The position numbers and the translations under genes were made by a program. DNA of 64,000 nucleotides. It comes from an uncultured Syntrophomonadaceae bacterium (GTDB lineage Bacteria > Bacillota > Dethiobacteria > DTU022). The stretch covers positions 11,630 to 75,629 of the forward strand of contig CAYTER010000001.1 of the NCBI GenBank assembly GCA_964436815.1. The letters run 5' to 3'. Positions 1-64,000 of the stretch are shown piece by piece. The notes under the pieces were generated by a model. The model made no database searches, was not told the origin of the DNA, and saw only the letters and a program-made list of their open reading frames with translations. Positions within the stretch are counted from its first letter, which is position 1; the number at the start of each line of letters is the position of its first letter.

Positions 1-330
1 GGCGAAGCCGCTAACAGGGTTTATGCCCTTGATCAGGCCGGGATCATAAAAGGAAAAGTACTTTTTGAAGGCTACCAGCCGCCTGATCCGGCGATGGTTG
101 CCATAAAAAGGTTTCCTAAAATCGAAGGTGCGGCGGCGCTGACCAAGGTTCCTGTTAACCGGGACGGAAGTTACCAGTGCCTGGTAAGTTATCAGGATCG
201 CTTTCAAATCAGCATCGAAGAAGAAGGACGCCAGTATGTTTATGATCAAAATGAAGGTAAAGGTTACCGGCTGGAGCCACAGGAAGTTCTTGAACGAAGT
301 TACCTCCTGGTGCCTGACCAGGAAGCGTAG
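1..330 (+). CDS. 3' end of a CDS that begins upstream of the window; hypothetical protein
   Basis: Frame 1 is open from nt 1 to the stop at 328-330. Track ORF 94..330 is its C-terminal part. No recognisable motif. Confidence 0.35.
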   Translation, partial: GEAANRVYALDQAGIIKGKVLFEGYQPPDPAMVAIKRFPKIEGAAALTKVPVNRDGSYQCLVSYQDRFQISIEEEGRQYVYDQNEGKGYRLEPQEVLERSYLLVPDQEA

Positions 331-347
331 AGGCAGGCGGAATAAAA

Positions 348-1373
348 ATGAACAAGATCCGTTTAATCAAAGCCAAAGGCAGCAATTACGATCTCGGATT
401 TACTGTTGGCCGGGAAGCCAAAGACTTGATTGAAAAAGCGATTAACAGTTACCGTCGCTTTCTTCCCCGGGAAGAAGGCTGGTCTGAAAAGTGGTTGTTG
501 CCGGCCGGTTTTCCGGAAGCTGCCATTAAGCATTTCCCGCATCTCGTAGAAGAGCTGCAGGGTATGGCTGACGGTTCTAAACTGGATTTTTCTGACCTCT
601 TCTTTTTGAATGCTCTTGAGGAAGCCCTTGATTTGAAACCGCCTTCAGCCTGCACTTCGATTGCCCTCTCCAACCACAACCGTGTGCTGCTGGGCCACAA
701 TGAAGACTGGTATGCAGACGACGAGGAAACAGTTGTGGCGATCTATGGGCAACCCCTTGGCAAGCCGGCTTTTCTCAGTATTACTGCTGCGCCATTTCTT
801 GCCGCCGTGGGGATGAACGAAGCAGGTATAGCCCAGGGTGTAAATTCTGTTACCTCCACCGACTGCCGGATAGGCGTGCCGCGTATGTTCTCCGCACGCG
901 CTGTGCTGGAGGCCGGAACGATCGAAGAGGCAATAAAGCTGGCTACCCCTGGAGAAAGAGCGGGCGGTTACAATCACTTGCTGGCTTCGGCCAGCGGAAA
1001 AACAGGCAACCTGGAAACAACCGCAACCGAATCGGATTTCCTGGCCGGAAAGAACATTACTTGCCACACCAACCATTACCTGAGTGATAAGTTGAGCAAT
1101 CTTACAGTGCAGGGAACAGATCATTCCCTGACCCGTTACCGGAGGCTGATAGAACTGGGTAAAGCAGAAATCAAGGCGGGTGAAGAATGGCAGGCTTTGT
1201 CAGGGATGTTGGCCGACCATGAAAACCGGCCACTTTCGATCTGTAAACATGCTGCCGAACAAAAGAGCAATGAGGGAACAATCTTTTCGGTAATATTTGA
1301 TTTGAAATTATTCAAGACATGGGTTGCTGTCGGCAACCCCTGTGGTAACATATACAGTGAGATAATCATATAA
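348..1373 (+). CDS. C45-family peptidase / acyl-CoA:6-aminopenicillanic-acid acyltransferase-like linear amide hydrolase
   Basis: 341 aa. Has the motif SACTSIALSNHNRVLLGHNEDW typical of the Ntn-hydrolase C45 family. RBS-like sequence upstream. Confidence 0.65.
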   Translation: MNKIRLIKAKGSNYDLGFTVGREAKDLIEKAINSYRRFLPREEGWSEKWLLPAGFPEAAIKHFPHLVEELQGMADGSKLDFSDLFFLNALEEALDLKPPSACTSIALSNHNRVLLGHNEDWYADDEETVVAIYGQPLGKPAFLSITAAPFLAAVGMNEAGIAQGVNSVTSTDCRIGVPRMFSARAVLEAGTIEEAIKLATPGERAGGYNHLLASASGKTGNLETTATESDFLAGKNITCHTNHYLSDKLSNLTVQGTDHSLTRYRRLIELGKAEIKAGEEWQALSGMLADHENRPLSICKHAAEQKSNEGTIFSVIFDLKLFKTWVAVGNPCGNIYSEIII

Positions 1374-1380
1374 AAAGGCG

Positions 1381-2568
1381 GTGATTGGTGGTATGACAGA
1401 GCTCACTGCAATTAAAGATAAGATAAATCAGGAAAAAAACAAGTTAATCGAGATAGCGCGGTCCATACACAGCAGACCGGAGCTCGGTGGGCAGGAGTTT
1501 TTCGCCGCCGCACAGCTGACCGGTTACCTGGAGGAAAAAGGTTTTAAAGTCTGGCGAGGTGTTGGCGGTTTAAAAACCGCTTTTATGGCCAGCTACGGTG
1601 AAAGCGGCTACCATGTGGGTTTCTGTTCCGAGTATGATGCCCTGCCTGATATCGGGCATGGCTGCGGTCACAACCTGATTGCCGTTGCCGGAGTTGCCGC
1701 CGGGGTTGCTCTCGCTGCAGCTATAAAGGATCAGCCCGGGCGGGTTTCGATTATCGGCACACCGGACGAAGAAGATCACGGCGGGAAAGTTGACCTGGTG
1801 AGGGCAGGCGTGTTCGATGATATTGATGCGGCGCTGATGTTCCATCCCGGTTGTTCAACCAACTTCCATGTGGAATCTTTAGCCTGTCGCGACTTCCGCT
1901 TAATCTTCCATGGACGCAGCGCCCATGCTTCCAGTGAACCGTGGGAAGGGCAGAATGCTCTTGATGCGGTAATTCAAACTTTTAACGGGATCAATGCCCT
2001 GCGCCAGCACCTCAAGGATGATGCGCGCATCCATGGTATTATTTCCGAGGGAGGACTGGCGCCCAACGTTATTCCTGATCGCGCTGCAGCAGATTTCATT
2101 ATCAGATCCCGTGAAAGCGGCTATCTTGACGAAGTTGTGGAAAAGGTCCTGGCCTGTGCCCGTGGAGCGGCGATAGCGACTAATACCAGTCTCGAGGTTG
2201 TGGAATCAGGATATCCTTACGATGCAATGATCAGTAACCGGGCCCTGGCCGATATTTTTGCCGAAAGTCTGAAAGAGGCCGGCTACGCTATTGACTCGCC
2301 CCATGAAGAAGGACGCGGTTCAATTGATATGGGGAATGTAAGCCGGGTAACACCCTCAATCCATCCGATCGTGGCCATTACCGACCAGTGGGTTACCGGC
2401 CATACCCGTGAATTTACAGCGCTTTGCGATACTGACGAAGCTTATGAAGTGATGCTCAGGGTAGGAGAAGCAATGGCCCTTACCGGCTTTAAGGCGATCA
2501 CCGACTTGGAAGTGCAAGCTAAAGTCAGAAAAGAATTTGAAAGAGCGGCTAAAAAACCTGTTAATTAA
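1381..2568 (+). CDS. M20-family amidohydrolase (AbgB/hippurate-hydrolase-like)
   Basis: 395 aa. Metal-binding motif GHGCGHNL and overall M20D architecture. Confidence 0.7.
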   Translation: MIGGMTELTAIKDKINQEKNKLIEIARSIHSRPELGGQEFFAAAQLTGYLEEKGFKVWRGVGGLKTAFMASYGESGYHVGFCSEYDALPDIGHGCGHNLIAVAGVAAGVALAAAIKDQPGRVSIIGTPDEEDHGGKVDLVRAGVFDDIDAALMFHPGCSTNFHVESLACRDFRLIFHGRSAHASSEPWEGQNALDAVIQTFNGINALRQHLKDDARIHGIISEGGLAPNVIPDRAAADFIIRSRESGYLDEVVEKVLACARGAAIATNTSLEVVESGYPYDAMISNRALADIFAESLKEAGYAIDSPHEEGRGSIDMGNVSRVTPSIHPIVAITDQWVTGHTREFTALCDTDEAYEVMLRVGEAMALTGFKAITDLEVQAKVRKEFERAAKKPVN

Positions 2569-2603
2569 GGATATAGCTTGTTAAAGCGGAGGAAAGTGAA
2601 CTG

Positions 2604-3584
2604 ATGCCGGAAACAATTGTAGAACAAATCAGGGAGAATCTTTATCGCGCGGAAATACCCCTGCCCCGAAATCCGCTCAAGGCTACCAACTCTTACATTA
2701 TTAAGAGCGACAAACGTAACCTGGTAATTGATACCGGCCTGAATCGTGACGAATGCAAAGCAGCTCTGACCGATGCCTTGCGCCAACTGAATATTGATCT
2801 TGCGCGAACTGATTTTTTTGTAACCCACATGCATGCCGATCATATTGGCCTGGTGGCCGAATATGCTGACGAAGGCGCAGCGATCTATTTTAATGAACCT
2901 GATGCTGATATTCTGATGCGCCCTGACTTATGGGAGCTGGTCCGCTCCCTGGCCGGCAAGCATGGTTTTCCCGAAGGGCTGGTTGATGCCGCCATTGATT
3001 CCCATCCGGGTCAGCGCTATAAGCCCATAGATCCGGTTGATTTTACCATGGTTGCAGACGGAGACCTGATCAGCTACGGGGATTACGAATTAATTTGTAT
3101 TAATACACCGGGACATACCCGCGGGCATACCTGTCTTTATGAGCCTCATTACAGGTTGTTTTTTTCCGGTGACCATATAATCGGTGAGATAACCCCAAAT
3201 ATATCGACCTGGCTCGAAGACAGCAACCCTCTTGGCGAATATTTTAAAAGCCTGGAACGGGTTTACCAGATGGATATTGAATTAACTTTACCCGGACATC
3301 GCAGTTTAATTCACGACAGCAGAAAAAGAATTGATCAGATCAGAGAACATCACCGCTTCCGCCTGGATGAGACCCTGAAGATCGTGAAGGAAAGAGGACC
3401 CTGCAGTGCTTTTACAGTTGCCTCAGGGATGACCTGGGATTTAATTGCTGATAACTGGGAAGCTTATCCGCTAATGCAGAAGTGGTTTGCCACCGGAGAA
3501 GCCCTGGCCCACATTCATTACCTGGAGCACGATGGTCAGCTTAAGCGCAGTTTAGAGGGAGAAACACTTATATTCTCAGCCTGA
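2604..3584 (+). CDS. MBL-fold metallo-hydrolase
   Basis: 326 aa. HxHxDH motif (THMHADHIG) and the later His/Asp ligands. Confidence 0.75.
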   Translation: MPETIVEQIRENLYRAEIPLPRNPLKATNSYIIKSDKRNLVIDTGLNRDECKAALTDALRQLNIDLARTDFFVTHMHADHIGLVAEYADEGAAIYFNEPDADILMRPDLWELVRSLAGKHGFPEGLVDAAIDSHPGQRYKPIDPVDFTMVADGDLISYGDYELICINTPGHTRGHTCLYEPHYRLFFSGDHIIGEITPNISTWLEDSNPLGEYFKSLERVYQMDIELTLPGHRSLIHDSRKRIDQIREHHRFRLDETLKIVKERGPCSAFTVASGMTWDLIADNWEAYPLMQKWFATGEALAHIHYLEHDGQLKRSLEGETLIFSA

Positions 3585-3645
3585 CAGGCAGATTCGCAGG
3601 TCTGACTTCAGCCCGGGGGAGGAACTAGCAATCAAAAAATATATC

Positions 3646-5127
3646 TTGTCAATCGACCAGGGGACTACCGGTACGACAGCGATACTTTGGAACAAAGAAG
3701 GGGTAGCTGTCTGCCGCAACAACCGGGAACACCGGCAGTATTATCCCCAACCCGGCTGGGTTGAGCATAATGCCGGGGAGATCTGGGAAAATGTATTGTT
3801 TGTTATTAAAGATATTCTGGGACAATCCGGCGCTAAAGCGGCTGATATTGCTGCAATCGGTATTACTAACCAGAGGGAGACAGTTGTTTTCTGGGATCGA
3901 AAAACCGGGGCGCCTCTTTCCCGGGCTATAGTCTGGCAATGCCGCCGGACTGCCGACTACTGCCGCCGTCTAAAGGAAGAAGGTCATGAAGAAATAATCC
4001 GTCGGAAAACCGGGTTACTGCTGGATCCCTATTTTTCCGGGACGAAAATTAACTGGGCGCTTGAAAATATAAAAGCAGTGAGCGAGGCTATGACAAAAGG
4101 CACGCTCTGCTGCGGCACTATTGACAGCTACCTCCTGTTCCGTCTGACCGGAGGCCGGGTTTTTGCTACCGACTACAGCAATGCTTCCCGCACCCTGCTC
4201 TATAACATCCACGAACTTAAGTGGGATAAAGATCTGCTTGCGATTTTCAATATTTCGCGGGACATTTTGCCGGAAGTCCTGCCAAGCAGTGTAATCTATG
4301 GTGATACAGTGCCGGAGCTGTTTTCCGGTTGTAATATTCCGATTGGCGGGATAGCCGGCGATCAGCAGGCAGCGCTATTCGGTCAGGCCTGCTTTGAACC
4401 GGGAATGACCAAGAACACCTACGGCACCGGCTGCTTTTTACTGATGAACACTGGCAATAAGGCCGTTTCCTCAAAACACGGTTTGCTGACCACGATCGCC
4501 TGGGGGCTGCATGGCAGAGTTGAATATGCCCTGGAGGGCAGTATATTTATCACCGGCGCTGCTGTTCAGTGGTTGCGAGACGGCCTGGGGTTGATTGAAC
4601 AATCATCAGAACTTGAGGGGCTGGCAGAACAGGTTCCCGACAATGGCGGCGTTTATCTGGTGCCGGCCTTTGCCGGCCTTGGCGCCCCTTACTGGGATCC
4701 TTATGCCCGGGGGCTGATCATTGGTATAACCGGTGGGACTACCAGGGCTCATATCGGCAGAGCGGTTGTGGAAGCAATGGCTTACCAGACCCGTGATGTT
4801 CTTGAAGTAATGCATCGTGACGCCGAACTCCCTGTGAAAGAACTGCGGGTAGACGGCGGGGCCAGTGTAATGGATTTACTCCTGCAGTTTCAGGCAGATA
4901 TAACCGGTACCCCTGTGCGCCGATCGTCCACCTTTGACACAACAGCGCTGGGTGCTGCTTATCTGGCCGGTCTGGCCTGCGGGTTCTGGGACAATCTGAG
5001 TGAGTTGAGCGGCAAGTGGAAAGGCAGCGCCTGCTTTGAACCGCAGATGGATAACGCTGTGCGGGATAAACTATATGCGGGTTGGCAGCAGGCGGTTAAA
5101 CGTTCGCTTGGCTGGGCTGACGGGTAA
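3646..5127 (+). CDS. glpK: Glycerol kinase
   Basis: 493 aa. DQGTT N-terminus and FGQ.CFE.GM.KNTYGTGCF signature of the FGGY kinases. Start annotated at TTG 3646. The conserved KKYIL lies in frame upstream with no canonical start (see findings). Confidence 0.9.
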   Translation: MSIDQGTTGTTAILWNKEGVAVCRNNREHRQYYPQPGWVEHNAGEIWENVLFVIKDILGQSGAKAADIAAIGITNQRETVVFWDRKTGAPLSRAIVWQCRRTADYCRRLKEEGHEEIIRRKTGLLLDPYFSGTKINWALENIKAVSEAMTKGTLCCGTIDSYLLFRLTGGRVFATDYSNASRTLLYNIHELKWDKDLLAIFNISRDILPEVLPSSVIYGDTVPELFSGCNIPIGGIAGDQQAALFGQACFEPGMTKNTYGTGCFLLMNTGNKAVSSKHGLLTTIAWGLHGRVEYALEGSIFITGAAVQWLRDGLGLIEQSSELEGLAEQVPDNGGVYLVPAFAGLGAPYWDPYARGLIIGITGGTTRAHIGRAVVEAMAYQTRDVLEVMHRDAELPVKELRVDGGASVMDLLLQFQADITGTPVRRSSTFDTTALGAAYLAGLACGFWDNLSELSGKWKGSACFEPQMDNAVRDKLYAGWQQAVKRSLGWADG

Positions 5128-5151
5128 CTGTCATATTTATTTAGCCTGTTA

Positions 5152-5790
5152 TTATTCAGCAGAGGGCTCTGCAGCAGTTAGAAGAGTCGCTCCCTGGCCG
5201 TTGTTGTCACCCGGGGAAAAAAGACCGCCTGAGATAATGACTTTCATGCCTTCTTCCACGCTCATCTTAAGTTCGATTACTTCATGGCGGGGAGCGAGGA
5301 TCAGCATTCCCGAGGTAGGATTGGGGGTAGTCGGTACGAACACATTGACTGTTTCCTCCTCTGTTTTTTCCTGGATTTCACCCCGTGAATGGCCGGTTAC
5401 AAAACCGAGCACATAGAGGCCTTTGCGCGGGTATTCAAGCAGCACTACCTGCTGAAAAGCGTTCTTACCCTGCACTGTAAAGGCATCGATGATCTGTTTG
5501 GCGCTGCTGTAGATGCCGCGGGTGATCGGCACCCTCTGGAAAAGCCGGTCAAAAAAATTGATTAACCGGTTGCCGATAATATTAGAGGCGATAAAGCCGA
5601 CCAGTAGAATTAAGAGCAGCCCGGCGGCAAAACCAACACCTGGTAGATGAAAGTTAAAAAGGGCCTTAATCAGATCACCAACCAGGTTATCCAGGAAGTT
5701 AAATATAACATAGAAAACATAGATTGTTACCGCCAGCGGCATGATCGTCAGCAAGCCGGTAGTAAATATAGTTTTTAATTTCATGATCAT
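5152..5790 (-). CDS. DUF502-family membrane protein
   Basis: 212 aa. Two N-terminal TM helices and the conserved DUF502 core. Confidence 0.55.
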   Translation of the reverse strand: MIMKLKTIFTTGLLTIMPLAVTIYVFYVIFNFLDNLVGDLIKALFNFHLPGVGFAAGLLLILLVGFIASNIIGNRLINFFDRLFQRVPITRGIYSSAKQIIDAFTVQGKNAFQQVVLLEYPRKGLYVLGFVTGHSRGEIQEKTEEETVNVFVPTTPNPTSGMLILAPRHEVIELKMSVEEGMKVIISGGLFSPGDNNGQGATLLTAAEPSAE

Positions 5791-5940
5791 TATCCTTTTT
5801 TAGGTTATGAGCGCTCTTTAATTCTATCAGCACAACTTATGCTGTCAACTGTGTGCTGGGATGATCAGCGGGTCGGTCAATTGCTTTTTCCAGTCAGGGC
5901 AGGTGAAATAGTGGTCTCTTTCGGAAAAACAGGAATTAGA

Positions 5941-6447
5941 ATGATAACCATATGCCGGACGGTCTTCTTAATCGTCTTGTTTGGCGTAACGATCTTAACC
6001 GGTTGCACCCCCAGTCAGAATGCTCCTGCGGGGCAGGCCTTAGAAGAGGTGCGCATTAAAGGTGTCACGTTCAAACTGGAACTGGCGCTTACCCCTGAGG
6101 AGCGGGCGCAGGGCTTGATGGGCCGGAATCAGATCGCCGAAGATGGCGGTATGCTTTTCGTTTTTCCCGACAATCAACATTATCCTGCCGAACTTAGCTT
6201 TTGGATGAAAAACTGCCTGGTGCCGATTGATTTAATCTTTCTTGATCCGGCCGGCCGTATCGTAGCCATTCATGAGATGGAACCACCGCCGGCGGACACC
6301 CCCGATCGGGAGCTTGCTGTCTATGCAAGCGGCGCTCCGGCCCAGTATGCCATCGAACTAAAAGGCGGGCGCGCTGCCACCCTCGGCCTGCGGGTAGGGG
6401 AAACAATCGCGCTTCGCTTTGGCGAGCTTTTAAAGCAGGCAGAATAA
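5941..6447 (+). CDS. DUF192-domain lipoprotein
   Basis: DUF192 core (GLMGR...GMLFVF...IDLIFLD). The internal ATG at 5941 gives a signal peptide with lipobox LTGC. The track ORF starts earlier at 5839. Confidence 0.6.
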   Translation: MITICRTVFLIVLFGVTILTGCTPSQNAPAGQALEEVRIKGVTFKLELALTPEERAQGLMGRNQIAEDGGMLFVFPDNQHYPAELSFWMKNCLVPIDLIFLDPAGRIVAIHEMEPPPADTPDRELAVYASGAPAQYAIELKGGRAATLGLRVGETIALRFGELLKQAE

Positions 6448-6520
6448 CTGTTTATGTTTGGCAGGATGCCCGAGGCGTTTGAGTTGGTTGTCGGTGAAAT
6501 ACAGTTAAAGGGCATAATAA

Positions 6521-6595
6521 TGGCTGGGGCGGTAGGATTCGAACCTACGAATGCGGGATCCAAAGTCCCGTGCCTTACCGCTTGGCCACACCCCA
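6521..6595 (-). tRNA. tRNA-Gln (anticodon TTG)
   Basis: The reverse complement folds as a cloverleaf: acceptor TGGGGTG/CGCCCCA, anticodon arm CGGGA-CTTTGGA-TCCCG, T-loop GGTTCGAATCC, encoded CCA. Confidence 0.85.
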
Positions 6596-6636
6596 GCGCC
6601 AAAAATCTTAATTTATGTGGTTGAAAATATATAAGA

Positions 6637-6714
6637 TGGGGTGAGTGATGGGACTCGAACCCACGGCCTCCAGGGCCACAACCTGGCGCTCTAACCGACT
6701 GAGCTACACCCACC
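6637..6714 (-). tRNA. tRNA-His (anticodon GTG) with encoded G-1 and CCA
   Basis: The reverse complement is GGTGGGTG...CCAGG-TTGTGGC-CCTGG...GGTTCGAGTCC...CACTCACCCCA. The extra 5' G pairs with discriminator C, which is characteristic of tRNA-His. Confidence 0.85.
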
Positions 6715-6733
6715 ATCTTCTGTTGCGCTGTTC

Positions 6734-6762
6734 ATTTTAGCACGCCGTCTATAAAAAGTCAA
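6734..6762 (-). promoter_or_regulatory. Sigma-70-type promoter for the tRNA-His/tRNA-Gln pair
   Basis: On the minus strand: TTGACT, a 17-nt spacer, then TAAAAT. The predicted start is about 13 nt upstream of tRNA-His. Confidence 0.45.
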
Positions 6763-6866
6763 CGGCGCCGGGCCTTGAGAATTAAGAGCTACCAAGCAGG
6801 AGTGGTCTGATTTACAAAGAAGTAATCTACTGTAAAAAATGAATAAACGCAAAGGGAGTGTTTATT

Positions 6867-7625
6867 ATGCGCATGATCAGCGGCAGACTGATTGTCGGTC
6901 TGGCAATACTTGTAATCGGTGTTCTGCTATTACTTAACAATTTAAACGTTGGAATCCAGTTTAACATCAGGGAACTTCTGCGCTACTGGCCGGTCATACC
7001 AATTATTCTCGGCCTTAACTGGCTTTTTCTTTCCTTCGGTTCACAATCAACGGCTGATGGGCGTAAGGCCTACTTTTCATGGGGGCAATTTATCACCGCT
7101 CTTATTGTCCTGGCGATTGGTGTCATTTACCTGGGCCGAAATCTGGGCCTTTTCAGTTTTGACACCGCTATTTTTTGGAATATGATCTGGCCGCTGGTCC
7201 TGATCATGATCGGTATCAGTCTGTTGCGGGGCCGGTCGTTAAGCAGCGGCGGCCCGGGTCGTTTTACAATCATGAGTGGCAGTAAAATCGGCGGCAGTCA
7301 ACCCTGGAAGCTGGAAAGCGGGAGCTACTTTGCCCTGATGGGGGGAATCGAAATGGATCTTACGGCAGCCGAACTGGCAGAAGGAGAAACGATCCTTGAC
7401 CTGACTGCAATCATGGGTGGAATTGAAGTGAGAGTGCCCCAGGGGATGCCGGTGATCTGTGACGGTTCAGCGATTTTGGGAGGGGTTTCTTTTTTAGGTC
7501 AGGAAGATGGAGGTCTAGTTGGCGGTCGCCGGTTTGAAACAAATACTTCCGCTAGTGCTGAAAAAGTGGTTCGAATCCAGGCGCGGGCGATAATGGGTGG
7601 AGTGGAAATTAAAGAAGCCAGGTAG
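6867..7625 (+). CDS. Membrane protein with a LiaF-like (DUF2154-like) C-terminal domain
   Basis: About four N-terminal TM helices, then a Gly-rich beta-type C-terminal domain (GGIEVRVPQG...GGVEIKE). RBS AAGGGAG lies 9 nt before ATG 6867. Confidence 0.45.
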   Translation: MRMISGRLIVGLAILVIGVLLLLNNLNVGIQFNIRELLRYWPVIPIILGLNWLFLSFGSQSTADGRKAYFSWGQFITALIVLAIGVIYLGRNLGLFSFDTAIFWNMIWPLVLIMIGISLLRGRSLSSGGPGRFTIMSGSKIGGSQPWKLESGSYFALMGGIEMDLTAAELAEGETILDLTAIMGGIEVRVPQGMPVICDGSAILGGVSFLGQEDGGLVGGRRFETNTSASAEKVVRIQARAIMGGVEIKEAR

Positions 7626-7627
7626 GG

Positions 7628-9166
7628 CTAAATACCGGCTACCCTGTTTTTCAGGGCGGCAAATACTTTTTCATCCGGCAGCTCGGGTCTGAGTTGCCGG
7701 ATCTGTTTCAGGCAGATTCCAGCGCCATAATCCATACCCTGGCAACCGGCCAGGAGCAGAACATCCCCGGGACCAGTTTCTGAAAGCCCACGCTCAACTG
7801 CTTTTTCCAACTGCGGATAGATTTCAGTCTGCAAACCGGCAGCATTCATGACAGTCATGTAAACTTCCAGTTCCTCTTCGGTTACCAGGTCTTTACTGCC
7901 GACATAATCGGTGCTGGTAGTGGCAATAACTTTATCCAGTTTCAGTTTGGTTGCCCACCGGACAATCGCTTCGGCATTCTCACGGTTGACCGTTACCCCC
8001 CGGCTGCCCCTGATTGCATAGACCAGGTGCAGCTTTTTATAGTTCATCATTTGCAGGGTTTCCAGGGTCACATCGATGTTGCCGCTGTTGGCGAAGTGGT
8101 CGTCAAGGACCATAAAATCATCCTCGAAGATCAGCTCAAAGCGCCTTTCCACGCCCCTGAAGGTTTTTAGAGCCTTCCGGATTGTAGCTGCCGGTATGCC
8201 CTGAACCAGGGCTACAAGAATAGCGGCCATGGCATTGTAAACACTATGCAGGCCAAGGACAGAAAGTTCCACCGGGAAAGTCTGTGGTTGGGTTTTGAGG
8301 ATGGCCGCGGGAGCATCCGGAGTCAGCTCAACATCAAAGAAAGCTCGTCCACTGCTTAAATCAAGGTTGCGGACCAGGCAGTCTGCTTTTTTACCCTTTA
8401 GCGCATAGGTAAAAGTATTTGCTTTTGTTTCATTTTTTAGGGCAGCGGTATATGGACAATCGAGGTTTAATACAGCCCACTGGTTCGCTGTGGCTTCCCG
8501 TACCAGGCGGCTTTTAGCCCGGTAGTAAGCTTCAAAAGAACCGTGCAAGTCGATATGCTCCCGGCTGATGTTATTGATCACAACAGTGTTAAAGTCAGCG
8601 TAACCTACCCGGTTCAATTCCAACCCCGATGAGGACACTTCCATGACTGCATGGCTGATCTTATTTTCAGCCATCTCGCTGAAATAACGGTGAAGATCAA
8701 GGGATTCAGGTGTTGTCAACTCGGCCGCCCGTATTTTTTCTCCGGTTTTAACTACAACTGTCCCGATTAGTCCTGTCTTAAAACCATGTTCTTCAAATAT
8801 TCTGTTAATCATGTAAGTGGTTGATGTTTTGCCATTGGTTGCCGTTACTCCGGTCAGATTGAAACGCCGCGACGGATGATCATAATAGCAGTCGGCAAGA
8901 GCCGCCAGGGCCAGACGGCTGTCTGCAACCTTATATTGAGGGATGGAGATATTGTCCTGAAAATACTCAACGACCGCAGCAACAGCACCGTTCTTGATCG
9001 CTGCAGGCAGGAATAGATGCCCGTCAGTTTTATAGCCCCTGATGCAGACAAAGAGCGTACCCGGTTTTACCTGCTCCGAATGATAGGCCAGCCCGGTTAT
9101 CGGGCTGGACTGGCCCGGTTTTTGGTCAATTATTGACAGGACATGGAGTAAATTTTTATCAGCCAA
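7628..9166 (-). CDS. Mur ligase family protein, MurE-like (UDP-MurNAc-tripeptide synthetase paralog?)
   Basis: 512 aa. MurE-type N-terminal domain, P-loop GVTATNGKTSTT, and a central Mur ligase domain. The C-terminal domain is divergent. Not in a dcw cluster. Confidence 0.6.
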   Translation of the reverse strand: MADKNLLHVLSIIDQKPGQSSPITGLAYHSEQVKPGTLFVCIRGYKTDGHLFLPAAIKNGAVAAVVEYFQDNISIPQYKVADSRLALAALADCYYDHPSRRFNLTGVTATNGKTSTTYMINRIFEEHGFKTGLIGTVVVKTGEKIRAAELTTPESLDLHRYFSEMAENKISHAVMEVSSSGLELNRVGYADFNTVVINNISREHIDLHGSFEAYYRAKSRLVREATANQWAVLNLDCPYTAALKNETKANTFTYALKGKKADCLVRNLDLSSGRAFFDVELTPDAPAAILKTQPQTFPVELSVLGLHSVYNAMAAILVALVQGIPAATIRKALKTFRGVERRFELIFEDDFMVLDDHFANSGNIDVTLETLQMMNYKKLHLVYAIRGSRGVTVNRENAEAIVRWATKLKLDKVIATTSTDYVGSKDLVTEEELEVYMTVMNAAGLQTEIYPQLEKAVERGLSETGPGDVLLLAGCQGMDYGAGICLKQIRQLRPELPDEKVFAALKNRVAGI

Positions 9167-9275
9167 GAGCGATCAACAACCTTTTATCTATTTATCGAAG
9201 AGCTGTTATCTAAATTAATTCGGCGATGAGGCAAAAAATCCTTTTACCGCCAGGGAAGGTATGCCGTTGTAAGCC

Positions 9276-9311
9276 GGTGAAAATAAAGAGACCCGTCAGT
9301 TGACAGGTCTC
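9276..9311 (-). terminator. Rho-independent terminator of the ferredoxin gene
   Basis: Minus strand: GAGACCTGTCAACTGACGGGTCTC hairpin followed by TTTATTTTC. Confidence 0.55.
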
Positions 9312-9339
9312 ATCATTGTTTGTGAAGAGTTAAGTCTTG

Positions 9340-9522
9340 TTAGCTTACTTCAATAGACTCAGTCGGGCATTCCTCGGCTGCTTCACGGACTTTTTCTTCA
9401 AACTCTGCCGGTACCGGATTTACTTTAACTTCGGCTTTTTCATCACCCAGCTCAAAAACCTCCGGGCAGATGTCTTCGCAGATACCGCATGCGCTGCAAT
9501 CGTCGTTTACTTTAACCTCCAT
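9340..9522 (-). CDS. Small single-cluster [4Fe-4S]/[3Fe-4S] ferredoxin
   Basis: 60 aa. CxxCxxC...CP motif (CSACGICEDICP ... CP), with an acidic C-terminal tail. Confidence 0.85.
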   Translation of the reverse strand: MEVKVNDDCSACGICEDICPEVFELGDEKAEVKVNPVPAEFEEKVREAAEECPTESIEVS

Positions 9523-9969
9523 GCTGATGCCTCCTTCAAAAATATAGTGGTTATTTTCAACAAATCCTTAATTCGCTAAGGAATGTCTTTTCCCTTTTTT
9601 TTTGATAATTTTTATCAGATCAGCCGGTTAAAGTTAATTTGAATTTATATAATCAATTCTCATGCCATATGAGATTTGAGAAAAGCTTCATTTAATTATG
9701 GTGACTTCCTGCTTCTTTTGTGAATAAAATTCCTGGTGCAGCAATACAGGGCATTTGCCTGTGGATAACTCTGTGCATTCTGTTAGTAGAACATCTATTT
9801 GCTGATCAAGAAGCCTTGATTTAAAGGAAAAAATTTATTTTGATCCGTCGCTGAGGTTACATAATGCAAAAACATAAACAGGGTTAATTATTGTTTCGGT
9901 TTCAACCTTTACCAATCTGATTAAAATGTGTTATTAATATTATTAATAAGCGTAGGAGGTATTATAAGA

Positions 9970-10047
9970 TGCGCGTAACGTTATTAATCGCTATCACCAT
10001 GATCCTGTCATTGTTAATACTGGCTGGTTGCACCGGTGGCGGCTGAT
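9970..10047 (+). CDS. 25-codon ORF encoding only a lipoprotein signal peptide plus CTGGG (putative micro-lipopeptide)
   Basis: AGGAGGT RBS 8 nt upstream. Sequence MRVTLLIAITMILSLLILAG|CTGGG, then a double stop. Confidence 0.3.
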
Positions 10048-10102
10048 AAACTAAACTTTGGGGTCGGTCAGGCTCCATAAGAAGTCTTTTTTACAGAGCA
10101 GG

Positions 10103-11293
10103 TTATAAGACCTGTAACCGGTCGCTGAAGGTGGTCACCTGTTCAAGGCGATCATCTCCGACTACATAAGTATCTTCGATTCCAACGGTTCCTTCCCCCG
10201 GAAAGATGAACTTCGGCTCCAGGGCAAAAACCATGCCTTTTTCTAAAGTAAAATCCAGATCGCGGGCAATGACCGGCAGTTCGTCAAGCTCGATGCCGAC
10301 ACCATGGCCAACGAAGCTGATCTGCTCAGTGTAACCCATAAAATGCCGGGCCAGCCCGGCCTGTTCTGCCAAGCCCTGAGCTTTTTTGTACAGCGCGCTG
10401 CCGCCAGTTCCCGGTTTACCCATTTGGGCCAGGTCACGGTTGATCAGCACCGCTTGATAGTAGGCTTCCTGCAGCTTGGCGGCTGGTTCACCAATCGAAA
10501 AAATACGCGTCTGATCAACCATATAACCGCCGATTACTATTACGAAATCAACCAGGATCGGCTCTTTTTCCCTGATCAGGCTGGTGCCGGCGCCCTGGGG
10601 ATAGGAAGGATTAAGGCCGGAGCCTCCGGTCGGGCCATCGAAGAAGCTGACCGATGCCGCGTTTTGACCGCTCATGATATGACCGAAATAGATTTCCTGG
10701 TTAAAGCCGCGCATTCTGATGGCACCCTGATGACCCAGTCTGCGTGCTTCCATTTCAAGCTGGCCAGCCAGTTCAATTTCGCGCATCCCGGGTTTGATAA
10801 TTCTGCAGGCATAATTAAGCACCTCATTGCCAACTGCTGCTGCCTGATGCATCAGCGCTAGTTCAAAATCAGATTTAACTGATCTGATCCGGCGGATTGC
10901 GCCGGATATATCGACCAGTGGAAATTCTTTAAATGTTTTTTGATAACGCAGGTAGAGATTGGCCGGTAAAACATCTGTTTCCAGGCCGATGCTTGCGCCC
11001 GGCATGACACTATCGACAATTAGTTTTTTTAGCTGGTCTGTACCGCTGTAAGGTTCAATTTGCTCGAGAGCGCTTTCTTCCCGGGCCCTTTCTAAGGATT
11101 TTTTTACGATCAAAGTTGGAATCCCGGTAGCAGGAACAAACAGGAATGCATTCTGACCGGTGCCGCTGAAATAATATAGGTCTGCCCGCTGCATCAGCAA
11201 TGAACCGCTGATTTGATGTTTTTGCATCTCAGTTTGTAATTTGCTAACCCGGCGATTGAGTTCATCATAAGGAATAAGTTTTTCCATAGCCAT
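10103..11293 (-). CDS. M24-family Xaa-Pro aminopeptidase / creatinase-fold peptidase
   Basis: 396 aa. Creatinase N-terminal domain followed by the pita-bread metal-binding core. Confidence 0.8.
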   Translation of the reverse strand: MAMEKLIPYDELNRRVSKLQTEMQKHQISGSLLMQRADLYYFSGTGQNAFLFVPATGIPTLIVKKSLERAREESALEQIEPYSGTDQLKKLIVDSVMPGASIGLETDVLPANLYLRYQKTFKEFPLVDISGAIRRIRSVKSDFELALMHQAAAVGNEVLNYACRIIKPGMREIELAGQLEMEARRLGHQGAIRMRGFNQEIYFGHIMSGQNAASVSFFDGPTGGSGLNPSYPQGAGTSLIREKEPILVDFVIVIGGYMVDQTRIFSIGEPAAKLQEAYYQAVLINRDLAQMGKPGTGGSALYKKAQGLAEQAGLARHFMGYTEQISFVGHGVGIELDELPVIARDLDFTLEKGMVFALEPKFIFPGEGTVGIEDTYVVGDDRLEQVTTFSDRLQVL

Positions 11294-11332
11294 TCAACCC
11301 CTGTGTTTAAATCTAATTATGAACATTAAAAA

Positions 11333-11396
11333 GGAAGAGCCTTCAGTTCAATCATACCACACACGCTGTGGCAGTTAAAAAGATGGCTCTTCCTGT
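11333..11396 (-). terminator. Terminator-like long hairpin downstream of fadA
   Basis: Inverted repeat AGGAAGAGCC ... GGCTCTTCCT with an inner CCACA/TGTGG hairpin. On the minus strand it is followed by TTTTTAA. Confidence 0.3.
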
Positions 11397-11430
11397 TGAT
11401 ATTTCTCAGATGTTGCGCTTACTTAGCCTG

Positions 11431-12609
11431 TCAGGCCAGCTCAAACAGACCGGCAGCGCCCATGCCTCCGCCGATACACATTGAAACAACGCCGTATTTG
11501 GAACCGCGTCGTTTCATTTCATGCAGCAGAGTGGCGGTGAGTTTGGCTCCGGTGCAGCCAAGCGGGTGGCCAAGGGCGATTGCTCCACCGTTGACATTGA
11601 CCTTGGACGGATCTATACCCAGCTCGCGCACACAGTAGAGCGCCTGCGAGGCGAAGGCTTCATTAAGCTCGAAGAGATCGATATCCTCAATTTTCATGCC
11701 GGTTAACTTCATTAATTTCGGAATGGCATAGGCCGGTCCGACACCCATGATTTCCGGCGGGCAGCCGGCTACGGCAAAGCCGCGGAATATTGCCAGCGGC
11801 TTGAGGCCGAGTTTGGCTGCTTTCTCAGCAGACATAACAACAGATGCAGCAGCGCCGTCGCTGGTTTGCGAAGAGTTGCCGGCAGTAACACTCCCTTTAA
11901 CATGAAAAGCAGGGCGCAGCTTGGCCAGCGCCTCGATGGTAGTCTCAGGACGGACGCCTTCGTCGGTATCAAAAATAAATTCTTTTTCGACAACCTTGTT
12001 ATCCGGTCCGACAAAGCGATCCACCACTTTCAACGGGACTATTTCTTCCTTGAATTTGCCGTCCTTTATAGCTGCTGCTGCTTTCATCTGGCTTTCATAG
12101 CCGAACTTATCCTGATCTTCACGGCTGATATTAAACCGCTGCGCAACATTCTCAGCGGTGATACCCATCGGGGTATAGGTTTCAATATGTTTTTCAACCA
12201 GTTCGGGGCTGGGGGCCAGTTTATTGCCGCCCATCGGCACCATACTCATGCTTTCCACACCGCCGCCGATCATTACATCGGCAAAGCCGCACATAATCCG
12301 TTCCGAGGCGAGAGCAATGGCCTGCAAGCCGGAGGAGCAAAACCGGTTAACAGTTTGTCCCGGTACGCTGTCCGGCAGTCCGGCCTGCAGAGCGACGATC
12401 CGCCCTAAGTTCATGCCCTGCTCGGCTTCCGGAAAAGAGCAGCCTAAGATTACATCTTCGATTTCTGCGGGGTCCAGGCCTTTGGCCCGGGTAATAGCTT
12501 CTTTTACCGCTACCGAACCCATGTACTCGGGGCGTGTTTTTTTAAGTTTGCCCCGGGGAGCCCGGCCGATTGCTGTTCGCACACTGGATACAATAACAGC
12601 TTCTTTCAT
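11431..12609 (-). CDS. fadA: Acetyl-CoA C-acyltransferase (thiolase)
   Basis: 392 aa. Thiolase signatures: active-site Cys region ([11 protein letters not shown]) and the C-terminal [11 protein letters not shown]. Confidence 0.9.
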
Positions 12610-12626
12610 ACTGGTTACCTCCTCCT

Positions 12627-15035
12627 TTAATTCCGTAAAGGCTTGCCGGTTGTGAGGATCGCGGTGATGCGCTCATGGGTCTTCTCTTCATGACAAAGAC
12701 GCAGGAACGCTTCCCTCTCGATGTCGAGCAGATACTGCTCGCTGACAAGCGTATCGGGTTTAACATTTCCACCGCAGAGAACAAATGCGATTTCATTGGC
12801 GATCTTCATGTCATGCTCGCTGATGTAACCGCCCCAGAGCATATTCTGCACTCCTGCCTTGAAGGCAGCCAGACCGTATTCCCCGATCACCTTGATCGGC
12901 TTCGGCTGGGGTTGCTCGTAGCCTTCCAGGACCATGGCCAGAACAGTCTGCTTGGCGTCATGCAGCAGGTAATCCTGGTTGACTGTTACTTTATCTGTTT
13001 TGCGCAGGAATCCCAGTTCCTGGGCATGACGGGCGCTGGTTGAAACGGTGGCCATGGCAATTGCTTCGAAGGCTTTCTGGACGTATGGTAATAGATCTAC
13101 CTTGGTATCGTCGCGCAGCCCTTCGGTGAAACGGATCAGTAGTTCTTTATTACCGCCCCAGCCGGGGATCAGGCCGACACCCAGTTCAACCTGGCCCATG
13201 AAAGTATCGGCTGCGGCCTGGATCCGGTCGCAGTGCAGACAGATCTCCATTCCGCCTCCTAAGGTCATCTGGAAGGGTGCGGCTACTACCGGAATTTTTG
13301 AATATTTGACTTTCATCAGGGCATCCTGCCCCGATTTGACGGCGCTGTTGATCATTTCAAACTCGCCGCCCTGGGCAGCCATCATAATCAGGGCAACGTT
13401 GGCCCCGACGCAGAAATTGCCACCCTGATTACCGATGACCATCCCAACGAAGTTCTTCTCCGCTTCTTCAATGGCCTGATGGATCAGCTCTACAAACATC
13501 GGACTGACTGCCTGGCGCGGGCTGTGCATCTCGAGACAGCAAACCCCGTCGCCCAAATCGATCAGGCTGCCGTCGTCGTTTCCGAGAACCAGTTTGCCCT
13601 GCTTTTTCAGGGTAGGCAGACTGATAATTTCAGCGCTGACCGGAACCGGTTTGTAGCTTTTCGAGGCGAAATCATAGTATGAAAGGTTTCCTTTTTCATC
13701 TTCCTGGTAGAAACTTTCAAAGCCCTTGGCCAGCATCTCTTCCACGTTGGCCGGGATTTTTTCACCTTCGCTTTTCATTCGCTCGACGCTCTTCCGAACC
13801 CCAATTACGTCCCAGCTTTCAAATGGACCGAATTTTAAATTAAAGCCCCAACGCATTGCCCGATCGATATTATACAAATCGTCTGTAATTTCCGGAACCA
13901 TCGAAGCGCTGTATAATAGGTTACGCTTAGTCATTTTCCAGGCGAACTGGCCGGCTTTATCATCGGACTCAATCAGCATATTAAAACCTGTATTCAGTTC
14001 TTCATGTTTGGTTTTACCCAGAATATCAAAACGTGCTTTTTCCTGCGGCCGGTATTCCATGGTTTTATAGTCAAGGGCTAGGATCTGTTTGCCTCCTTCG
14101 TCCTTAACTTTTTTATAAAATCCCTGCTTGGTTTTGTCGCCTAACCATTTTTTTTCAACCATCTTTGTTAGAAGCTCGGGAACATCAAAAACCTCTTTTT
14201 CTTCTGGATTCTTGGTAGTATCATATACAGTCCTGGCGACATGACAAAAAGTATCGAGACCGACAAGGTCAAGTAGACGCAAAGTTGCGGTCTTCGGGCG
14301 GCCCATCGGCGGACCGGTGATTACATCGACTTCTTCAACGGTCATATTCTCTTCGAGCATAAGTTTGACAGCATAGACCCCACTAAAAGTGCCGATGCGG
14401 TTGGCTATAAAGTTGGGGGTATCCTTGGCAAACACCACACCCTTGCCGAGTACTTTTTCGCAGAAACGGTGCATGTACGAGAGCACTTCATCTGAAGTAT
14501 CTTTACAGGGGATGATTTCTAAGAGTTTCATCCAGCGGGGCGGGTTGAAAAAGTGAGTGCCCAGGAAATGTTTGCGGAATTCCGCTGAATTCTCAGAAAC
14601 CATTTCGTTAATTGAAAGCCCTGAAGTGTTGGAAGAAACGATTGTTCCGGGTGTCCAGTTTGCTTCAAGCTGTTTGAAGACCTTTTTTTTGATATCCATA
14701 TTTTCCACAATAACTTCAATTACCCAGTCGACATCTTTTAACTTGGCCATGTCGTCTTCGAAGTTACCGGGAGTGATCAGGTCAATGCTTGAATCACGGT
14801 ATAGCGGTTTTTGTTTGTTCTTCAGCAGCTCCTGCTTTCCGGCTACAGAAAGCCTGTTGCGAACTTCCGGGCTTTCTAAGGTTAATCCTTGCTTTTGCTC
14901 TTCCGGAGTGAGTTCACGGGGAACGATATCGAGCAGATAGGTAGGGATTCCCACGTTGGCCAGATGAGCGGCGATCGTCGCCCCCATTACTCCGGCTCCA
15001 AGAACGGCAGCCTTTCGAATTTCTTTCAAGGCCAT
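12627..15035 (-). CDS. fadN: Bifunctional 3-hydroxyacyl-CoA dehydrogenase / enoyl-CoA hydratase (FadN-type)
   Basis: 802 aa. N-terminal Rossmann motif [10 protein letters not shown], then a 3HCDH C-terminal domain and a crotonase-fold C-terminus. Confidence 0.85.
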
Positions 15036-15103
15036 TTAAATACCTCCTTGTAACGATGAATTTAACTTAAGAAGTAAACCATTAAAGAGGAAGATTAAAA
15101 AAT

Positions 15104-15685
15104 TCAGCGCAGGCCTCCGGTCAGCAGATCAAAAACCGGTTTGCTGAGTGCCCTCAAATCATAAGGTTTTGCGGACATCACCCAGCAGGTAACTACTTCA
15201 TCGATCGCGCCGAAAATTACCTTGCGGGCAATTTTGGGATCGACATTCTGCTTGTAAAGGCCCTGCTCTTTGCCTTCTGCTACCACCTCCTCAATTAAGT
15301 TGAAGTAAATTTTCAGCGGCTTGGAAATTCCCTGATTAATGGTTTTATCGATCTGCCTCAATTCAATCTGGGTTACCCTGGCCTGCTCCGGCCTGTTGGC
15401 CAGGGTTGTCAGGTGATAGGAGATAATCCGGGCTAATTTATCATTGGCATCGTGACACAGGGAAAGCTCGCTGCTTAAATCCTCGACGAAACGCTGCATC
15501 AGATTCTGAAAGAGAGAGATCAGGATATCTTCTTTATTTTTAAAGTAGATGTAAACTGTGCCGTCAGCAACGCCGGCTTCGCGGGCGATATCTGCTACGC
15601 GGGTGCGGTGGTAACCGGTTTGCGCAAAAGTTTTTACTGCAGCGTCCAGAATAACCTGAAATTTTTCGCCGGATCTTTTCGCCAC
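15104..15685 (-). CDS. fadR: TetR-family fatty-acid degradation repressor (FadR/YsiA-like)
   Basis: 193 aa. The TetR HTH with ADGTVYIYFKNKEDILISLF closely resembles the Bacillus FadR. It sits upstream of fadN-fadA. Confidence 0.75.
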   Translation of the reverse strand: MAKRSGEKFQVILDAAVKTFAQTGYHRTRVADIAREAGVADGTVYIYFKNKEDILISLFQNLMQRFVEDLSSELSLCHDANDKLARIISYHLTTLANRPEQARVTQIELRQIDKTINQGISKPLKIYFNLIEEVVAEGKEQGLYKQNVDPKIARKVIFGAIDEVVTCWVMSAKPYDLRALSKPVFDLLTGGLR

Positions 15686-15703
15686 AAAAAACCTCCTGCA
15701 TTA

Positions 15704-15723
15704 ATGAATGAATCATCATTCGT
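15704..15723. promoter_or_regulatory. FadR box (ATGAATGAATCATCATTCGT)
   Basis: Imperfect palindrome TGAATGA...TCATTC 19 nt upstream of the fadR start codon. It matches the Bacillus FadR operator consensus. It also overlaps a putative -35 TTGATT / -10 TACAAT minus-strand promoter. Confidence 0.55.
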
Positions 15724-15975
15724 TGTTATGCCATTGTATAATTTTTTGAGACAATAATCAAGATTTATCTTAATTATTGAGAAAGTTTTTTTGCTGCCCT
15801 TTAAAATGATTATTTTCTGTCAATGCCTGTTTTCTTTAAGGTTGTGTCCCCTTTTTTTCTGTGTTAAGATATAATTGCTTTGTAACGCCTCGCAATAAGG
15901 CGTTTTTATTATTCAAAAGATAAAAGTTTTATCCATTAAAATTAAAACCGATCTGGATCGTAAGGAGAGAGTATT

Positions 15976-17400
15976 ATGCTGAAAAAAGTTGAGAAATTGG
16001 AGAATAACAAAGTCAAGCTGGAGATAGAGGTCGCTTCTCCTGATGTCGATACTGCCCTGGCCAAAGCTTATCGCAAAGTAGTTGGCAAGATAAACCTGCC
16101 AGGGTTTCGCAAGGGCAAGGTGCCCCGCCGGATTCTTGAATCGCGCTTTGGCCCCGAAATTTTACATGAAGAAGCCCTCGAACTTTTAGTTCCCGGCGCT
16201 TATGAAGCAGCCCTGGAAGAAGAGGGGCTGGATCCGATTAACAATCCTGAATTTGAGCTGATCCAGATTGAAGAAGGCAAACCGCTGCTGTTTAATGCTG
16301 TCTTTGAGGTCCTTCCACCGGTTGAACTTGGTGATTACCGCGGGCTTGAGGTTGAGCAGGAGGAAGCAGAGGTTGATGAGATTCAGATCGATCATCATCT
16401 TTTCATGCTCCGCGAGCAGAATGCCAGGTTGATACCCCGTGAAGATGGCCCGGTTCAGGAAGGTGATCTGGTCCAGATCGATTTTAAGGGTTACGTGGAT
16501 GGGGAGCTTTTCGAGGGAGGAGAAGCCGAAGATTATTCGCTTGAAATAGGATCTAAGTCCTTTATTCCCGGATTTGAGGATCAGCTGATCGGCGCTGTTC
16601 AGGATGAAGACAAGGAGATCAAAGTAACTTTCCCCAAAAATTATCGCAAGGAAGATGTTGCCGGTAAAGAGGCAACTTTTAAAGTTAAGATTAAACAGAT
16701 CAAAGAGAAAAAGTTACCCGAACTGGACGATGAATTCGTTAAAGAGATTAGCGAATTTGACACCCTTGAAGAAATGAAAACAGATCTGAGGGAGAAACTG
16801 CTTAAAAATGCCGAAGATCAGTCTAAGGCTAAGCTGGAGGAGACTTTGATTGAAAAAGTTGCCGCTGCAGCTAAAGTTGATCCACCGGCGGTATTGGTGG
16901 AGCGGCAGATCGACCGGATGCTCGGTGACCTGGAAAACTACCTGCGTTATCAGGGTATGGGGCTCGACCAATTTCTACAGCTTTCGGGCAAGGAGAAAGA
17001 TGAGATCCGTGAAGAGAGACGGGAAGAAGCTGAAAAAAGAGCTAAGGCGAACCTGGTCCTTGATGCGATTGCGAAACAGGAGGAAATAGCCGTCACTGAC
17101 GACGAACTTAAGGAAAAAATAGAGGAAATCGCTTCCACCTATAACGATGATCCGGACAGAATCAGGGAAATACTCGATAAACAGGGCCGCATCCCGGTTA
17201 TGAAAGAGGAAATCCGGATCCGCAAAGTGGTTGATCTTCTTGTTTCCGAGGCGAAAGTTAAAAAAGTTAAAGCGAAGAAGGATAAGGCAAAAGCCCCTGA
17301 AAAAAAAGAAAAAAACGTAAGTAAGAGCAAAAAAACAGCCGCTGCCGGGAACAAAGAGCTTGAAAATCCCGGGACTTCTGCAGGAGAAGGAAAAGAGTAG
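15976..17400 (+). CDS. tig: Trigger factor
   Basis: 474 aa. N-terminal ribosome-binding motif GFRKGKVP, an FKBP domain, and a Lys-rich C-terminal tail. Confidence 0.95.
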   Translation: MLKKVEKLENNKVKLEIEVASPDVDTALAKAYRKVVGKINLPGFRKGKVPRRILESRFGPEILHEEALELLVPGAYEAALEEEGLDPINNPEFELIQIEEGKPLLFNAVFEVLPPVELGDYRGLEVEQEEAEVDEIQIDHHLFMLREQNARLIPREDGPVQEGDLVQIDFKGYVDGELFEGGEAEDYSLEIGSKSFIPGFEDQLIGAVQDEDKEIKVTFPKNYRKEDVAGKEATFKVKIKQIKEKKLPELDDEFVKEISEFDTLEEMKTDLREKLLKNAEDQSKAKLEETLIEKVAAAAKVDPPAVLVERQIDRMLGDLENYLRYQGMGLDQFLQLSGKEKDEIREERREEAEKRAKANLVLDAIAKQEEIAVTDDELKEKIEEIASTYNDDPDRIREILDKQGRIPVMKEEIRIRKVVDLLVSEAKVKKVKAKKDKAKAPEKKEKNVSKSKKTAAAGNKELENPGTSAGEGKE

Positions 17401-17494
17401 TATAATTAGTATTGTAAAGATCATTTGCACTGTAAAGAGTTGCTTATAGTATAATAAATTAATTGTTTGGAGATTATCTGAGGAGGTTTGCCAA

Positions 17495-18082
17495 ATGAGC
17501 ATTTTAGTACCGATGGTTGTTGAACAGACCAGCCGTGGCGAAAGAGCCTACGACATATATTCGCGCCTGCTCAAAGACAGGATCATCTTTCTCGGCAGCG
17601 CTATTGATGATAATGTGGCCAACCTGATTGTGGCCCAGATGTTGTTTCTGGAGTCGGAAGACCCGAAAAAAGATATCAACCTCTATATCAACTCTCCCGG
17701 AGGTTCGGTTTATGCCGGGATGGCTATCTACGATACAATGCGTTATGTGAAACCGGCTATTTCAACAATTTGTGTCGGCCTGGCAGCCAGTTTTGGGGCG
17801 GTGCTGCTTTCTGCCGGAGAAAAGGGTAAGCGTTTTTCCCTGCCAAATTCCAGGATTATGCTTCATCAACCGGCCGGAGGCGCCCAGGGTCAGGCAGTTG
17901 ATATCGAGATTCATGCCCGGGAGATTCTTAAAATCAGGGAAAGCCTGAATCAAATCCTCTCCGAAAATACCGGCCAGCCGGTGGAGACTATTGCCAAAGA
18001 CACTGATCGTGATTTCTTTATGTCAGCTGCTGATGCCAAGCAATACGGCCTGATTGACGAGATCCTGATCCACAGAACTTAA
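17495..18082 (+). CDS. clpP: ATP-dependent Clp protease proteolytic subunit
   Basis: 195 aa. Ser-His-Asp catalytic context ([16 protein letters not shown]). Confidence 0.95.
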
Positions 18083-18107
18083 AGCGGAGACGAGGTGAAA
18101 GCTCCGG

Positions 18108-19367
18108 ATGTTTAAATTTAATGACGAAAAAGGACAGCTTAAATGTTCGTTCTGCGGTAAAAACCAGGAACAGGTGCGCAAATTAGTCGCCGGACCGGGT
18201 GTCTACATCTGCGACGAATGTATTGAGTTGTGCAATGAAATTATCGAAGAAGAAATCGGTGATGAGCCTGAACTGGGAAGACTTGAACTACCCAAGCCTC
18301 AGGATATCAAGGAAGTGCTCGATCAATATGTGATTGGGCAGGAAGAAGCGAAGAAGAGCCTTGCTGTTGCCGTTTATAACCATTATAAGCGGGTTAACGC
18401 CGGACAGAAAGTGGATGATGTCGAGCTCCAGAAGAGTAATATTGTGCTGGTTGGACCGACCGGTGTCGGCAAGACCCTCCTGGCTCAGACTCTGGCCCGA
18501 ATTTTAAATGTACCCTTTGCCATTGCCGATGCAACATCGCTGACTGAAGCCGGCTATGTCGGTGAAGATGTGGAAAATATCCTGCTCAAGCTGATCCAGG
18601 CAGCAGACTATGATCTTGAGAAGGCTGAAAAGGGTATTGTCTACATCGACGAAATCGATAAGATAGCCCGTAAAACAGATAACCCGTCCATAACCCGCGA
18701 TGTTTCGGGGGAAGGTGTTCAGCAGGCGCTGTTAAAGATTCTTGAAGGAACTGTGGCCAGTGTCCCGCCCCAGGGTGGCCGCAAGCATCCGCATCAGGAA
18801 TTTATGCAGATCGACACCACGGATATTCTTTTTATCTGCGGGGGTGCCTTTGACGGCCTGGAGAAGATTATTCAGAACCGGATCGGCAGCAAGGGAATCG
18901 GCTTCGGAGCCGAGGTATTATCCCGTGACGATGGAAACCTGGGAGCTATTTTAAAGCAGGTTCTACCTCAGGATCTCTTAAAATACGGGCTTATTCCTGA
19001 ATTTGTCGGTCGTATACCGGTTATCGCTACCCTTGATCCGCTAGATCAGGATGCTTTTGTCCGGATTCTAAAAGAACCGCGCAATGCCCTGGTTAAGCAG
19101 TACCAAAAGATATTTGAGCTGGATGGGGTTTCTCTTGAATTCAAGGAAAACTGCCTGCAGGCCATTGCCGAAGAAGCGATGAAGCGTCATACCGGCGCGC
19201 GTGGTTTAAGAGCAATCCTGGAGGAAACCTTGCTTGATGTCATGTTCGACCTGCCTTCGCGGGATGATATCGAACGTTGCGTGATTACCCGCGAGACGGT
19301 TATTAACAAGGAAACGCCGATGCTGGCTACCCGGGATAAACGAAAGAAAAAGGAAGAAACTGCCTGA
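18108..19367 (+). CDS. clpX: ATP-dependent Clp protease ATP-binding subunit ClpX
   Basis: 419 aa. C4 zinc finger (CSFCGK...CDEC) and Walker A motif GPTGVGKT. Confidence 0.95.
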
Positions 19368-19421
19368 TCGACGGCATAATACTCTGATTAAGCCGGGCGT
19401 TATATCTAAAAAGGATAATAT

Positions 19422-19468
19422 AAGCGGGAAGCGAAATATATTAATCCATAGCTTCCCGCTTTCTATTT
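19422..19468 (+). terminator. Rho-independent terminator after clpX
   Basis: AAGCGGGAAGC, an 18-nt loop, GCTTCCCGCTT, then TTCTATTT. Confidence 0.6.
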
Positions 19469-19490
19469 ACAGGAAAGGTGGTTTTACCAG

Positions 19491-21896
19491 ATGGCTGAAC
19501 AAGAAAGAATGCCGGTGCTGCCCTTAAGGGGCGTCTTGGTATTTCCAAATATGGTTTTACACTTGGATGTAGGACGGGAGCGCTCAATCACGGCCCTGGA
19601 AAAGGCAATGATGAAAGATAACCGTATTTTATTAATTACCCAGAAAGATGCAAAAACCGATGATCCCGCCCGGGAAGATTTATATGAAGTTGGCTCCATC
19701 GCCCGGATTAAGCAGATGATTAAACTACCCGGGGGCACTATCAGGGTTTTGGTGGAAGGTTTAAACCGGGCAAAAATCATTGAACTGCATACAGAAGAAC
19801 AAATTCTTGAGGCCGATCTCGAGCTGATCGAGGATTCGCTCCAAAAAAATGCAGAAATTGAAGCGTTGATGCGCACGGTGCTCTACCAATTTGAACAGTA
19901 TATTAAAATCAGCAGAAAAGTACCACCGGAAACGCTATCCACCGTAGCCGATATTGAAGAACCTGGGCGATTCGCCGATGTAATTGCATCACATCTGAGC
20001 ATGAAGATCCAGCAAAAACAGGAAATCATTGAAGCGATCGATTTGAAAGATCGCCTGGAGAAACTCAATGTTGTATTGGGACGTGAGATGGAAATCCTGG
20101 AAATAGAACGTAAGATTAATCTGCGGGTCCGCAAGCAGATGGAAAAAACCCAGAAGGAATACTACCTGCGCGAACAGATGAAGGCCATTCAAAAGGAGTT
20201 GGGCGAGAAGGACGAGCGGATGGCTGAAGCAGAAGAATACAGGGAAAAAATTGCCGAAGCCAGGCTGCCGGAGGAGGTTGAAGAGAAAGCGTTAAAAGAA
20301 GTTGAACGCCTGGAAAAAATGCCTCCTGCTGCAGCTGAAGGGATTGTAATCCGCACTTATTTAGACTGGCTGCTTGATTTACCCTGGTCGATTGAAACGG
20401 CTGACCGCCTTGATTTGGACATGGCTGAACAGATTCTCGATGAAGATCATTACGGGCTGCAGAAGGTTAAGGAAAGGATTGTTGAATATCTTGCTGTCCG
20501 CCAGCTGGCTGATAAACTCAAAGGACCGATCCTCTGTCTGATTGGGCCTCCCGGAGTTGGTAAGACCTCTCTGGCCAAATCGGTAGCCCGCGCCCTTGAG
20601 CGTAAATTTGTCCGCATTTCCTTAGGCGGGGTTCGGGACGAAGCCGAGGTCCGAGGACACCGCCGCACCTATATCGGAGCTCTGCCCGGCAGAATTATTC
20701 AGGGGATGCGCCAGGCAAAATCAAGAAACCCGGTTTTCCTGATGGATGAAATCGATAAGATGTCAACCGATTTTCGGGGTGATCCATCATCCGCACTGCT
20801 TGAAGTACTTGACCCTGAACAAAACAATGCTTTCAGCGATCACTATATCGAGGTGCCTTTTGACCTCTCGCAGGTTATGTTTATCACAACCGGCAATACC
20901 TCTTATAACATTCCTCAGCCTTTGCTTGACCGGATGGAGCTGATCCATATTCCCGGATATACCGAGGAGGATAAAGTTGAAATTGCCAGGCAGTACCTGG
21001 TGCCAAAGCAGCTTAAGGAGCATGGATTGACTGCGAAGAACCTGGAGGTTTCCGAAGGGGCTATCCGCAGGATTATCAGGGAGTATACCAGGGAAGCGGG
21101 AGTGCGCAACCTGGAAAGAAATATATCGGCGATCTGTCGAAAAGTAGCCCGTGAAGTGGTCAAAGATCGGAAGAAACATATCAGGATCACCAGGCAAAAC
21201 CTGCAGAAATACTTAGGGGTGCCGCGCTATCGCTACGGCTCAGCCGAGAAAGAGGACGAGATCGGGGTCGCAACCGGTCTGGCCTGGACCGAATCAGGCG
21301 GCGATCTGCTGTCAATCGAAGTTACCCTGATGAAAGGCAAAGGCAAGATGACCCTCACCGGACAGCTTGGAGATGTCATGCAGGAATCGGCCAAGGCGGC
21401 AATCAGTTACATTCGATCTCGTGCCGATGCCCTGGGACTGCATGAAAACTTTTACGAAGAGATTGATATTCACATTCACGTGCCTGAAGGGGCGATTCCC
21501 AAGGACGGTCCGTCTGCCGGGATTGCCATTGCTACGGCGCTGGCATCCGCATTAACCAAAACGCCGATCCGCAAGGATGTCACTATGACCGGTGAAATAA
21601 CCCTGCGCGGCAGAGTGCTGCCGATTGGCGGAGTGAAGGAGAAGATGCTGGCTGCCCACCGGGCCGGGATTCGCAACATCCTGCTCCCGGCTGAAAACCG
21701 GCGCGACTTAAGCGATATTCCGCAAAATGTGCGGCGTAAAATTGAGGTTAAACTGGTGGAGCATATGGATGAGGTTCTTGCCATGGCCCTTTCCGACCCG
21801 GCGTTAAAGACCGGAGATAAGCGGAAACAGAAAAAGATCAGGGAAAACAACCTGGGGCTGCCTGACGAAAGCCGGGATTCAGCCATACAACATTGA
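19491..21896 (+). CDS. lon: ATP-dependent protease Lon
   Basis: 801 aa. LON N-terminal domain, Walker [10 protein letters not shown], and a protease domain with Ser-Lys dyad context (PKDGPSAG). Confidence 0.95.
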
Positions 21897-21932
21897 TCTT
21901 ATGTATAACCAAATGTAAAAAGGTGAGAAAAG

Positions 21933-22517
21933 GTGCGAATTAACAAGGCAGAATTAAAAGCGGCAGCCTATAGCCCAAAAGACTTTCCCTCCTGGGATGT
22001 GCCGGAAATTTCATTTATCGGGCGCTCCAACGTAGGTAAATCTTCACTGCTGAACAGCCTGATTGGGCGTAAAAACCTGGCCCGGATCAGTTCCACCCCG
22101 GGTAAAACCAGGGGGCTATACTTTTACCTGCTCAATGAATCTATCTGCTTTGTTGATCTGCCCGGTTATGGCTATGCCAAAGTCTCGAAAAAAGAACGTG
22201 AACGCTGGGCGCCGATCATTGAAGATTACCTGGCCAACCGTAGTACCCTGCGCGGCTGCCTGCATTTGATCGATTGCCGTCACGAACCGACTGCAGACGA
22301 TCGGCTGATGTCTGGGTGGTTGCGTGCCCACACCATACCGACTGTCACAGTTGCGACCAAGTCAGACAAGCTGTCACGCAGCGCCCTGCAGCGCCAACTT
22401 AAAGTGATTCACACCGGCCTCGGTTTGTTTGATGAGGATCGGCTGCTGCCGTTTTCAGCGCAAACTGCTGCCGGACGCGATCAACTCTGGCAGGAGATTC
22501 GTACACTCCTGGCCTGA
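21933..22517 (+). CDS. engB: Ribosome biogenesis GTPase YihA/EngB
   Basis: 194 aa. G1 motif GRSNVGKSSL and G3 motif DLPGYG. Confidence 0.85.
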   Translation: MRINKAELKAAAYSPKDFPSWDVPEISFIGRSNVGKSSLLNSLIGRKNLARISSTPGKTRGLYFYLLNESICFVDLPGYGYAKVSKKERERWAPIIEDYLANRSTLRGCLHLIDCRHEPTADDRLMSGWLRAHTIPTVTVATKSDKLSRSALQRQLKVIHTGLGLFDEDRLLPFSAQTAAGRDQLWQEIRTLLA

Positions 22518-22564
22518 AATTTTAGCTCCATCAAATCTTTCTGTTATGAGTCTGGAGGTCAGAC

Positions 22565-23335
22565 ATGCCCGTTGCAGGAATAGATATCGGTTCCCTGACA
22601 GCTGAAGTTGTAATTATGGAAAAGAATCAAATTATCAGCTATGTAATCCGGCCGACAGGGGCTAACAGCAAGAGGGCTGCTGAAATGGCAATGCAGGAGG
22701 CCCTTTCTGCGGCAGCTCTGAAAATATCTGATTTAAGCTCCATTGTAGCTACAGGGTACGGACGGATCAGTATCGATTTTGCCGACAAAAGGATTACCGA
22801 AATTACCTGCCACGGACGGGGCGCTTTTTACTGGGATCCGGCTGTCAGAACAGTTATTGACATCGGGGGGCAGGACAGCAAGGTAATCTGCCTGGCCGAG
22901 CATGGCCGGGTAACCGACTTTGCCATGAACGATAAATGCGCGGCCGGAACCGGACGGTTTTTAGAGGTAATGGCCGGTGCTCTTGAAGTTGAAATCGGCC
23001 AACTTGCCGCTCTCAGCGAAAGCGCTCGCAATTCAGTTTCAATCAGCAGTATGTGTACCGTGTTTGCCGAATCTGAAGTGGTATCACTCATCGCCCAGGG
23101 TCTGCCACGGGAAGACATTGCCAGCGGTTTGCACCAGTCGATTGCTGATCGCACGGCTGGCCTGATCCGCAGGGTCGGTTTAAATGAGAAGGTCATGATG
23201 ACCGGTGGGGTAGCGCGCAACCATGCAGTTGTCAAGGCGCTCAACGAAAAACTGAAGACTGTCATTATAGTCCCTGATGAGCCGCAGATTGCCGGGGCTC
23301 TTGGCGCTGCGTTACTGGCGCAGGAAGATATTTGA
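22565..23335 (+). CDS. BadF/BadG/BcrA/BcrD-type ATPase; (R)-2-hydroxyacyl-CoA dehydratase activase-like (HgdC-like)
   Basis: 256 aa. N-terminal GIDIGS actin-like ATPase fold, at the length of a component-A activase. No dehydratase partner lies nearby. Confidence 0.65.
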   Translation: MPVAGIDIGSLTAEVVIMEKNQIISYVIRPTGANSKRAAEMAMQEALSAAALKISDLSSIVATGYGRISIDFADKRITEITCHGRGAFYWDPAVRTVIDIGGQDSKVICLAEHGRVTDFAMNDKCAAGTGRFLEVMAGALEVEIGQLAALSESARNSVSISSMCTVFAESEVVSLIAQGLPREDIASGLHQSIADRTAGLIRRVGLNEKVMMTGGVARNHAVVKALNEKLKTVIIVPDEPQIAGALGAALLAQEDI

Positions 23336-23356
23336 ACTTCTGCATATCAAGCTCAA

Positions 23357-23923
23357 TTATTTAAAAGCCCGATCAAGCCTGTTTAACAGCAGGCTTTTTT
23401 TAATCTGCCTGCTGAGCATTGCTGAGAGGGCTACTTTAAGCAGATCGAATAGAATAAATGGTGCAACTCCTGCCAGGAAAGCCTGTTTGATGCTGAAATG
23501 CATCAACAAGCTTAACTGCAGGGTTCCAAAAAAATAAATTAGCCCCAGCGCCGGCAGCATGGCGACTATTAATTGCCAAACAGTCGGCTGCTCCTTCTTT
23601 TCAAGCAGCAGTGCTGTAATGAATGCTGCTGGCATAAATCCGATCAAATAGCCGCCGCCAGGCCCCGTTAACATATAAAGGCCGCCGCGAGCCATGGAAA
23701 AAACCGGTATGCCGGCGGCGCCAATTAGCAGGTAAGCGATAATGGTCAAGAGCGCAGCCCGCTTGGGGAGCAGCGCACCGGTGATTAGGACTCCTACGAC
23801 CTGACCGGTAAACGGTACCGGGCTGATCGGCAGCGGAATGGCTATCTGAGCGAGGATGGCAATCAGCGCCGTAAAAAAAGCGCAGAGAGTCAGCTGGGCA
23901 GTTGAGAGGCTGGTCCTGGCCAT
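23357..23923 (-). CDS. bioY: Biotin transporter BioY (ECF S-component)
   Basis: 188 aa. Characteristic BioY helices (IAIPLPISPVPFTGQ...). Confidence 0.85.
   Translation of the reverse strand: MARTSLSTAQLTLCAFFTALIAILAQIAIPLPISPVPFTGQVVGVLITGALLPKRAALLTIIAYLLIGAAGIPVFSMARGGLYMLTGPGGGYLIGFMPAAFITALLLEKKEQPTVWQLIVAMLPALGLIYFFGTLQLSLLMHFSIKQAFLAGVAPFILFDLLKVALSAMLSRQIKKSLLLNRLDRAFK
23375..23402 (+). terminator. Rho-independent terminator after the activase gene, lying within the bioY 3' end
   Basis: AAGCCTG, an 8-nt loop, CAGGCTT, then TTTTTTT. It overlaps the C-terminal codons of the convergent bioY. Confidence 0.4.
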
Positions 23924-24874
23924 TTAGACTAACTCTCCAAAGTTAACCAGCTGGTTATCGCCATTATGATCAATAACAACCAGTTTTCCTTCAGCGGTAA
24001 GGCGATCAGCCACCCCGGTCAGGGTCCCGCCCGCCCACTTGACAGTTACTTGATGGCCAAGGGTTATGTTGTGCTTCTCCCAGTTCCGGTGAAATGGCTT
24101 AAACCCCTGATCTTCAAAAATCCTGTAGGCTTTAAGCAGTTCCCGGTGCAGATTGACAAAAAGATCTGACCGGTCAAATCTATGACCGCTTTCGATAAAA
24201 AGTGAGGTTGCCGAATTTTTTAATGCAGGCGGAAAATCTGCTGCTGCCTGGTTAACATTAAGGCCAATGCCGACCACCAGATAATCAATTCGATCCGGCT
24301 CACCTTTAATTTCAGTCAGGATACCGGCAACTTTTTTGCTGCCTAGCAACAGATCATTAGGCCATTTTATTTGAACCGGAAGTTGATAATCTGCTCGAAG
24401 ATATTCAGCTATTACCGCAGCTGTTACCAGGGTTAGAGGGTTGGCTTCTGCCGGGTTCAAATAAGCCGGACGGAGGAGAATTGAAAACCAGAGTCCGCTT
24501 GCCGGCGGTGAAAACCAGTTTCTGTCCAGGCGGCCCCTGCCGGAGGTCTGGTGATCGGCAACGACTGTGGTCAGGGTGGGAGCGTGATCTTCAGCCAGGC
24601 GGCGGGCGGTATAATTAGTCGAATCGGTAACCGGCAGGTAAACAATCTGGCTGCCCTTTGTCACCCTTTCATCAAGCAGGTCCGGCTCATTATCCAGCCG
24701 GTAGCCGTAGTTCGAGCGGGCGGTTATCCGGTAGCCTGCAGATCTTAAGGCGCCGATCTGTTTCCAGACAGCTGAGCGGCTGATTCCGAAAATGCTGCCG
24801 ATCTCTGATCCGGAAATCGGTTTTTCCCGATTGGCTTGCAAGATTTCCAGGATTTTTCTGCTGGTGTTGTCCAA
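23924..24874 (-). CDS. birA: Bifunctional biotin-protein ligase / biotin operon repressor
   Basis: 316 aa. N-terminal winged HTH, a BPL catalytic domain (GRGR motif) and a C-terminal SH3-like domain. Directly precedes bioY. Confidence 0.9.
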   Translation of the reverse strand: MDNTSRKILEILQANREKPISGSEIGSIFGISRSAVWKQIGALRSAGYRITARSNYGYRLDNEPDLLDERVTKGSQIVYLPVTDSTNYTARRLAEDHAPTLTTVVADHQTSGRGRLDRNWFSPPASGLWFSILLRPAYLNPAEANPLTLVTAAVIAEYLRADYQLPVQIKWPNDLLLGSKKVAGILTEIKGEPDRIDYLVVGIGLNVNQAAADFPPALKNSATSLFIESGHRFDRSDLFVNLHRELLKAYRIFEDQGFKPFHRNWEKHNITLGHQVTVKWAGGTLTGVADRLTAEGKLVVIDHNGDNQLVNFGELV

Positions 24875-24923
24875 ACTTTCACCTTATTTCAGATTTTGAT
24901 AGAATGATATAAAGAGTTGGAGT

Positions 24924-24962
24924 AATTGTCAACCATATGTCCACTAATTATGGTTGACAATT
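24924..24962. promoter_or_regulatory. BirA operator (bioO)
   Basis: Perfect inverted repeat AATTGTCAACCATA-N11-TATGGTTGACAATT about 50 nt upstream of birA. It matches the TGTnAACC/GGTTnACA type BirA sites. Confidence 0.6.
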
Positions 24963-25003
24963 AAACCTAAAAGTTTGCTGAAACCTATTTATTAATTATC
25001 AAC

Positions 25004-25036
25004 AGGAAAAAGGCGCAGTTTGTATTTAACTGCGCC
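25004..25036 (-). terminator. Terminator-like hairpin (minus-strand orientation) between birA and the EBP gene
   Basis: GGCGCAGT, a 9-nt loop, ACTGCGCC. A T-run follows only on the minus strand (TTTTTCC). Possible insulator of the birA promoter region. Confidence 0.3.
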
Positions 25037-25163
25037 CATCAAATATATATAAAAAGAGGGGGTCAACTCGATCATATTATAACGCCCTTATATTACAGGA
25101 ATATTACAAACAGGTTGTTTTTGGATTACAAAAGAATTTATGATCCTGCGGGAGATATGAATT

Positions 25164-26930
25164 ATGCTAGAGGCAAAAGATCTGATGTTGAAAAAGCCTT
25201 CGAGGGTTGCCGCCCAAGAACCTGCAGCTATTGCGCTTAATCGGTTGTTAACAGCGGAAGGGCAAGTATTGGCGGTTTTCGAGGGTAAAGCTTACCGGGG
25301 TTTAATTTCTGCAGAGTCAGTTATCAGATTATTGGATAACCAAAAGGAACTCAACCAGGGAAAAGCTGTTGATCTGGTTGTTGCTGACTGCCCTGTGGTG
25401 TCACCGCATGCTAATCTTGATCAGATTACCGGGCTGTTAAAGCGCTGCCCGGTTCTTGCTGTCATATCAGGTCAGGGTAAACTGGCTGGTGTCATTACCA
25501 ACTGCTTGCTGGCAATTAGACTGGCCACAAAGGTCGAAGAGCTTGAAAAAGAGTTTGATGCCGCGATCAGTTTTTCATCGGACGAGATTTTAATTGCTGA
25601 TCGTGAGGGAAGAATCCTCAGGGCTAACCGCCATTTTGAGGAGAATTTCGGGGTTAAGCTTGAAACTGTCCTCGGGAAGAATGTAGATGAACTGGAAAAG
25701 AAAAAAATATTTTTTCCTTCGGTTACCAGGCTTGTCCTCGATAAAAAGGATGTCCAGACGGTCATTCAATCCCGCCGTGACGGCCGCAAACTGCTGGCGA
25801 CAGGAACCCCGGTTTTTAATGAGGACGGTTCGGTTTTCAGGGTTGTGGTTAACACCCGGGATATTACTAAACTTAATAACCTGAAGCAAAAGCTGGAAGA
25901 AGCGGAGCTGCTGAAAAACAGGTACCAGCAGGAGCTGGTTGAACTGCGGCAGGGCTTCCTCGGCAGCAGCGACCTGATAGCCGAAAGTCAGGCTATGGTG
26001 GAACTGTTAGCGATTGCGCAAAAAATCGCTGCTGTTGATTCCACGGTACTCCTCACCGGGGAATCCGGGGTGGGCAAAGGGATGATTGCCCGCTATATCC
26101 ATAACTGCAGCCCCCGGGCCAATAATCCCTTTACGGTAGTCAACTGCGGGGCGATTCCTGAAAATTTGCTGGAGAGCGAGCTTTTTGGCTATGCCGGAGG
26201 GGCTTTTACCGGAGCTCTGAAAGAAGGGAAAATCGGTAAACTGGAGCTGGCAAACAAAGGCACGCTTTTCCTTGACGAAATAGCCGACCTGCCGCTTAAC
26301 CTGCAGGTCAAGCTCCTGCATGTGATCCAGGAAGGTGTAATCAGCAGGATCGGTAGCTCCAAAGAGATTAAGCTTAATTTGCGTTTTATCGCTGCTACCA
26401 ATCGTGACATATCTGCGCTGGTTGAAGAAGGTAAGTTTCGGGAAGACCTCTACTTCAGGCTTGATGTAATTCCGCTCCTGGTTCCCCCATTAAGAGAACG
26501 CCGGGAGGATATTATTAAACTGACCGCGGCTTTCTTAGATAAACTGAATCGCCGTTATCAGAAGCATAAGTCCTTTACCAAAGAAGCGCTGGCTGTCCTT
26601 AAAACTTACAGTTGGCCTGGAAACGTGCGGGAGCTGGAAAACCTGATTGAGCGGATGATCATTGTCGTTGAAGCTGACGAGATCGGACCGGAAAGACTGC
26701 CCCGTCACCTGCATGGTGGTGGGGGCACAAGTGCTTTAATGCCTCAGCAGGTCGGGCTGCAACCATTAAAGCAAGCACTGCAGGACCTGGAAACAGAGCT
26801 TTTGAAAAAAGCCCTTGACCGTTACCGGACAACGTATGAAATAGCAGCTGCCCTGCAGATCGATCAGTCCACAGTTGTCCGTAAACTCAAAAAGTACAAG
26901 TTGACTGCGATCGATCGAAACCCCACTTAA
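25164..26930 (+). CDS. Sigma-54-dependent transcriptional activator with N-terminal CBS pair and PAS domain
   Basis: 588 aa. Contains a Walker A motif (GESGVGKG), the GAFTGA motif (GGAFTGAL) and a C-terminal Fis-type HTH. Confidence 0.85.
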   Translation: MLEAKDLMLKKPSRVAAQEPAAIALNRLLTAEGQVLAVFEGKAYRGLISAESVIRLLDNQKELNQGKAVDLVVADCPVVSPHANLDQITGLLKRCPVLAVISGQGKLAGVITNCLLAIRLATKVEELEKEFDAAISFSSDEILIADREGRILRANRHFEENFGVKLETVLGKNVDELEKKKIFFPSVTRLVLDKKDVQTVIQSRRDGRKLLATGTPVFNEDGSVFRVVVNTRDITKLNNLKQKLEEAELLKNRYQQELVELRQGFLGSSDLIAESQAMVELLAIAQKIAAVDSTVLLTGESGVGKGMIARYIHNCSPRANNPFTVVNCGAIPENLLESELFGYAGGAFTGALKEGKIGKLELANKGTLFLDEIADLPLNLQVKLLHVIQEGVISRIGSSKEIKLNLRFIAATNRDISALVEEGKFREDLYFRLDVIPLLVPPLRERREDIIKLTAAFLDKLNRRYQKHKSFTKEALAVLKTYSWPGNVRELENLIERMIIVVEADEIGPERLPRHLHGGGGTSALMPQQVGLQPLKQALQDLETELLKKALDRYRTTYEIAAALQIDQSTVVRKLKKYKLTAIDRNPT

Positions 26931-26950
26931 GTCCTGCTAATGCAACAATG

Positions 26951-27085
26951 CATCATTAATGCAATGCTGCATCAAATCTTTGCTCTTCCTCTAAAAAAAT
27001 AGCGGCATTTTATTCTTTCGGAGCCCCGATTTTGCCTAAACAACGCGAATCTGATTAATGATGTCAAATATTGGCATCATTAATT
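26951..27085. promoter_or_regulatory. Candidate upstream activator sites: three copies of CATCATTAATG
   Basis: Copies at 26951-26961, 27055-27063 (reverse orientation) and 27075-27085. The last two form the inverted repeat ATTAATGATG-N11-CATCATTAAT just upstream of the sigma-54 promoter. Confidence 0.35.
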
Positions 27086-27090
27086 GTGAA

Positions 27091-27106
27091 TGGCATCACT
27101 ATTGCT
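27091..27106 (+). promoter_or_regulatory. Sigma-54 (-24/-12) promoter
   Basis: TGGCATcactaTTGCT matches TGGCAC-N5-TTGCW. It lies about 40 nt upstream of the aminotransferase start at 27147. Confidence 0.6.
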
Positions 27107-27146
27107 ATATATAGATTCAGCAATAAAAATGAAAGGGGTTAAGCGA

Positions 27147-28496
27147 ATGAGTAAAAGCAGCAAACAGCCGGGATTGAGCGGACCCGGACCCAAATCGGAA
27201 GAACTCCTGAAAATGCGTGACGAAAACGTTGCCCGCGGTATATCTTACGTGTTGCCTGTTTTTGTTGAAGAGGCCAAGGGTGCGCTGATCAGGGATATTG
27301 ACGGCAATGAATATATTGATTTTGCCACCGGTATTGGGGTGGTCAATTTCGGCCATAACCATCCCGCGGTTGTCGATGCCATTAAAAAACAGGCCGACCA
27401 GTACTTGCATACCTGTTTCATGGTTGCTATGTACGAGCCTTATGTCAGACTGGCGGCAGCCTTGAACGAGATGACTCCTGGCAGGTTTGCGAAGAAAACC
27501 GCATTCTTTAACAGCGGCGCCGAAGCAGTTGAAAATGCTGTGAAGCTGGCCAGGCGGTTTACAAAGAAAACGGCAATCGTAGCCTTGGAATGTGCTTTCC
27601 ATGGCCGGACATTAATGACCATGACGCTTACTTCAAAAGTAAAACCCTATAAATACGGTTACGGGCCTTTCGCTCCCGATGTTTACAAGATCCCTGCGGC
27701 TTATTGCTACCGCTGCCGTTTTGGGTTAACTTATCCTTCCTGCGACCTGTACTGCGCCCGTTATCTTGAACAGTTCTTTGCTGTCGAGTGTACAGCTGAT
27801 AACGTTGCGGCTGTGATCGCCGAGCCGGTCCAGGGAGAAGGGGGATTCATTGTTCCCCCGGAAGGATACTTTAAAGTTCTCCATGAAATTTGCAAGAAGC
27901 ACGAAGTCCTTTTAATCGCTGATGAAATCCAGTCGGGCTTTTACCGGACCGGAACTCCCCTGGCCAGTTTTTATTATGGCATTGAACCGGACTTGATCAC
28001 CATGGCCAAGTCCCTGGCCGGCGGTGTGCCGATCAGCGCCCTGACCGGGAGAGCTGAAGTAATGGATGCCGCCGGTCCGGGTGAAATTGGTGGAACATAT
28101 GGTGGAAACCCGATGGGCTGTGCTGCAGCGCTGGCCGTGCTTGAGGTCGCCAAAAAAGAAAAGCTGGCTGAACAGGCCAAGGAAACAGCTAAAATTACCG
28201 CCGAAAGATTGGACAGCCTGGCCGCCAAATATGAAATGATCGGCGAACACCGTGGACTGGGAGCGATGCGGGCGATCGAGATTGTCAAAGACCGCCACAG
28301 TAAAACCCCTGATCCTGATAAAGCCAAGGCAATTATTAAACGCTGCCACGAACAGGGTTTGATCATTATAACTGCCGGTATCTTCAGTAATGTGATCAGG
28401 CTGCTGATGCCGGTTAACATCCCCTCAGAGCTGTTGGCGAAAGGTTTGGATATTCTTGAAGAAGCAATTGCTGCGGAAGAAGGAGGCAGCCGTTAA
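27147..28496 (+). CDS. Class-III PLP aminotransferase, 4-aminobutyrate/omega-amino-acid:2-oxoglutarate transaminase-like
   Basis: About 450 aa. PLP lysine context (TMAKSLAGG) and the GabT-like fold. The track start at 27090 lies upstream of the sigma-54 promoter, so ATG 27147 is preferred. Confidence 0.8.
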   Translation: MSKSSKQPGLSGPGPKSEELLKMRDENVARGISYVLPVFVEEAKGALIRDIDGNEYIDFATGIGVVNFGHNHPAVVDAIKKQADQYLHTCFMVAMYEPYVRLAAALNEMTPGRFAKKTAFFNSGAEAVENAVKLARRFTKKTAIVALECAFHGRTLMTMTLTSKVKPYKYGYGPFAPDVYKIPAAYCYRCRFGLTYPSCDLYCARYLEQFFAVECTADNVAAVIAEPVQGEGGFIVPPEGYFKVLHEICKKHEVLLIADEIQSGFYRTGTPLASFYYGIEPDLITMAKSLAGGVPISALTGRAEVMDAAGPGEIGGTYGGNPMGCAAALAVLEVAKKEKLAEQAKETAKITAERLDSLAAKYEMIGEHRGLGAMRAIEIVKDRHSKTPDPDKAKAIIKRCHEQGLIIITAGIFSNVIRLLMPVNIPSELLAKGLDILEEAIAAEEGGSR

Positions 28497-30269
28497 TTGT
28501 ATTCAACTTTTGGCAAGCTCCTGATTGTTGATTTGACTAAATCGGATATCAGCGAAAGGGAGCTGGATGAGCATATCTTTCTTGAATACCTTGGAGGTAA
28601 AGGGTTAGGCAGCTATCTGCTGATGAAAATGCTCCCACCGGGTATTGATCCCCTTTCTCCTGAGAATGTGCTGATCTTCACCACCGGACCGGCAACTGAC
28701 AGCCCCCTGGCCCCGGCATCCCGCTTTGGCGTTTTCAGCAAATCGCCGGCCACCGGTCTCTATGCTGAATCATACAGTGGTGGTCATTTGCCGCCGGTGA
28801 TGAAAAGGACCGGTTATGATGCGATTGCCATTACTGGTGCTGCCCGGAAGCCCTGTTACATTTCTATCTCTGAAGAAGGTGTTAATTTTTATGATGCCGG
28901 CGCTGTCTGGGGCAGGGAATCATATGAAGCTGAAGAGGAGATCATCAAAGCGGTCGGTGTTAAGGGTTCACAAGCTCTGGTAATCGGACCTGCCGGTGAG
29001 CGGAAGCTTGCCTTTGCCTGCATTAAAAATAACCGTTGGCGTAGCGCCGGCAGGACCGGGCTCGGGGCTGTAATGGGTTCGAAAATGCTCAAAGGGATCG
29101 TCTTCAGCGGTGGTGCCAAAGCCGCGCCGGCTGATGAAGAAGGTTTAAAGAACTGGACCCGCAACTTTTTTCTGAATTACAAAGATTCACCTGCCGCCAA
29201 ACTTTATCAGGAAAAGGGCACCCCGGCCCTGGTAGCCGTTACCAATAATGCCGGTTGTTTTCCAACCCGTTACTGGTCAGCGGGAAAATTGGATGGTTGG
29301 GAGAAAATCAGCGCCGACTATATGAAAAATGAAATGAAAACAAAATCGCGGGGCTGTTATCGCTGCTTTTTCGCCTGTGGAAAGCTGACCACTGTTGAAC
29401 AGGGTCGGCACAGGGATCTGACCATTGAGGGCCCTGAATTTGAAACGATTTATGCTTTCGGAGGTTTATGCTGTCTGCCGGAAATGGAGGAAATTGTTTA
29501 TCTCAACGATCTGTGTGATCGATGGGGGATTGACACGATCAGCGCCGGTAATATTGCCGCTTTTGCCATTGAAGCGGGCTTAAGAGGCAAACTAAAGCAG
29601 GCTCCCCGTTATGGTGATGCCGATTCAATAGCCGGCTTCTTGTTGAGCGTGGTGGAGGGCAGGGATGAAGGAGTAATTTTTACCCAGGGAATCAGGGAAG
29701 CTGCCAGGCAGTTGGCGATGGAGGATTTTGCAATCCACGTTAAAGGGCTTGAACCTGCCGGCTATGATCCCCGGGTCTTAAAGGGGATGGGGCTCGCTTA
29801 TGCCACTTCGGACCGGGGAGCCTGCCACCTGCGGACAACATTTTACAAGCCAGAACTTAGCGGTCTCATTGATCCGGCCCAGGTTGAAGGCAAGGCCAGA
29901 ATGTTTATCGATTTTGAGGATCGCCTGAATATCTATGATTGCCTGATTTTCTGCCGCTTTTACCGGGATATTATTCACTGGGAAGAGCTGATTAAAGTAC
30001 TTTACCTGCTGACCGGTAACCGCTACAGTGTCGCTGATTTACATTCAATCTCGGCCAGAATTCAAAATCTGACCAGGTTGTTTAACTTGCGTGAAGGGGC
30101 ATCGCGGTCCGACGATCTATTACCGCAGCGGTTGATGAGCGAGCCGATAAACGAAAAGCGGGATCTGATCACCAGTAAAGAGTTGGAAGCGATGCTGGGC
30201 GACTATTACCTGCTGCGAGGCTGGGATGAAAATGGAATTCCCCGAAACGGGTTCAATCAAATAAAGTAA
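28497..30269 (+). CDS. Tungsten-containing aldehyde:ferredoxin oxidoreductase (AOR family)
   Basis: 590 aa. Typical AOR N-terminus (MYSTFGKLLIVDL) with a TTG start abutting the upstream stop. Contains the AOR cluster/pterin-binding regions. Confidence 0.85.
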   Translation: MYSTFGKLLIVDLTKSDISERELDEHIFLEYLGGKGLGSYLLMKMLPPGIDPLSPENVLIFTTGPATDSPLAPASRFGVFSKSPATGLYAESYSGGHLPPVMKRTGYDAIAITGAARKPCYISISEEGVNFYDAGAVWGRESYEAEEEIIKAVGVKGSQALVIGPAGERKLAFACIKNNRWRSAGRTGLGAVMGSKMLKGIVFSGGAKAAPADEEGLKNWTRNFFLNYKDSPAAKLYQEKGTPALVAVTNNAGCFPTRYWSAGKLDGWEKISADYMKNEMKTKSRGCYRCFFACGKLTTVEQGRHRDLTIEGPEFETIYAFGGLCCLPEMEEIVYLNDLCDRWGIDTISAGNIAAFAIEAGLRGKLKQAPRYGDADSIAGFLLSVVEGRDEGVIFTQGIREAARQLAMEDFAIHVKGLEPAGYDPRVLKGMGLAYATSDRGACHLRTTFYKPELSGLIDPAQVEGKARMFIDFEDRLNIYDCLIFCRFYRDIIHWEELIKVLYLLTGNRYSVADLHSISARIQNLTRLFNLREGASRSDDLLPQRLMSEPINEKRDLITSKELEAMLGDYYLLRGWDENGIPRNGFNQIK

Positions 30270-30291
30270 TCAAATCTAAGGAGGATATAAA

Positions 30292-31590
30292 ATGTCTGTG
30301 GAACTTGAAAAGGTTAAGAAGGAAGACAACATTCTAACAGCTACCCTTGCTATGATGAAGCAGTCTGCTGAATTAGCCGGGCTTTCCCCGGAAGTTTACG
30401 AACACTTGAGAATACCGTCACGCTTTGTGGAGGTTTCTATCCCTGTTGAAATGGATGACGGCACCACCAAGGTGTTTAGCGGTTACCGGTCCCAGCATAA
30501 CAACGTCTTTGGACCCTATAAGGGAGGGATCCGTTTTCACCATTTAGTGGATGTTGATGAAGTTAAAGCGCTTTCCATGCTGATGACCCTGAAGTGTTCC
30601 CTGGTCGGTGTTCCTTTCGGAGGCGGTAAGGGCGCAGTTGTCTGCGATCCTTATCATATGTCCATGAAAGAAAAAGAACGTTTGACCCGCGGTTATGTCA
30701 GGGCTCTCGGTTCCATTCTCGGACCGGAAACCGATATCCCTGCCCCGGATGTTGCCACTGATTCGCAGGTAATGGCCTGGATCGCCGATGAATACAGCAG
30801 TATTATGCGCGAACCTTCCTTTGGGGTAGTTACCGGTAAACCTTTGGCAGTCGGTGGTTGTGTGGGCAGGCAGGAAGCTACAGGACGCGGTTGTTTTTTT
30901 GTCACAAAAGAGGCGGCAAAAAGTTTTAAGATCCCCTTCGATCATGCCCGTATTGTGATCCAGGGTTTTGGTAACGTGGGCAGCAATGCCGCCATTCTAT
31001 TTGCCGAAGCCGGCTCACCGGTTGTCGCGATCAGCGATGTCAGTGGTGGTATCTATAACGAAAAAGGGATTGACATTTATAAATTGCTCCAGCATGTTGA
31101 AGAAACCGGTTTTGTTAAAGGATTTCCCGGTTGCGAAGAGATCACCAACACTGAGCTGTTAGCCCTTGACTGCGATGTCCTGATTCCGGCTGCCCTTGAA
31201 AATCAGCTTACTGGAGTTAATGCTGACCAGGTAAAGGCTAAGGTTGTAGTGGAAGCAGCAAACGGGCCCACCACCCCGGAAGCCGATCAGATCCTGAAAG
31301 ATAAAAATGTGCTGGTAGTCCCTGATATTTTAGCCAACAGCGGTGGGGTTACCGTATCTTACTTCGAGTGGGTCCAGAATAACTATGGGTTCCGCTGGGA
31401 TTTGGAGACTGTCAACCGTCGTCTGGAAGAGAAAATGACCGAAGCTTTTAAAATGGTCTATAGTTTTTACTGTGAAAAATGTGTTGGTTCTGATATGCGG
31501 ACCGGTGCTTACATGTATTCAATCCAGCGATTGGCTGAAGCGATGCACTATCGAGGCTGGTTGCGTAATGGGACCCAAAAGAAAAAATAG
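30292..31590 (+). CDS. gdh: Glutamate dehydrogenase (Glu/Leu/Phe/Val dehydrogenase family)
   Basis: 432 aa. Active-site Lys motif (VPFGGGKGAV) and a Rossmann fold (GFGNVG). Confidence 0.9.
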   Translation: MSVELEKVKKEDNILTATLAMMKQSAELAGLSPEVYEHLRIPSRFVEVSIPVEMDDGTTKVFSGYRSQHNNVFGPYKGGIRFHHLVDVDEVKALSMLMTLKCSLVGVPFGGGKGAVVCDPYHMSMKEKERLTRGYVRALGSILGPETDIPAPDVATDSQVMAWIADEYSSIMREPSFGVVTGKPLAVGGCVGRQEATGRGCFFVTKEAAKSFKIPFDHARIVIQGFGNVGSNAAILFAEAGSPVVAISDVSGGIYNEKGIDIYKLLQHVEETGFVKGFPGCEEITNTELLALDCDVLIPAALENQLTGVNADQVKAKVVVEAANGPTTPEADQILKDKNVLVVPDILANSGGVTVSYFEWVQNNYGFRWDLETVNRRLEEKMTEAFKMVYSFYCEKCVGSDMRTGAYMYSIQRLAEAMHYRGWLRNGTQKKK

Positions 31591-31607
31591 CGAACAACCT
31601 GGTTGCT

Positions 31608-31650
31608 GCGGCGGAACAGGCTTGACCTGTCCCGCCGCGGCGTGATTTTG
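31608..31650 (+). terminator. Possible terminator after gdh
   Basis: GC-rich hairpin GCGGCGG...CCGCCGC with an inner ACAGG/CCTGT stem. The T-run after it is weak (GATTTTG). Confidence 0.3.
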
Positions 31651-31825
31651 CATGCCGGATTTGTCTCTTCGCAGCAGATCAGTGTTTCTTGAGAGAGAAA
31701 TTTGTTTTATTTTTAATTGGTGAAAAATTTTAAGCTGTATTTTGGTTGCTTTCTGTCACTTACTGTCGGTTGTTGATTAGAATCATAATCAGTGGTTTAA
31801 TAGAACAGGGAGGGGATCTGTACTT

Positions 31826-32062
31826 TTGACCCGGACCGAGAAAATTGAATCAACTGCGAGCCTGAGTATTAATGGTGATTGGTGCAAGGGTTGCGGGATA
31901 TGTGTAGCTTTCTGTCCAAGGGAAGCTCTTTTTTTGAATAATGCTGGGAAAGCTGAGAAAGACAGCGATAAGTGCAAAGCCTGTGGAGTGTGTGTGCTTT
32001 TTTGCCCTGATTTTGCCCTTAGCGTAACCAGGGGGAGGATATCTGTGAATGCCGGAAGCTAA
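31826..32062 (+). CDS. 2-oxoacid:ferredoxin oxidoreductase delta subunit (2x[4Fe-4S] ferredoxin)
   Basis: 78 aa. Two CxxCxxCxxxCP motifs. TTG start. Overlaps the alpha-subunit start. Confidence 0.7.
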   Translation: MTRTEKIESTASLSINGDWCKGCGICVAFCPREALFLNNAGKAEKDSDKCKACGVCVLFCPDFALSVTRGRISVNAGS

Positions 32063-33179
32063 ACCGATTTTGATGCAGGGTAATGAAGCCTGCGCGATGG
32101 GAGCGATCAACGCCGGTGTGCGGTTTTATGCCGGTTATCCTATTACCCCTTCAACCGAAGTAGCTGAAATAATGGCCGCAAAATTGCCGGAAATCGGTGG
32201 AGTTTTCATTCAGATGGAGGACGAAATTGCCAGCATGGCTGCGGTGATCGGCGCCTCGATCGGTGGGATGCGAACACTTACTGCTACGAGCGGACCGGGT
32301 TTTTCATTAAAGCAGGAGAACCTCGGGTATGCCATCATGGCTGAAATCCCCTGCGTAGTGGTTAATGTCCAGCGAATGGGGCCGAGTACCGGAGTGCCGA
32401 CTGCGCCGGCCCAGGGTGATGTGATGCAGTCCCGCTGGGGAACGCACGGTGATCACCCAATCATTGTTTTTTCACCGGCATCGGTCTATGAAACTTATTA
32501 TTTAACTATTGCAGCGGTAAACCTGAGCCAGAAGCTGAGACAACCGGTAATTATGCTGCTGGATGAAGTGATCGGGCATATGCGGGAGAAGGTTTTAATC
32601 CCTGAACCCGGTAAGCTTCTGGTGGAAAAATCAAGCGATCAGGTTCCCGCAGACTGGAAACCCTATGATGAGAAAGGGTTAACTCCCCTGGTACCTTTTG
32701 GATTTGGCCACTATTATCATGTAACCGGTCTTTTTCATGATCAGTATGGTTTTCCCACCGGGGATCCTCCCCAGGTTGAGCGGGCGCTCGATCGGATGCA
32801 TGATAAGCTTGATAAATATCGCGATGAGATTATCCTGACTAATTATATCGGTCACAAAGAACCAAGAGTGGCAATAGTAACCTATGGCTGTACGGTCAGG
32901 TCAGCCCGCGCGGTCGTAAAAAAAGCATATTGGCAGAACCGCCTGCCGGTTGGGTTGCTCAGTCTGCAAACTATCTGGCCTTTTCCCGCCCGTGAGGTTG
33001 AAGCTCTGGCCAGGCAGGCAGATGTCATTATCGTCCCGGAGATGAACATGGGGCAGATTGTCGGCGAAGTTGAGCGCTATGCCTGCGGCCAGGCCAAGGT
33101 AATTCCGCTCAACCGCTATGACGGGGAAATGATCACTCCGGATCAAATATCTGAGCTTATCGGGAGGTGGCTGTCATAG
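32049..33179 (+). CDS. 2-oxoacid:ferredoxin oxidoreductase alpha subunit (likely 2-oxoglutarate)
   Basis: 376 aa. KorA/PorA-type domains I-II. Confidence 0.8.
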   Translation: MPEAKPILMQGNEACAMGAINAGVRFYAGYPITPSTEVAEIMAAKLPEIGGVFIQMEDEIASMAAVIGASIGGMRTLTATSGPGFSLKQENLGYAIMAEIPCVVVNVQRMGPSTGVPTAPAQGDVMQSRWGTHGDHPIIVFSPASVYETYYLTIAAVNLSQKLRQPVIMLLDEVIGHMREKVLIPEPGKLLVEKSSDQVPADWKPYDEKGLTPLVPFGFGHYYHVTGLFHDQYGFPTGDPPQVERALDRMHDKLDKYRDEIILTNYIGHKEPRVAIVTYGCTVRSARAVVKKAYWQNRLPVGLLSLQTIWPFPAREVEALARQADVIIVPEMNMGQIVGEVERYACGQAKVIPLNRYDGEMITPDQISELIGRWLS

Positions 33180-33982
33180 AACAGCTAACCCAGGATTTTT
33201 TACGCACTAAAAAACTGCCGCATATCTGGTGTCCGGGTTGTGGTAACGGTATTGTCACCGCTGCCCTGGTCAGGGCTATTGAAAGGGCTGGCTATGATCA
33301 GCGCGAGGTTGTTATTGTTTCCGGGATCGGTTGCTCCTCACGGGCGGCCGGTTATTTAAACTTTAATACCCTTCATACCACGCACGGTCGGGCGCTGGCT
33401 TTTGCCACGGGTCTTAAAATGGCCAGGCCGGAACTGACTCTTTTCGTGATCATGGGTGATGGCGACTGCAGCGCTATCGGCGGCAACCATTTTATCCATT
33501 CCGCCCGAAGAAATATTGATCTCAATGCCATCGTCATCAACAACCATATTTATGGCATGACCGGAGGCCAGCATTCACCGCTCACACCTACCGGTAAAAA
33601 GGCTACAACCGCTCCCGGGGGAACGCTGGAAAGGGCCTTTGATCTGCTTGCTTTGGCCAAAGGAGCCGGTGCGACATTCGGAGCTAGGGGTAACGCTGCG
33701 CAGCCGCGTCAGCTCGAACAGCTCATCGCCAGAGCGGCAAAACATAAAGGGTTTTCCGTGGTTGAGGCTTTGTCTCCCTGCCCGATTGCTTATGGCCGGA
33801 GGAATAAACTCGGTGGGGCGGTTGAAATGCTGCGTGATATGAAAGATACCAGTATTGCTGTTGAACGCGCCGCAGAAATGGATGAAACAGAACTGGAAGG
33901 TAAAACTTTAAACGGTGTCCTATTTTCGATCGATGCTCCGGAATTTTCCGCGGAGTACCACCGGATGATCAATAAAGAATAA
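33167..33982 (+). CDS. 2-oxoacid:ferredoxin oxidoreductase beta subunit (TPP-binding)
   Basis: 271 aa. CPGCGNG...GDG motifs of the TPP/[4Fe-4S] beta subunit. Confidence 0.85.
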   Translation: MAVIEQLTQDFLRTKKLPHIWCPGCGNGIVTAALVRAIERAGYDQREVVIVSGIGCSSRAAGYLNFNTLHTTHGRALAFATGLKMARPELTLFVIMGDGDCSAIGGNHFIHSARRNIDLNAIVINNHIYGMTGGQHSPLTPTGKKATTAPGGTLERAFDLLALAKGAGATFGARGNAAQPRQLEQLIARAAKHKGFSVVEALSPCPIAYGRRNKLGGAVEMLRDMKDTSIAVERAAEMDETELEGKTLNGVLFSIDAPEFSAEYHRMINKE

Positions 33983-34004
33983 GGTTGATTACGGGGGACG
34001 AATA

Positions 34005-34583
34005 ATGACTAAAAGGCAGGAAATATTGCTTACCGGAGCCGGAGGTCAGGGCTTGATTCTGGCTTCAATTGTTCTGGCTGCAGCGGCAGTAAACGACAAT
34101 AAAAATGTGGTTCAGACTCAGTCATACGGTCCGGAAGCGCGGGGTGGGGCCAGCATGGCCGGAGTGATTATTGATGTTGACACCATCGAGTATCCGAAAG
34201 TAACCAAACCAACGGTCTTGCTTTGTATGAACCAGGCATCATATAATAAGTACCTGCCAAAGGTTGAACCGGGATGTGTGATCATCACTGATTCCACTTT
34301 TGTCAGCGGCCCGTTCAAAGATGAATTGCAGATAAAATCGCTGCCGATTACAAAGATGGCCCGGGAAATTTTAAAGCGCGAAGTGGTTGCCAACATGCTA
34401 GCTCTTGGTGTTATAAACGCTGCAACCGGGTTAATCGATCGCCAAATCTTCCGGGATAGCATCTACAGCATGGCACCTAAGGGAAGTGGTGAGCTCAATC
34501 AGGAAGCCTTTGATCTGGGCTACCGCCTTTACGGGGAAGGACCGGAACAGCTCAGCAGAGTATCAGCTCAAAACCCCCGGTAA
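34005..34583 (+). CDS. 2-oxoacid:ferredoxin oxidoreductase gamma subunit
   Basis: 192 aa. Gamma-subunit fold (GAGGQG motif). Confidence 0.75.
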   Translation: MTKRQEILLTGAGGQGLILASIVLAAAAVNDNKNVVQTQSYGPEARGGASMAGVIIDVDTIEYPKVTKPTVLLCMNQASYNKYLPKVEPGCVIITDSTFVSGPFKDELQIKSLPITKMAREILKREVVANMLALGVINAATGLIDRQIFRDSIYSMAPKGSGELNQEAFDLGYRLYGEGPEQLSRVSAQNPR

Positions 34584-35838
34584 AATAGTTTATAGCTATC
34601 TGTTTTTAGCGGCTGTTATCGGCGAGCTTGCTTTGGCCGGCTACATCGGCCCTTTCCGGTTTTCAGTCGCATTTATTTTACTGGTTTATACCCTGCTTAG
34701 CGTGGATAAGTTTCAGATCCTGCCTTTTGCTTTACTGATTTCCTTTTCAACCTATCTGCTCCGCCTGGTAATAACAAACTTTCTTCCATTATCACCTGAA
34801 ATGTATGACTTTATCTTAACCAGTCAGTTTTCCTTTCCAGCTGGTATTGTATTGCTGGCAGTTCTTCTAGCCCTTAGACCGATCAGGAAGCGAACAGGCG
34901 ATTTTTCACTCGCCCTGCTTTTTTATCTTATTTTGGTTATCGCCATCTCTATTCTGGTTGAAGCGCTGGTCAGGCTTTTAACCTGGGAGGTAGTAAGGGG
35001 TTTTAATATTCTGTTTTTACTATTTGCATCTATTTTGCACCTGCTTCCAATAATCGCCCTGCTTCAGATCAGCTTTTTTCAGCGGGGCACCATTATTGAA
35101 GAACAGCAGCGCATTTTAAATGAGAAAATGCTGATCATCGCTTCAGAGCTTTACGATGAGCAGTTTTACATGCAAAAATCGGTGGAAAATATAGAGAATA
35201 TTATGGCTAAGAGTTATACTTTACATAAAAAATTAAAAGATCTTAAATTGGCTGACCGGAATTTGGAAAGCGATGCCCTCGAGGTCGCCGAAGAGGTGCA
35301 TGAGGTCAAAAAAGATACCGTGCGGGTTCTTGCCGGCATCGGTGAAGTGATCACTATTCGCAGGGACAAATCAGTGATGAACCTGAACGCAGTATTTGAT
35401 CTGGTCATAAAAACTAACCGCAGTTATGCGCAAAGCCTTGAGAAGAATGTCGATATAATTTTGGAGTCGGACGCCGATATTGCAGTGACACAGATCTATC
35501 CCCTGCTGGCTATCCTGAACAACCTGGTCTCCAACGCAGTCGAAGCAATCATCGACGAGGGAATGATCAGCCTGAAAGCCAAAAGAAGCAAATACACCTT
35601 AAGGATCAGTGTCTGCGATAACGGCGAACCGATCCGGGAAAGTAACCGGACGCTGATCTTTGAGCCCGGGTTCACTACCAAATTTAACGCTGACGGCGTT
35701 CCCTCAACCGGTATAGGCTTGTCCTATATCAAGGGTCTGGTGGAAAATTTCAAAGGCAGGGTGTTTTTTACGGCTGATGGCAGCAGTAAATGTTTTATTA
35801 TCATCTTACCTTTAAAAAGTTTAACCGGGGGTTTATGA
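34486..35838 (+). CDS. Membrane sensor histidine kinase (GlnK/YcbA-like)
   Basis: Multi-TM N-terminal half, a phospho-acceptor His region (EEVHEVKKD) and a GHKL ATPase domain (DNGEPI...GIGLSY). The start is uncertain: the first ATG overlaps korC by about 100 nt. Confidence 0.6.
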   Translation: MVSSIRKPLIWATAFTGKDRNSSAEYQLKTPGKIVYSYLFLAAVIGELALAGYIGPFRFSVAFILLVYTLLSVDKFQILPFALLISFSTYLLRLVITNFLPLSPEMYDFILTSQFSFPAGIVLLAVLLALRPIRKRTGDFSLALLFYLILVIAISILVEALVRLLTWEVVRGFNILFLLFASILHLLPIIALLQISFFQRGTIIEEQQRILNEKMLIIASELYDEQFYMQKSVENIENIMAKSYTLHKKLKDLKLADRNLESDALEVAEEVHEVKKDTVRVLAGIGEVITIRRDKSVMNLNAVFDLVIKTNRSYAQSLEKNVDIILESDADIAVTQIYPLLAILNNLVSNAVEAIIDEGMISLKAKRSKYTLRISVCDNGEPIRESNRTLIFEPGFTTKFNADGVPSTGIGLSYIKGLVENFKGRVFFTADGSSKCFIIILPLKSLTGGL

Positions 35839-36764
35839 TGGATTTCTCCTTCTTTATTATCGATGACGACCTGGCCTGCAGAAAGATTTTAGGTCAGATT
35901 ATCGAAGACGAAAACTTAGGTGAAGTGATCGGCGAACTACCCGATGGGCGTGGCAATGTTGTCGGCACGGTTCTTTACCACCAACCGGATGTATTGCTGA
36001 TAGATCTGCTGATGCCTGGAAAAGACGGGATTGAGGTAGTTGAGCAGCTGAGAGCCAGGGACTATAAAGGTAAAATCGTGATGATTTCCCAGGTAGAGAA
36101 AAAGGAGATGGTTGCCCAGGCTTATGCTGCCGGCATAGAATTTTATATTAACAAACCCATTAACCGGGTTGAGGTTATTTCCGTGATTAGAAATGTGACA
36201 GACAGGATTAAAATGGAACTGTCTTTTGAACAGATGCGGGATTCGCTTGATGCCCTGGACCGGATTGGCAGCCTGCGTCGTTCTTACCGGCGAAGCGAAA
36301 TGCAGGTCATGGATCGTGATACAATCAGGGAAAAAACCCGAGAATTACTGGCCGACCTGGGCTTAATTGGCGAGCCCGGGAGCCATGATTTGATCCAGAT
36401 TGTCCTTTTTCTGAACAGTGTTCCGGATATTGAAAAATATTTGGGAGAATACCGGCACCTCAAGGATTTATATCAGGCGGTCCATGAAACCTACCTTCGC
36501 GAAGAAGAAAAGCAAAGCGATGTGCGGGCGATTGAACAGCGGGTGCGTCGCGCTGTAAAGCAGGCCATGGAGCATATTGCTGCCCTTGGACTGGAGGATT
36601 ATAATAATCCTATCTTCGAGCGGTATGGCCCTAAATTTTTCGACTTTAACGAGCTGCGCCTGAAAATGAAGGAATTGGAAAGTAATACAGAAATCCAGTC
36701 TAAAACCCGGGTCAGTATTAGGCAATTTATCAATGCTCTCTATGGGGAGATTAAGAAAATATAA
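35835..36764 (+). CDS. Response regulator with REC domain and YcbB/GlnL-type C-terminal domain
   Basis: REC domain (IIDDD...DLLMPGKDG). The ATGA start/stop overlap with the kinase gene indicates coupling. The about 190-aa C-terminal domain resembles the GlnL family. Confidence 0.6.
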   Translation: MMDFSFFIIDDDLACRKILGQIIEDENLGEVIGELPDGRGNVVGTVLYHQPDVLLIDLLMPGKDGIEVVEQLRARDYKGKIVMISQVEKKEMVAQAYAAGIEFYINKPINRVEVISVIRNVTDRIKMELSFEQMRDSLDALDRIGSLRRSYRRSEMQVMDRDTIREKTRELLADLGLIGEPGSHDLIQIVLFLNSVPDIEKYLGEYRHLKDLYQAVHETYLREEEKQSDVRAIEQRVRRAVKQAMEHIAALGLEDYNNPIFERYGPKFFDFNELRLKMKELESNTEIQSKTRVSIRQFINALYGEIKKI

Positions 36765-36774
36765 GGAGCCGAAG

Positions 36775-38088
36775 ATGAACAGTGAACTGAAATTTGATTA
36801 TACACTGGCTGAACCCTGGGTTAGTGAGGCTGATCTGGCCGGCCTTGCTCCGGAATTGAACAAGGCCCACCGTTACCTGCATCAGCAGGAAGGGTTGGGC
36901 AGTGAATATACAGGATGGGTTAGCTGGCCTGAACGGTATGACCGCCCTGAGTTTGGAAGGATCCTGGAGACTGCTCAGCAGATCAGGGAAATTGCAGATG
37001 CTTTCATTGTGATCGGCATTGGCGGTTCATACCTCGGTGCCCGCTCAGCGATCGACCTGCTGCAACCGGTTTTCCGGAATCAGTTGCCGCCGGAAGAGAG
37101 AAAAGGCCCGGAGATCTATTTTGCCGGAAATGGAATCAGCGCAGCGTATTTAGACTCCTTGCTTCGCCTGCTTGATCATAAAAGGGAGATCTACATCAAT
37201 ATTATTTCAAAATCGGGTACGACCCTGGAACCGGCTTTAGCTTTTAGAATTTTACGCCGCTACCTCGAAGAACGTTATGGAAAGGAAGATGCGAGAAAGA
37301 GGATTATCGTTACCACAGATGGCACAAAGGGCCCTCTGCGTGAACTGGCTGTGCGCGAAAACCTTACCGCTTTTAACGTGCCGGATGACATTGGCGGTCG
37401 TTATTCCGTTTTAACTCCCGTCGGGCTCCTGCCGCTGGCGGTCGCCGGTATAGACCTGCGCCAGGTAATGGATGGGGCAACCAAGGCTTACCTCGCTTAC
37501 AGCCGTGAGAAAATCGAAGATAATGATGCTTACATCTACGCGGCAATCAGAAATATCCTTTACCGCAAAGGAAGAACAATGGAAATCCTGGCTGCCTACG
37601 AACCGTCCTTCATCCAGTTTGCTGAATGGCTGAAGCAGCTTTTCGGTGAAAGCGAAGGTAAAGAACATCAAGGGCTATTTCCGGCAGCGGTTAATTTTAC
37701 AACCGATCTTCATTCCCTGGGACAGTACATTCAGGAAGGGTTGCGCAATTTCTTTATGACAACTCTCTGGGTGGAAAATTCATCCTCCGGACTTTCGGTC
37801 CCTGCCTTAAATGACAACAGTGACGGTCTAGATTACCTGGCCGGAACCAGGCTGCACAGCATAAATGAACAGGCCTGCCGGGGGACGATGCTGGCTCACC
37901 ACGAGGGTGGGGTGCCAAACCTCAGGCTATCTATCGCGAAAATCGATGCTTTCAGTTACGGCATGCTGGTCTATTTCTTTGAAAAGGCCTGTGGTATGAG
38001 CGGTTACCTGCTGGGCGTTAACCCTTTTAACCAGCCCGGTGTTGAAGCTTATAAAAATAAAGTATTTACCCTGCTGCGCTCTCTTTAA
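36775..38088 (+). CDS. pgi: Glucose-6-phosphate isomerase
   Basis: About 437 aa. SIS domain motifs (IGIGGSYLGARS, SKSGTT). AGGAG RBS 8 nt before ATG 36775. Confidence 0.9.
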   Translation: MNSELKFDYTLAEPWVSEADLAGLAPELNKAHRYLHQQEGLGSEYTGWVSWPERYDRPEFGRILETAQQIREIADAFIVIGIGGSYLGARSAIDLLQPVFRNQLPPEERKGPEIYFAGNGISAAYLDSLLRLLDHKREIYINIISKSGTTLEPALAFRILRRYLEERYGKEDARKRIIVTTDGTKGPLRELAVRENLTAFNVPDDIGGRYSVLTPVGLLPLAVAGIDLRQVMDGATKAYLAYSREKIEDNDAYIYAAIRNILYRKGRTMEILAAYEPSFIQFAEWLKQLFGESEGKEHQGLFPAAVNFTTDLHSLGQYIQEGLRNFFMTTLWVENSSSGLSVPALNDNSDGLDYLAGTRLHSINEQACRGTMLAHHEGGVPNLRLSIAKIDAFSYGMLVYFFEKACGMSGYLLGVNPFNQPGVEAYKNKVFTLLRSL

Positions 38089-38232
38089 GTTTTCTACCCT
38101 TTTTATTATTAGCAGTTAACAGGTCTGTCAGATCGGAAAACCCTCCGATCCGGACCAACATTGACTTTGCAGCAGGGAAGTAATAATATGATGAAGGTTT
38201 CGTCTACCTTTACCAGGATTCGAGGTGACCTG

Positions 38233-40911
38233 ATGTCCGAAACTGCACTACCTTCCGTTTATGACCCGGCAGCAGTTGAAACCGCAAGATATCAATTCTG
38301 GTTGGATCAGGAATACTTTAAGGCGGCGCGTGATGAAACGCGTATACCCTACACAATAGTTATCCCTCCTCCAAATGTTACCGGTTCGCTGCATATGGGA
38401 CATGCCCTGAATAATACGATTCAGGATATCCTGATTCGCTGGAAAAGGATGCAGGGTTTTGACACCCTTTGGCTCCCGGGTAGTGATCATGCCGGGATAG
38501 CGACCCAGAATGTTGTTGAAAAACACCTGGCTGATGAGGGGATCGATAAAAATGATCTTGGCCGGGAAGGATTTCTTGAAAAAGTTTGGGCCTGGAAGGA
38601 TACTTATCATGCCAGGATTACAAAGCAGCTTTATCGACTCGGCGTCTCATGCGATTGGTCGCGGGAACGTTTTACAATGGATGAAGGCTGCTCGCTAGCG
38701 GTACGCCGGGTTTTCGTAGACCTTTACCGTAAAGGGCTGATCTACCGGGGTGATTACCTGATTAACTGGTGTCCCCGCTGTCACACCGCTCTTTCCGATA
38801 TTGAAGTAGAACATGAAGATGAAGTCTCAACCCTTACCCATATTTGCTATCCACTTGAGGACGGTAGCGCTGCTATCACTGTTGCCACCACCCGTCCTGA
38901 AACTATGCTGGGCGATACCGCGGTGGCGGTGCATCCGGATGATCAGCGTTATCAGAAAATGGTCGGCAAGAATGTCGCCCTGCCTCTCCTGAACCGGTTG
39001 ATCCCGATTGTAGCCGATGATTATGTTGATCCGGAGTTCGGCAGCGGGGCAGTTAAAGTGACCCCGGGGCATGATCCCAATGATTATGCCATCGGGCAGC
39101 GGCACAACCTTGAGGTAATCGGCATCATCGATGAAGACGCGAAGATGACAACAGCTGCCGGATCTTATGCCGGCCTGGATCGATTTGAATGTCGGGCAAA
39201 GGTTGTTGCTGATCTGCAGGCCCTTGGTTTAATCGATAAGATCGAAGATTACGAACACTCCATCGGGCACTGTCAGCGCTGTGGCACAGTTGTGGAACCG
39301 TTAATATCGAGGCAGTGGTTTGTTAAGATGGAGCCGCTGGCTGAGCCGGCTCTTAAGGCTGTCGCTGATGGCGAAACAGTATTTGTCCCGCCGCGCTTTA
39401 CAAGGATCTATCAGAACTGGCTCGAAAATATCCGTGACTGGTGTATCTCCCGCCAGCTCTGGTGGGGTCACCGTATCCCCGCCTGGTACTGCGCCTGCGG
39501 TGAACTGGTTGTTGATTACGAGGAACCGGAAAAATGTCCATCCTGCGGTGGCAAATTGGAGCAGGATCCGGATGTACTCGACACCTGGTTCAGCTCAGCT
39601 CTCTGGCCCTTTTCTACTTTGGGCTGGCCGGATATAACAGCCGATCTCAAGCATTTTTACCCGACCAGTGTCCTGGTCACGGCCTATGATATCATTTTTT
39701 TCTGGGTAGCCCGAATGATGTTCATGGCCCTTGAATTTATGGGAGAAGTTCCTTTTCACACCGTTTATATCACCGGTCTTGTCCGCGACCCCCTGGGGCG
39801 TAAGATGAGCAAGTCGCTCGGTAATGGCATAGATCCGCTTGAAGTGATTGAAAATTACGGGGCGGATACATTACGGTTCACCCTGGTTACCGGGCAGGCC
39901 CCGGGCAATGATCAGCGTTTCCGCCAGGAAAGCGTCGAAGCCGGCAGAAACTTTGCCAACAAGATCTGGAACGCTTCACGGTTTGTGCTGATGAATTTAA
40001 CTGATCCCGAACAGGAACAAGCTTCCTTCAAACCCTATGATCCCAACAATACTGCGCAATCCTTAAATCGAGTTGATCGCTGGATCCTGCATCGCTATAA
40101 CGAAACCATCAGGCAAGCGACAAATTTGCTTGAAGAATATGAACTTGGCGAAGCGGCTCGTCAAATCTACGAATTCATCTGGAACGATTTCTGCGACTGG
40201 TATGTTGAACTGAGTAAATACTTTCTTTACCGTAAACAGGGCAGCGCGGAAGTGGAACAGGATCGTGCCCGGACCCGCAGTATCCTGGCTTATGTCTTAG
40301 ATGGCACCATGCGGCTGCTGCATCCGTTTATGCCTTTCATTTCCGAGGAAATATGGCAGCAGCTTCCGCACCGCCGTGAAGAGGCACTGGTTGTGGCGAA
40401 GTGGCCTTCACCGCTGGAGGAACACAGTTTTCACCAGGAAGCAGCCGATCTGCAGCTCATCCAGGAGGTGGTGCGGGCCATCAGGAACCTGCGCAGCCAG
40501 GTTCAGCTTGCCCCGGGCAAGAAAACTGCTGTTATCGTACGCGCCGGGGGAAGAGCGGCAGCCTGTCTTAAAGAAGAGAGTCATCATCTGGCCAAACTGG
40601 CTTTTGCCGAGCCACTGATCGTTGATCCTGATGCTGTAAAGCCGGAACAGGCGCTGACTGCCATTATCGGAGACGGATTGGAACTCTTTTTGCCGCTTGA
40701 AGGCCTAATTGATGTTGAAGCGGAAATCAGGCGCCTGGAAAAAGAGTTGGCCCAACTTCAGCTGGAAATGAAAAAAACTGAAGGAAAGTTGAAAAGTGCC
40801 GGTTTCATAGAAAAAGCTCCGCCAGAGGTTATAGCCAAAGAAGAAGCGCGCCGTGATGAGCAGACCGCCAGGCTTAACAAACTTGAGCAGAGACTGCAGG
40901 AGTTGAAATAA
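38233..40911 (+). CDS. valS: Valine--tRNA ligase
   Basis: Class I HIGH (PPNVTGSLHMGH) and KMSKS motifs, and a C-terminal coiled coil. Start at ATG 38233 with a GAGGTGA RBS. The track ORF starts earlier at 38161. Confidence 0.95.
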   Translation: MSETALPSVYDPAAVETARYQFWLDQEYFKAARDETRIPYTIVIPPPNVTGSLHMGHALNNTIQDILIRWKRMQGFDTLWLPGSDHAGIATQNVVEKHLADEGIDKNDLGREGFLEKVWAWKDTYHARITKQLYRLGVSCDWSRERFTMDEGCSLAVRRVFVDLYRKGLIYRGDYLINWCPRCHTALSDIEVEHEDEVSTLTHICYPLEDGSAAITVATTRPETMLGDTAVAVHPDDQRYQKMVGKNVALPLLNRLIPIVADDYVDPEFGSGAVKVTPGHDPNDYAIGQRHNLEVIGIIDEDAKMTTAAGSYAGLDRFECRAKVVADLQALGLIDKIEDYEHSIGHCQRCGTVVEPLISRQWFVKMEPLAEPALKAVADGETVFVPPRFTRIYQNWLENIRDWCISRQLWWGHRIPAWYCACGELVVDYEEPEKCPSCGGKLEQDPDVLDTWFSSALWPFSTLGWPDITADLKHFYPTSVLVTAYDIIFFWVARMMFMALEFMGEVPFHTVYITGLVRDPLGRKMSKSLGNGIDPLEVIENYGADTLRFTLVTGQAPGNDQRFRQESVEAGRNFANKIWNASRFVLMNLTDPEQEQASFKPYDPNNTAQSLNRVDRWILHRYNETIRQATNLLEEYELGEAARQIYEFIWNDFCDWYVELSKYFLYRKQGSAEVEQDRARTRSILAYVLDGTMRLLHPFMPFISEEIWQQLPHRREEALVVAKWPSPLEEHSFHQEAADLQLIQEVVRAIRNLRSQVQLAPGKKTAVIVRAGGRAAACLKEESHHLAKLAFAEPLIVDPDAVKPEQALTAIIGDGLELFLPLEGLIDVEAEIRRLEKELAQLQLEMKKTEGKLKSAGFIEKAPPEVIAKEEARRDEQTARLNKLEQRLQELK

Positions 40912-40914
40912 TTA

Positions 40915-42282
40915 TTGGAGCAGAACCGCGAGTATAAAGAAGTCCTGGAATGGATCCACGGGCTGGGCCGTTTTGGTATTAAACCCGGATTGGATCGGGT
41001 CAGCGTCATGCTTGAAAAACTAGGCAACCCTCATCACAAGATCCGTTTTGTCCACATTGCCGGTACAAACGGCAAAGGTTCCACGGCAGCAATTCTTGCT
41101 TCTATTCTACGCTCGTCAGGTTATGCGGTAGGCCTCTATACGTCGCCTTACCTACTCTCATTCACCAACCGGATGGCTGTAAATAATGCAGATATCAGCC
41201 AGCAAGAGCTCATTGCTCTGGTAAACAAGATCAAACCGCTTGTTGATCAGATTAAAGACGACCCAAAGCTGGGGCACCCGACGGAATTTGAAGTGGTAAC
41301 GGTCCTTGCCTTAAATTATTTTGCCGAACGCGGCGTAGACCTTGTAGTTCTTGAAGTCGGACTCGGTGGCCGCCTCGATGCAACCAATGTTATTACTCCG
41401 CTATTAAGCATCATCACGAACATCAGCCTCGAGCACACCGATGTGCTCGGCAGCACGATTACTGAAATTGCTTCAGAGAAAGCAGGCATTATCAAGCAAG
41501 GCAAACCCTTGCTTACGGCGGCTGAAGACCCGGAAGCGCTAAAAGTATTCGAGGAACGCTGTGCAGCGCTTAAATGCCGGTATTACCGGGTTTTTCCACC
41601 ATTAAACTCCGGCGATCTGCTTTCGCAAAACCGGCCAGTGACGCTCTTAAAGACAATAACCGCTGATGGCCAATACTTTGATTATCACGGTTTTTCTATT
41701 GATCTGAAGGATCTCTTTATCCCCCTGCGCGGGAAATATCAGCTGCTCAATGCGGCCACAGCCATTGCTGCTGTTGAAATTCTTGCCGCGGAAGGATACG
41801 CTGTCGGGCGGGAGGCAATTTTAAAGGGGTTATTGAAAACTATTTGGCCCGGGAGACTTGAACTTTTGCAGAAAAAGCCGCTGGTGATCATGGATGGCGC
41901 TCACAATCCGGCAGCGATGGAAAAGCTGGCCGAAGCTATTCCCCAGTATTTTAAATACAGGCGCCTGATCACGGTGATCGGTATGCTGGCCGACAAAGAT
42001 ATAGCAGCAATGCTAAAGTCAATTCTTCCCCTGTCGGACCTGGTCGTCTTTACCCGTCCAACACTGCCGCGGGCAGCAGATCCGCAAACTATTGCCGTAT
42101 TAGCCGCTAAAGATCTAAATTTCCGGAAGGAGCATTTTATTATTGAAGATTACAGAGCAGCGCTGGACAAAGCCCTGGCTCGGGCCGGAACTGATGATGC
42201 AGTCCTGGTCACCGGTTCGCTCTATACAGTAAGCGATGTTCGCGCTTACTACCGGGAAAGATATGCAGCGGAAGGTTTATAG
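40915..42282 (+). CDS. folC: Bifunctional folylpolyglutamate synthase / dihydrofolate synthase
   Basis: 455 aa. Mur-ligase-type P-loop (AGTNGKGST). Conserved valS-folC linkage. Confidence 0.9.
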   Translation: MEQNREYKEVLEWIHGLGRFGIKPGLDRVSVMLEKLGNPHHKIRFVHIAGTNGKGSTAAILASILRSSGYAVGLYTSPYLLSFTNRMAVNNADISQQELIALVNKIKPLVDQIKDDPKLGHPTEFEVVTVLALNYFAERGVDLVVLEVGLGGRLDATNVITPLLSIITNISLEHTDVLGSTITEIASEKAGIIKQGKPLLTAAEDPEALKVFEERCAALKCRYYRVFPPLNSGDLLSQNRPVTLLKTITADGQYFDYHGFSIDLKDLFIPLRGKYQLLNAATAIAAVEILAAEGYAVGREAILKGLLKTIWPGRLELLQKKPLVIMDGAHNPAAMEKLAEAIPQYFKYRRLITVIGMLADKDIAAMLKSILPLSDLVVFTRPTLPRAADPQTIAVLAAKDLNFRKEHFIIEDYRAALDKALARAGTDDAVLVTGSLYTVSDVRAYYRERYAAEGL

Positions 42283-42421
42283 GCAGCCGATTGTCTTAAA
42301 AAATGAATTTTTGCAGGACTTTAGCGATAAATCTCGAAAACAATAAGGTATTTGATTCCGGTTGTTAATCGATCAGATTGCCGTTCCTGATTTTATTATT
42401 AAGAAAGGGTGAACATATAAC

Positions 42422-43747
42422 ATGAGCAGTACGGTCTTCAAAGGAGGCGTTCATCCGGACTATCATAAAGAGATAACTGCAACAATGGCCGTTATCCCGA
42501 TGAAAGCCCCCCCAACGGTAGTTATCCCTCTTCAGCAGCATATCGGCGCACCCTGTGAACCGCTGGAAGGGATAGAAGTCGGCGTCCAGGTAAAAATGGG
42601 TCAAAAGATTGCCGACAGCAGCGGTTTTGTTTCAGCCCCGATCCACGCATCTGTTTCCGGTACCATTAAAGAAATCGGCCCTTATAACCATCCTCTGGGG
42701 CGTCCGGTTAAGGCGATAACCATCGAATCTGACGGTGAGGAAAGCTGGGATGAGCAGATTAAACCGGCCGGAGACTTAGCTGCCCTCTCTGCAGAAGATA
42801 TCCGCAAACTGGTTAGGGAAGCCGGAATTGTTGGCCTGGGTGGAGCAACTTTTCCAGCTCACGTGAAACTTTCTCCGCCTCCGGAAAAAAAGATCGATAT
42901 CGTAATCATCAACGGTGCTGAATGTGAGCCTTACCTCACCGCTGACCACCGGGTGATGCTTGAAAAACCGGAGGAGATCATTTTTGGTCTTAAAGCTATG
43001 ATAAAAGCCCTGAACGCTGAAAAAGGCGTGATCGGTATTGAAGATAATAAAGGCGATGCCATAAGGGTTTTGGAACAGGCAGCCACCGGCGAGGAAAATA
43101 TCAGTGTTGCCAAACTGCACACCAAGTATCCGCAGGGAGCGGAAAAAATGCTAATCCAGGTTACTACCGGCCGCAAGGTTCCATCAGGCGGGTTACCCTT
43201 GGATATAGGGATAGTTAACCACAACGTGGGTACCGCTGTAGCCATCACCAGGGCCATTCGGGAAGGCAAGCCTTTGATTGAGAGAGTGGTTACAGTAACC
43301 GGTTCAGGTATAAACCGTCCGGCAAACCTGCTGGTCCGGATTGGAACGCTGGTCAGTGATGTTATTGAACACTGCGGTGGTCTGAAGGATAATACCCGCA
43401 AGCTGATTATTGGCGGACCGATGATGGGACTTTCCCAGCCCAACGCCGATCTGCCAGTTATCAAGGGAACTTCCGGTATCCTGGTCTTAACTGATGAAGA
43501 TGTATTCCTGGCGGAAAGGGCCCCCTGCATCCGTTGTGCCAAGTGCGTAGATGTCTGTCCGGTTTCACTGATGCCGACCCTGATCGCCCAGGCTGCGGAA
43601 CATGAACTTTTTAATCGGGCAGAAAAACTGCACGCTCTTGACTGTTTTGAGTGCGGTTGCTGTTCTTATATTTGTCCGTCCAAGATTCCACTGGTACAAT
43701 TAATCAGGATTGCCAAGGCAGAAATAATGAAAGCCAAAAAGAAATAG
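42422..43747 (+). CDS. rnfC: Rnf complex subunit C
   Basis: 441 aa. RnfC N-terminus, an NADH/FMN-binding region, and two C-terminal CxxCxxCxxxCP motifs. Confidence 0.9.
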   Translation: MSSTVFKGGVHPDYHKEITATMAVIPMKAPPTVVIPLQQHIGAPCEPLEGIEVGVQVKMGQKIADSSGFVSAPIHASVSGTIKEIGPYNHPLGRPVKAITIESDGEESWDEQIKPAGDLAALSAEDIRKLVREAGIVGLGGATFPAHVKLSPPPEKKIDIVIINGAECEPYLTADHRVMLEKPEEIIFGLKAMIKALNAEKGVIGIEDNKGDAIRVLEQAATGEENISVAKLHTKYPQGAEKMLIQVTTGRKVPSGGLPLDIGIVNHNVGTAVAITRAIREGKPLIERVVTVTGSGINRPANLLVRIGTLVSDVIEHCGGLKDNTRKLIIGGPMMGLSQPNADLPVIKGTSGILVLTDEDVFLAERAPCIRCAKCVDVCPVSLMPTLIAQAAEHELFNRAEKLHALDCFECGCCSYICPSKIPLVQLIRIAKAEIMKAKKK

Positions 43748-43776
43748 TTCTTTCACGGAGGAGGGAAGCGATCGAA

Positions 43777-44742
43777 ATGGATAACAAAATGATTATTTCA
43801 TCATCACCGCACATCAGAACCATTGAATCAGTGCAGAGTGTGATGACCGATGTTTTAATTGCCCTGTTTCCGGCAGCGCTGATGGCAGTGCTGTTGTTCG
43901 GTTATAAAGCTTTGCTGACAATGGCAATTTCAGTGCTTACAGCCATGGCAGTTGAAGCCCTGTGGTTGCGCAAACGGGATCTTTACAGCGACGGCAGCGC
44001 TGCGGTAACCGGATTGCTGTTTGCGATGGTTCTTCCGCCCGATCCGCCCTGGTGGTTGGTGGTTGTAGGTGCTGCATCAGCGATCATTATCGGCAAACAG
44101 GTTTTTGGTGGTATCGGGTATAATATTTTTAACCCGGCACTGGTCGGGAGGGCAATGGTCGTTATGTCCTGGGGAGGCCGCATGGTTGGCCCGATCTGGC
44201 CGCAGCCCCAGCCATTTGCCTTTACGGCCGATATATCAGCGGTAACTATGGCTACACCGCTGGCCAGCCAGCAGGAAGCGCTTTCTTACGGATTTACGAA
44301 TATTTTTATCGGCAGTATCCCCGGCTGTTTAGGGGAGACCTCGGCTCTTGCCCTCTTAATCGGGGGTGTTTGGCTCTATTATAAAGGTCACATAGACTGG
44401 CGTATCCCCGGTGGCTTCATCGGCATAGTTTTTATAGTGGGCACACTTTTCGGGGGAAGCTTCTTCGGAGGCCCCCTGGGAACCGGGCTCTTTCATGTCT
44501 TAGCCGGCGGGGTGATGATCGGTGCAATCTTTATGGCTACGGATATGGTTACCTCACCGGTGACAGCTTCAGGCAAGCTGATCTTCGGTATCGGTTGCGG
44601 CCTGATCACCATGCTGATCAGGATTTGGGGGACCATGCCCGAGGGCGTTACCTTTGCCATCCTGATCATGAACGCGGTTACCCCGATAATCGATAATTTT
44701 ACAATTCCCAAACAGTTCGGGGGGGTGAAGAAAAGTGCGTGA
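43777..44742 (+). CDS. rnfD: Rnf complex subunit D
   Basis: About 322 aa polytopic membrane protein (NqrB/RnfD family). Start at ATG 43777 after a GGAGGAGGG RBS. Confidence 0.9.
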   Translation: MDNKMIISSSPHIRTIESVQSVMTDVLIALFPAALMAVLLFGYKALLTMAISVLTAMAVEALWLRKRDLYSDGSAAVTGLLFAMVLPPDPPWWLVVVGAASAIIIGKQVFGGIGYNIFNPALVGRAMVVMSWGGRMVGPIWPQPQPFAFTADISAVTMATPLASQQEALSYGFTNIFIGSIPGCLGETSALALLIGGVWLYYKGHIDWRIPGGFIGIVFIVGTLFGGSFFGGPLGTGLFHVLAGGVMIGAIFMATDMVTSPVTASGKLIFGIGCGLITMLIRIWGTMPEGVTFAILIMNAVTPIIDNFTIPKQFGGVKKSA

Positions 44743-45574
44743 GGTATTAAAGCTTTCCATAACCCTGGCGGTAGTCGGTTTGGTATCCGCCGCTCTTCTG
44801 ACCGGGGTCAATAACGTAACAGCTCCAATTATAGCCGAAAGGCAGGAAGCTGAATACCGTGAAGCCCTGGAACTTTATTTTCCCGGGTTTGCAAACTTTG
44901 AAAGTCAACAGATTGAAGATGATTATTTCGATCTGATTTTTGATAGTTCTGATCAATTGATCGGAGTGATGTCGACGATCGAACAGCAGGGTTATGACGG
45001 AACCATTACTTACAACCTTGCGTTGGACGGTGAAGGTAAAGTTGTAGGAATGCTTGTCATATCGCACTCAGAAACACCTGGTATTGGTGATGTTATTACC
45101 ACCGATGAATTCCAGGAACAGTTTATCGGCAAGAGTTTCGAAGATCCGATTGTGCCTGGCGAAGATGTTGATACAGTAAGTGGCGCTACAATCAGCACTT
45201 CAGCAATAATCACTTCAGTCCGCCGGGTGGTAAATGTCGTTGCAGAAAACTTTCTAGGTTTTGAAGCAGCGGTCATTGATATAACTGCTGTTCCTGACGG
45301 TATTTACGAGGGTTCTGCTCCCGGTCTGGCCGGACCGATTGTCGTAGAGGTTGAAGTTACCGGAGGACAGATTGTCCGGATCAGTGTCCTTGAACATAGT
45401 GAAACACCAACTTATTACATTGAGGCGTACCCGCTGATTCCGGAAAGAATTATTGCCGAGCAGAGCTTTGATGTTGATACAAAAACCGGAGCCACCCTGA
45501 GCGCCAAGGGGATCGTTGAAGCAGTGCAGGCGGCTCTGGCCGCTGCTTTGGAAGCAAATGGCGGAGGTGAATGA
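44735..45574 (+). CDS. rnfG: Rnf complex subunit G with two FMN-binding motifs
   Basis: 279 aa. N-terminal TM anchor, then two FMN_bind-type motifs: VSGATISTSAI and KTGATLSAKGI. Confidence 0.85.
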   Translation: MREVLKLSITLAVVGLVSAALLTGVNNVTAPIIAERQEAEYREALELYFPGFANFESQQIEDDYFDLIFDSSDQLIGVMSTIEQQGYDGTITYNLALDGEGKVVGMLVISHSETPGIGDVITTDEFQEQFIGKSFEDPIVPGEDVDTVSGATISTSAIITSVRRVVNVVAENFLGFEAAVIDITAVPDGIYEGSAPGLAGPIVVEVEVTGGQIVRISVLEHSETPTYYIEAYPLIPERIIAEQSFDVDTKTGATLSAKGIVEAVQAALAAALEANGGGE

Positions 45575-45577
45575 TCA

Positions 45578-46207
45578 TTGAAATCTAATACTTCTTATTT
45601 GCAGGAATTTACCAAGGGGATACTCAAGGAAAACCCTGTCCTGGTAAGTTTGCTCGGCATGTGCCCGGTTTTAGGGGTTACGGCCTTTATTGTTAACGGA
45701 GTCGGGATGGGTCTGGCGGCAACAGCGGTCCTGATTGCTTCCAACCTGGTTATCTCGCTGCTCAGGAATTATATTCCGCCCCAGGTCCGCATTCCCTGCT
45801 TTATCGTGGTGATAGCGACCTTTGTTACCATTATTGAAATGGTGTTGAAAGCTTTTCAGCCGGTTCTTTATGAGGCGCTGGGGGTTTTCGTGCCCCTGAT
45901 CGTCGTTAACTGTATAATCCTGGGCCGGGCGGAAGCGTTTGCCAGTAAAAACAGCCCGCTTCGTTCAGTTTTAGATGGTGTGGGAGCCGGGATCGGTTTT
46001 ACCCTTGCCCTGCTGCTACTTTCTGCGGTCCGGGAAATTATCGGGCAGGGAACAATCCTGGGTCCTGATCCGGATACGATCATTCATCTTTTCGGCGCCA
46101 ATTTTGAGCCGATGGCCCTGTTTGCCCAGCCTCCGGGAGCCTTTATTGCCTTAGGGCTTCTGTTGGCCGGGGTAAACACGCTTTTTAAACGCTTTAATAT
46201 TAAATAG
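45578..46207 (+). CDS. rnfE: Rnf complex subunit E
   Basis: 209 aa. NqrD/RnfE family six-TM protein. Confidence 0.9.
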   Translation: MKSNTSYLQEFTKGILKENPVLVSLLGMCPVLGVTAFIVNGVGMGLAATAVLIASNLVISLLRNYIPPQVRIPCFIVVIATFVTIIEMVLKAFQPVLYEALGVFVPLIVVNCIILGRAEAFASKNSPLRSVLDGVGAGIGFTLALLLLSAVREIIGQGTILGPDPDTIIHLFGANFEPMALFAQPPGAFIALGLLLAGVNTLFKRFNIK

Positions 46208-46253
46208 GTTGGCTGCTCGATTTTGAGCCTGGCAACCTGAGCAGGAGGATAAC

Positions 46254-46835
46254 ATGGAAAAGCTGCTTTCAATATTTTTTATCTACATTTTTGTTGATAA
46301 CTTTGTTCTGCAGCGATTTTTCGGAATTTGCCCCTTCCTAGGGGTTTCCCGGAAAATGGAAACGGCCATCGGCATGAGTATGGCGGTAGTTTTTGTAATG
46401 ACCATGGCTACCCTGGTTACCTGGCTGGTTTATACTTTTGTCCTGGTACCATTTGGTCTTGCTTACCTGCAGATTGTTACTTTTATTTTGATCATTGCTT
46501 CCCTGGTTCAGCTGGTAGAGATTGTCCTGCGCAAGATCAGTCCTACGCTTTACCAGGGTTTGGGGATATTTTTACCCCTCATTACCACCAACTGCGCTGT
46601 AATGGCAGTAGCCCTGCTTGCTGTGCGCCAGGAGTTTTCACTGCTTGAATCGGTAGTCTTTGCTGTCGGCGCATCACTTGGTTTTTCCCTGGCCCTGGTG
46701 ATTATGGCTGGCATCAGGGAAAGACTGGAACTGGCAACGATGCCCGACGTATTACGCGGTTCCGCCGTGACGCTGATCACTGCCGGTATCCTTTCAATGG
46801 CTTTCCTGGGCTTTAAGGGAATGATTACCCTTTAA
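46254..46835 (+). CDS. rnfA: Rnf complex subunit A
   Basis: 193 aa. NqrE/RnfA family. Confidence 0.9.
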   Translation: MEKLLSIFFIYIFVDNFVLQRFFGICPFLGVSRKMETAIGMSMAVVFVMTMATLVTWLVYTFVLVPFGLAYLQIVTFILIIASLVQLVEIVLRKISPTLYQGLGIFLPLITTNCAVMAVALLAVRQEFSLLESVVFAVGASLGFSLALVIMAGIRERLELATMPDVLRGSAVTLITAGILSMAFLGFKGMITL

Positions 46836-46917
46836 CGTTATTATTCAGGCAGAGCAAGGATATGATCATTTAAGCAGTTTTAAGTTTGGACAAAATTTTT
46901 AAGAGGTGAAGTGAATC

Positions 46918-47772
46918 GTGCTTATTATATATGCGATTGCAGCACTCGGTTTAATCGGCTTGATCTTCGGGCTTTTACTGGCTATGGCGGCCCGGTTTTT
47001 TGCTGTTCAAACCGATCCGCTGGTTGAATCGATCAAAGAAGCACTACCGGGAGCCAACTGCGGAGCCTGTGGCTATGCCGGCTGTTCCAATTTTGCCGAA
47101 GCTGTGGCTGCCGGCGAAACAAAAGCAAATGGCTGTATTCCGGGTGGTGATGAGACATCAAAGGCTATTGCTGAACTGCTCGGACAGGAAGCATCTTCTG
47201 CTGTTCAACCGATTGCTACCGTTTTTTGCATTGGCGACTGCTACAAGGCCGCCGATCGTTTCATTTATGACGGGGTTGAGGATTGCGCCGTAGCCTCTGA
47301 TTTTGTTGGCGGTTTTAAATCCTGTACATACGGCTGCCTGGGTCTTGGCAACTGTGTGCGGGCCTGTCTTTTTGATGCGATAAAAATGGGTGAACATGGC
47401 TTGCCGGTAGTGGATTATGACAAATGCACCGGTTGCGGCCTTTGTGCTACGGCATGTCCACGCAGTATTATCCAGATGCTGCCCAAGGGTAAAGAAGGAC
47501 ACCTGGTATTGTGCAGCTCGCACGACCGTGGCAAGTCAGTTTCCGCTGCCTGTGAAGTCGGCTGTTTCGCCTGCAAGGCCTGCGTCAAAGCCTGTCCGCA
47601 GGAAGCAATTGAAATGGTTGATAACCTTGCTGTAATAGATCTCGAAAAATGCAATGATTGTGGGGAATGTGTGCCTAAATGCAAGCCTGGCACTATCCAT
47701 CGGCGAAATTCAATCCCTTCGGAAGCTGATGCTCTTGCTTCAGCAGCCGCTTCAGTGGCCGAATCCGCGTAA
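46918..47772 (+). CDS. rnfB: Rnf complex subunit B (polyferredoxin-type)
   Basis: 284 aa. N-terminal TM helix, a CGACGYAGC cluster, and at least three further CxxCxxC(xxx)CP ferredoxin motifs. GTG start. Confidence 0.85.
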   Translation: MLIIYAIAALGLIGLIFGLLLAMAARFFAVQTDPLVESIKEALPGANCGACGYAGCSNFAEAVAAGETKANGCIPGGDETSKAIAELLGQEASSAVQPIATVFCIGDCYKAADRFIYDGVEDCAVASDFVGGFKSCTYGCLGLGNCVRACLFDAIKMGEHGLPVVDYDKCTGCGLCATACPRSIIQMLPKGKEGHLVLCSSHDRGKSVSAACEVGCFACKACVKACPQEAIEMVDNLAVIDLEKCNDCGECVPKCKPGTIHRRNSIPSEADALASAAASVAESA

Positions 47773-47786
47773 CTTAAATTTAATTA

Positions 47787-47820
47787 GGGACAGGGTGTTA
47801 AAACCTTGTCCCTGATTTTA
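47787..47820 (+). terminator. Rho-independent terminator after rnfB
   Basis: GGGACAGGGT, loop, ACCTTGTCCC, then TGATTTTAAAT. Confidence 0.5.
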
Positions 47821-47885
47821 AATAACCGTTAACCTATCAGATTACTTTAGAAAACATATTTACTTCCGACCCCGGTGGTGAAAAG

Positions 47886-48377
47886 GTGAAGAATCGCCTG
47901 CCAGATTACATCGGTCCAACTTTTATCATGTTCTTATTTTGGGTTGCCGTTAGCGGCAGCCTGAAATGGCCTCAGTTGTTATTTGGTTTTATGGCCTCGG
48001 TTTTTGTGGTCTGGTTTAACCGGAATCTGTTGATCAGGTCTGCTGAACGGGTGCCAATCCGTCCGAAGACTATTTTTTGGTTTGCCGGTTATATCCTTAA
48101 ATTACTATGGGATATTGTTATTGCCAATTTTCAGGTAGCAGCCATTGTTCTCAGTCCTAAAATGCCCATTGAGCCAAACCTGGTTAAGATGGAGCTTGAT
48201 TTTGAGAAAGTAACCAGCAGGGTGTTGCTGGCCAATTCGATCACTTTAACCCCGGGAACGCTGACAATTATGGCTGAAGACAATAAATTCCTGGTTCATG
48301 CTTTAACCCATAAAAGCGGCGAAGGCTTGAAGCGGTGGCCGCTGATCGCCAAAATCAGGGAAATGGAGGAATCCTAA
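47886..48377 (+). CDS. mrpE: Mrp/Mnh-type cation:proton antiporter subunit E
   Basis: 163 aa. MrpE/MnhE family topology and conserved core. GTG start. Confidence 0.65.
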   Translation: MKNRLPDYIGPTFIMFLFWVAVSGSLKWPQLLFGFMASVFVVWFNRNLLIRSAERVPIRPKTIFWFAGYILKLLWDIVIANFQVAAIVLSPKMPIEPNLVKMELDFEKVTSRVLLANSITLTPGTLTIMAEDNKFLVHALTHKSGEGLKRWPLIAKIREMEES

Positions 48378-48379
48378 CC

Positions 48380-48661
48380 TTGGATCTGGTCAAACTCCTC
48401 GACAGCGCATATCAAGTGGGCGCGATACTCGTGATGCTGATGATCTTCCTTTCCCTGGTGAGGGCCCTTCTTGGTCCGACAGCCCCTGACAGGGTGGCTG
48501 CGATTAACATCATCGGCACCAAGACCCTGATTATTATTACCCTTATAGCCAGGGTATACGGTCATCAATATTTTCTGGATATCGCCATGGTCTATGCCTT
48601 GATGAGTTTTATCACCACGATCGGAGTAGCCAAATACCTGGAGAAGGGAGCCCTTGATTAA
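48380..48661 (+). CDS. mrpF: Mrp antiporter subunit F
   Basis: About 93 aa with three TM helices, MnhF/PhaF-like. TTG 48380 is preferred. The track start at 48335 overlaps mrpE. Confidence 0.6.
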   Translation: MDLVKLLDSAYQVGAILVMLMIFLSLVRALLGPTAPDRVAAINIIGTKTLIIITLIARVYGHQYFLDIAMVYALMSFITTIGVAKYLEKGALD

Positions 48662-48990
48662 TGACCTTCTTTCTGGAACAGTTACTTGGCTGCTTATCAC
48701 TGATTTCACTGGTTGGCGGACTATTTTTCCTTTTTGTCGGTACTGTAGGACTATTACGTCTGCCGGATGTATTCAACCGGCTCCATGCTACAACCAAATG
48801 CGATACCCTGGGGGCAGGTTTGATCCTGCTCTCTCTGGCCCTGCAAAGTAACGTTGCTGTTGGAGTGAGGCTTATTCTGCTTGCCTTGTTTATCCTGATT
48901 ACCAACCCGACTGCAGCGCATGTAATTGCCAGGGCTGCTTACAAAACCGGAATAACACCGGTTATCGCCAGGAGAACCGATGATCAGTGA
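48661..48990 (+). CDS. mrpG: Mrp antiporter subunit G
   Basis: 109 aa. MnhG/PhaG-like (GLLRLPDVFNRLHATTK). Confidence 0.7.
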   Translation: MTFFLEQLLGCLSLISLVGGLFFLFVGTVGLLRLPDVFNRLHATTKCDTLGAGLILLSLALQSNVAVGVRLILLALFILITNPTAAHVIARAAYKTGITPVIARRTDDQ

Positions 48991-49222
48991 ACTGTTAAAC
49001 GTTATGCTCCTTCTTTTTCTGATTGTCTGTGCGATCGGGGTGGCATACATCCGCGATTTGCTGAGTGCTGTAATCTTATTTTCTGCTTTTGGACTGATTA
49101 TGGCAATCATCTGGCAGCAGCTCAGCGCACCGGATGTCGCCATGGTTGAAGCGGCTCTCGGAACAGGTGTGGCCGCACTTTTAATGATTGCGGCGATCAG
49201 CAAGACCAAACGGGCGGAATAA
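48980..49222 (+). CDS. DUF4040-type small membrane subunit (MbhD / MrpB N-terminal-like)
   Basis: 80 aa with two or three TM helices. Its position and size match MbhD-type subunits of Mbh-like Mrp modules. Confidence 0.45.
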   Translation: MISELLNVMLLLFLIVCAIGVAYIRDLLSAVILFSAFGLIMAIIWQQLSAPDVAMVEAALGTGVAALLMIAAISKTKRAE

Positions 49223-49246
49223 GCCTTTTATCAAGGAGGATACCGG

Positions 49247-49585
49247 GTGTCTGTTATTCTGATTGCATTTTTGGCCTTTCTGGCTATCTTCCTGCGTTTT
49301 GTGATCGGGGTAGAGCTAAGAAGCATTCTCACTTTTTATCTATTAGGTTTGATCATCTATTTCTTTAGCTTTACTGTGGCCGAGATGCCTCTTTTTGGCT
49401 CAATTGAAAGCCCCGCGTTTAATGAAGTGCCCAGGCGCTATCTTGAGTCCGGGGTGGTTGAAACAGGAGCACTCAACATCGTGAGCAGTATAATTACTGA
49501 CTATCGTGCGTTTGATACTCTGGGTGAGGCTACAGTTCTCTTTGCGGCAATTGCCGCGGTGATTGCCACCTTGAAGTCGCACTAA
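49247..49585 (+). CDS. MnhB-domain subunit (first part of a split MrpB; MbhE-like)
   Basis: 112 aa. Conserved NIVSSIITDYRAFDTLGEATV motif of the MnhB family. Confidence 0.55.
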   Translation: MSVILIAFLAFLAIFLRFVIGVELRSILTFYLLGLIIYFFSFTVAEMPLFGSIESPAFNEVPRRYLESGVVETGALNIVSSIITDYRAFDTLGEATVLFAAIAAVIATLKSH

Positions 49586-50063
49586 GAATGAAGGGAGCCG
49601 GGTAACGATCGAAGATCAAATTGTCCGGATAACCAGCCGCCTGGTTGCTCCATTTATCCAGCTCTACGGCATCTACATCATTGTTAACGGCCACCTTACT
49701 CCCGGGGGTGGTTTTTCCGGTGGTGCAATTTTTGGCGCCAGCCTGGTACTTGTGGCTATCTCATTCAATTTGGAGGCAGGGGCGAAGCAGATTTCGCACA
49801 ACACTGCCTCGCTGTTGGAAAGTGGTGGCGCTCTCGGTTTTACTTTAACCGGTCTGGCCGCACTCTTCCTGGGCGGCAATTATCTGGCCAACCGGGCTGC
49901 CGGATTTCCTCTCGGACAAGCCGGGGAGCTTTTCAGCGCCGGCGCAATCTGGATTATTACTGTTTTTATCGGCATTAAAGTCGCCAGCACCATTACCACC
50001 CTTTTTTACCACATTATCGAGAAGGAGCAGGCTGTTGGAGATACTAAGCGGACTGATCAATAA
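49575..50063 (+). CDS. MnhB-domain subunit (second part of split MrpB; MbhF-like) with a non-canonical or unresolved start
   Basis: The frame is open from 49575. It holds the MnhB hallmark GHLTPGGGFSGG. The first canonical start (GTG 49752) lies downstream of that motif. Confidence 0.45.
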   Translation, partial: SRTKNEGSRVTIEDQIVRITSRLVAPFIQLYGIYIIVNGHLTPGGGFSGGAIFGASLVLVAISFNLEAGAKQISHNTASLLESGGALGFTLTGLAALFLGGNYLANRAAGFPLGQAGELFSAGAIWIITVFIGIKVASTITTLFYHIIEKEQAVGDTKRTDQ

Positions 50064-50403
50064 TTACTACTACCTGGTGGCGGTAATCCTTTTTGTAATC
50101 GGAACGCACACCATGCTTACTCATGCAAACATGATTAAGAAAGTCATAGCCATGAATATCATGGATACTTCGGTATTCCTGCTTTTTGTGGCAATTGGCT
50201 ATGTGCGGGGTGGGCAGCCGCCGATCATCAGTTCCGGCAGTGATACCCTCTATATCAATCCTCTTCCGGGTGCTTTGATTCTAACCGGGATAGTTGTGGC
50301 GGTCAGTGTCACAGCCTATGCACTCAGTCTTATAGTTAAAATACACCGCTATTATGGAACGGTCGATTATGATGAAATCTGTGAACTCAGGGGCGATGAG
50401 TAG
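50035..50403 (+). CDS. mrpC: Mrp antiporter subunit C (NuoK-like)
   Basis: 122 aa with three TM helices, NuoK/MnhC family. Confidence 0.75.
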   Translation: MEILSGLINNYYYLVAVILFVIGTHTMLTHANMIKKVIAMNIMDTSVFLLFVAIGYVRGGQPPIISSGSDTLYINPLPGALILTGIVVAVSVTAYALSLIVKIHRYYGTVDYDEICELRGDE

Positions 50404-51881
50404 TGGGCATGGTTGAGCATATACCGGCGTTGATTGTGGTTATACTGCTGATCTGCGCCTTTCTCTCCCCGCTTCTTCACCGTCGCTTTGAGAAAGCAAG
50501 CGGTTTATTTGTTGTCCTTTGCCTGTCATTTTCACTGGTCCTGTCCCTAATTTTACTGTCACTCGTACAGCGGGAAGGGCCTCAATTCTACCGGATGGGC
50601 AGCTGGCCCCCTCCCTGGGGCATTGAATATACTGCCGATCCGCTCCGGGTTTACATGCTGCTGGTAGTTGTTGTCGTCAGCCTCTGGATTTTTGTCTATG
50701 CCTTAAAAGATTTAAAACATGAATTGCGCGACCAGGTAATCGGTTGGTATTATACTCTTTTTGCCCTCCTGGTTGCTTCCATGGCGGCCATGACCATGAC
50801 TAACGACCTTTTTAACCTTTTTGTTTTAATGGAAATCTGCGCTATTACATCATGTGCGATCATTACGATCAAGGAAGATCGCGAATGCCTTGAAGCGGGT
50901 TTTAAATACCTGATTTTAAGCGCCATGGGGACCGGTTGTTTTCTGCTCGGTGTAGCATTGCTCTATATGGTCACCGGGCATCTTAATTTCGGTTTTCTGC
51001 AGCAGGAGTTATCAACTGCCGTCACCCATTACCCGCTTAATGTCTTTACGGCAGCTGCTTTGTTCATTGTTGCTTTCGGCACCAAGGCTGCCCTCTTCCC
51101 GTTACACGTGTGGCTTCCAGATGCCCATGCGTCAGCCCCATCGCCTTCGAGTGCCATGTTGTCAGGCCTGGTTATTAAGATTTATGCTTTCGCCCTTTTT
51201 ATTATTTTTTACCGCGTTTTTCCCCGCTCACTGCTTGACAGCCTGCCGCTTAGCGAGATCGTGCTCTGGCTGGCCGCCCTGGGAGTTATGTTCGGTTCAA
51301 TCTATGCCATGCTGCAAAAGGATTTAAAGAAGATGCTGGCTTACTCCAGTATTGGTCAGATTGCCTTTATTTTTATGGGCATCGGCCTGGATCAGCGTCT
51401 TGCTTTGGTCGGGGGTCTTTATCACATCGCCGTTCATGCAGTGACCAAGGCGATGCTTTTTATGGCCGCCGGAGCCATAATCTATGCAACCGGAGTCCGG
51501 AGAATCAGTGACCTGACAGGTATTGGCCGGGTTATGCCCCTTGTTCTGGTTGCATTCACCATCGGCAGCGCTTCGATGATCGGTATTCCGGGCACAGGGG
51601 GATTGATCAGCAAATGGTATCTGGCTTTGGGCGCCCTGGAAGTCGGACGATCTCTCTTCGTGTTGGTTATTTTGCTGAGCAGCCTCCTCAATGCCATCTA
51701 TTACATGCCAATCGTGATTAATGCTTTTATGAGCCAGGATGATTTTAGTCACGAGGTAAAGAAAGTGCCTGCTGTTATGCAGGCAGCACTGGTTGCCGGT
51801 ATGATTTTCGTTGTTGTCACCGGAATTTTTTCCCGGCCGCTGATTTTACTGTTGGAGGATGCCATCAGCTTCTTTTTCTAA
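50403..51881 (+). CDS. NuoL/M/N-type proton-translocating antiporter subunit (MrpD-like)
   Basis: 492 aa. Proton_antipo_M core (WLPDAHASAPSP...). Confidence 0.8.
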   Translation: MGMVEHIPALIVVILLICAFLSPLLHRRFEKASGLFVVLCLSFSLVLSLILLSLVQREGPQFYRMGSWPPPWGIEYTADPLRVYMLLVVVVVSLWIFVYALKDLKHELRDQVIGWYYTLFALLVASMAAMTMTNDLFNLFVLMEICAITSCAIITIKEDRECLEAGFKYLILSAMGTGCFLLGVALLYMVTGHLNFGFLQQELSTAVTHYPLNVFTAAALFIVAFGTKAALFPLHVWLPDAHASAPSPSSAMLSGLVIKIYAFALFIIFYRVFPRSLLDSLPLSEIVLWLAALGVMFGSIYAMLQKDLKKMLAYSSIGQIAFIFMGIGLDQRLALVGGLYHIAVHAVTKAMLFMAAGAIIYATGVRRISDLTGIGRVMPLVLVAFTIGSASMIGIPGTGGLISKWYLALGALEVGRSLFVLVILLSSLLNAIYYMPIVINAFMSQDDFSHEVKKVPAVMQAALVAGMIFVVVTGIFSRPLILLLEDAISFFF

Positions 51882-51957
51882 TCCCGGGTTAATTGAGGAC
51901 GCGGTTGAATTATTAAGGCAACAAACCTATAATAAACTATAATGCAAACCGGCGGGG

Positions 51958-53493
51958 GTGACTTTTTTGGCCGTAAATACGGTTGTAACGATCCAGATTA
52001 TCATTGTCCTGGCTCCGATAATTATGACTCCGGTCATCATGTACAGTGACCGTGTATCAGATAAATTGCGCAACAGTCTCTCAGTTGTAACAGCGGCTTT
52101 AGCTTTTATCCTGACCCTGACCCTCTATCCCTTCATCAGAGACGGTGGCGTGGTTCAGCGTTCCCTTTTTGAAATTCTGCCGAACCTTGAAATATCAATT
52201 CGCCTCGACCTGTTGAGCTTTGCGCTGGCCGCCCTGGCTTCCTTTATCTGGTTTTTAGCGACGCTCTATTCACTTGATTATATGGCGAAAGAGCATGCCG
52301 GTGGACGTTATTACCCGGTCCTGATTTTTACCCTCGGCAGTTGTCAGGGTATATTTTTTGCCGGCGATCTATTCAGCCTCTTTGTTTTCTTTGAACTGAT
52401 GTCGATCATTGCTTACATCCTGGTCATCCACGAGCAAACCGAAGAAGCGCTTAAAGCCGGATATAAATATTTGGTGATGACCATTATCGGCGGTTTAGCC
52501 CTGTTCTTCGGGATGATCATTATTTTTGAACTGGGCGGCACCGTGTCGCTCGGAGTGGGGCCGATTATCCAGGAAAGATCCGTGCTGGCCCTGATTGCTT
52601 TCATCTGTTTCCTGATCGGCTTTGGGATGAAAGCCGGCATGTTTCCCCTTCACGTCTGGTTGCCTGACGCCCATCCTGTCGCTCCTTCACCGGCCAGCGC
52701 CCTGCTCTCGGGGGTAATGCTGAAGACTGGCGCTTACGGCCTGATCAGGGTTATTTTTTTCGTCTACTCATTTGATTTGCTAAAAAGCAGCAACTGGGAT
52801 GATATCCTTGCGGTTCTGGCTGTAATCACCATCCTGCTGGGTTCTGCCGTGGCGCTGACCCAGACAGATATAAAACGGCGGTTAGCTTACTCCAGCATCA
52901 GTCAGCTGGGTTATGTTCTGCTTGGCCTTAGTATCATCAATAATAATGCGATCACCGGAGCGATATTCCATATCTTCAGTCACGCTTTCATGAAAAGCGC
53001 CCTCTTCCTTGCAGCCGGAGCGATAATCTGGAAAACCGGCAAACGTAACATTGCTGATCTGAAGGGGATCGGCAGACAGATGCCGGTAACCATGGGCTGT
53101 TTCTCTCTGGCCGCTTTGGCGATGATCGGCATTCCGCCTTTGAACGGTTTTCTTAGCAAATGGACCCTGGCTTTAGGAGCTCTTGATGCCGGGATGCCCG
53201 GCTTTGTATTGGTTCTTCTAATCAGCAGTCTGCTTAATGCTCTCTACTACCTGCCGATTATTATTCCGGCTTTTTTTGAACTGCCGGGCGAACATTCAGC
53301 AGAACATAATAACCATGATCCACACGAACATTATGACCCACCGGTAAAAATCGAAGAGGCCACTCCCGTGATGCTGTCGGCCGTAGTTATTTTGGCTCTT
53401 TGCACCATCTTTTTTGGCTTAACTCCCAATAACATCGCTTTTGGCTTATCGCGTCTCACTGCCGTTTTTCTGTTGGGAGGAGGGACCTTCTAG
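51958..53493 (+). CDS. NuoL/M/N-type antiporter subunit (second MrpD-like)
   Basis: 511 aa. WLPDAHPVAPSPASALLSG motif. Paralogous to the neighbouring subunits. Confidence 0.8.
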   Translation: MTFLAVNTVVTIQIIIVLAPIIMTPVIMYSDRVSDKLRNSLSVVTAALAFILTLTLYPFIRDGGVVQRSLFEILPNLEISIRLDLLSFALAALASFIWFLATLYSLDYMAKEHAGGRYYPVLIFTLGSCQGIFFAGDLFSLFVFFELMSIIAYILVIHEQTEEALKAGYKYLVMTIIGGLALFFGMIIIFELGGTVSLGVGPIIQERSVLALIAFICFLIGFGMKAGMFPLHVWLPDAHPVAPSPASALLSGVMLKTGAYGLIRVIFFVYSFDLLKSSNWDDILAVLAVITILLGSAVALTQTDIKRRLAYSSISQLGYVLLGLSIINNNAITGAIFHIFSHAFMKSALFLAAGAIIWKTGKRNIADLKGIGRQMPVTMGCFSLAALAMIGIPPLNGFLSKWTLALGALDAGMPGFVLVLLISSLLNALYYLPIIIPAFFELPGEHSAEHNNHDPHEHYDPPVKIEEATPVMLSAVVILALCTIFFGLTPNNIAFGLSRLTAVFLLGGGTF

Positions 53494-55770
53494 TTGTTTG
53501 CCGCAGCCCCGGAGCACTTGCCTGAAGCATACCAGCTTTATTATTCCGGCATACCCCTGTGGATTACTGTGGTGCCTATGCTGGCCGGGATCGGCATTTA
53601 CTTTATTAAAGACAGCTGGGAGAAAATTAGGAAAGCGATTTCTCTGCTCGTGTCAATATTCTCCCTTGTTGGCGTTGTGCTGCTTTTTCCTTTGGTGTTG
53701 AGTGGTACAGTTTGCTTTGATCTGCTAAATTTTATGCAGCTCGGCCTTTTTTTTGAGGTTGACCTGATCGGCTGGATATTTGCCCTGCTGATCACCCTGG
53801 TCTGGTTACTGGCGACAATTTTCTCTCTTACCTACATGGATTTTGAACATAATCGCCGTCGCTACTATAGTATTTTAATCTTCACCCTGGGGGCAACTCT
53901 CGGTGTCGTCCTCGCCGGAGATTTCTTCACCCTCTTTTTATTTTTTGAGCTAATGACATTAAGTTCATTTATTCTGGTAATTCACGAGCAGGATTTCCAG
54001 GCGATGCGGGCGGGTATTCTTTATCTCTATCTTGGCATAGCCGGTGGTCTGGCGTTATTATTTGCCATTATGCTTCTTTTTGCTGCGACCGGTTCAGTTG
54101 ATATTACTCCGGTTTTGGATCAACTGGTTGTCAACCGGTCTCTGATTTATGTCCTTTTCTTAATCGGGTTCGGCATAAAAGCCGGTTTAGTACCGCTTCA
54201 TATCTGGCTGCCCCTGGCTCATCCGGTGGCGCCTTCACCGGCCAGTGCCCTGCTCTCCGGGATTATGATTAAAACCGGTGCTTACGGGATCCTCAGGGTG
54301 TCGCTGATTCTGTTTTCCTCTCCGGCGGAAACCGGCGCACCTGATGCAAATTATCTTTTTACGACCGGCAATGCCCTGATGTGGGTCGGTATTGTCACCA
54401 TGCTTGCCGGGGCGGTTATGGCTTTGCTGCAGGATAATATGAAGCGTATTCTGGCTTACAGCAGTGTAAGTCAGATCGGTTATATTGCCACCGGCCTTGG
54501 CGCAGCTATGTTAATGGGGATCGGCGGAGCGATGGGCTTCGCCGGTGCCATATACCATATTATCAACCATGCTTTTTTTAAAGCCGGACTTTTTATGATG
54601 GTGGGTACAATTTATATTTACACCCATGAATTGGAGCTTTCGCGTCTGGGCGGCATGCTGAAAAAGATGCCCCTGGTCGCGGTAACCTTTGTGGTGGCGG
54701 CTTTCGGTATCGCCGGTATGCCCGGTTTTAACGGCTATCCAAGCAAAACACTGATTCATGATGCCCTTTTGATTGCTATTAAATATAATGAAATGATCAG
54801 TCTCGAAATAGCTGAAAAAATATTTACCCTGACCAGCGCCCTGACAATCTGCTATTTCATTAAGCTATTCAAAGGTATTTTCCTGGGGCCTGTTCCGGAA
54901 AAGCTGGATCGCCATTATCGGCTAACCCCTTCAATCATAGCGGTGCTCAGCTCCTTTTCAATGATCATAATTGCCATCGGGCTTTTTCCAAATCTGATCC
55001 TGGAAAGGATCATTGTACCGGCTGCTGAAATGTTAAAATATGAAGGCTATGCCATGGACCACCTTTATCATTTCTACTTTTTTGAATGGCACCCCCTGGA
55101 GGCGATGGTGATCGTCGGCGTACTGGCGATGATCATCTATATTCCCGGTTACTACCGTCGTTGGTTTGACTGGAAGCCACCGGAATGGCTCAGTATTTAC
55201 TATCTTGTTTACCAGCCGATCACCCACTACCTGATGGTCCTGACCTGCCGGACCGGTGTATTTGTCGACTCATCTATCGATAAAGCCTATGATCGAACCG
55301 GAGGTGTAGCCCGCAGCTGGTGTAATTTTGTCGGTGATTTTGATCAGGGTCTGGATCGGTTTTACCGCAAGTGGGGGGATGTAGGGCTTAAAATGGCTGA
55401 TCGTTCCCGTGATATGGATCAAAAAATCGATCAGTTCTATCAGAAATCCGGGGAGGCTGCTCGCAAAATTGCTGATAAATCGGCGGATATGGACAGCGCT
55501 CTCGATAAAGCTTACCTCGAAACCGGTCGGGCAGCTCAAAAACTGGCGAAACAATCTACTGATATCGATCGTGCTCTCAATGTAGTCTATGACCAGGCCG
55601 GACAGAAAGCACGAAAAGAGATGGAAAGAAGATTTGAAGCCAAGAAAGACAAGGAACGCAGTACGGAACAGGTTAAATGGACCACAAAAAATTTAAGTTT
55701 TGATAACCTGCTATTGGTTATTGTTCTCGGTGTGGTCCTGTTTATAATTTTCTATTTTGGACGTTCCTGA
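53494..55770 (+). CDS. NuoL/MrpA-like antiporter subunit with a long C-terminal amphipathic helix and terminal TM anchor
   Basis: 758 aa. N-terminal about 500-aa antiporter core (WLPLAHPVAPSPASALLSG). C-terminal about 170-aa charged repeat-helix ending in one TM helix. Confidence 0.75.
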   Translation: MFAAAPEHLPEAYQLYYSGIPLWITVVPMLAGIGIYFIKDSWEKIRKAISLLVSIFSLVGVVLLFPLVLSGTVCFDLLNFMQLGLFFEVDLIGWIFALLITLVWLLATIFSLTYMDFEHNRRRYYSILIFTLGATLGVVLAGDFFTLFLFFELMTLSSFILVIHEQDFQAMRAGILYLYLGIAGGLALLFAIMLLFAATGSVDITPVLDQLVVNRSLIYVLFLIGFGIKAGLVPLHIWLPLAHPVAPSPASALLSGIMIKTGAYGILRVSLILFSSPAETGAPDANYLFTTGNALMWVGIVTMLAGAVMALLQDNMKRILAYSSVSQIGYIATGLGAAMLMGIGGAMGFAGAIYHIINHAFFKAGLFMMVGTIYIYTHELELSRLGGMLKKMPLVAVTFVVAAFGIAGMPGFNGYPSKTLIHDALLIAIKYNEMISLEIAEKIFTLTSALTICYFIKLFKGIFLGPVPEKLDRHYRLTPSIIAVLSSFSMIIIAIGLFPNLILERIIVPAAEMLKYEGYAMDHLYHFYFFEWHPLEAMVIVGVLAMIIYIPGYYRRWFDWKPPEWLSIYYLVYQPITHYLMVLTCRTGVFVDSSIDKAYDRTGGVARSWCNFVGDFDQGLDRFYRKWGDVGLKMADRSRDMDQKIDQFYQKSGEAARKIADKSADMDSALDKAYLETGRAAQKLAKQSTDIDRALNVVYDQAGQKARKEMERRFEAKKDKERSTEQVKWTTKNLSFDNLLLVIVLGVVLFIIFYFGRS

Positions 55771-55780
55771 GGAATAACAG

Positions 55781-56848
55781 TTGAATAAAAAGCGGCGTCT
55801 AGCCCTGGCCGGATCAAGGCAGAAAGCAGTAAGTTATCTTACTAAGTACCGTCTTTATCTTATCGCTCTGGCGGCAGTTATGGTTATAATGCTGATCTTA
55901 AGCTTCAGGAATGCTGAAGATCAGCGGGTCTATTACCTGACAACCATGGACACCATGATCGAGCTGAATTTTACAGTTCCCGATGGCAGCAGTCCCGAGC
56001 AAATCAGGGATGCCGTTTTTTATGAGATTGAGCGCCTTGAAAAATTACTGAGCAGGACGGAAAGAGCCAGTGACATATACAGGGTTAATAGTTTCGCAGG
56101 TTTGGAACCGGTAAAAGTCAGCCGGGAAACCCTGTTCCTGGCTGCTTTAGCATTACAGTATGCAGAAATCAGTGCAGGAGCCTTTGACCCGACTATCGGG
56201 CCGTTTATTGATAGCTGGGGGTTTCTCGATCAGGAATTCAGATTGCCGCCGGAAGAAGAAATCCGGCAGCTCCTGCCATTGATCAATTACCGGAAAATAA
56301 TAATTGATCATTCAGATGCGACTATTTTTTTACCGGATAAGGGCATGGTTCTGGAACTTGGCGGCATTGCCAAGGGCTATATTGTAGACCGGGCGGCTGC
56401 TGTTTTAAAAAGTTTAAATGTTAAAAGGGCTTTTATCAATGCCGGCGGTGATATTGCCTTGATCGGCAGTAGACCGGACGGTCAGGGCTGGAAAATCGGT
56501 GTCCGCCACCCCCGGGATGATAAATCTATAATTGCAGCCCTCTCAGTGTCCGATTCGGCAGTGGTCACTTCCGGTGACTATCAGCGTTATTTTGAAAAGG
56601 ATGGCGTTTCTTACCATCATATTATTGATCCGCAAAGCGGCAGACCGGCTGGAAAATTAGCCAGTGTGACGATTGTAGCTTCAACTGCTGCTGAAGCTGA
56701 TGCGCTTTCAACGGCAGTATTTGTCCTCGGTCCGGTCACAGGTCTGGCTTTGATTGAAAAGATTAGGGGAGTGGAAGGTGTTTTGGTTACCCCGGAGCTT
56801 GAGATTATCAGTTCAAGCGGCCTGGAAAATATTTTGGAACTTAAATAG
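55781..56848 (+). CDS. apbE: FAD:protein FMN transferase (ApbE family)
   Basis: 355 aa. N-terminal membrane anchor and ApbE fold (GGIAKGY, SGDYQRY...HHIIDP). Confidence 0.85.
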   Translation: MNKKRRLALAGSRQKAVSYLTKYRLYLIALAAVMVIMLILSFRNAEDQRVYYLTTMDTMIELNFTVPDGSSPEQIRDAVFYEIERLEKLLSRTERASDIYRVNSFAGLEPVKVSRETLFLAALALQYAEISAGAFDPTIGPFIDSWGFLDQEFRLPPEEEIRQLLPLINYRKIIIDHSDATIFLPDKGMVLELGGIAKGYIVDRAAAVLKSLNVKRAFINAGGDIALIGSRPDGQGWKIGVRHPRDDKSIIAALSVSDSAVVTSGDYQRYFEKDGVSYHHIIDPQSGRPAGKLASVTIVASTAAEADALSTAVFVLGPVTGLALIEKIRGVEGVLVTPELEIISSSGLENILELK

Positions 56849-56862
56849 ACAGGAGTAAAATA

Positions 56863-57426
56863 ATGCAACAAAATCCCGTTCGTCTTAGAAGCCGCCTGAA
56901 TCATCTCACCTACCTGGCGGTCCTGATTACATTTGCCATTGTTATTCACACTGTTGAAGCCGCCCTGCCTCTGCCGATGCCGGTGCCGGGCGTAAAACTG
57001 GGCCTGGCTAATATAATCACCCTTTTAACCCTTACCCTGTTTGGCCTTCGTAGTGGCTTGCTGGTTACTGTTTTAAGAACTGTACTCGGCAGTCTCTTCA
57101 TCGGGGGGCTCTTTGGTTTTGGATTCTGGCTCAGTTTTACGGCTGGAATTACCAGCTGCCTGGTGATGGCTCTGTTGCTAATCCTTAAACGAAAAGCTTT
57201 GATCAGCCTGGTATCGGTCAGTGTCTTGGGCGCTGCTGTCCACAACCTGACCCAACTGACGGTTGCCTCGGCCATTATCTCTAATTTCTCGCTATTAAAA
57301 GGCTATTACCCACTGCTGCTGTTATTGTCCGTGCCAACCGGTATTTTTACCGGTCTGGCTGCTCATTACCTTGAAGGAATAACCAGGCGGATGATCCTGA
57401 AAGCTGAAACGGAGCCTGACCGATGA
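56863..57426 (+). CDS. Gx-transporter family membrane protein (heptaprenyl diphosphate synthase component I-like)
   Basis: 187 aa with five or six TM helices. Gene of the kind commonly associated with apbE/rnf loci. Confidence 0.55.
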   Translation: MQQNPVRLRSRLNHLTYLAVLITFAIVIHTVEAALPLPMPVPGVKLGLANIITLLTLTLFGLRSGLLVTVLRTVLGSLFIGGLFGFGFWLSFTAGITSCLVMALLLILKRKALISLVSVSVLGAAVHNLTQLTVASAIISNFSLLKGYYPLLLLLSVPTGIFTGLAAHYLEGITRRMILKAETEPDR

Positions 57427-58025
57427 AATTAATTCTTGCGTCGGCATCGCCGCGGCGGGCAGACCTGCTCAGACAGGCCGGCATTCCCTTTGCGGTAATT
57501 GAACCAACTGTTTCCGAACAGCTGGAAGAGAGGTTGTCGCCTGAAGAACTGGTTAGTGTGCTGGCTCGCCGAAAAGCAATGGATGTTGCCGGCCGGGTTG
57601 GAAGCGGTTATATCCTGGCTGCTGATACCATTGTTTTATACCGGGGTCTGATCCTCGGCAAACCTGCCGATGCCGAAGAAGCCGGGAGAATGCTTAAACT
57701 GATCAGTGGGGATCGGCATGAAGTTATTACCGGGTTGATTTTGCTTGATGCGGCAACCGGGCGCCTTGAAAGCGGAGTATCCTCGACCGGTGTCTGGTTA
57801 AAAGAACTCTCAAATATTGAAATATCCGCCTACCTGGCTACCGGTGAGCCTTTGGATAAAGCGGGGGCTTATGGGATTCAGGGTTTGGCAGCGCTCTTAG
57901 TGAAGCGGGTGGAAGGATGTTACTTCAACGTGGTTGGTTTGCCTTTAAATTTACTCTACGAATTAATGACCAATATGCAGCTTCCAATCTGGCTGAATGG
58001 AAAGGATAACAACCATGCAAAATGA
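57423..58025 (+). CDS. maf: Maf-like nucleoside triphosphate pyrophosphatase
   Basis: 200 aa. ILASASPRR N-terminal motif. Confidence 0.9.
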   Translation: MKLILASASPRRADLLRQAGIPFAVIEPTVSEQLEERLSPEELVSVLARRKAMDVAGRVGSGYILAADTIVLYRGLILGKPADAEEAGRMLKLISGDRHEVITGLILLDAATGRLESGVSSTGVWLKELSNIEISAYLATGEPLDKAGAYGIQGLAALLVKRVEGCYFNVVGLPLNLLYELMTNMQLPIWLNGKDNNHAK

Positions 58026-58704
58026 ATCGGTGATGATCAGGGATTTGCCGCTCGAAGAAAGACCGCGTGAGAAATTAATGGCCCTGGGCGCCGGAGCGCT
58101 TTCCAATGCCGAATTGCTCGCTATCCTGATCCGAACTGGAAACCGCAGCGAATCGGCAGTGCAGATTGCGACAAAAATTATATCCAGGGGTGGAGGACTG
58201 CGCAGCCTTCCCGATCTATCACTTGAAGATCTTCAGGAAAACAAGGGTATCGGACCCGACAAGGCGGTAACCATTAAAGCGGCTTTGGAACTCGGATGCC
58301 GCCTGGCTACAGCGCCCAGGGAAGCTGGAGGGAGCATTTCCAATCCGCGCCAGGCCGCGGAACTATTTATGGAAGAACTGCGTTATAAGAAAAAAGAATA
58401 TTTTAAGATCCTTTTGCTTAATACCAAGAATAATGTCATTTCGAAAGAGGAAATATCCGTCGGCAGCCTGAGCGCATCGATTGTCCATCCCCGTGAAATA
58501 TTTAATCTGCCCCTGCGTAAAAGTGCCGCATCGGTGATTCTCTGCCATAACCACCCCAGCGGAGATCCCTCACCCAGCCAGGAGGATCTGGCGGTGACAA
58601 GGCGCCTGGTTGACGCGGGCAATATCCTGGGGATTAGCGTTCGCGATCATATCATCATTGGCGATGGCTGTTTTTTTAGTTTCCGGGAAAAAGGGCTCAT
58701 TTAG
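58015..58704 (+). CDS. radC: RadC-family JAB-domain protein
   Basis: HhH N-terminus and JAMM motif HNHPSGDPSPS. Confidence 0.85.
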   Translation: MQNESVMIRDLPLEERPREKLMALGAGALSNAELLAILIRTGNRSESAVQIATKIISRGGGLRSLPDLSLEDLQENKGIGPDKAVTIKAALELGCRLATAPREAGGSISNPRQAAELFMEELRYKKKEYFKILLLNTKNNVISKEEISVGSLSASIVHPREIFNLPLRKSAASVILCHNHPSGDPSPSQEDLAVTRRLVDAGNILGISVRDHIIIGDGCFFSFREKGLI

Positions 58705-58768
58705 GCAGGCCTTGTCAAAGCAGGAAATAGATGGTATTATAGAAAAAATTATTTTCAGGGAGAATGTA

Positions 58769-60556
58769 ATGACGATGGTTGAACCAGAGCTTGAGACCAT
58801 CTTGGATAAAGTGCAAAAACCAGGCCGTTATCTCGGCAATGAATGGAACAGCTGTCATAAGAACCATGATCAGGTTCGTTTGCGAATGGCGCTTGCTTTT
58901 CCCGACCTTTATGAGGTAGGGATGTCGAACCAGGGGATTAAAATCCTTTACGATTGCGTTAATCAAAATCCTGATCTGCTGATGGAACGCGTTTTTGCTC
59001 CTGCTGCCGATATGGAAGAACAGTTGCGCTCAGCGGGACTTCCGCTTTTTGCCCTGGAAAGCGGAAAAGCGCTTGGTGAATTTGATCTGATCGGGTTTTC
59101 GCTCCAATATGAACTCAGCTATACGAATGTCCTGAACATGCTTGATCTGGCCGCAATCCCCATCCGCAGTGAAAATCGCGCCGACGAGTATCCTTTAATT
59201 ATCGGAGGGGGCCCCTGTACTTTTAACCCTGAACCGCTCGCTAGTTTTTTTGATCTCTTCATGCTTGGCGAAACTGAGGAAGCGCTGCCTCCCTTGCTCC
59301 TGGAAATTGCGGATCTGAAAGAAAAAGGCTGCCCCAAAAATGAGATTCTGTTAAAACTGGCAGCAAAGAGAGGGGTTTATATCCCCGGTTTTTACAAACC
59401 TCTTTACCGTGAAGGAATTTATCAGGGGCTGCAGAAAGTGGAAGAGCGGGCTCCGAATCTAATCGGGAAAAATTTAGTGACAAATTTAGATAGCGCGCCA
59501 TACCCGACAGCTCCGGTGGTGCCTTATATTCAGACTGCGCATGATCGGGCGGTGGTGGAAATTTTTCGCGGTTGTGCCAGAGGCTGTCGATTTTGCCAGG
59601 CTGGTTATATATTTAAGCCTGTTCGCCGCCGCAGTGCCGCTAAAATTGTCGAAACGGCCAGGGAGCTGATTGCTTGCACCGGCTACGATGAGCTATCGCT
59701 TTCATCACTGAGCAGCAGTGATTACCCCGGGGTTGATGAACTAATTAACCGTGTTGATGAAGCGCTGACCGGTCAGACTGTCCGCTGCAGTTTACCCTCG
59801 CTGCGGCTTGATTCTTATTCTGTTACCTTAGCCGACAAACTGCACCAGGGCCGGCGCAGTTCGCTGACTTTTGCTCCGGAGGCAGCAACTGAGAGATTAA
59901 GAAAGGTAATTGGTAAAAGAATCAGCGAGAGTGATATTTACACTGCTCTCGATGACGCTGTCCAGGCGGGTTGGCAGGGATTCAAATTATATTTTATGAT
60001 TGGCCTGCCGACAGAAGAGGACGTTGATGCAGCAGCAATTGCCGAACTGTGCCGCAACCTGCGGCAGCATTTCCGCCGGCAGGGCAGGCACAACATTAAA
60101 TTTTCGGTCAGCGTGGCAACTTTTGTGCCCAAAGCCCACAGTCCCTTTCAGTGGGAGCCGCAACTACCCTTGGCCGATGTGATCAGGAGACAGCAGCTGC
60201 TGATTGAGAGTTTTAAAAAAATGCCCTGGGTTGATTTCAGCTGGCATGACGCGGAAACCAGTTTACTTGAAGCAGTTTTTGCCCGCGGAGACCGACGCCT
60301 CGCCTCCCTGCTGGAAAAGGCCTGGCGCCTGGGCTGCAAGTTCGATGGCTGGTCAGAGTCTTTTTCTTACCAAAGATGGCAGCAGGCATTCAGCGCTCTG
60401 AACATTAATCCGGCTGACTATGCCAACCGTAGTTTCAGCTATGATCAGCCTCTGCCCTGGGACCACCTGGACTGCGGTGTCAGTAAAGAAGAGTTAATCG
60501 AAGAACACCGGTTGGCTTTCAACCATCGTCCTGTTGAAGGATGTGAAGGACTATAA
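58769..60556 (+). CDS. Radical SAM protein, TIGR03960 family
   Basis: CARGCRFC (Cx3Cx2C) motif and family-typical N-terminus (KPGRYLGNEWN). Start taken at ATG 58769. The track ORF from 58610 overlaps radC. Confidence 0.7.
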   Translation: MTMVEPELETILDKVQKPGRYLGNEWNSCHKNHDQVRLRMALAFPDLYEVGMSNQGIKILYDCVNQNPDLLMERVFAPAADMEEQLRSAGLPLFALESGKALGEFDLIGFSLQYELSYTNVLNMLDLAAIPIRSENRADEYPLIIGGGPCTFNPEPLASFFDLFMLGETEEALPPLLLEIADLKEKGCPKNEILLKLAAKRGVYIPGFYKPLYREGIYQGLQKVEERAPNLIGKNLVTNLDSAPYPTAPVVPYIQTAHDRAVVEIFRGCARGCRFCQAGYIFKPVRRRSAAKIVETARELIACTGYDELSLSSLSSSDYPGVDELINRVDEALTGQTVRCSLPSLRLDSYSVTLADKLHQGRRSSLTFAPEAATERLRKVIGKRISESDIYTALDDAVQAGWQGFKLYFMIGLPTEEDVDAAAIAELCRNLRQHFRRQGRHNIKFSVSVATFVPKAHSPFQWEPQLPLADVIRRQQLLIESFKKMPWVDFSWHDAETSLLEAVFARGDRRLASLLEKAWRLGCKFDGWSESFSYQRWQQAFSALNINPADYANRSFSYDQPLPWDHLDCGVSKEELIEEHRLAFNHRPVEGCEGL

Positions 60557-60615
60557 GAATTATTTTCAGTTTTGCTCGTGGCAAGCCCCTGGCCTATATT
60601 TCACATCTTGATTTA

Positions 60616-61263
60616 ATGCGGCTGTTACAAAGAGCACTCCGCCGCAGTGGCCTGCCGCTTGCCTACAGTGCAGGTTTTAACCCCCGAATGCGTCTGAATC
60701 TTGCCTTGCCCCTGCCCCTTGGCGTAACTGCCGGCCGGGAGCTTGGAGAAGTGCATTTATCAGAGCAGATAGAACCGGCGGCGTTTATTACGGCCCTATC
60801 TCCACAGTTGCCGGAAGGATTGAAGCTCATTGATGCAGTTGAGTCGACCGAACAGGCGCCGCCGCTTGCCGCCCGGGTTACTGCTGCCCGTTACCGGGCA
60901 ATTTTAAAATCACGAACAGAATGCCCTGAGATCCAGGGTAAGATCGGAAAGGCGGTTGCTGATCTGCTAAAAGATGATGAAATTCTCTCGCCCAGAACCG
61001 ATAAGAAAAAACGAAAAATAAGTTATACAAATATCCGACCATATATTTTTGAATTAGATATTGCTGAAAACCATCAGGAAATAGTTCTGTCGATGCTGGT
61101 TAAAGCCGGAAGCGATGGCGGTGTATCGCCGTCTTTTTTACTGCAGAAGATTGAAGAAAAAATATTGGATTCCTCCGGCAGCCCATTTCACTGGAGCATA
61201 GAGCGCGATCAGCTTTATACTTCAGGCGAAGGTGCTTTCAAGCCGTTTATTGAAGGAGTGTGA
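60616..61263 (+). CDS. TIGR03936 / DUF2344 radical-SAM-associated protein
   Basis: 215 aa. Conserved GFNPRMRL motif. Canonical partner of TIGR03960, found upstream of rng. Confidence 0.65.
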   Translation: MRLLQRALRRSGLPLAYSAGFNPRMRLNLALPLPLGVTAGRELGEVHLSEQIEPAAFITALSPQLPEGLKLIDAVESTEQAPPLAARVTAARYRAILKSRTECPEIQGKIGKAVADLLKDDEILSPRTDKKKRKISYTNIRPYIFELDIAENHQEIVLSMLVKAGSDGGVSPSFLLQKIEEKILDSSGSPFHWSIERDQLYTSGEGAFKPFIEGV

Positions 61264-61270
61264 CAGTTTA

Positions 61271-62953
61271 TTGGATAAAAAAATTATTGTCAATTGCGAT
61301 AACCGGGCAACCCGTGTTGCTCTGCTTGAAAAAGGAAAACTGGTTGAACTCGATATCGAAAGGCCCCTGCAATTCAGGGTTGTTGGCAACCTCTACAAGG
61401 GTACCGTAGCTAATGTGCTTCCCGGAATGCAGGCTGCCTTTATTGATATTGGGCTGGGCAAAAATGCTTTTCTCTATGTGGATGATGTAACCCCTGAATG
61501 GGATGAAGAATCACCTCCACCGTCCCGTAATGCAATTGAAAAACTGCTGCATGTCGGCGAAGAGATCATGGTCCAGGTGATCAAGGAGCCGTATGGCAGC
61601 AAGGGGGCGCGAGTCACCGGTCAGATTACGATTCCCGGTCGTTACCTGGTGCTGGTGCCGGGCGCCGATTACATCGGGGTATCAAAGCGGATCGAGAGCC
61701 AGGCGGAACGTGACCGCTTACGCCGCGAGGTGGAAAAGCTTAAACCTGATCAGGTTGGTCTGATCATCCGCACAGTTGCTGAAGGGGTTGAAGCCGATGT
61801 TATGGCCCAGGACCTCCAGTTTTTGGTCCAACTCTGGAATCGCATTATTACCCGGTTTCAACAGAAACCGGCTCCGGCAATTTTGTACCAGGATCTCTCC
61901 CTGACCTGCCGTATCGCCCGCGATCTTTTTGTTGAAGAATTCAGCAGCTTTTTAATCGATGATGAACACGAATATGACAAGGTCCGGGAGATAGTTGATT
62001 ACATATCTCCCCACCTGAAGAGCAAGGTAAAGCTCTACCAGGAAGACGAACCGATTTTTGAGCGTTACGGTATCGAAAAAGAGATCGAAAAAGCTTTAGC
62101 CCGCCAGGTCTGGTTAAAAAACGGCGGTTATATTGTTTTTGATGAAACAGAGGCTTTAACGGTCATTGATGTTAACACCGGCCGTTACATCGGGCGGCGC
62201 AACTTAGCTGACACGATCCTGAAGACCAATTTGGAAGCGGCTGAAGAGGTTGCCCGCCAGGTACGCCTTCGTGATATCGGCGGAATTATTATTGTCGATT
62301 TTATCGACATGAGTATCGAAGATCACCGGCGTAAAGTAATTGACAAGCTGAATAACTCGATTAAAAACGACCGGACAAAAACCTATGTCCTGGGCTTAAC
62401 CAATCTGGGTCTGGTTGAAATGACCCGCAAGAAAGTGCGGCAGGACCTTTCTGAATACCTGCAGCAACCCTGTCCTTACTGCGGCGGATCAGGACGGGTT
62501 CTTACCCCGCTGGTGATCAGCACCCGCATTGAGAGCGACTTGAAGCGGGAGCTGCAGGAGGAAAGAAGCAGGGCTGTGCTGGTGGAAATGCACCACGAAG
62601 TTGCGGCGATCATTATCGGCTCAGGCGGCGGTAACCTGAAAAAGCTTGAGGATGAGTTGGGCCGGCACATTTTTATCCGGGGCACCGAAGATATTCATAT
62701 TGAGCAATATCGCATAGTGGCCAGGGGCAGTCATAAGGAGATCCAGGCTCTGGCCTTACCGGTTAAAGCCGGGGAGAAAATTGAAGTGATCATTGAAGAG
62801 CCCCATGCCTCCAGTCCCACTCACGGCATAGCCCGCATCCAGGGCTTTGTAATTAATGTTGAGGGTGCCGGGGAAAAAGTGGGGCAGAAGATAAAAGTCC
62901 AGATTAAAGAAGTAAACCGTACTTATGCCCGGGCAGTAATGAGCAAAAAATAA
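61271..62953 (+). CDS. rng: Rne/Rng-family ribonuclease (RNase G-like)
   Basis: S1 domain (FRVVGNLYKGTV), DNase-I-like and RNase H-like catalytic regions, and a Zn-link CPYCGG. TTG 61271 is preferred over the overlapping ATG 61232. Confidence 0.8.
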   Translation: MDKKIIVNCDNRATRVALLEKGKLVELDIERPLQFRVVGNLYKGTVANVLPGMQAAFIDIGLGKNAFLYVDDVTPEWDEESPPPSRNAIEKLLHVGEEIMVQVIKEPYGSKGARVTGQITIPGRYLVLVPGADYIGVSKRIESQAERDRLRREVEKLKPDQVGLIIRTVAEGVEADVMAQDLQFLVQLWNRIITRFQQKPAPAILYQDLSLTCRIARDLFVEEFSSFLIDDEHEYDKVREIVDYISPHLKSKVKLYQEDEPIFERYGIEKEIEKALARQVWLKNGGYIVFDETEALTVIDVNTGRYIGRRNLADTILKTNLEAAEEVARQVRLRDIGGIIIVDFIDMSIEDHRRKVIDKLNNSIKNDRTKTYVLGLTNLGLVEMTRKKVRQDLSEYLQQPCPYCGGSGRVLTPLVISTRIESDLKRELQEERSRAVLVEMHHEVAAIIIGSGGGNLKKLEDELGRHIFIRGTEDIHIEQYRIVARGSHKEIQALALPVKAGEKIEVIIEEPHASSPTHGIARIQGFVINVEGAGEKVGQKIKVQIKEVNRTYARAVMSKK

Positions 62954-62972
62954 GCGAAGGCTGGTATAACGT

Positions 62973-63956
62973 TTGACCTTACTCCTCGTGCTGGTGGCGA
63001 TAACTCCGCCTATTGCCTTTTTATCATATATATTGCGCCATGACCGGGCGGAGCCGGAGCCGACCCGGATGGTTTTAAAAATCATGGTGCTCGGAGCGGT
63101 ATCAATCATCCCGGCGGCTTTAATCCAGATTGCCCTGCTCGATCTGCCCTTTTTTTTAAAAAGTGGTATCATTGGAGCCGCGCGGGAGTCTTTTCTGGTG
63201 GTTGCACCGAGCGAAGAACTGGTCAAACTCCTGGTAGTGCTCTTATTCGCCTGGAGAAATCACAATTTTAATGAAAAATTTGATGGCGTGATTTATACCG
63301 GAGCTGCGGCAATCGGTTTTGCCGCTGCTGAAAACATATTATATGTTTTAGATCTTGGCCTGACGGTCGGGATTTTAAGAGCAGTGACCTCAATTCCCGG
63401 GCATACTTTTACCGGAGTACTGATGGGCTATTTTGTCGGAAGGGCAAAGTTTTCTGAAACCAGAGCGGAACGAAATGGCAACCTGATCAAGGGTTTCCTG
63501 GTCGCCTTCAGTTTACATGCCCTTTATAACACTTTCGTATTATCTGAGACCGCTGCGGCGCTGTTGATGGTGCCCCTGGTAATTTTCTATTTTGTGATCG
63601 GTACCCGAATTCTTAAACAGGGCAGCGCTGAATCAGCCCTTCATTGGGAATCGGGGGTCTATCGGCCCCTTCAGCAGGGTGAAGCCGGACAGGTGGTGCA
63701 AAGTGTTCCCCAGGGAGGTCATGCCGATGAACCTGAAGCCCGCTCCTGGATTTTCTTAAGAGCGGTGGTTGCCCGCATTATTTTTGGATTATGCGCTATT
63801 CTCTGGATCCTGCTCTTTCTGGCGATCGCCGAAGAGGGATTTAATGTTCAGGAAATACAGGAGATTTTGTCCGGCGGGTTGCTGATCACCGCAGTTCCAT
63901 TGACCATTGCGGTCTTGCTTGAAAGATCATATCGCCGAAAGAGCTTAGCTCAATAG
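62973..63956 (+). CDS. PrsW-family intramembrane glutamic-type metalloprotease
   Basis: 327 aa with multiple TM helices. Conserved EExxK (EELVK), FxxxE (FAAAEN) and HxxxG (HTFTG) motifs. Confidence 0.7.
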   Translation: MTLLLVLVAITPPIAFLSYILRHDRAEPEPTRMVLKIMVLGAVSIIPAALIQIALLDLPFFLKSGIIGAARESFLVVAPSEELVKLLVVLLFAWRNHNFNEKFDGVIYTGAAAIGFAAAENILYVLDLGLTVGILRAVTSIPGHTFTGVLMGYFVGRAKFSETRAERNGNLIKGFLVAFSLHALYNTFVLSETAAALLMVPLVIFYFVIGTRILKQGSAESALHWESGVYRPLQQGEAGQVVQSVPQGGHADEPEARSWIFLRAVVARIIFGLCAILWILLFLAIAEEGFNVQEIQEILSGGLLITAVPLTIAVLLERSYRRKSLAQ

Positions 63957-64000
63957 ATTACCGCTATGATCATGCTCTGTTTCCCACGAACATGGTCAGA

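Follow-up and report, generated by a model that had tools for sequence, protein, structure and literature searches.

In Clostridium aminobutyricum (MetaCyc 4-aminobutanoate degradation V), an anaerobic 2-oxoglutarate-dependent aminotransferase for 4-aminobutyrate (GABA) acts together with glutamate dehydrogenase to bring about net oxidative deamination, and succinate semialdehyde is reduced to 4-hydroxybutyrate, which is dehydrated via 4-hydroxybutyryl-CoA. In Bacillus thuringiensis, GabR and sigma-54 drive the expression of gabT, and both GABA and succinic semialdehyde act as inducers (PMC4279683). Sigma-54 also controls aor-moaD in Clostridium, together with AorR (PMC6615313), and glutaric semialdehyde derived from amino acids has been proposed as the native substrate of the Pyrococcus furiosus enzyme FOR (PMC12096430).

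Here we describe an operon from an uncultured Syntrophomonadaceae bacterium in which genes for a GabT-type aminotransferase, an AOR-family oxidoreductase and glutamate dehydrogenase (gdh) follow one another within a 64-kb stretch of DNA (the window). We found no published description of this gene set. Judging from its genes and their relatives elsewhere, the operon probably serves the catabolism of an omega-amino acid, most likely GABA, with the AOR acting at the semialdehyde step. For gabT as well as for aor, control by sigma-54 has been described before; the operon would be an AOR variant of a known GABA-type pathway.

Layout of the operon and its neighbours

The features of the locus are listed in Table 1. 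The compact operon that an earlier note on this DNA had described stands at the coordinates given there, with abutting stop and start codons, ribosome-binding sites and a terminator-like hairpin. A mechanical ORF call had placed the start of the aminotransferase at 27090; this start was rejected, and the ATG at 27147 is preceded by GAAAGGGG at 27131-27138. The TTG start of the AOR gene, also claimed earlier, lies directly after the aminotransferase TAA with GGAGG upstream, and the first residue of the product aligns with the first residue of the P. furiosus AOR. The gdh gene begins 22 nt after the AOR gene and has an AGGAGG ribosome-binding site. The GC-rich hairpin 3' of gdh, whose position is kept in all seven of seven aligned loci, is likely the end of the transcription unit.

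Table 1. Features of the operon and its surroundings in the window.
Feature	Position	Strand	Description
EBP (enhancer-binding protein) gene	25164..26930	+	588 aa; N-terminal CBS-like region, PAS, AAA+ with GAFTGA, C-terminal HTH
Predicted enhancer (UAS)	26940..26972	n/a	two ATGCA-N4-TGCAT palindromes
Promoter-proximal inverted repeat	27054..27084	n/a	ATTAATGATGTCAA-N3-TTGGCATCATTAAT
Sigma-54 promoter, -24/-12 element	27091..27106	+	TGGCAT-CACTA-TTGCT
Class-III GabT-type omega-aminotransferase, 2-oxoglutarate-using (predicted)	27147..28496	+	449 aa
AOR-family aldehyde:ferredoxin oxidoreductase, tungsto-/molybdo-pterin, [4Fe-4S] (predicted)	28497..30269	+	590 aa, TTG start
gdh, glutamate dehydrogenase	30292..31590	+	432 aa
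GC-rich hairpin followed by UUUU	31605..31649	+	fold -36.8 kcal/mol, z-score -3.55
korDABC, 2-oxoglutarate/2-oxoacid:ferredoxin oxidoreductase	31826..34583	+	neighbour 3' of gdh

In korDABC, to which the earlier note had not referred, KorD is a protein of 78 aa with two [4Fe-4S] clusters, and the other subunits match POR_N, TPP_enzyme_C and POR. A conserved block of approximately 80 nt 5' of korD may hold a promoter of its own, and korDABC is probably a unit of its own, metabolically related to the operon. Rnf is encoded about 11 kb downstream, past pgi, valS and folC, and its presence in the window is what suggests a link to the operon. The window also holds a thiolase and a 3-hydroxyacyl-CoA dehydrogenase/ECH fusion. 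No transporter gene was found in the operon itself, and the genes annotated in the window do not include rpoN.

Promoter, enhancer and enhancer-binding protein

The -24/-12 element to which the earlier note had drawn attention, TGGCATCACTATTGCT, is a perfect match to TGGCAY-N5-TTGCW and the sole match in the 64 kb. A lone match is not significant by itself because 0.24 matches are expected by chance, and at least one match occurred in 19 of 100 shuffles. The element lies 56 nt 5' of the aminotransferase ATG. All nine related genome loci whose sequence extends 5' of this gene keep the element, between diverged flanks, at -53 to -68 relative to the start codon. It is also present 5' of the aminotransferase in L012, L013, L016, L017, L018, L034, L078 and L095 (L numbers denote individual loci). 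No sigma-70-like site was predicted in the spacer 5' of the aminotransferase.

The earlier note had also pointed to three copies of CATCATTAATG. All three are present, within 135 bp and as the only copies in the window: an exact copy at 26951 and copies with one mismatch at 27053 (minus strand) and 27075. The motif was mis-specified, however, in that the conserved unit is a pair of ATGCA-N4-TGCAT palindromes, and CATCATTAATG is the junction between them. The palindromes (perfect matches at 26940-26953 and 26959-26972, with no others in 64 kb) are 19 bp apart and lie 151 and 132 bp 5' of the -24 element. Every related Syntrophomonadaceae locus has the tandem pair, at -110 to -162, and the palindrome also precedes the sigma-54 promoters of four distant loci (L012, L016, L078 and L095); we predict that the pair constitutes the enhancer (UAS). 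The two promoter-proximal copies of CATCATTAATG are not conserved; they make up the inverted repeat of Table 1 (14-nt arms, 93% complementary). L001-L009 and L018 lack this lineage-specific repeat at the equivalent site. About 17 loci keep both the sigma-54 promoter and an enhancer positioned with it, which argues for the sigma-54 control of the operon that had been put forward.

The gene for the enhancer-binding protein, which the earlier note had placed correctly, encodes Sigma54_activat (6e-67), AAA_lid_14, PAS_9 and HTH_50 domains, and its N-terminus gives a weak CBS match under the Pfam cut-off. The translation shows GAFTGA (in 'YAGGAFTGAL') and the Walker A sequence GESGVGKG. Among NCBIfam models, PrdR, the proline reductase regulator, matches best (NF041552; full length, 452.9 bits versus a cut-off of 795). 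Assignment as a PrdR equivalog was rejected, given that the score is under the cut-off and that the target would be the aminotransferase-AOR-gdh operon rather than prd. Orthologues of 63-73% identity occupy the equivalent position in L002, L004-L006, L008 and L018.

Enzymes, linked genes and substrate

The aminotransferase matches Aminotran_3 (E 1e-124) and scores 546.0 bits against TIGR00700, the GABA transaminase equivalog (cut-off 506.65); it stays under the cut-offs of the narrower GabT models NF005376 (575.6 versus 676) and NF004714 (554 versus 639). Its best PDB matches are GabT enzymes. In an alignment of the protein with Escherichia coli GabT and six AOR-linked homologues, all of the residues checked (I50, R141, E206, E211, D239, Q242, the PLP lysine K268, T297 and R398 of the E. 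coli enzyme) were invariant. We take R141 to contact the omega-carboxylate, and R398 with E211 to form the alpha-carboxylate gate. Scores, structures and active-site residues all point to the GabT-like class-III omega-aminotransferase named in the earlier note. The protein also carries an insert with the pattern C-x2-C-x8-C-x3-C. The earlier note had held that an acetylornithine or ornithine aminotransferase identity would count against its reading. We rejected that identity, since the protein falls short of the cut-offs for both argD (TIGR00707, 313.8 versus 410.05) and ornithine aminotransferase (TIGR01885, 268.8 versus 378.4) and exceeds that of TIGR00700; by profile scores, then, the reading is not refuted.

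The gdh product contains ELFV_dehydrog_N and ELFV_dehydrog, and its best NCBIfam matches are all glutamate dehydrogenases (top E 3e-153), under the equivalog cut-offs (510.9 versus 750); the next type, Trp dehydrogenase, scores 57.7 bits. The gene is found 3' of the AOR gene in L001, L002, L006, L008, L018 and L019, and as a partial gene at the contig end in L007. It is absent from this position in L004 and L005, where a NuoE/NuoF-like pair and a GltD-FdhA fusion lie directly 3' of the AOR gene instead.

The AOR matches AFOR_N (231.6 bits) and AFOR_C (365.8 bits) over its full length; its nearest solved structures are 9mqx_D and 1aor, and its residues 1-584 pair with residues 1-594 of the latter. 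The Fe-S ligands (C287, C290, C294 and C486, corresponding to C288, C291, C295 and C494 of P. furiosus) and the catalytic pair E316 and H444 (E313 and H448) are invariant across 25 homologues, bearing out the AOR-family assignment made earlier. No AorA/AorC-type partner genes lie next to the gene, which encodes the catalytic subunit only. The metal would be W or Mo and the electron acceptor ferredoxin. Hints as to the metal come from L007, where ModABC (with the sole linked metal transporter found, of ModA type) and a ModE-like gene are inserted beside the operon, and from a MoaD gene in L012.

Genes for the EBP, the aminotransferase, the AOR (51-59% identical) and often gdh occur together in distant lineages in shuffled orders. 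The aminotransferase and gdh diverge from EBP-MoaD-AOR in L012 and L013, the aminotransferase diverges from EBP-TRAP-AOR in L016, and the EBP gene diverges from aminotransferase-gdh-AOR in L017. Other orders are gdh-aminotransferase-AOR-APC permease (L079, where an NAD(P)-type aldehyde dehydrogenase remnant heads the cluster), aminotransferase-AOR-ADP-forming acyl-CoA synthetase (L095) and acyl-CoA synthetase-aminotransferase-AOR-ECH (L034). In a cultured carrier, Desulfofundulus thermobenzoicus, aminotransferase and AOR genes converge with the EBP gene and are flanked by two gdh genes. Among 76 metagenome AOR loci at 50-55% identity, about 14 have a GabT-like aminotransferase gene within 7 kb, with fewer than one expected by chance (our own estimate). 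This co-occurrence in different gene orders supports a functional link between aminotransferase, AOR and gdh. The TRAP and APC transporters and the ADP- or AMP-forming acyl-CoA synthetases that neighbour the distant loci fit the uptake of carboxylated amines and the activation of acid products. Of note, agmatine deiminase (L048), CN_hydrolase (L100), ECH (L034) and PxpABC-like genes (L012) hint at other entry substrates.

About 50 of the same 76 loci have no aminotransferase nearby; their AOR genes stand among Fe-ADH, histidine kinase or C4-dicarboxylate genes, and no residue signature was found that separates aminotransferase-linked from unlinked AORs. The enzyme looks like a recruited generalist rather than a dedicated semialdehyde enzyme. 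These many unrelated contexts, the missing specificity signature and the fact that characterized AORs are broad-spectrum lend something to the idea that the AOR is an aldehyde scavenger merely co-transcribed with genes of GABA/glutamate nitrogen metabolism, the semialdehyde being handled elsewhere (for example, by reduction to 4-hydroxybutyrate as in C. aminobutyricum). The broad spectrum is described in PMC12096430. We consider this idea unlikely. Where Syntrophomonadaceae loci have both genes, only 4-51 nt (mostly 4-11 nt) separate the aminotransferase stop from the AOR start; the two genes come together again in independent orders and with different AOR subfamilies (L051, and as a second pair in L070 and L071); the aldehyde dehydrogenase remnant of L079 likewise speaks against it, and no genes for 4-hydroxybutyrate dehydrogenase or dehydratase are found nearby.

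GABA would be the favoured substrate, with 5-aminovalerate and others possible; sequence cannot discriminate between GABA and 5-aminovalerate, beta-alanine or other carboxylated amines. We give a smaller but appreciable weight to the possibility that the same architecture and mechanism serve 5-aminovalerate or another omega-amino acid (e.g., beta-alanine). With 5-aminovalerate, the AOR would make glutarate, which would pass via glutaryl-CoA into beta-oxidation-type metabolism. The host family is known for beta-oxidation, and the window encodes the thiolase and the fusion protein named above. Stickland reduction of proline ends in 5-aminovalerate, as does the breakdown of lysine and cadaverine, and GabT-family enzymes commonly accept this compound. 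Its case is helped by the full-length resemblance of the EBP to PrdR above all other models, by ECH and thioesterase genes 3' of the AOR gene in L034, by acyl-CoA synthetases in L023, L034 and L095, and by the CN_hydrolase of L100, a family that includes 5-aminopentanamidase. The proposal of glutaric semialdehyde for P. furiosus FOR (PMC12096430) points the same way. Against it, the aminotransferase scores as a GABA transaminase by TIGR00700, the conserved neighbour korDABC yields succinyl-CoA, AOR homologues of D. kuznetsovii and C. pertinax lie among C4-dicarboxylate genes, and the window showed neither a glutaryl-CoA dehydrogenase nor a decarboxylase.

Proposed route and comparison with known systems

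With GABA as the substrate, we envisage that the CBS/PAS region of the EBP would sense the substrate or its semialdehyde, and that the EBP, bound to the tandem ATGCA-N4-TGCAT about 130-150 bp 5' of the -24/-12 promoter, would activate sigma-54 RNA polymerase. The aminotransferase would transfer the omega-amino group to 2-oxoglutarate, giving glutamate and a semialdehyde (from GABA, succinate semialdehyde), and Gdh would return glutamate to 2-oxoglutarate with release of ammonium and NAD(P)H. The stand-alone AOR, in place of an NAD(P)-dependent GabD, would oxidize the semialdehyde to the dicarboxylate and reduce ferredoxin. The low-potential electrons could then pass to Rnf, which is encoded in the window, or to a complex of NuoE/NuoF-like and FdhA-type proteins, encoded directly 3' of the AOR gene in two sister genomes. 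In those parts that can be tested in silico (residues, promoter and gene association), the omega-amino-acid route of the earlier note is supported.

A reversed flux, in which reduced ferredoxin would let the AOR turn a dicarboxylate into its semialdehyde and the aminotransferase would aminate this with glutamate supplied by gdh to make an omega-amino acid, strikes us as very improbable. Catabolic operons are the typical targets of sigma-54/EBP control in Bacillota, the module is linked elsewhere to uptake transporters and acyl-CoA synthetases, and there is no obvious need for the product. The catabolic pattern of such control agrees with PMC6615313 and PMC4428206. On the side of biosynthesis, acetogen AORs reduce acids (PMC6615313), and korDABC with gdh could conceivably run toward glutamate.

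We are evenly divided on whether a ferredoxin-linked lower half of the GABA shunt is common to strict anaerobes of several lineages, with an EBP family of its own that recognizes ATGCA-N4-TGCAT and governs the whole set. A pterin (W/Mo) AOR would have displaced the NAD(P)-dependent semialdehyde dehydrogenase, of which L079 would keep the remnant. The lineages concerned are the Syntrophomonadaceae, Desulfofundulus and further metagenomic lineages. If the reading is true, the oxidation of each omega-amino acid would give one reduced-ferredoxin pair along with one NAD(P)H. Formate dehydrogenases and hydrogenases of the electron-confurcating type take in the two at this same ratio, and the pathway could therefore make syntrophic amino-acid oxidation feasible.

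With the C. aminobutyricum pathway the operon would share a 2-oxoglutarate-dependent aminotransferase coupled to glutamate dehydrogenase; it differs in that an aldehyde-oxidizing AOR is linked and the 4-hydroxybutyrate genes are absent. The gabT-gabR-gabD locus of B. thuringiensis (PMC4279683, PMC4428206) likewise has a -24/-12 promoter about 55 nt 5' of a gabT-type gene and has beside it the gene for its own one-component EBP (GabR, PAS-AAA+-HTH), which senses through a PAS domain and binds repeated inverted repeats upstream (predicted sites here), and it too provides the lower half of the GABA shunt, as we propose for this operon. There, however, the semialdehyde step is catalysed by the NAD(P)-dependent GabD rather than by the AOR-family pterin enzyme proposed here, and the enhancer is promoter-adjacent, whereas the one predicted here lies about 130-150 bp 5' of the -24 element; here gdh is part of the operon, and the EBP is larger (588 aa) with an extra CBS-like N-terminus. 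The Clostridium aor-moaD system (PMC6615313) also combines an AOR gene with a sigma-54 promoter and its own EBP, and MoaD is linked in L012 and L013; in contrast, the role assigned to the Clostridium AOR is to reduce acids on the way to alcohols, it has no aminotransferase partner, and the UAS is TGT-N10-12-ACA rather than ATGCA-N4-TGCAT. Finally, the P. furiosus enzymes AOR and FOR (PDB 1aor, 1b25), for which ferredoxin is the acceptor, share the fold family, the cofactor ligands and the stand-alone catalytic subunit with the AOR described here, but are distant relatives of it (phmmer 340 and 306 bits), and the host here is bacterial. The substrate of FOR is a proposal, whereas at this locus the AOR gene stands linked to gdh and to the gene for an omega-aminotransferase.

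Genes of the operon and their surroundings

The class-III aminotransferase (AT), AOR-family oxidoreductase (AOR) and glutamate dehydrogenase (gdh) genes form a compact operon, as claimed in the earlier note, with the AOR start codon abutting the AT stop codon and gdh close behind (see table). In a family profile search the AT product scored 546 bits on TIGR00700 (GABA transaminase), above the curated cut-off of 506.65, and fell below the argD and ornithine aminotransferase cut-offs, which places it outside the acetylornithine/ornithine type. Among solved structures the highest scores went to GabT or PuuE enzymes of actinobacteria and E. coli (375-439 bits); assignment as a racemase or epimerase was rejected, the PDB relatives of that kind, which share the fold, scoring only 250-280 bits. 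When the AT was aligned with E. coli GabT (from NC_000913.3) and six AOR-linked homologues, I50, R141, E206, E211, D239, Q242, K268, T297 and R398 were invariant. In GabT structures the omega-carboxylate is bound by R141, and the alpha-carboxylate of 2-oxoglutarate or glutamate is held by R398 together with E211. Because these three residues are conserved, the AT substrate should be a carboxylated amine, and the acceptor 2-oxoglutarate. (Note that the AT also carries a four-cysteine motif, C-x2-C-x8-C-x3-C, at residues ~182-198, which may be a Zn or Fe-S site. The motif is present in all the AOR-linked GabT-like ATs, namely those of the window and of the homologous loci L012, L017, L034, L048, L078 and L095; actinobacterial GabT structures have the segment but not the cysteines, and in E. 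coli GabT the segment is deleted.)

Both AFOR domains were found in the AOR product, and its alignment with P. furiosus AOR starts at residue 1 in both proteins. The [4Fe-4S] cysteines C287, C290, C294 and C486 are invariant in 25 homologues, as are E316 and H444, which correspond to Glu313 and His448 of the P. furiosus enzyme. The protein is roughly as far from P. furiosus AOR (340 bits) as from FOR (306 bits). Uncultured Syntrophomonadaceae MAGs are the closest genome records (AOR identity 73-85%). Since no AorA- or AorC-type partner genes adjoin the AOR gene, soluble ferredoxin is the expected acceptor. The gdh product gave strong matches to glutamate dehydrogenases only.

Beyond the hairpin that follows gdh lie korD, encoding a 78-aa 2x[4Fe-4S] protein, and then korABC; the earlier note, whose account of the operon genes was borne out, had left out this conserved neighbour. 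We found no sigma-54 promoter before korD. A conserved block of ~80 nt lies just 5' of korD, holding CTGTCACTT and the palindrome TGATTAGAATCATAATCA, and recurs in L001, L002, L006, L008, L010 and L018; it is not a sigma-54 element, and is probably the kor promoter together with an operator for some regulator. Directly after korC, in the window and in L001, L008 and L018, there is a gene pair for a histidine kinase and a YcbB-type response regulator, presumably resembling the GlnK-GlnL glutamine sensor pair of B. subtilis. L002 and L006 are without this pair, and pgi follows directly.

Downstream of the kinase/regulator pair are pgi, valS, folC and then the Rnf cluster; the earlier note had placed an Rnf complex nearby, and the cluster is indeed there, its possible connection with the operon being suggested by its presence in the same 64 kb. 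Upstream of the operon are tig, clpP, clpX, lon, a GTPase gene, a lone acyl-CoA-dehydratase activase gene and divergent bioY-birA. By Pfam annotation the rest of the window is housekeeping or unrelated (tig, clpPX, lon, birA/bioY, pgi, valS, folC, Rnf and Mrp-like genes). Such neighbours mark the setting as an ordinary stretch of a Bacillota chromosome. (The lone activase, BcrAD_BadFG, is of the acyl-CoA dehydratase/benzoyl-CoA-reductase type and has no dehydratase partner nearby; its position beside bioY-birA is conserved in L002, L004-L006 and L018.)

Features of the window and of homologous loci (AT, aminotransferase; EBP, enhancer-binding protein; arrows give gene orientation)
Locus	Feature	Position	Strand	Remarks
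Window	BcrAD_BadFG activase gene	22565-23335		
Window	EBP gene	25164-26930	+	Sigma54_activat AAA+ core with GAFTGA, PAS, HTH_50, sub-threshold CBS match
Window	Predicted enhancer, two abutting palindromes ATGCA-N4-TGCAT	26940-26953 and 26959-26972		From locus comparison
Window	Inverted repeat from the other two CATCATTAATG copies	27054-27084		Directly upstream of the -24 element
Window	-24/-12 element TGGCATCACTATTGCT	27091-27106	+	Sole TGGCAY-N5-TTGCW match in window
Window	Class-III AT gene	ATG 27147	+	Behind GAAAGGGG; mechanical ORF starts 27090, ATG the plausible start
Window	Four-cysteine motif of AT, CYRCRFGLTYPSCDLYC	27690-27740		
Window	AOR-family gene	TTG 28497	+	Directly after AT TAA; GGAGG inside end of AT gene
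Window	gdh	30292-31590	+	22-nt gap after AOR; AGGAGG
Window	GC-rich hairpin, then UUUU	31605-31641	+	-36.8 kcal/mol, z = -3.55
Window	Block 5' of korD	31735-31800		
Window	Histidine kinase/YcbB-type pair	34486-36764		
Window	Rnf cluster	42422-47772		
L004	NuoE-like/NuoF-like genes and fusion gene	7816-13623		
L005	NuoE-like/NuoF-like genes and fusion gene	7816-13626		
L007	ModABC and ModE-like HTH gene	1058-3661		
L012, L013	GDH<-AT<- EBP->MoaD->AOR			Then PxpABC-like and biotin-carboxylase genes (L012: 7946-12465)
L016	AT<- EBP->DctPQM (TRAP)->AOR			
L017	EBP<- AT->GDH->AOR			
L023	AOR->AT->AMP-forming acyl-CoA synthetase			
L034	Acyl-CoA synthetase->AT->AOR->ECH->thioesterase->EBP			
L048	TRAP->agmatine deiminase->AT->AOR			
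L070	Second AT-AOR pair	8790-12998		AT 35%, AOR 31% identity
L071	Second AT-AOR pair	6743-10100		AT 35%, AOR 31% identity
L078	TRAP<- AT->AOR<-EBP			
L079	EBP, GDH, AT, AOR, APC-family amino-acid permease			
L079	Aldehyde dehydrogenase remnant	2121-2731		
L095	EBP<- AT->AOR->ADP-forming acyl-CoA synthetase			
L100	AT->AOR<-EBP			Desulfofundulus thermobenzoicus, cultured; WHYR01000001.1, about 43-55 kb; flanked by two gdh genes, CN_hydrolase, permease

The sigma-54 promoter and its predicted enhancer

The enhancer-binding protein (EBP) encoded next to the operon resembles PrdR over its full length, at 453 bits in the family profile search versus a cut-off of 795; orthology to PrdR was ruled out by this score and by the target. 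In the 216-bp spacer between the EBP and AT genes no sigma-70-like site was predicted. Note that one match to TGGCAY-N5-TTGCW per 64 kb is not significant alone, at least one being found in 19 of 100 shuffles. Nine related genome loci cover the stretch 5' of the AT gene, and all nine have the -24/-12 element 53-68 nt before the start codon, surrounded by DNA that has diverged among them; the element was also found in L018. Because of this conservation across loci, rather than because of the lone match, we judge the element to be real, in support of the sigma-54 promoter that had been proposed before the AT gene.

The predicted enhancer itself had to be redefined. Three copies of CATCATTAATG had been reported, and they are real (one exact and two with one mismatch, with no further copy in the window); the conserved element, however, is a tandem pair of ATGCA-N4-TGCAT palindromes, and CATCATTAATG is the junction of the two. 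These palindromes, 151 and 132 bp 5' of the -24 element, are the only perfect matches in the 64 kb, and every Syntrophomonadaceae locus has the tandem pair, placed at -110 to -162. The inverted repeat formed by the remaining two CATCATTAATG copies is absent from all other loci compared, so that its role, if any, would be specific to the lineage of the window. An Rfam scan of 24800-36900 found no riboswitch or leader RNA; its sole match, to rli47, was discarded as chance-level (21.5 bits versus a gathering score of 200).

Association of aminotransferase and oxidoreductase in other loci

Within the Syntrophomonadaceae the order EBP-AT-AOR is fixed, which could reflect plain inheritance. The informative loci are those of distant AOR homologues (51-59% identity), where these parts recur in other arrangements (see table). 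Sigma-54 promoters are located 5' of the AT gene in L012, L013, L016, L017, L034, L078 and L095, near-consensus promoters precede moaD-AOR in L012 and the TRAP-AOR genes in L016, and ATGCA-N4-TGCAT recurs 5' of the sigma-54 promoters of the distant loci. The recurrence of promoters and palindromes with rearranged gene sets argues that the enzyme set travels with its regulator, the regulator's site and the promoter type. Moreover, of 76 metagenome loci whose AORs are at 50-55% identity, ~14 have a GabT-like AT gene within 7 kb; by our own estimate chance would give less than one. In L070 and L071 the first pair is followed at once by a second, unrelated AT-AOR pair and then by gdh, and in L051 a GabT-like AT is paired with an AOR of only 34% identity; from these comparisons the pairing seems to have arisen more than once. 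(In L012 the AOR gene is followed by PxpABC-like genes (CT_C_D, CT_A_B and LamB_YcsF) and by genes for a biotin carboxyl carrier and a biotin carboxylase. It is speculative that this set acts on 5-oxoproline or a lactam and feeds the AT.)

Most AORs of this subfamily have no linked aminotransferase. Some of these unlinked AORs adjoin an Fe-alcohol dehydrogenase gene under another sigma-54 EBP (D. nigrificans, L097), others have histidine kinase or CoA-transferase genes as neighbours, and those of D. kuznetsovii and C. pertinax sit among C4-dicarboxylate genes. When 17 non-redundant AT-linked AORs were compared with 22 unlinked AORs with adequate flanks, four weak positions were found (for example, K270, 71% versus 9%) and no convincing specificity determinant. 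Average-linkage clustering likewise led us to reject a single clade of AT-linked AORs, which fell into ~10 separate clusters mixed with unlinked ones. Because the AT-linked AORs lack both a single clade and a clear residue signature, the AOR seems to be an aldehyde oxidiser of wide use that was recruited to different aldehyde producers, and not a dedicated semialdehyde enzyme. (In L099, the Desulfotomaculum nigrificans AOR locus, and in L101, a sigma-54 EBP gene stands before genes for an Fe-alcohol dehydrogenase and for an AOR of this subfamily; regulation follows the same logic, with the aldehyde coming from the alcohol dehydrogenase and not from an aminotransferase.)

Proposed substrate and electron flow, and known systems

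The earlier note had proposed an omega-amino-acid route in which the AOR replaces an NAD-dependent semialdehyde dehydrogenase. In L079 what is left of an NAD(P)-type aldehyde dehydrogenase gene lies between a sigma-54-like promoter and GDH-AT-AOR, with ~145 N-terminal residues joined out of frame to ~45 C-terminal ones and the catalytic core gone. A GabD-like gene that had been replaced would be expected to look like this; the remnant is on one metagenomic contig, where an assembly artefact is possible. In the window, Pfam annotation revealed no genes for GabD, glutamate decarboxylase or glutaryl-CoA enzymes. GABA is the favoured substrate, backed by the TIGR00700 assignment, the kor neighbour and the C4 contexts; 5-aminovalerate or other carboxylated amines would be compatible with the same enzymes and agree with the ECH, acyl-CoA-synthetase and amidase neighbours. 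The route as proposed is supported, apart from its enhancer motif, which was wrong, and the overlooked korDABC; its tungsten is presumed, and it is by inference that we assign the metal, electron acceptor, inducer and direction of flux of the AT-AOR-gdh route.

In L007, ModABC and ModE-like HTH genes are inserted between the EBP gene and the AT-AOR operon in opposite orientation, which fits a pterin-metal enzyme, W or Mo alike. The transporter was dropped as a guide to the metal of the AOR, since it is ModA-type (TIGR01256), not TupA or WtpA, and hence uninformative. (A LapA/DivIC-domain gene is likewise inserted in L007 and L008.) In the sister MAGs L004 and L005 the AOR gene is followed not by gdh-kor but by NuoE-like and NuoF-like genes and then by a gene for a 1141-aa fusion of GltD-like and formate-dehydrogenase-like (FdhA) domains. 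This module may be a formate dehydrogenase linked to ferredoxin and NAD(P)H; modules of this kind use reduced ferredoxin and NAD(P)H jointly.

If the AOR truly oxidises the semialdehyde, electrons would be delivered at ferredoxin, not NAD(P)H, potential, which would alter the energetics of breaking down GABA or 5-aminovalerate anaerobically, ease the release of hydrogen or formate in syntrophic communities, and so carry a bioenergetic consequence for syntrophic amino-acid degradation. The regulon, as defined by the EBP family, the ATGCA-N4-TGCAT enhancer and the -24/-12 promoter, is usable for metagenome annotation, and Desulfofundulus thermobenzoicus, a cultured carrier of the module, is suited as a test organism.

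Bacterial AORs are for the most part known as enzymes of broad spectrum to which no substrate has been assigned, and the module gives one subgroup of them a concrete, testable role. The archaeal FOR has long been proposed to act on C4-C6 semialdehydes, and the module would be its bacterial counterpart. A GABA aminotransferase coupled to gdh is part of the fermentation of Clostridium aminobutyricum. Action of P. furiosus FOR on a C5 semialdehyde has long been proposed (PMC12096430), and in acetogenic clostridia aor-moaD is predicted to be under sigma-54/AorR control (PMC6615313). In Bacillus thuringiensis, sigma-54/EBP control of gabT is established, with GabR (PAS-AAA+-HTH) responding to GABA and succinic semialdehyde; there the semialdehyde is oxidised by GabD (PMC4279683, PMC4428206), whereas in the operon studied here this step is proposed for the AOR. 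None of the open-access full texts found by our searches describes the pairing of an omega-aminotransferase with an AOR that stands in for an NAD(P)-dependent dehydrogenase, with an EBP family and enhancer of its own. Each component, and the regulatory logic, has precedent, and the module extends known biology without breaking with it.

Follow-up and report, generated by a model that had tools for sequence, protein, structure and literature searches.

Our analysis showed that the locus belongs to a conserved neighbourhood of alkaliphilic anaerobic Bacillota, which probably encodes two separate and co-regulated membrane complexes, Rnf and Mrp, together with helper genes. Within the window, that is, the whole 64 kb stretch of DNA analysed, rnfCDGEAB (42422-47772) is followed by a ten-gene Mrp block, by apbE and then by a Gx-family gene, all on the + strand, and the flanks consist of conserved housekeeping genes (valS, folC, maf, radC, mreBCD and minCDE). 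Pfam searches recovered every gene named in an earlier sequence-only reading at its coordinates, including RnfC, D, G, E, A and B in the rnf interval.

Results

Judging from family models, Rnf is a standard six-subunit ferredoxin:NAD+ oxidoreductase, and all six subunits passed curated NCBIfam cut-offs. The rnfC gene (42422-43747; 441 aa; Pfam RnfC_N, Complex1_51K, SLBB and Fer4) scored 583 bits with TIGR01945 (cut-off 246), and rnfD (43777-44742; 321 aa; NQR2_RnfD_RnfE) scored 313 bits with TIGR01946 (cut-off 207); the longest ORF of rnfD starts at 43651, and the start at 43777 is the one called on identical contigs. Two FMN_bind stretches and an SGAT flavinylation motif at residue 149 were found in RnfG (44735-45574; 279 aa), which reached 106.7 bits with TIGR01947 (cut-off 102). 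Both rnfE (45578-46207) and rnfA (46254-46835) belong to Pfam Rnf-Nqr, with 252 bits for TIGR01948 (cut-off 213) and 269 bits for TIGR01943 (cut-off 229), respectively. The last gene, rnfB (46918-47772; 284 aa), is of the polyferredoxin type, carries FeS and several Fer4 domains, and scored 254 bits with NF005503 (cut-off 252) and 126 bits with TIGR01944 (cut-off 69).

The Mrp block runs in the order mrpE, mrpF, mrpG, MbhD-like, MbhE-like, MnhB, mrpC and three antiporter-like subunits (D1 to D3). Its genes are as tightly packed as had been described, with overlaps or spacings of 1-25 nt at all junctions except for a 76-nt gap before D2. The small subunits were assigned to their families as follows: mrpE (MbhA-like; 47886-48377) to MNHE (1.3e-34; best solved-structure matches 6u8y_A and 6cfw_A); mrpF (MbhB-like; 48380-48661) to MrpF_PhaF, with NCBIfam subunit F models matching below their cut-offs and with a TTG start that agrees with the gene call on an identical contig; and mrpG (MbhC-like; 48661-48990) to PhaG_MnhG_YufB, with 96 bits for TIGR01300 (cut-off 63). 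The MbhD-like (DUF4040) subunit (48980-49222; Pfam MbhD; best solved-structure matches 6cfw_D and 6u8y_D) is equivalent to one portion of the C-terminal domain of MrpA and weakly matched residues 636-697 of 7qru_A, and the MbhE-like subunit (49247-49585; Pfam MbhE) corresponds to the remainder of that domain, its NCBIfam hits falling on the C-terminal ends of MrpA models. The NuoK-like mrpC (MbhG-like; 50035-50403) matched Oxidored_q2 and the NCBIfam subunit C models.

Between them lies mnhB/mrpB (MbhF-like; 49608-50063), which covers positions 1-126 of the 127 of Pfam MnhB (E = 1.6e-27) and has 6u8y_E and 6cfw_F as its best solved-structure matches. It starts at a non-canonical ATC at 49608, where relatives have ATG, GTG, TTG or CTG at the homologous codon, and gene callers cut it to 103 aa. 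The sequence-only reading had taken this region for an MnhB subunit split into two ORFs within a nine-gene block. A split or broken MnhB is ruled out by the reading frame, which is intact from this ATC; the two ORFs are an MbhE-like and an MnhB/MbhF-like gene, both conserved as in Mbh, and the block therefore counts ten genes.

All three antiporter-like subunits contain Pfam Proton_antipo_M: D1 (50403-51881; 492 aa; best solved-structure matches 6u8y_H and 6cfw_H), D2 (51958-53493; 511 aa; 6cfw_H) and D3 (53494-55770; 758 aa; 6cfw_H and 6u8y_X). They have in common an invariant TM5 Glu, TM7 Lys/His, TM8 Lys, TM11 His/His/Lys and TM12 Lys. Beyond its core, D3 has a TM helix, then five polar helical repeats of 25 residues each (residues 594-718), and closes with another TM helix at its terminus. 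AlphaFold2 modelled the core with confidence and the helical tail with low confidence; the repeat tail is family-specific and matched no Pfam family and just 78 of 1.84 billion cluster representatives. Among the loci of relatives, the number of antiporter-like subunits ranges from 2 to 5.

As had been noted, apbE and the Gx gene follow directly. The former (55781-56848; Pfam ApbE 2.6e-88; NCBIfam ApbE match below its cut-off) encodes an FAD:protein FMN transferase and begins 10 nt after D3. The mrp block lies between rnfB and this Rnf maturation gene. In L065, a relative outside the group, apbE lies directly 3' of rnfB with no mrp between. The 3' end of the gene for the Gx-family (PF07456) membrane protein (56863-57426; Hpre_diP_synt_I 6.8e-40; weak ECF_trnsprt match; no NCBIfam match at E <= 1e-10) extends into the start of maf. 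Across the window, none of the scanned ORFs of at least 120 aa, which are its main coding ORFs, matched NuoB/C/D/H/I or hydrogenase families. This bore out both the reported lack of such genes and the description of the locus as Rnf together with an Mrp module that stands alone and lacks a hydrogenase.

Between rnfB and mrpE, folding revealed a hairpin with a short T-run (47782-47821), read as an intrinsic terminator or attenuator, in line with the terminator previously said to close the rnf block. The hairpin itself (47782-47817; -24 kcal/mol; z = -5.3) was matched in stability by none of 200 shuffles, is unique in the 64 kb window, and was not conserved in the relatives compared. It lies ~65-70 nt from mrpE, close to the distance of within 70 nt given before, and a promoter scan of the window found nothing recognisable between the two. 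The D1-D2 gap holds a probable sigma-70-type promoter, TTGAAT-17-TATAAT (51905-51933), the top-scoring of three 10/12 promoter-like matches in the scan and the single exact match in 64 kb (chance expectation 0.07; one match in 7 of 100 shuffles). This element is kept in sequence and position in the sister species L007, L010, L013, L016 and L018, and is absent in L086-L088; it may drive the distal genes independently. Spacing between rnfB and mrpE is merely 15-57 nt in several relatives, which implies co-transcription there.

Among relatives, 19 species-representative genomes share the order rnf-(moaC)-mrp-apbE-Gx-maf, and so do Natranaerofaba carboxydovora, Natranaerobius thermophilus, Dethiobacter alkaliphilus and Alkalicella caledoniensis, four cultured species that span different families, orders or classes. 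The synteny search for rnfB-mrpE adjacency proposed earlier was thus answered positively, and the adjacency persists down to ~38-43% identity of the largest subunit, while moaC, MOSC/MoCF, NusG_II and DUF4321 are gained or lost within the otherwise kept order. Homologues of NuoH/MbhM, NuoB/MbhJ and NuoD/MbhL were absent from all 22 linked loci inspected. Hydrogenase-less E-F-G-MbhD-MbhE-MnhB-C-D(n) clusters are common in anaerobic bacteria, with at least 24 loci without rnf, and one relative, L023, has moaC-mrp-apbE with no rnf upstream. Genomes with the rnf-linked mrp hold further Mrp-like loci, which marks the linked copy as a dedicated paralogue. Soda lakes and serpentinising sites are the sources of those hosts that records and papers name.

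Discussion

MBH (6cfw) and MBS (6u8y) of Pyrococcus furiosus share the subunit set and the gene order of the block (MbhA-H equivalents), and in them MrpA is likewise split into an antiporter-like protein, MbhD and MbhE. Chains of these complexes were the top-scoring solved relatives for every Mrp subunit tested, above bacterial Mrp structures, which agrees with the previous assignment of the order to the Mbh type and not to canonical mrpABCDEFG. In contrast to both, the window has no equivalents of MbhI-N or MbsJ-N (NuoB/C/D/H/I-like redox and connecting subunits), and it has three antiporter-like subunits, one of them with a tail of 25-residue repeats, in a bacterial host. MBH has one antiporter-like subunit and MBS two.

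Canonical Mrp (Bacillus pseudofirmus 7qru, Anoxybacillus flavithermus 6z16 and Dietzia 7d3u; group 1 and 2 mrpABCDEFG) is likewise a stand-alone CPA3 system with all subunit families. The charged residues of the antiporter-like subunits are conserved as well. In addition, the window contains 'H..PGGGF' in MrpB, 'TPGT' in MrpE and 'GP...DR' in MrpF, which are motifs known from the mutagenesis literature. The differences are that the order begins with E-F-G, MrpA is distributed over three proteins, the antiporter-like subunits number three instead of two, the subunits score lower to canonical Mrp than to MBH/MBS chains, and NCBIfam equivalog cut-offs are mostly missed.

The closest counterparts are the Rnf-Mnh 'large locus' of N. 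carboxydovora (ACONDI 00389-00396) and the loci of N. thermophilus, D. alkaliphilus AHT1 and A. caledoniensis, in which rnfCDGEAB, mrpE-F-G-MbhD-MbhE-MnhB-mrpC-D(n) and apbE-Gx-maf-radC follow one another as in the window, and the terminal subunit is likewise of the D3 type with a repeat tail. D. alkaliphilus and A. caledoniensis share the three antiporter-like subunits of the window, whereas two are encoded in N. carboxydovora and N. thermophilus. The window differs from these loci in having no moaC between rnfB and mrpE and in its rnfB hairpin and pre-D2 promoter, which are specific to it or its own clade; protein identity is ~32-66%. Hydrogenase-less clusters in the order E-F-G-MbhD-MbhE-MnhB-C-D(n) have already been annotated as Mrp/Mnh, and the N. 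carboxydovora genome paper mentioned the Rnf-Mnh locus in passing, proposing a link of H+/Na+ gradients and pH homeostasis. The sequence-only reading had known of no characterised bacterial example; the arrangement is indeed experimentally uncharacterised, but it recurs in relatives and is in print for N. carboxydovora. Given that mention and the abundance of rnf-less clusters of the same order, its novelty is reduced: the arrangement is already known, and this locus adds a member.

In the proposed mechanism, Rnf would act as the primary electrogenic pump, building membrane potential and a Na+ gradient; its Na+ coupling is suggested by reports on relatives, and a Na+-dependent Rnf and ATP synthase have been proposed for these alkaliphilic organisms. 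ApbE would attach FMN to RnfG and RnfD. The ten-subunit Mrp (CPA3), of a 'split MrpA' type and presumably electrogenic, could spend the Rnf-built potential and Na+ gradient on H+ uptake against Na+. The outcome would be a cytoplasm less alkaline than the medium, with Na+ and H+ gradients interconverted.

Several observations argue for two such complexes: the Rnf scores and the SGAT motif, the complete set of Mrp families and their invariant TM residues; the position of mrp between rnfB and apbE, the kept synteny and the short rnfB-mrpE gaps; and the dedicated paralogue, the alkaline habitats and the same role proposed for N. carboxydovora. Further support comes from Methanosarcina acetivorans, in which a partnership of Rnf and Mrp is an accepted proposal, Rnf making a Na+ gradient and Mrp adjusting the Na+/H+ ratio for ATP synthase. 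This system differs in its archaeal host and in the group 1 mrpABCDEFG order of its Mrp. Its rnf and mrp genes are not known to be adjacent, and its Rnf is described as including a multihaem cytochrome.

Against this interpretation stand the strong hairpin, the lack of a recognisable promoter between it and mrpE, the internal promoter, the rnf-less loci of the same Mrp type and L023. The hairpin, the rnf-less loci and L023 would also fit an alternative in which Rnf simply lies beside a general-purpose Mrp in a stable housekeeping region, the two being functionally uncoupled and their adjacency a matter of inherited gene order. Since valS, folC, maf, radC and mreBCD form a conserved housekeeping backbone, and minCDE also flanks the locus, part of the synteny could indeed be inherited and not selected. 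We nevertheless consider such an uncoupled adjacency unlikely, as the arrangement has persisted in different families and orders and in a separate class at ~40% protein identity while other genes come and go inside it, rnf is parted from its own maturation gene, the rnfB-mrpE space in several species is too small for an independent promoter, and additional Mrp loci exist elsewhere in the same genomes.

Rnf and Mrp might instead form one supercomplex, a respiratory machine of a new modular kind: Rnf would stand in for the hydrogenase or NADH-dehydrogenase module and would either drive the antiporter-like subunits or be geared by them. The deeply conserved embedding of mrp, the very short gaps in some species, the nearness to MBH/MBS membrane arms, a number of antiporter-like subunits that varies like that of respiratory complexes, and the family-specific tail of D3 would all suit such a machine. 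The ferredoxin-to-NAD+ span supports ~1-2 ions per 2 electrons, which on general bioenergetic grounds leaves nothing to power three additional pumping modules. Furthermore, the window has no NuoH/MbhM-like or NuoB/D-like connecting subunit, the same Mrp type stands alone in many genomes, and the unit is broken by the hairpin and the internal promoter; a supercomplex is therefore very improbable.

That the ten-gene block encodes only the membrane arm of an oxidoreductase, complex I-like or Mbh-like, with catalytic subunits encoded elsewhere, as suggested for 'Ca. Contubernalis alkaliaceticus', whose homologous genes are annotated both as antiporter and as putative membrane part of NADH:quinone oxidoreductase and whose NuoEF-like genes are located elsewhere, would accord with the similarity to MBH/MBS arms but is extremely unlikely, because the NuoH/MbhM, NuoB/MbhJ and NuoD/MbhL subunits that join redox module to arm in all solved relatives are missing from the window and from the 22 linked loci inspected alike, and because MrpE, F and G are all present. 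In Mrp and Mbh, these three subunits are components of the cation-exchange portion.

Organization of the rnf-mrp Locus

Two complete and intact gene sets, one for an Rnf complex and one for an Mrp antiporter, stand side by side in the window, and their linkage is conserved in relatives. They belong to a run of 18 consecutive genes on the + strand (42422-57426), flanked by valS and folC upstream and by maf, radC, a radical-SAM gene and RNase G downstream. The first six genes, on the + strand, were assigned with Pfam and NCBI curated family models as rnfC, rnfD, rnfG, rnfE, rnfA and rnfB; the Rnf subunits C, D, G, E, A and B are encoded together, and all six scored above the curated cut-offs (TIGR01945, 01946, 01947, 01948, 01943, NF005503 and TIGR01944), with concordant Pfam results. 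A ten-gene mrp block follows from 47886 and comprises mrpE, mrpF, mrpG, MbhD/DUF4040, MbhE, MnhB, the NuoK-like mrpC and three antiporter-like subunits with the Pfam domain Proton_antipo_M, namely D1 (50403-51881, 492 aa), D2 (51958-53493, 511 aa) and D3 (53494-55770, 758 aa). The apbE gene begins 10 nt past the end of D3 and is followed by a gene for a PF07456 'Gx' membrane protein, which overlaps maf. The sequence-only reading had described an Rnf operon next to a hydrogenase-less antiporter module and had read it as an ion pump paired with a stand-alone antiporter; our analysis confirms what was observed and, in substance, supports how it was interpreted.

RnfG carries the covalent-FMN attachment motif SGAT at residue 149, and the flavin transferase gene apbE is present within the same locus. 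RnfG (44735-45574) is also enlarged, being a protein of 279 aa with two FMN_bind stretches and a second motif, TGAT, near the C-terminus; its homolog in Alkalicella (locus L088, 1044-2450) has 468 aa.

Type of the Mrp Module

All subunit families of Mrp/CPA3 antiporters are present, including the N- and C-terminal parts of MrpA as well as B, C, D, E, F and G, according to Pfam (MNHE, MrpF_PhaF, PhaG_MnhG_YufB, MbhD, MbhE, MnhB, Oxidored_q2 and three copies of Proton_antipo_M). The genes are ordered E-F-G-MbhD-MbhE-B-C-D-D-D, and MrpA is split. Among solved structures, the best scores of every subunit tested were to the P. furiosus membrane-bound hydrogenase MBH (6cfw chains A, D, F, H) and sulfane reductase MBS (6u8y chains A, D, E, H, X), and for each subunit these scores exceeded those to the bacterial Mrp antiporters 7qru, 6z16 and 7d3u. 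With these scores, the order MbhA-H and a MrpA split as in Mbh, the earlier designation 'Mbh-type order' is therefore correct. Canonical group 1/2 Mrp systems (mrpABCDEFG / mrpA'CDEFG), as defined in the literature, have a fused MrpA, whereas MrpA is split here and the order starts with E-F-G; neither a fused MrpA nor the order A-B-C-D-E-F-G occurs, in agreement with the earlier statement that the module is not a canonical one. The Mbh, Mbs and Mbx complexes share the Mrp module order MbhA-H with the block, but their MbhJ-N (NuoB/C/D/I-like catalytic and NuoH-like connecting subunits) are missing from the window, and in comparison with Mbh the block has two additional antiporter-like subunits beyond the MbhA-H set.

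The Glu, Lys and His residues typical of functional antiporter-like subunits are invariant in D1, D2, D3 and 12 D3 homologs. On the pattern known from NuoL and MrpA, we take them to be the TM5 Glu, TM7 Lys, TM8 Lys, and the TM11/TM12 His and Lys.

Two details of the sequence-only reading had to be revised. It had described MnhB as split into two ORFs; the other part is a separate MbhE-like gene, and MnhB is intact. Therefore, the block contains ten genes, not nine, corresponding to MbhA-H plus two extra antiporter-like subunits. A frameshift or pseudogene was ruled out for MnhB, as its frame is open from 49584, translation from an ATC at 49608 spans the whole MnhB domain (Pfam), and this codon lies at the homologous start. 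In other species this start, just before a conserved EDQIVR, is ATG, GTG, TTG, CTG or again ATC. The ORF listing gives just 49752-50063, since the gene begins with none of the codons ATG, GTG and TTG, and gene calls on identical metagenome contigs shorten the protein to 103 aa.

Conservation of the Locus among Relatives

Scanning a single genome for each species yielded 79 loci, onto which all window proteins were mapped by tblastn. The adjacency of rnfB and mrpE noted from the sequence alone was kept: rnfB lies immediately upstream of mrpE in 19 species-representative genomes, most of which continue from the last antiporter-like gene into apbE-Gx-maf-radC. These 19 are mostly MAGs from soda lakes and serpentinite, labeled Syntrophomonadaceae, Dethiobacter, Clostridiales and Bacillota. 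The same order is found in four cultured species, Natranaerofaba carboxydovora, Natranaerobius thermophilus JW/NM-WN-LF, Dethiobacter alkaliphilus AHT1 and Alkalicella caledoniensis, which span Natranaerobiales, Dethiobacteria and Proteinivoracaceae, and whose Mrp and Rnf proteins share about 32-66% identity with those of the window. Additionally, exact copies of D3 occur on metagenome contigs in the same gene order.

The number of antiporter-like genes per rnf-linked operon varies, with two in L005 and L086 (loci of relatives are numbered L), three in the window, L087 and L088, four in L006 and L033, and five in L019. Several linked loci also hold further genes: many relatives carry moaC between rnfB and mrpE (L005, L020-L023, L026, L086, L087), and a MOSC/MoCF gene, NusG_II and DUF4321 each occur in some. 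In L065, which lies outside the group, apbE directly follows rnfB, which suggests that the mrp block sits within an Rnf-plus-maturation unit. Molybdenum-cofactor genes recur between the genes of the rnf-mrp locus; Alkalicella has a MOSC/MoCF_biosynth gene past D3 (L088 12361-13281), and L023 keeps moaC-mrp-apbE with rnf absent upstream.

The same cluster, E-F-G-MbhD-MbhE-MnhB-C-D(n), was found with rnfB absent upstream at 24 loci, belonging to Clostridiaceae, Alkaliphilus, Proteiniclasticum, Anoxynatronum, Erysipelotrichaceae, Coriobacteriia, other Actinomycetota and Thioalkalivibrio. A hydrogenase-less Mrp in Mbh order is therefore ordinary in anaerobes.

Some relatives hold additional related genes. 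D. alkaliphilus has an extra D3-type gene that stands alone, away from any Mrp partner genes (L004). Soda-lake MAGs with the rnf-linked locus have a second Mrp-like locus too (L029-L032, L038-L041, L044, L051), in which four or five antiporter-like genes stand in a row opposite a divergent mnhB-mrpC-D-mrpE cluster. Near some Mbh-order Mrp clusters, in genomes with no full rnf operon at that site, there are partial Rnf-like sets, either RnfC and RnfD or copies of RnfG (L053 2303-4626; L051 2-2000; L025 6843-8594; L067 ∼3676), for example in Anoxynatronum sibiricum.

Transcription Signals

Downstream of rnfB, a hairpin at 47782-47817 combines a GGGACAGGG/CCTTGTCCC core with a trailing TGATTTT and has a folding energy of -24 kcal/mol (z = -5.3). 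A repeated element was ruled out, since the hairpin occurs once in the window. A conserved rnfB-mrpE terminator was ruled out as well, as the intergenic length ranges from 15 to about 700 nt, in some cases with moaC. In sister species the gaps are just 15-57 nt with no hairpin, and others have different hairpins. The promoter scan showed no promoter-like site downstream of the hairpin, and no regulatory RNA was detected in the intergenic regions, the Rfam matches in the whole window being two tRNAs. Across the group, rnf and mrp probably share a transcript, and the hairpin in this genome may attenuate read-through.

The sole sizeable gap inside the mrp block separates D1 from D2 (51882-51957). 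It contains a sigma-70-like TTGAAT-17-TATAAT at 51905-51933. Nowhere else in the 64 kb is this pattern matched exactly, with 0.07 matches expected by chance; of 100 shuffled sequences, 7 contained a single match. The sequence and position of the site are kept in five sister species with only about 70-80% protein identity, and it is absent from the D1-D2 gap of D. alkaliphilus, A. caledoniensis and N. thermophilus. This putative internal promoter probably drives D2-D3-apbE-Gx-maf-radC independently.

Terminal Antiporter-Like Subunit

D3, the terminal antiporter-like subunit, has a 14-helix core followed by a TM helix, repeats and a last TM helix. Residues 594-718 (window 55273-55647) form five exact polar repeats of 25 residues between these two TM helices, with the consensus D-x-x-[IL]-D-x-x-Y-x-x-x-G-x-x-A-[RK]-K-x-A-D-x-S-x-D-x. 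In syntenic rnf-linked operons with 2-5 antiporter-like genes, the last subunit always bears the repeat tail. Homologs of D3 hold 0 to 6 copies, most terminal subunits having 3-6 and L049 two. In the AlphaFold2 model, confidence is moderate to good for the core and low (pLDDT <50) for the tail, which is built as long helices. An exhaustive search matched the tail to just 78 of 1.84 billion cluster representatives; in most full-length matches it is C-terminal in proteins of 650-860 aa, and the remainder are shorter sequences. The tail belongs to no Pfam family and gave no credible Pfam match to a known domain. Its layout of TM helix, long helix and TM helix is like the lateral-helix arrangement of NuoL, but the D3 repeats are much more polar; we regard this as a resemblance of layout, not a demonstrated homology.

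Proposed Function and Alternative Explanations

We consider it reasonably probable that the locus encodes two separate, co-regulated complexes, Rnf and Mrp. In this arrangement, Rnf would oxidize reduced ferredoxin and export Na+ electrogenically, and Mrp would spend the membrane potential to bring external H+ in and internal Na+ out; the exchange would make the cytoplasm more acidic than an alkaline medium and would recycle Na+. Enzymes that reduce ferredoxin, an aldehyde:ferredoxin oxidoreductase and a 2-oxoacid:ferredoxin oxidoreductase, are encoded near Rnf. Na+ coupling of the Rnf-type pump has been proposed for relatives in genome papers.

Three other explanations were weighed. First, the adjacency may be inherited, with functional coupling absent; the cluster does occur apart from rnf, and the linkage is kept across three lineages of cultured species, and we hold this to be unlikely. 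Second, Rnf and Mrp may form a single physical supercomplex, in which the antiporter-like subunits (2 to 5) would set the H+/Na+ gearing, partly under the putative internal promoter in this clade, and the D3 tail would serve as a clamp or docking element; a NuoH/B/D-like connector is missing and, by general knowledge, spare redox energy is lacking, which makes it quite improbable. Third, and least probable, the block may encode the membrane arm of a complex I-like enzyme whose catalytic genes lie elsewhere. The sequence-only reading had reported no NuoB, C, D, H, I or hydrogenase genes, and these families were indeed absent among the ORFs of at least 120 aa that were examined throughout the window, a set that covered its main coding ORFs, while the linked loci inspected in relatives had no NuoB/C/D/I-like catalytic or NuoH-like connecting subunits (MbhJ-N).

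Strict anaerobes at pH 9.5-11 or higher must keep their cytoplasm well under the external pH and, to our knowledge, do so without a proton-pumping respiratory chain. A Na+ pump genetically linked to an electrogenic Na+/H+ antiporter would be the simplest power source for cytoplasmic acidification. We speculate that more H+-conducting antiporter-like subunits per Na+ site could direct a larger share of the potential into the inverted pH gradient, which would give the series of two to five subunits an adaptive meaning. This natural series of 2, 3, 4 and 5 subunits in otherwise identical operons could also shed light on the long-running question of what the count of antiporter-like modules means for ion stoichiometry in Mrp, Mbh and complex I.

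The arrangement has been in public genomes since 2008 and has been remarked on once in print, and the window is another member. In 'Ca. Contubernalis alkaliaceticus' (Dethiobacteria), Rnf (HUE98_01685-01710) adjoins a ten-gene antiporter (HUE98_01720-01765); the paper proposed a Na+-dependent ATP synthase and left the adjacency without comment. A review of Mrp described divergent mrp clusters in anaerobes, including N. thermophilus with three overlapping mrpB genes, and MrpEFGBBBCD has been annotated in a serpentinite MAG. In M. acetivorans, Mrp was proposed to balance Na+ and H+ gradients of which Rnf is partly the source, and antiport was shown for Nt-Nha, a solitary MrpA/D-like protein of N. 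thermophilus. We found no biochemical, genetic or structural studies of an rnf-linked Mrp in the literature, and nothing relevant on co-expression in N. thermophilus. The locus joins two well-known systems and has a physiological rationale of the expected kind; further features of it are the D3 repeat tail, the variable subunit number and the putative internal promoter, and the cultured carriers N. thermophilus, N. carboxydovora and A. caledoniensis make the idea directly testable.

In addition, the window holds at 25164-34583 a sigma-54 activator followed by a class-III aminotransferase, the aldehyde:ferredoxin oxidoreductase, a Glu/Leu/Phe/Val dehydrogenase and the three-subunit 2-oxoacid:ferredoxin oxidoreductase. 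This region resembles a gene cluster for the fermentation of amino acids, which would feed reduced ferredoxin to Rnf.
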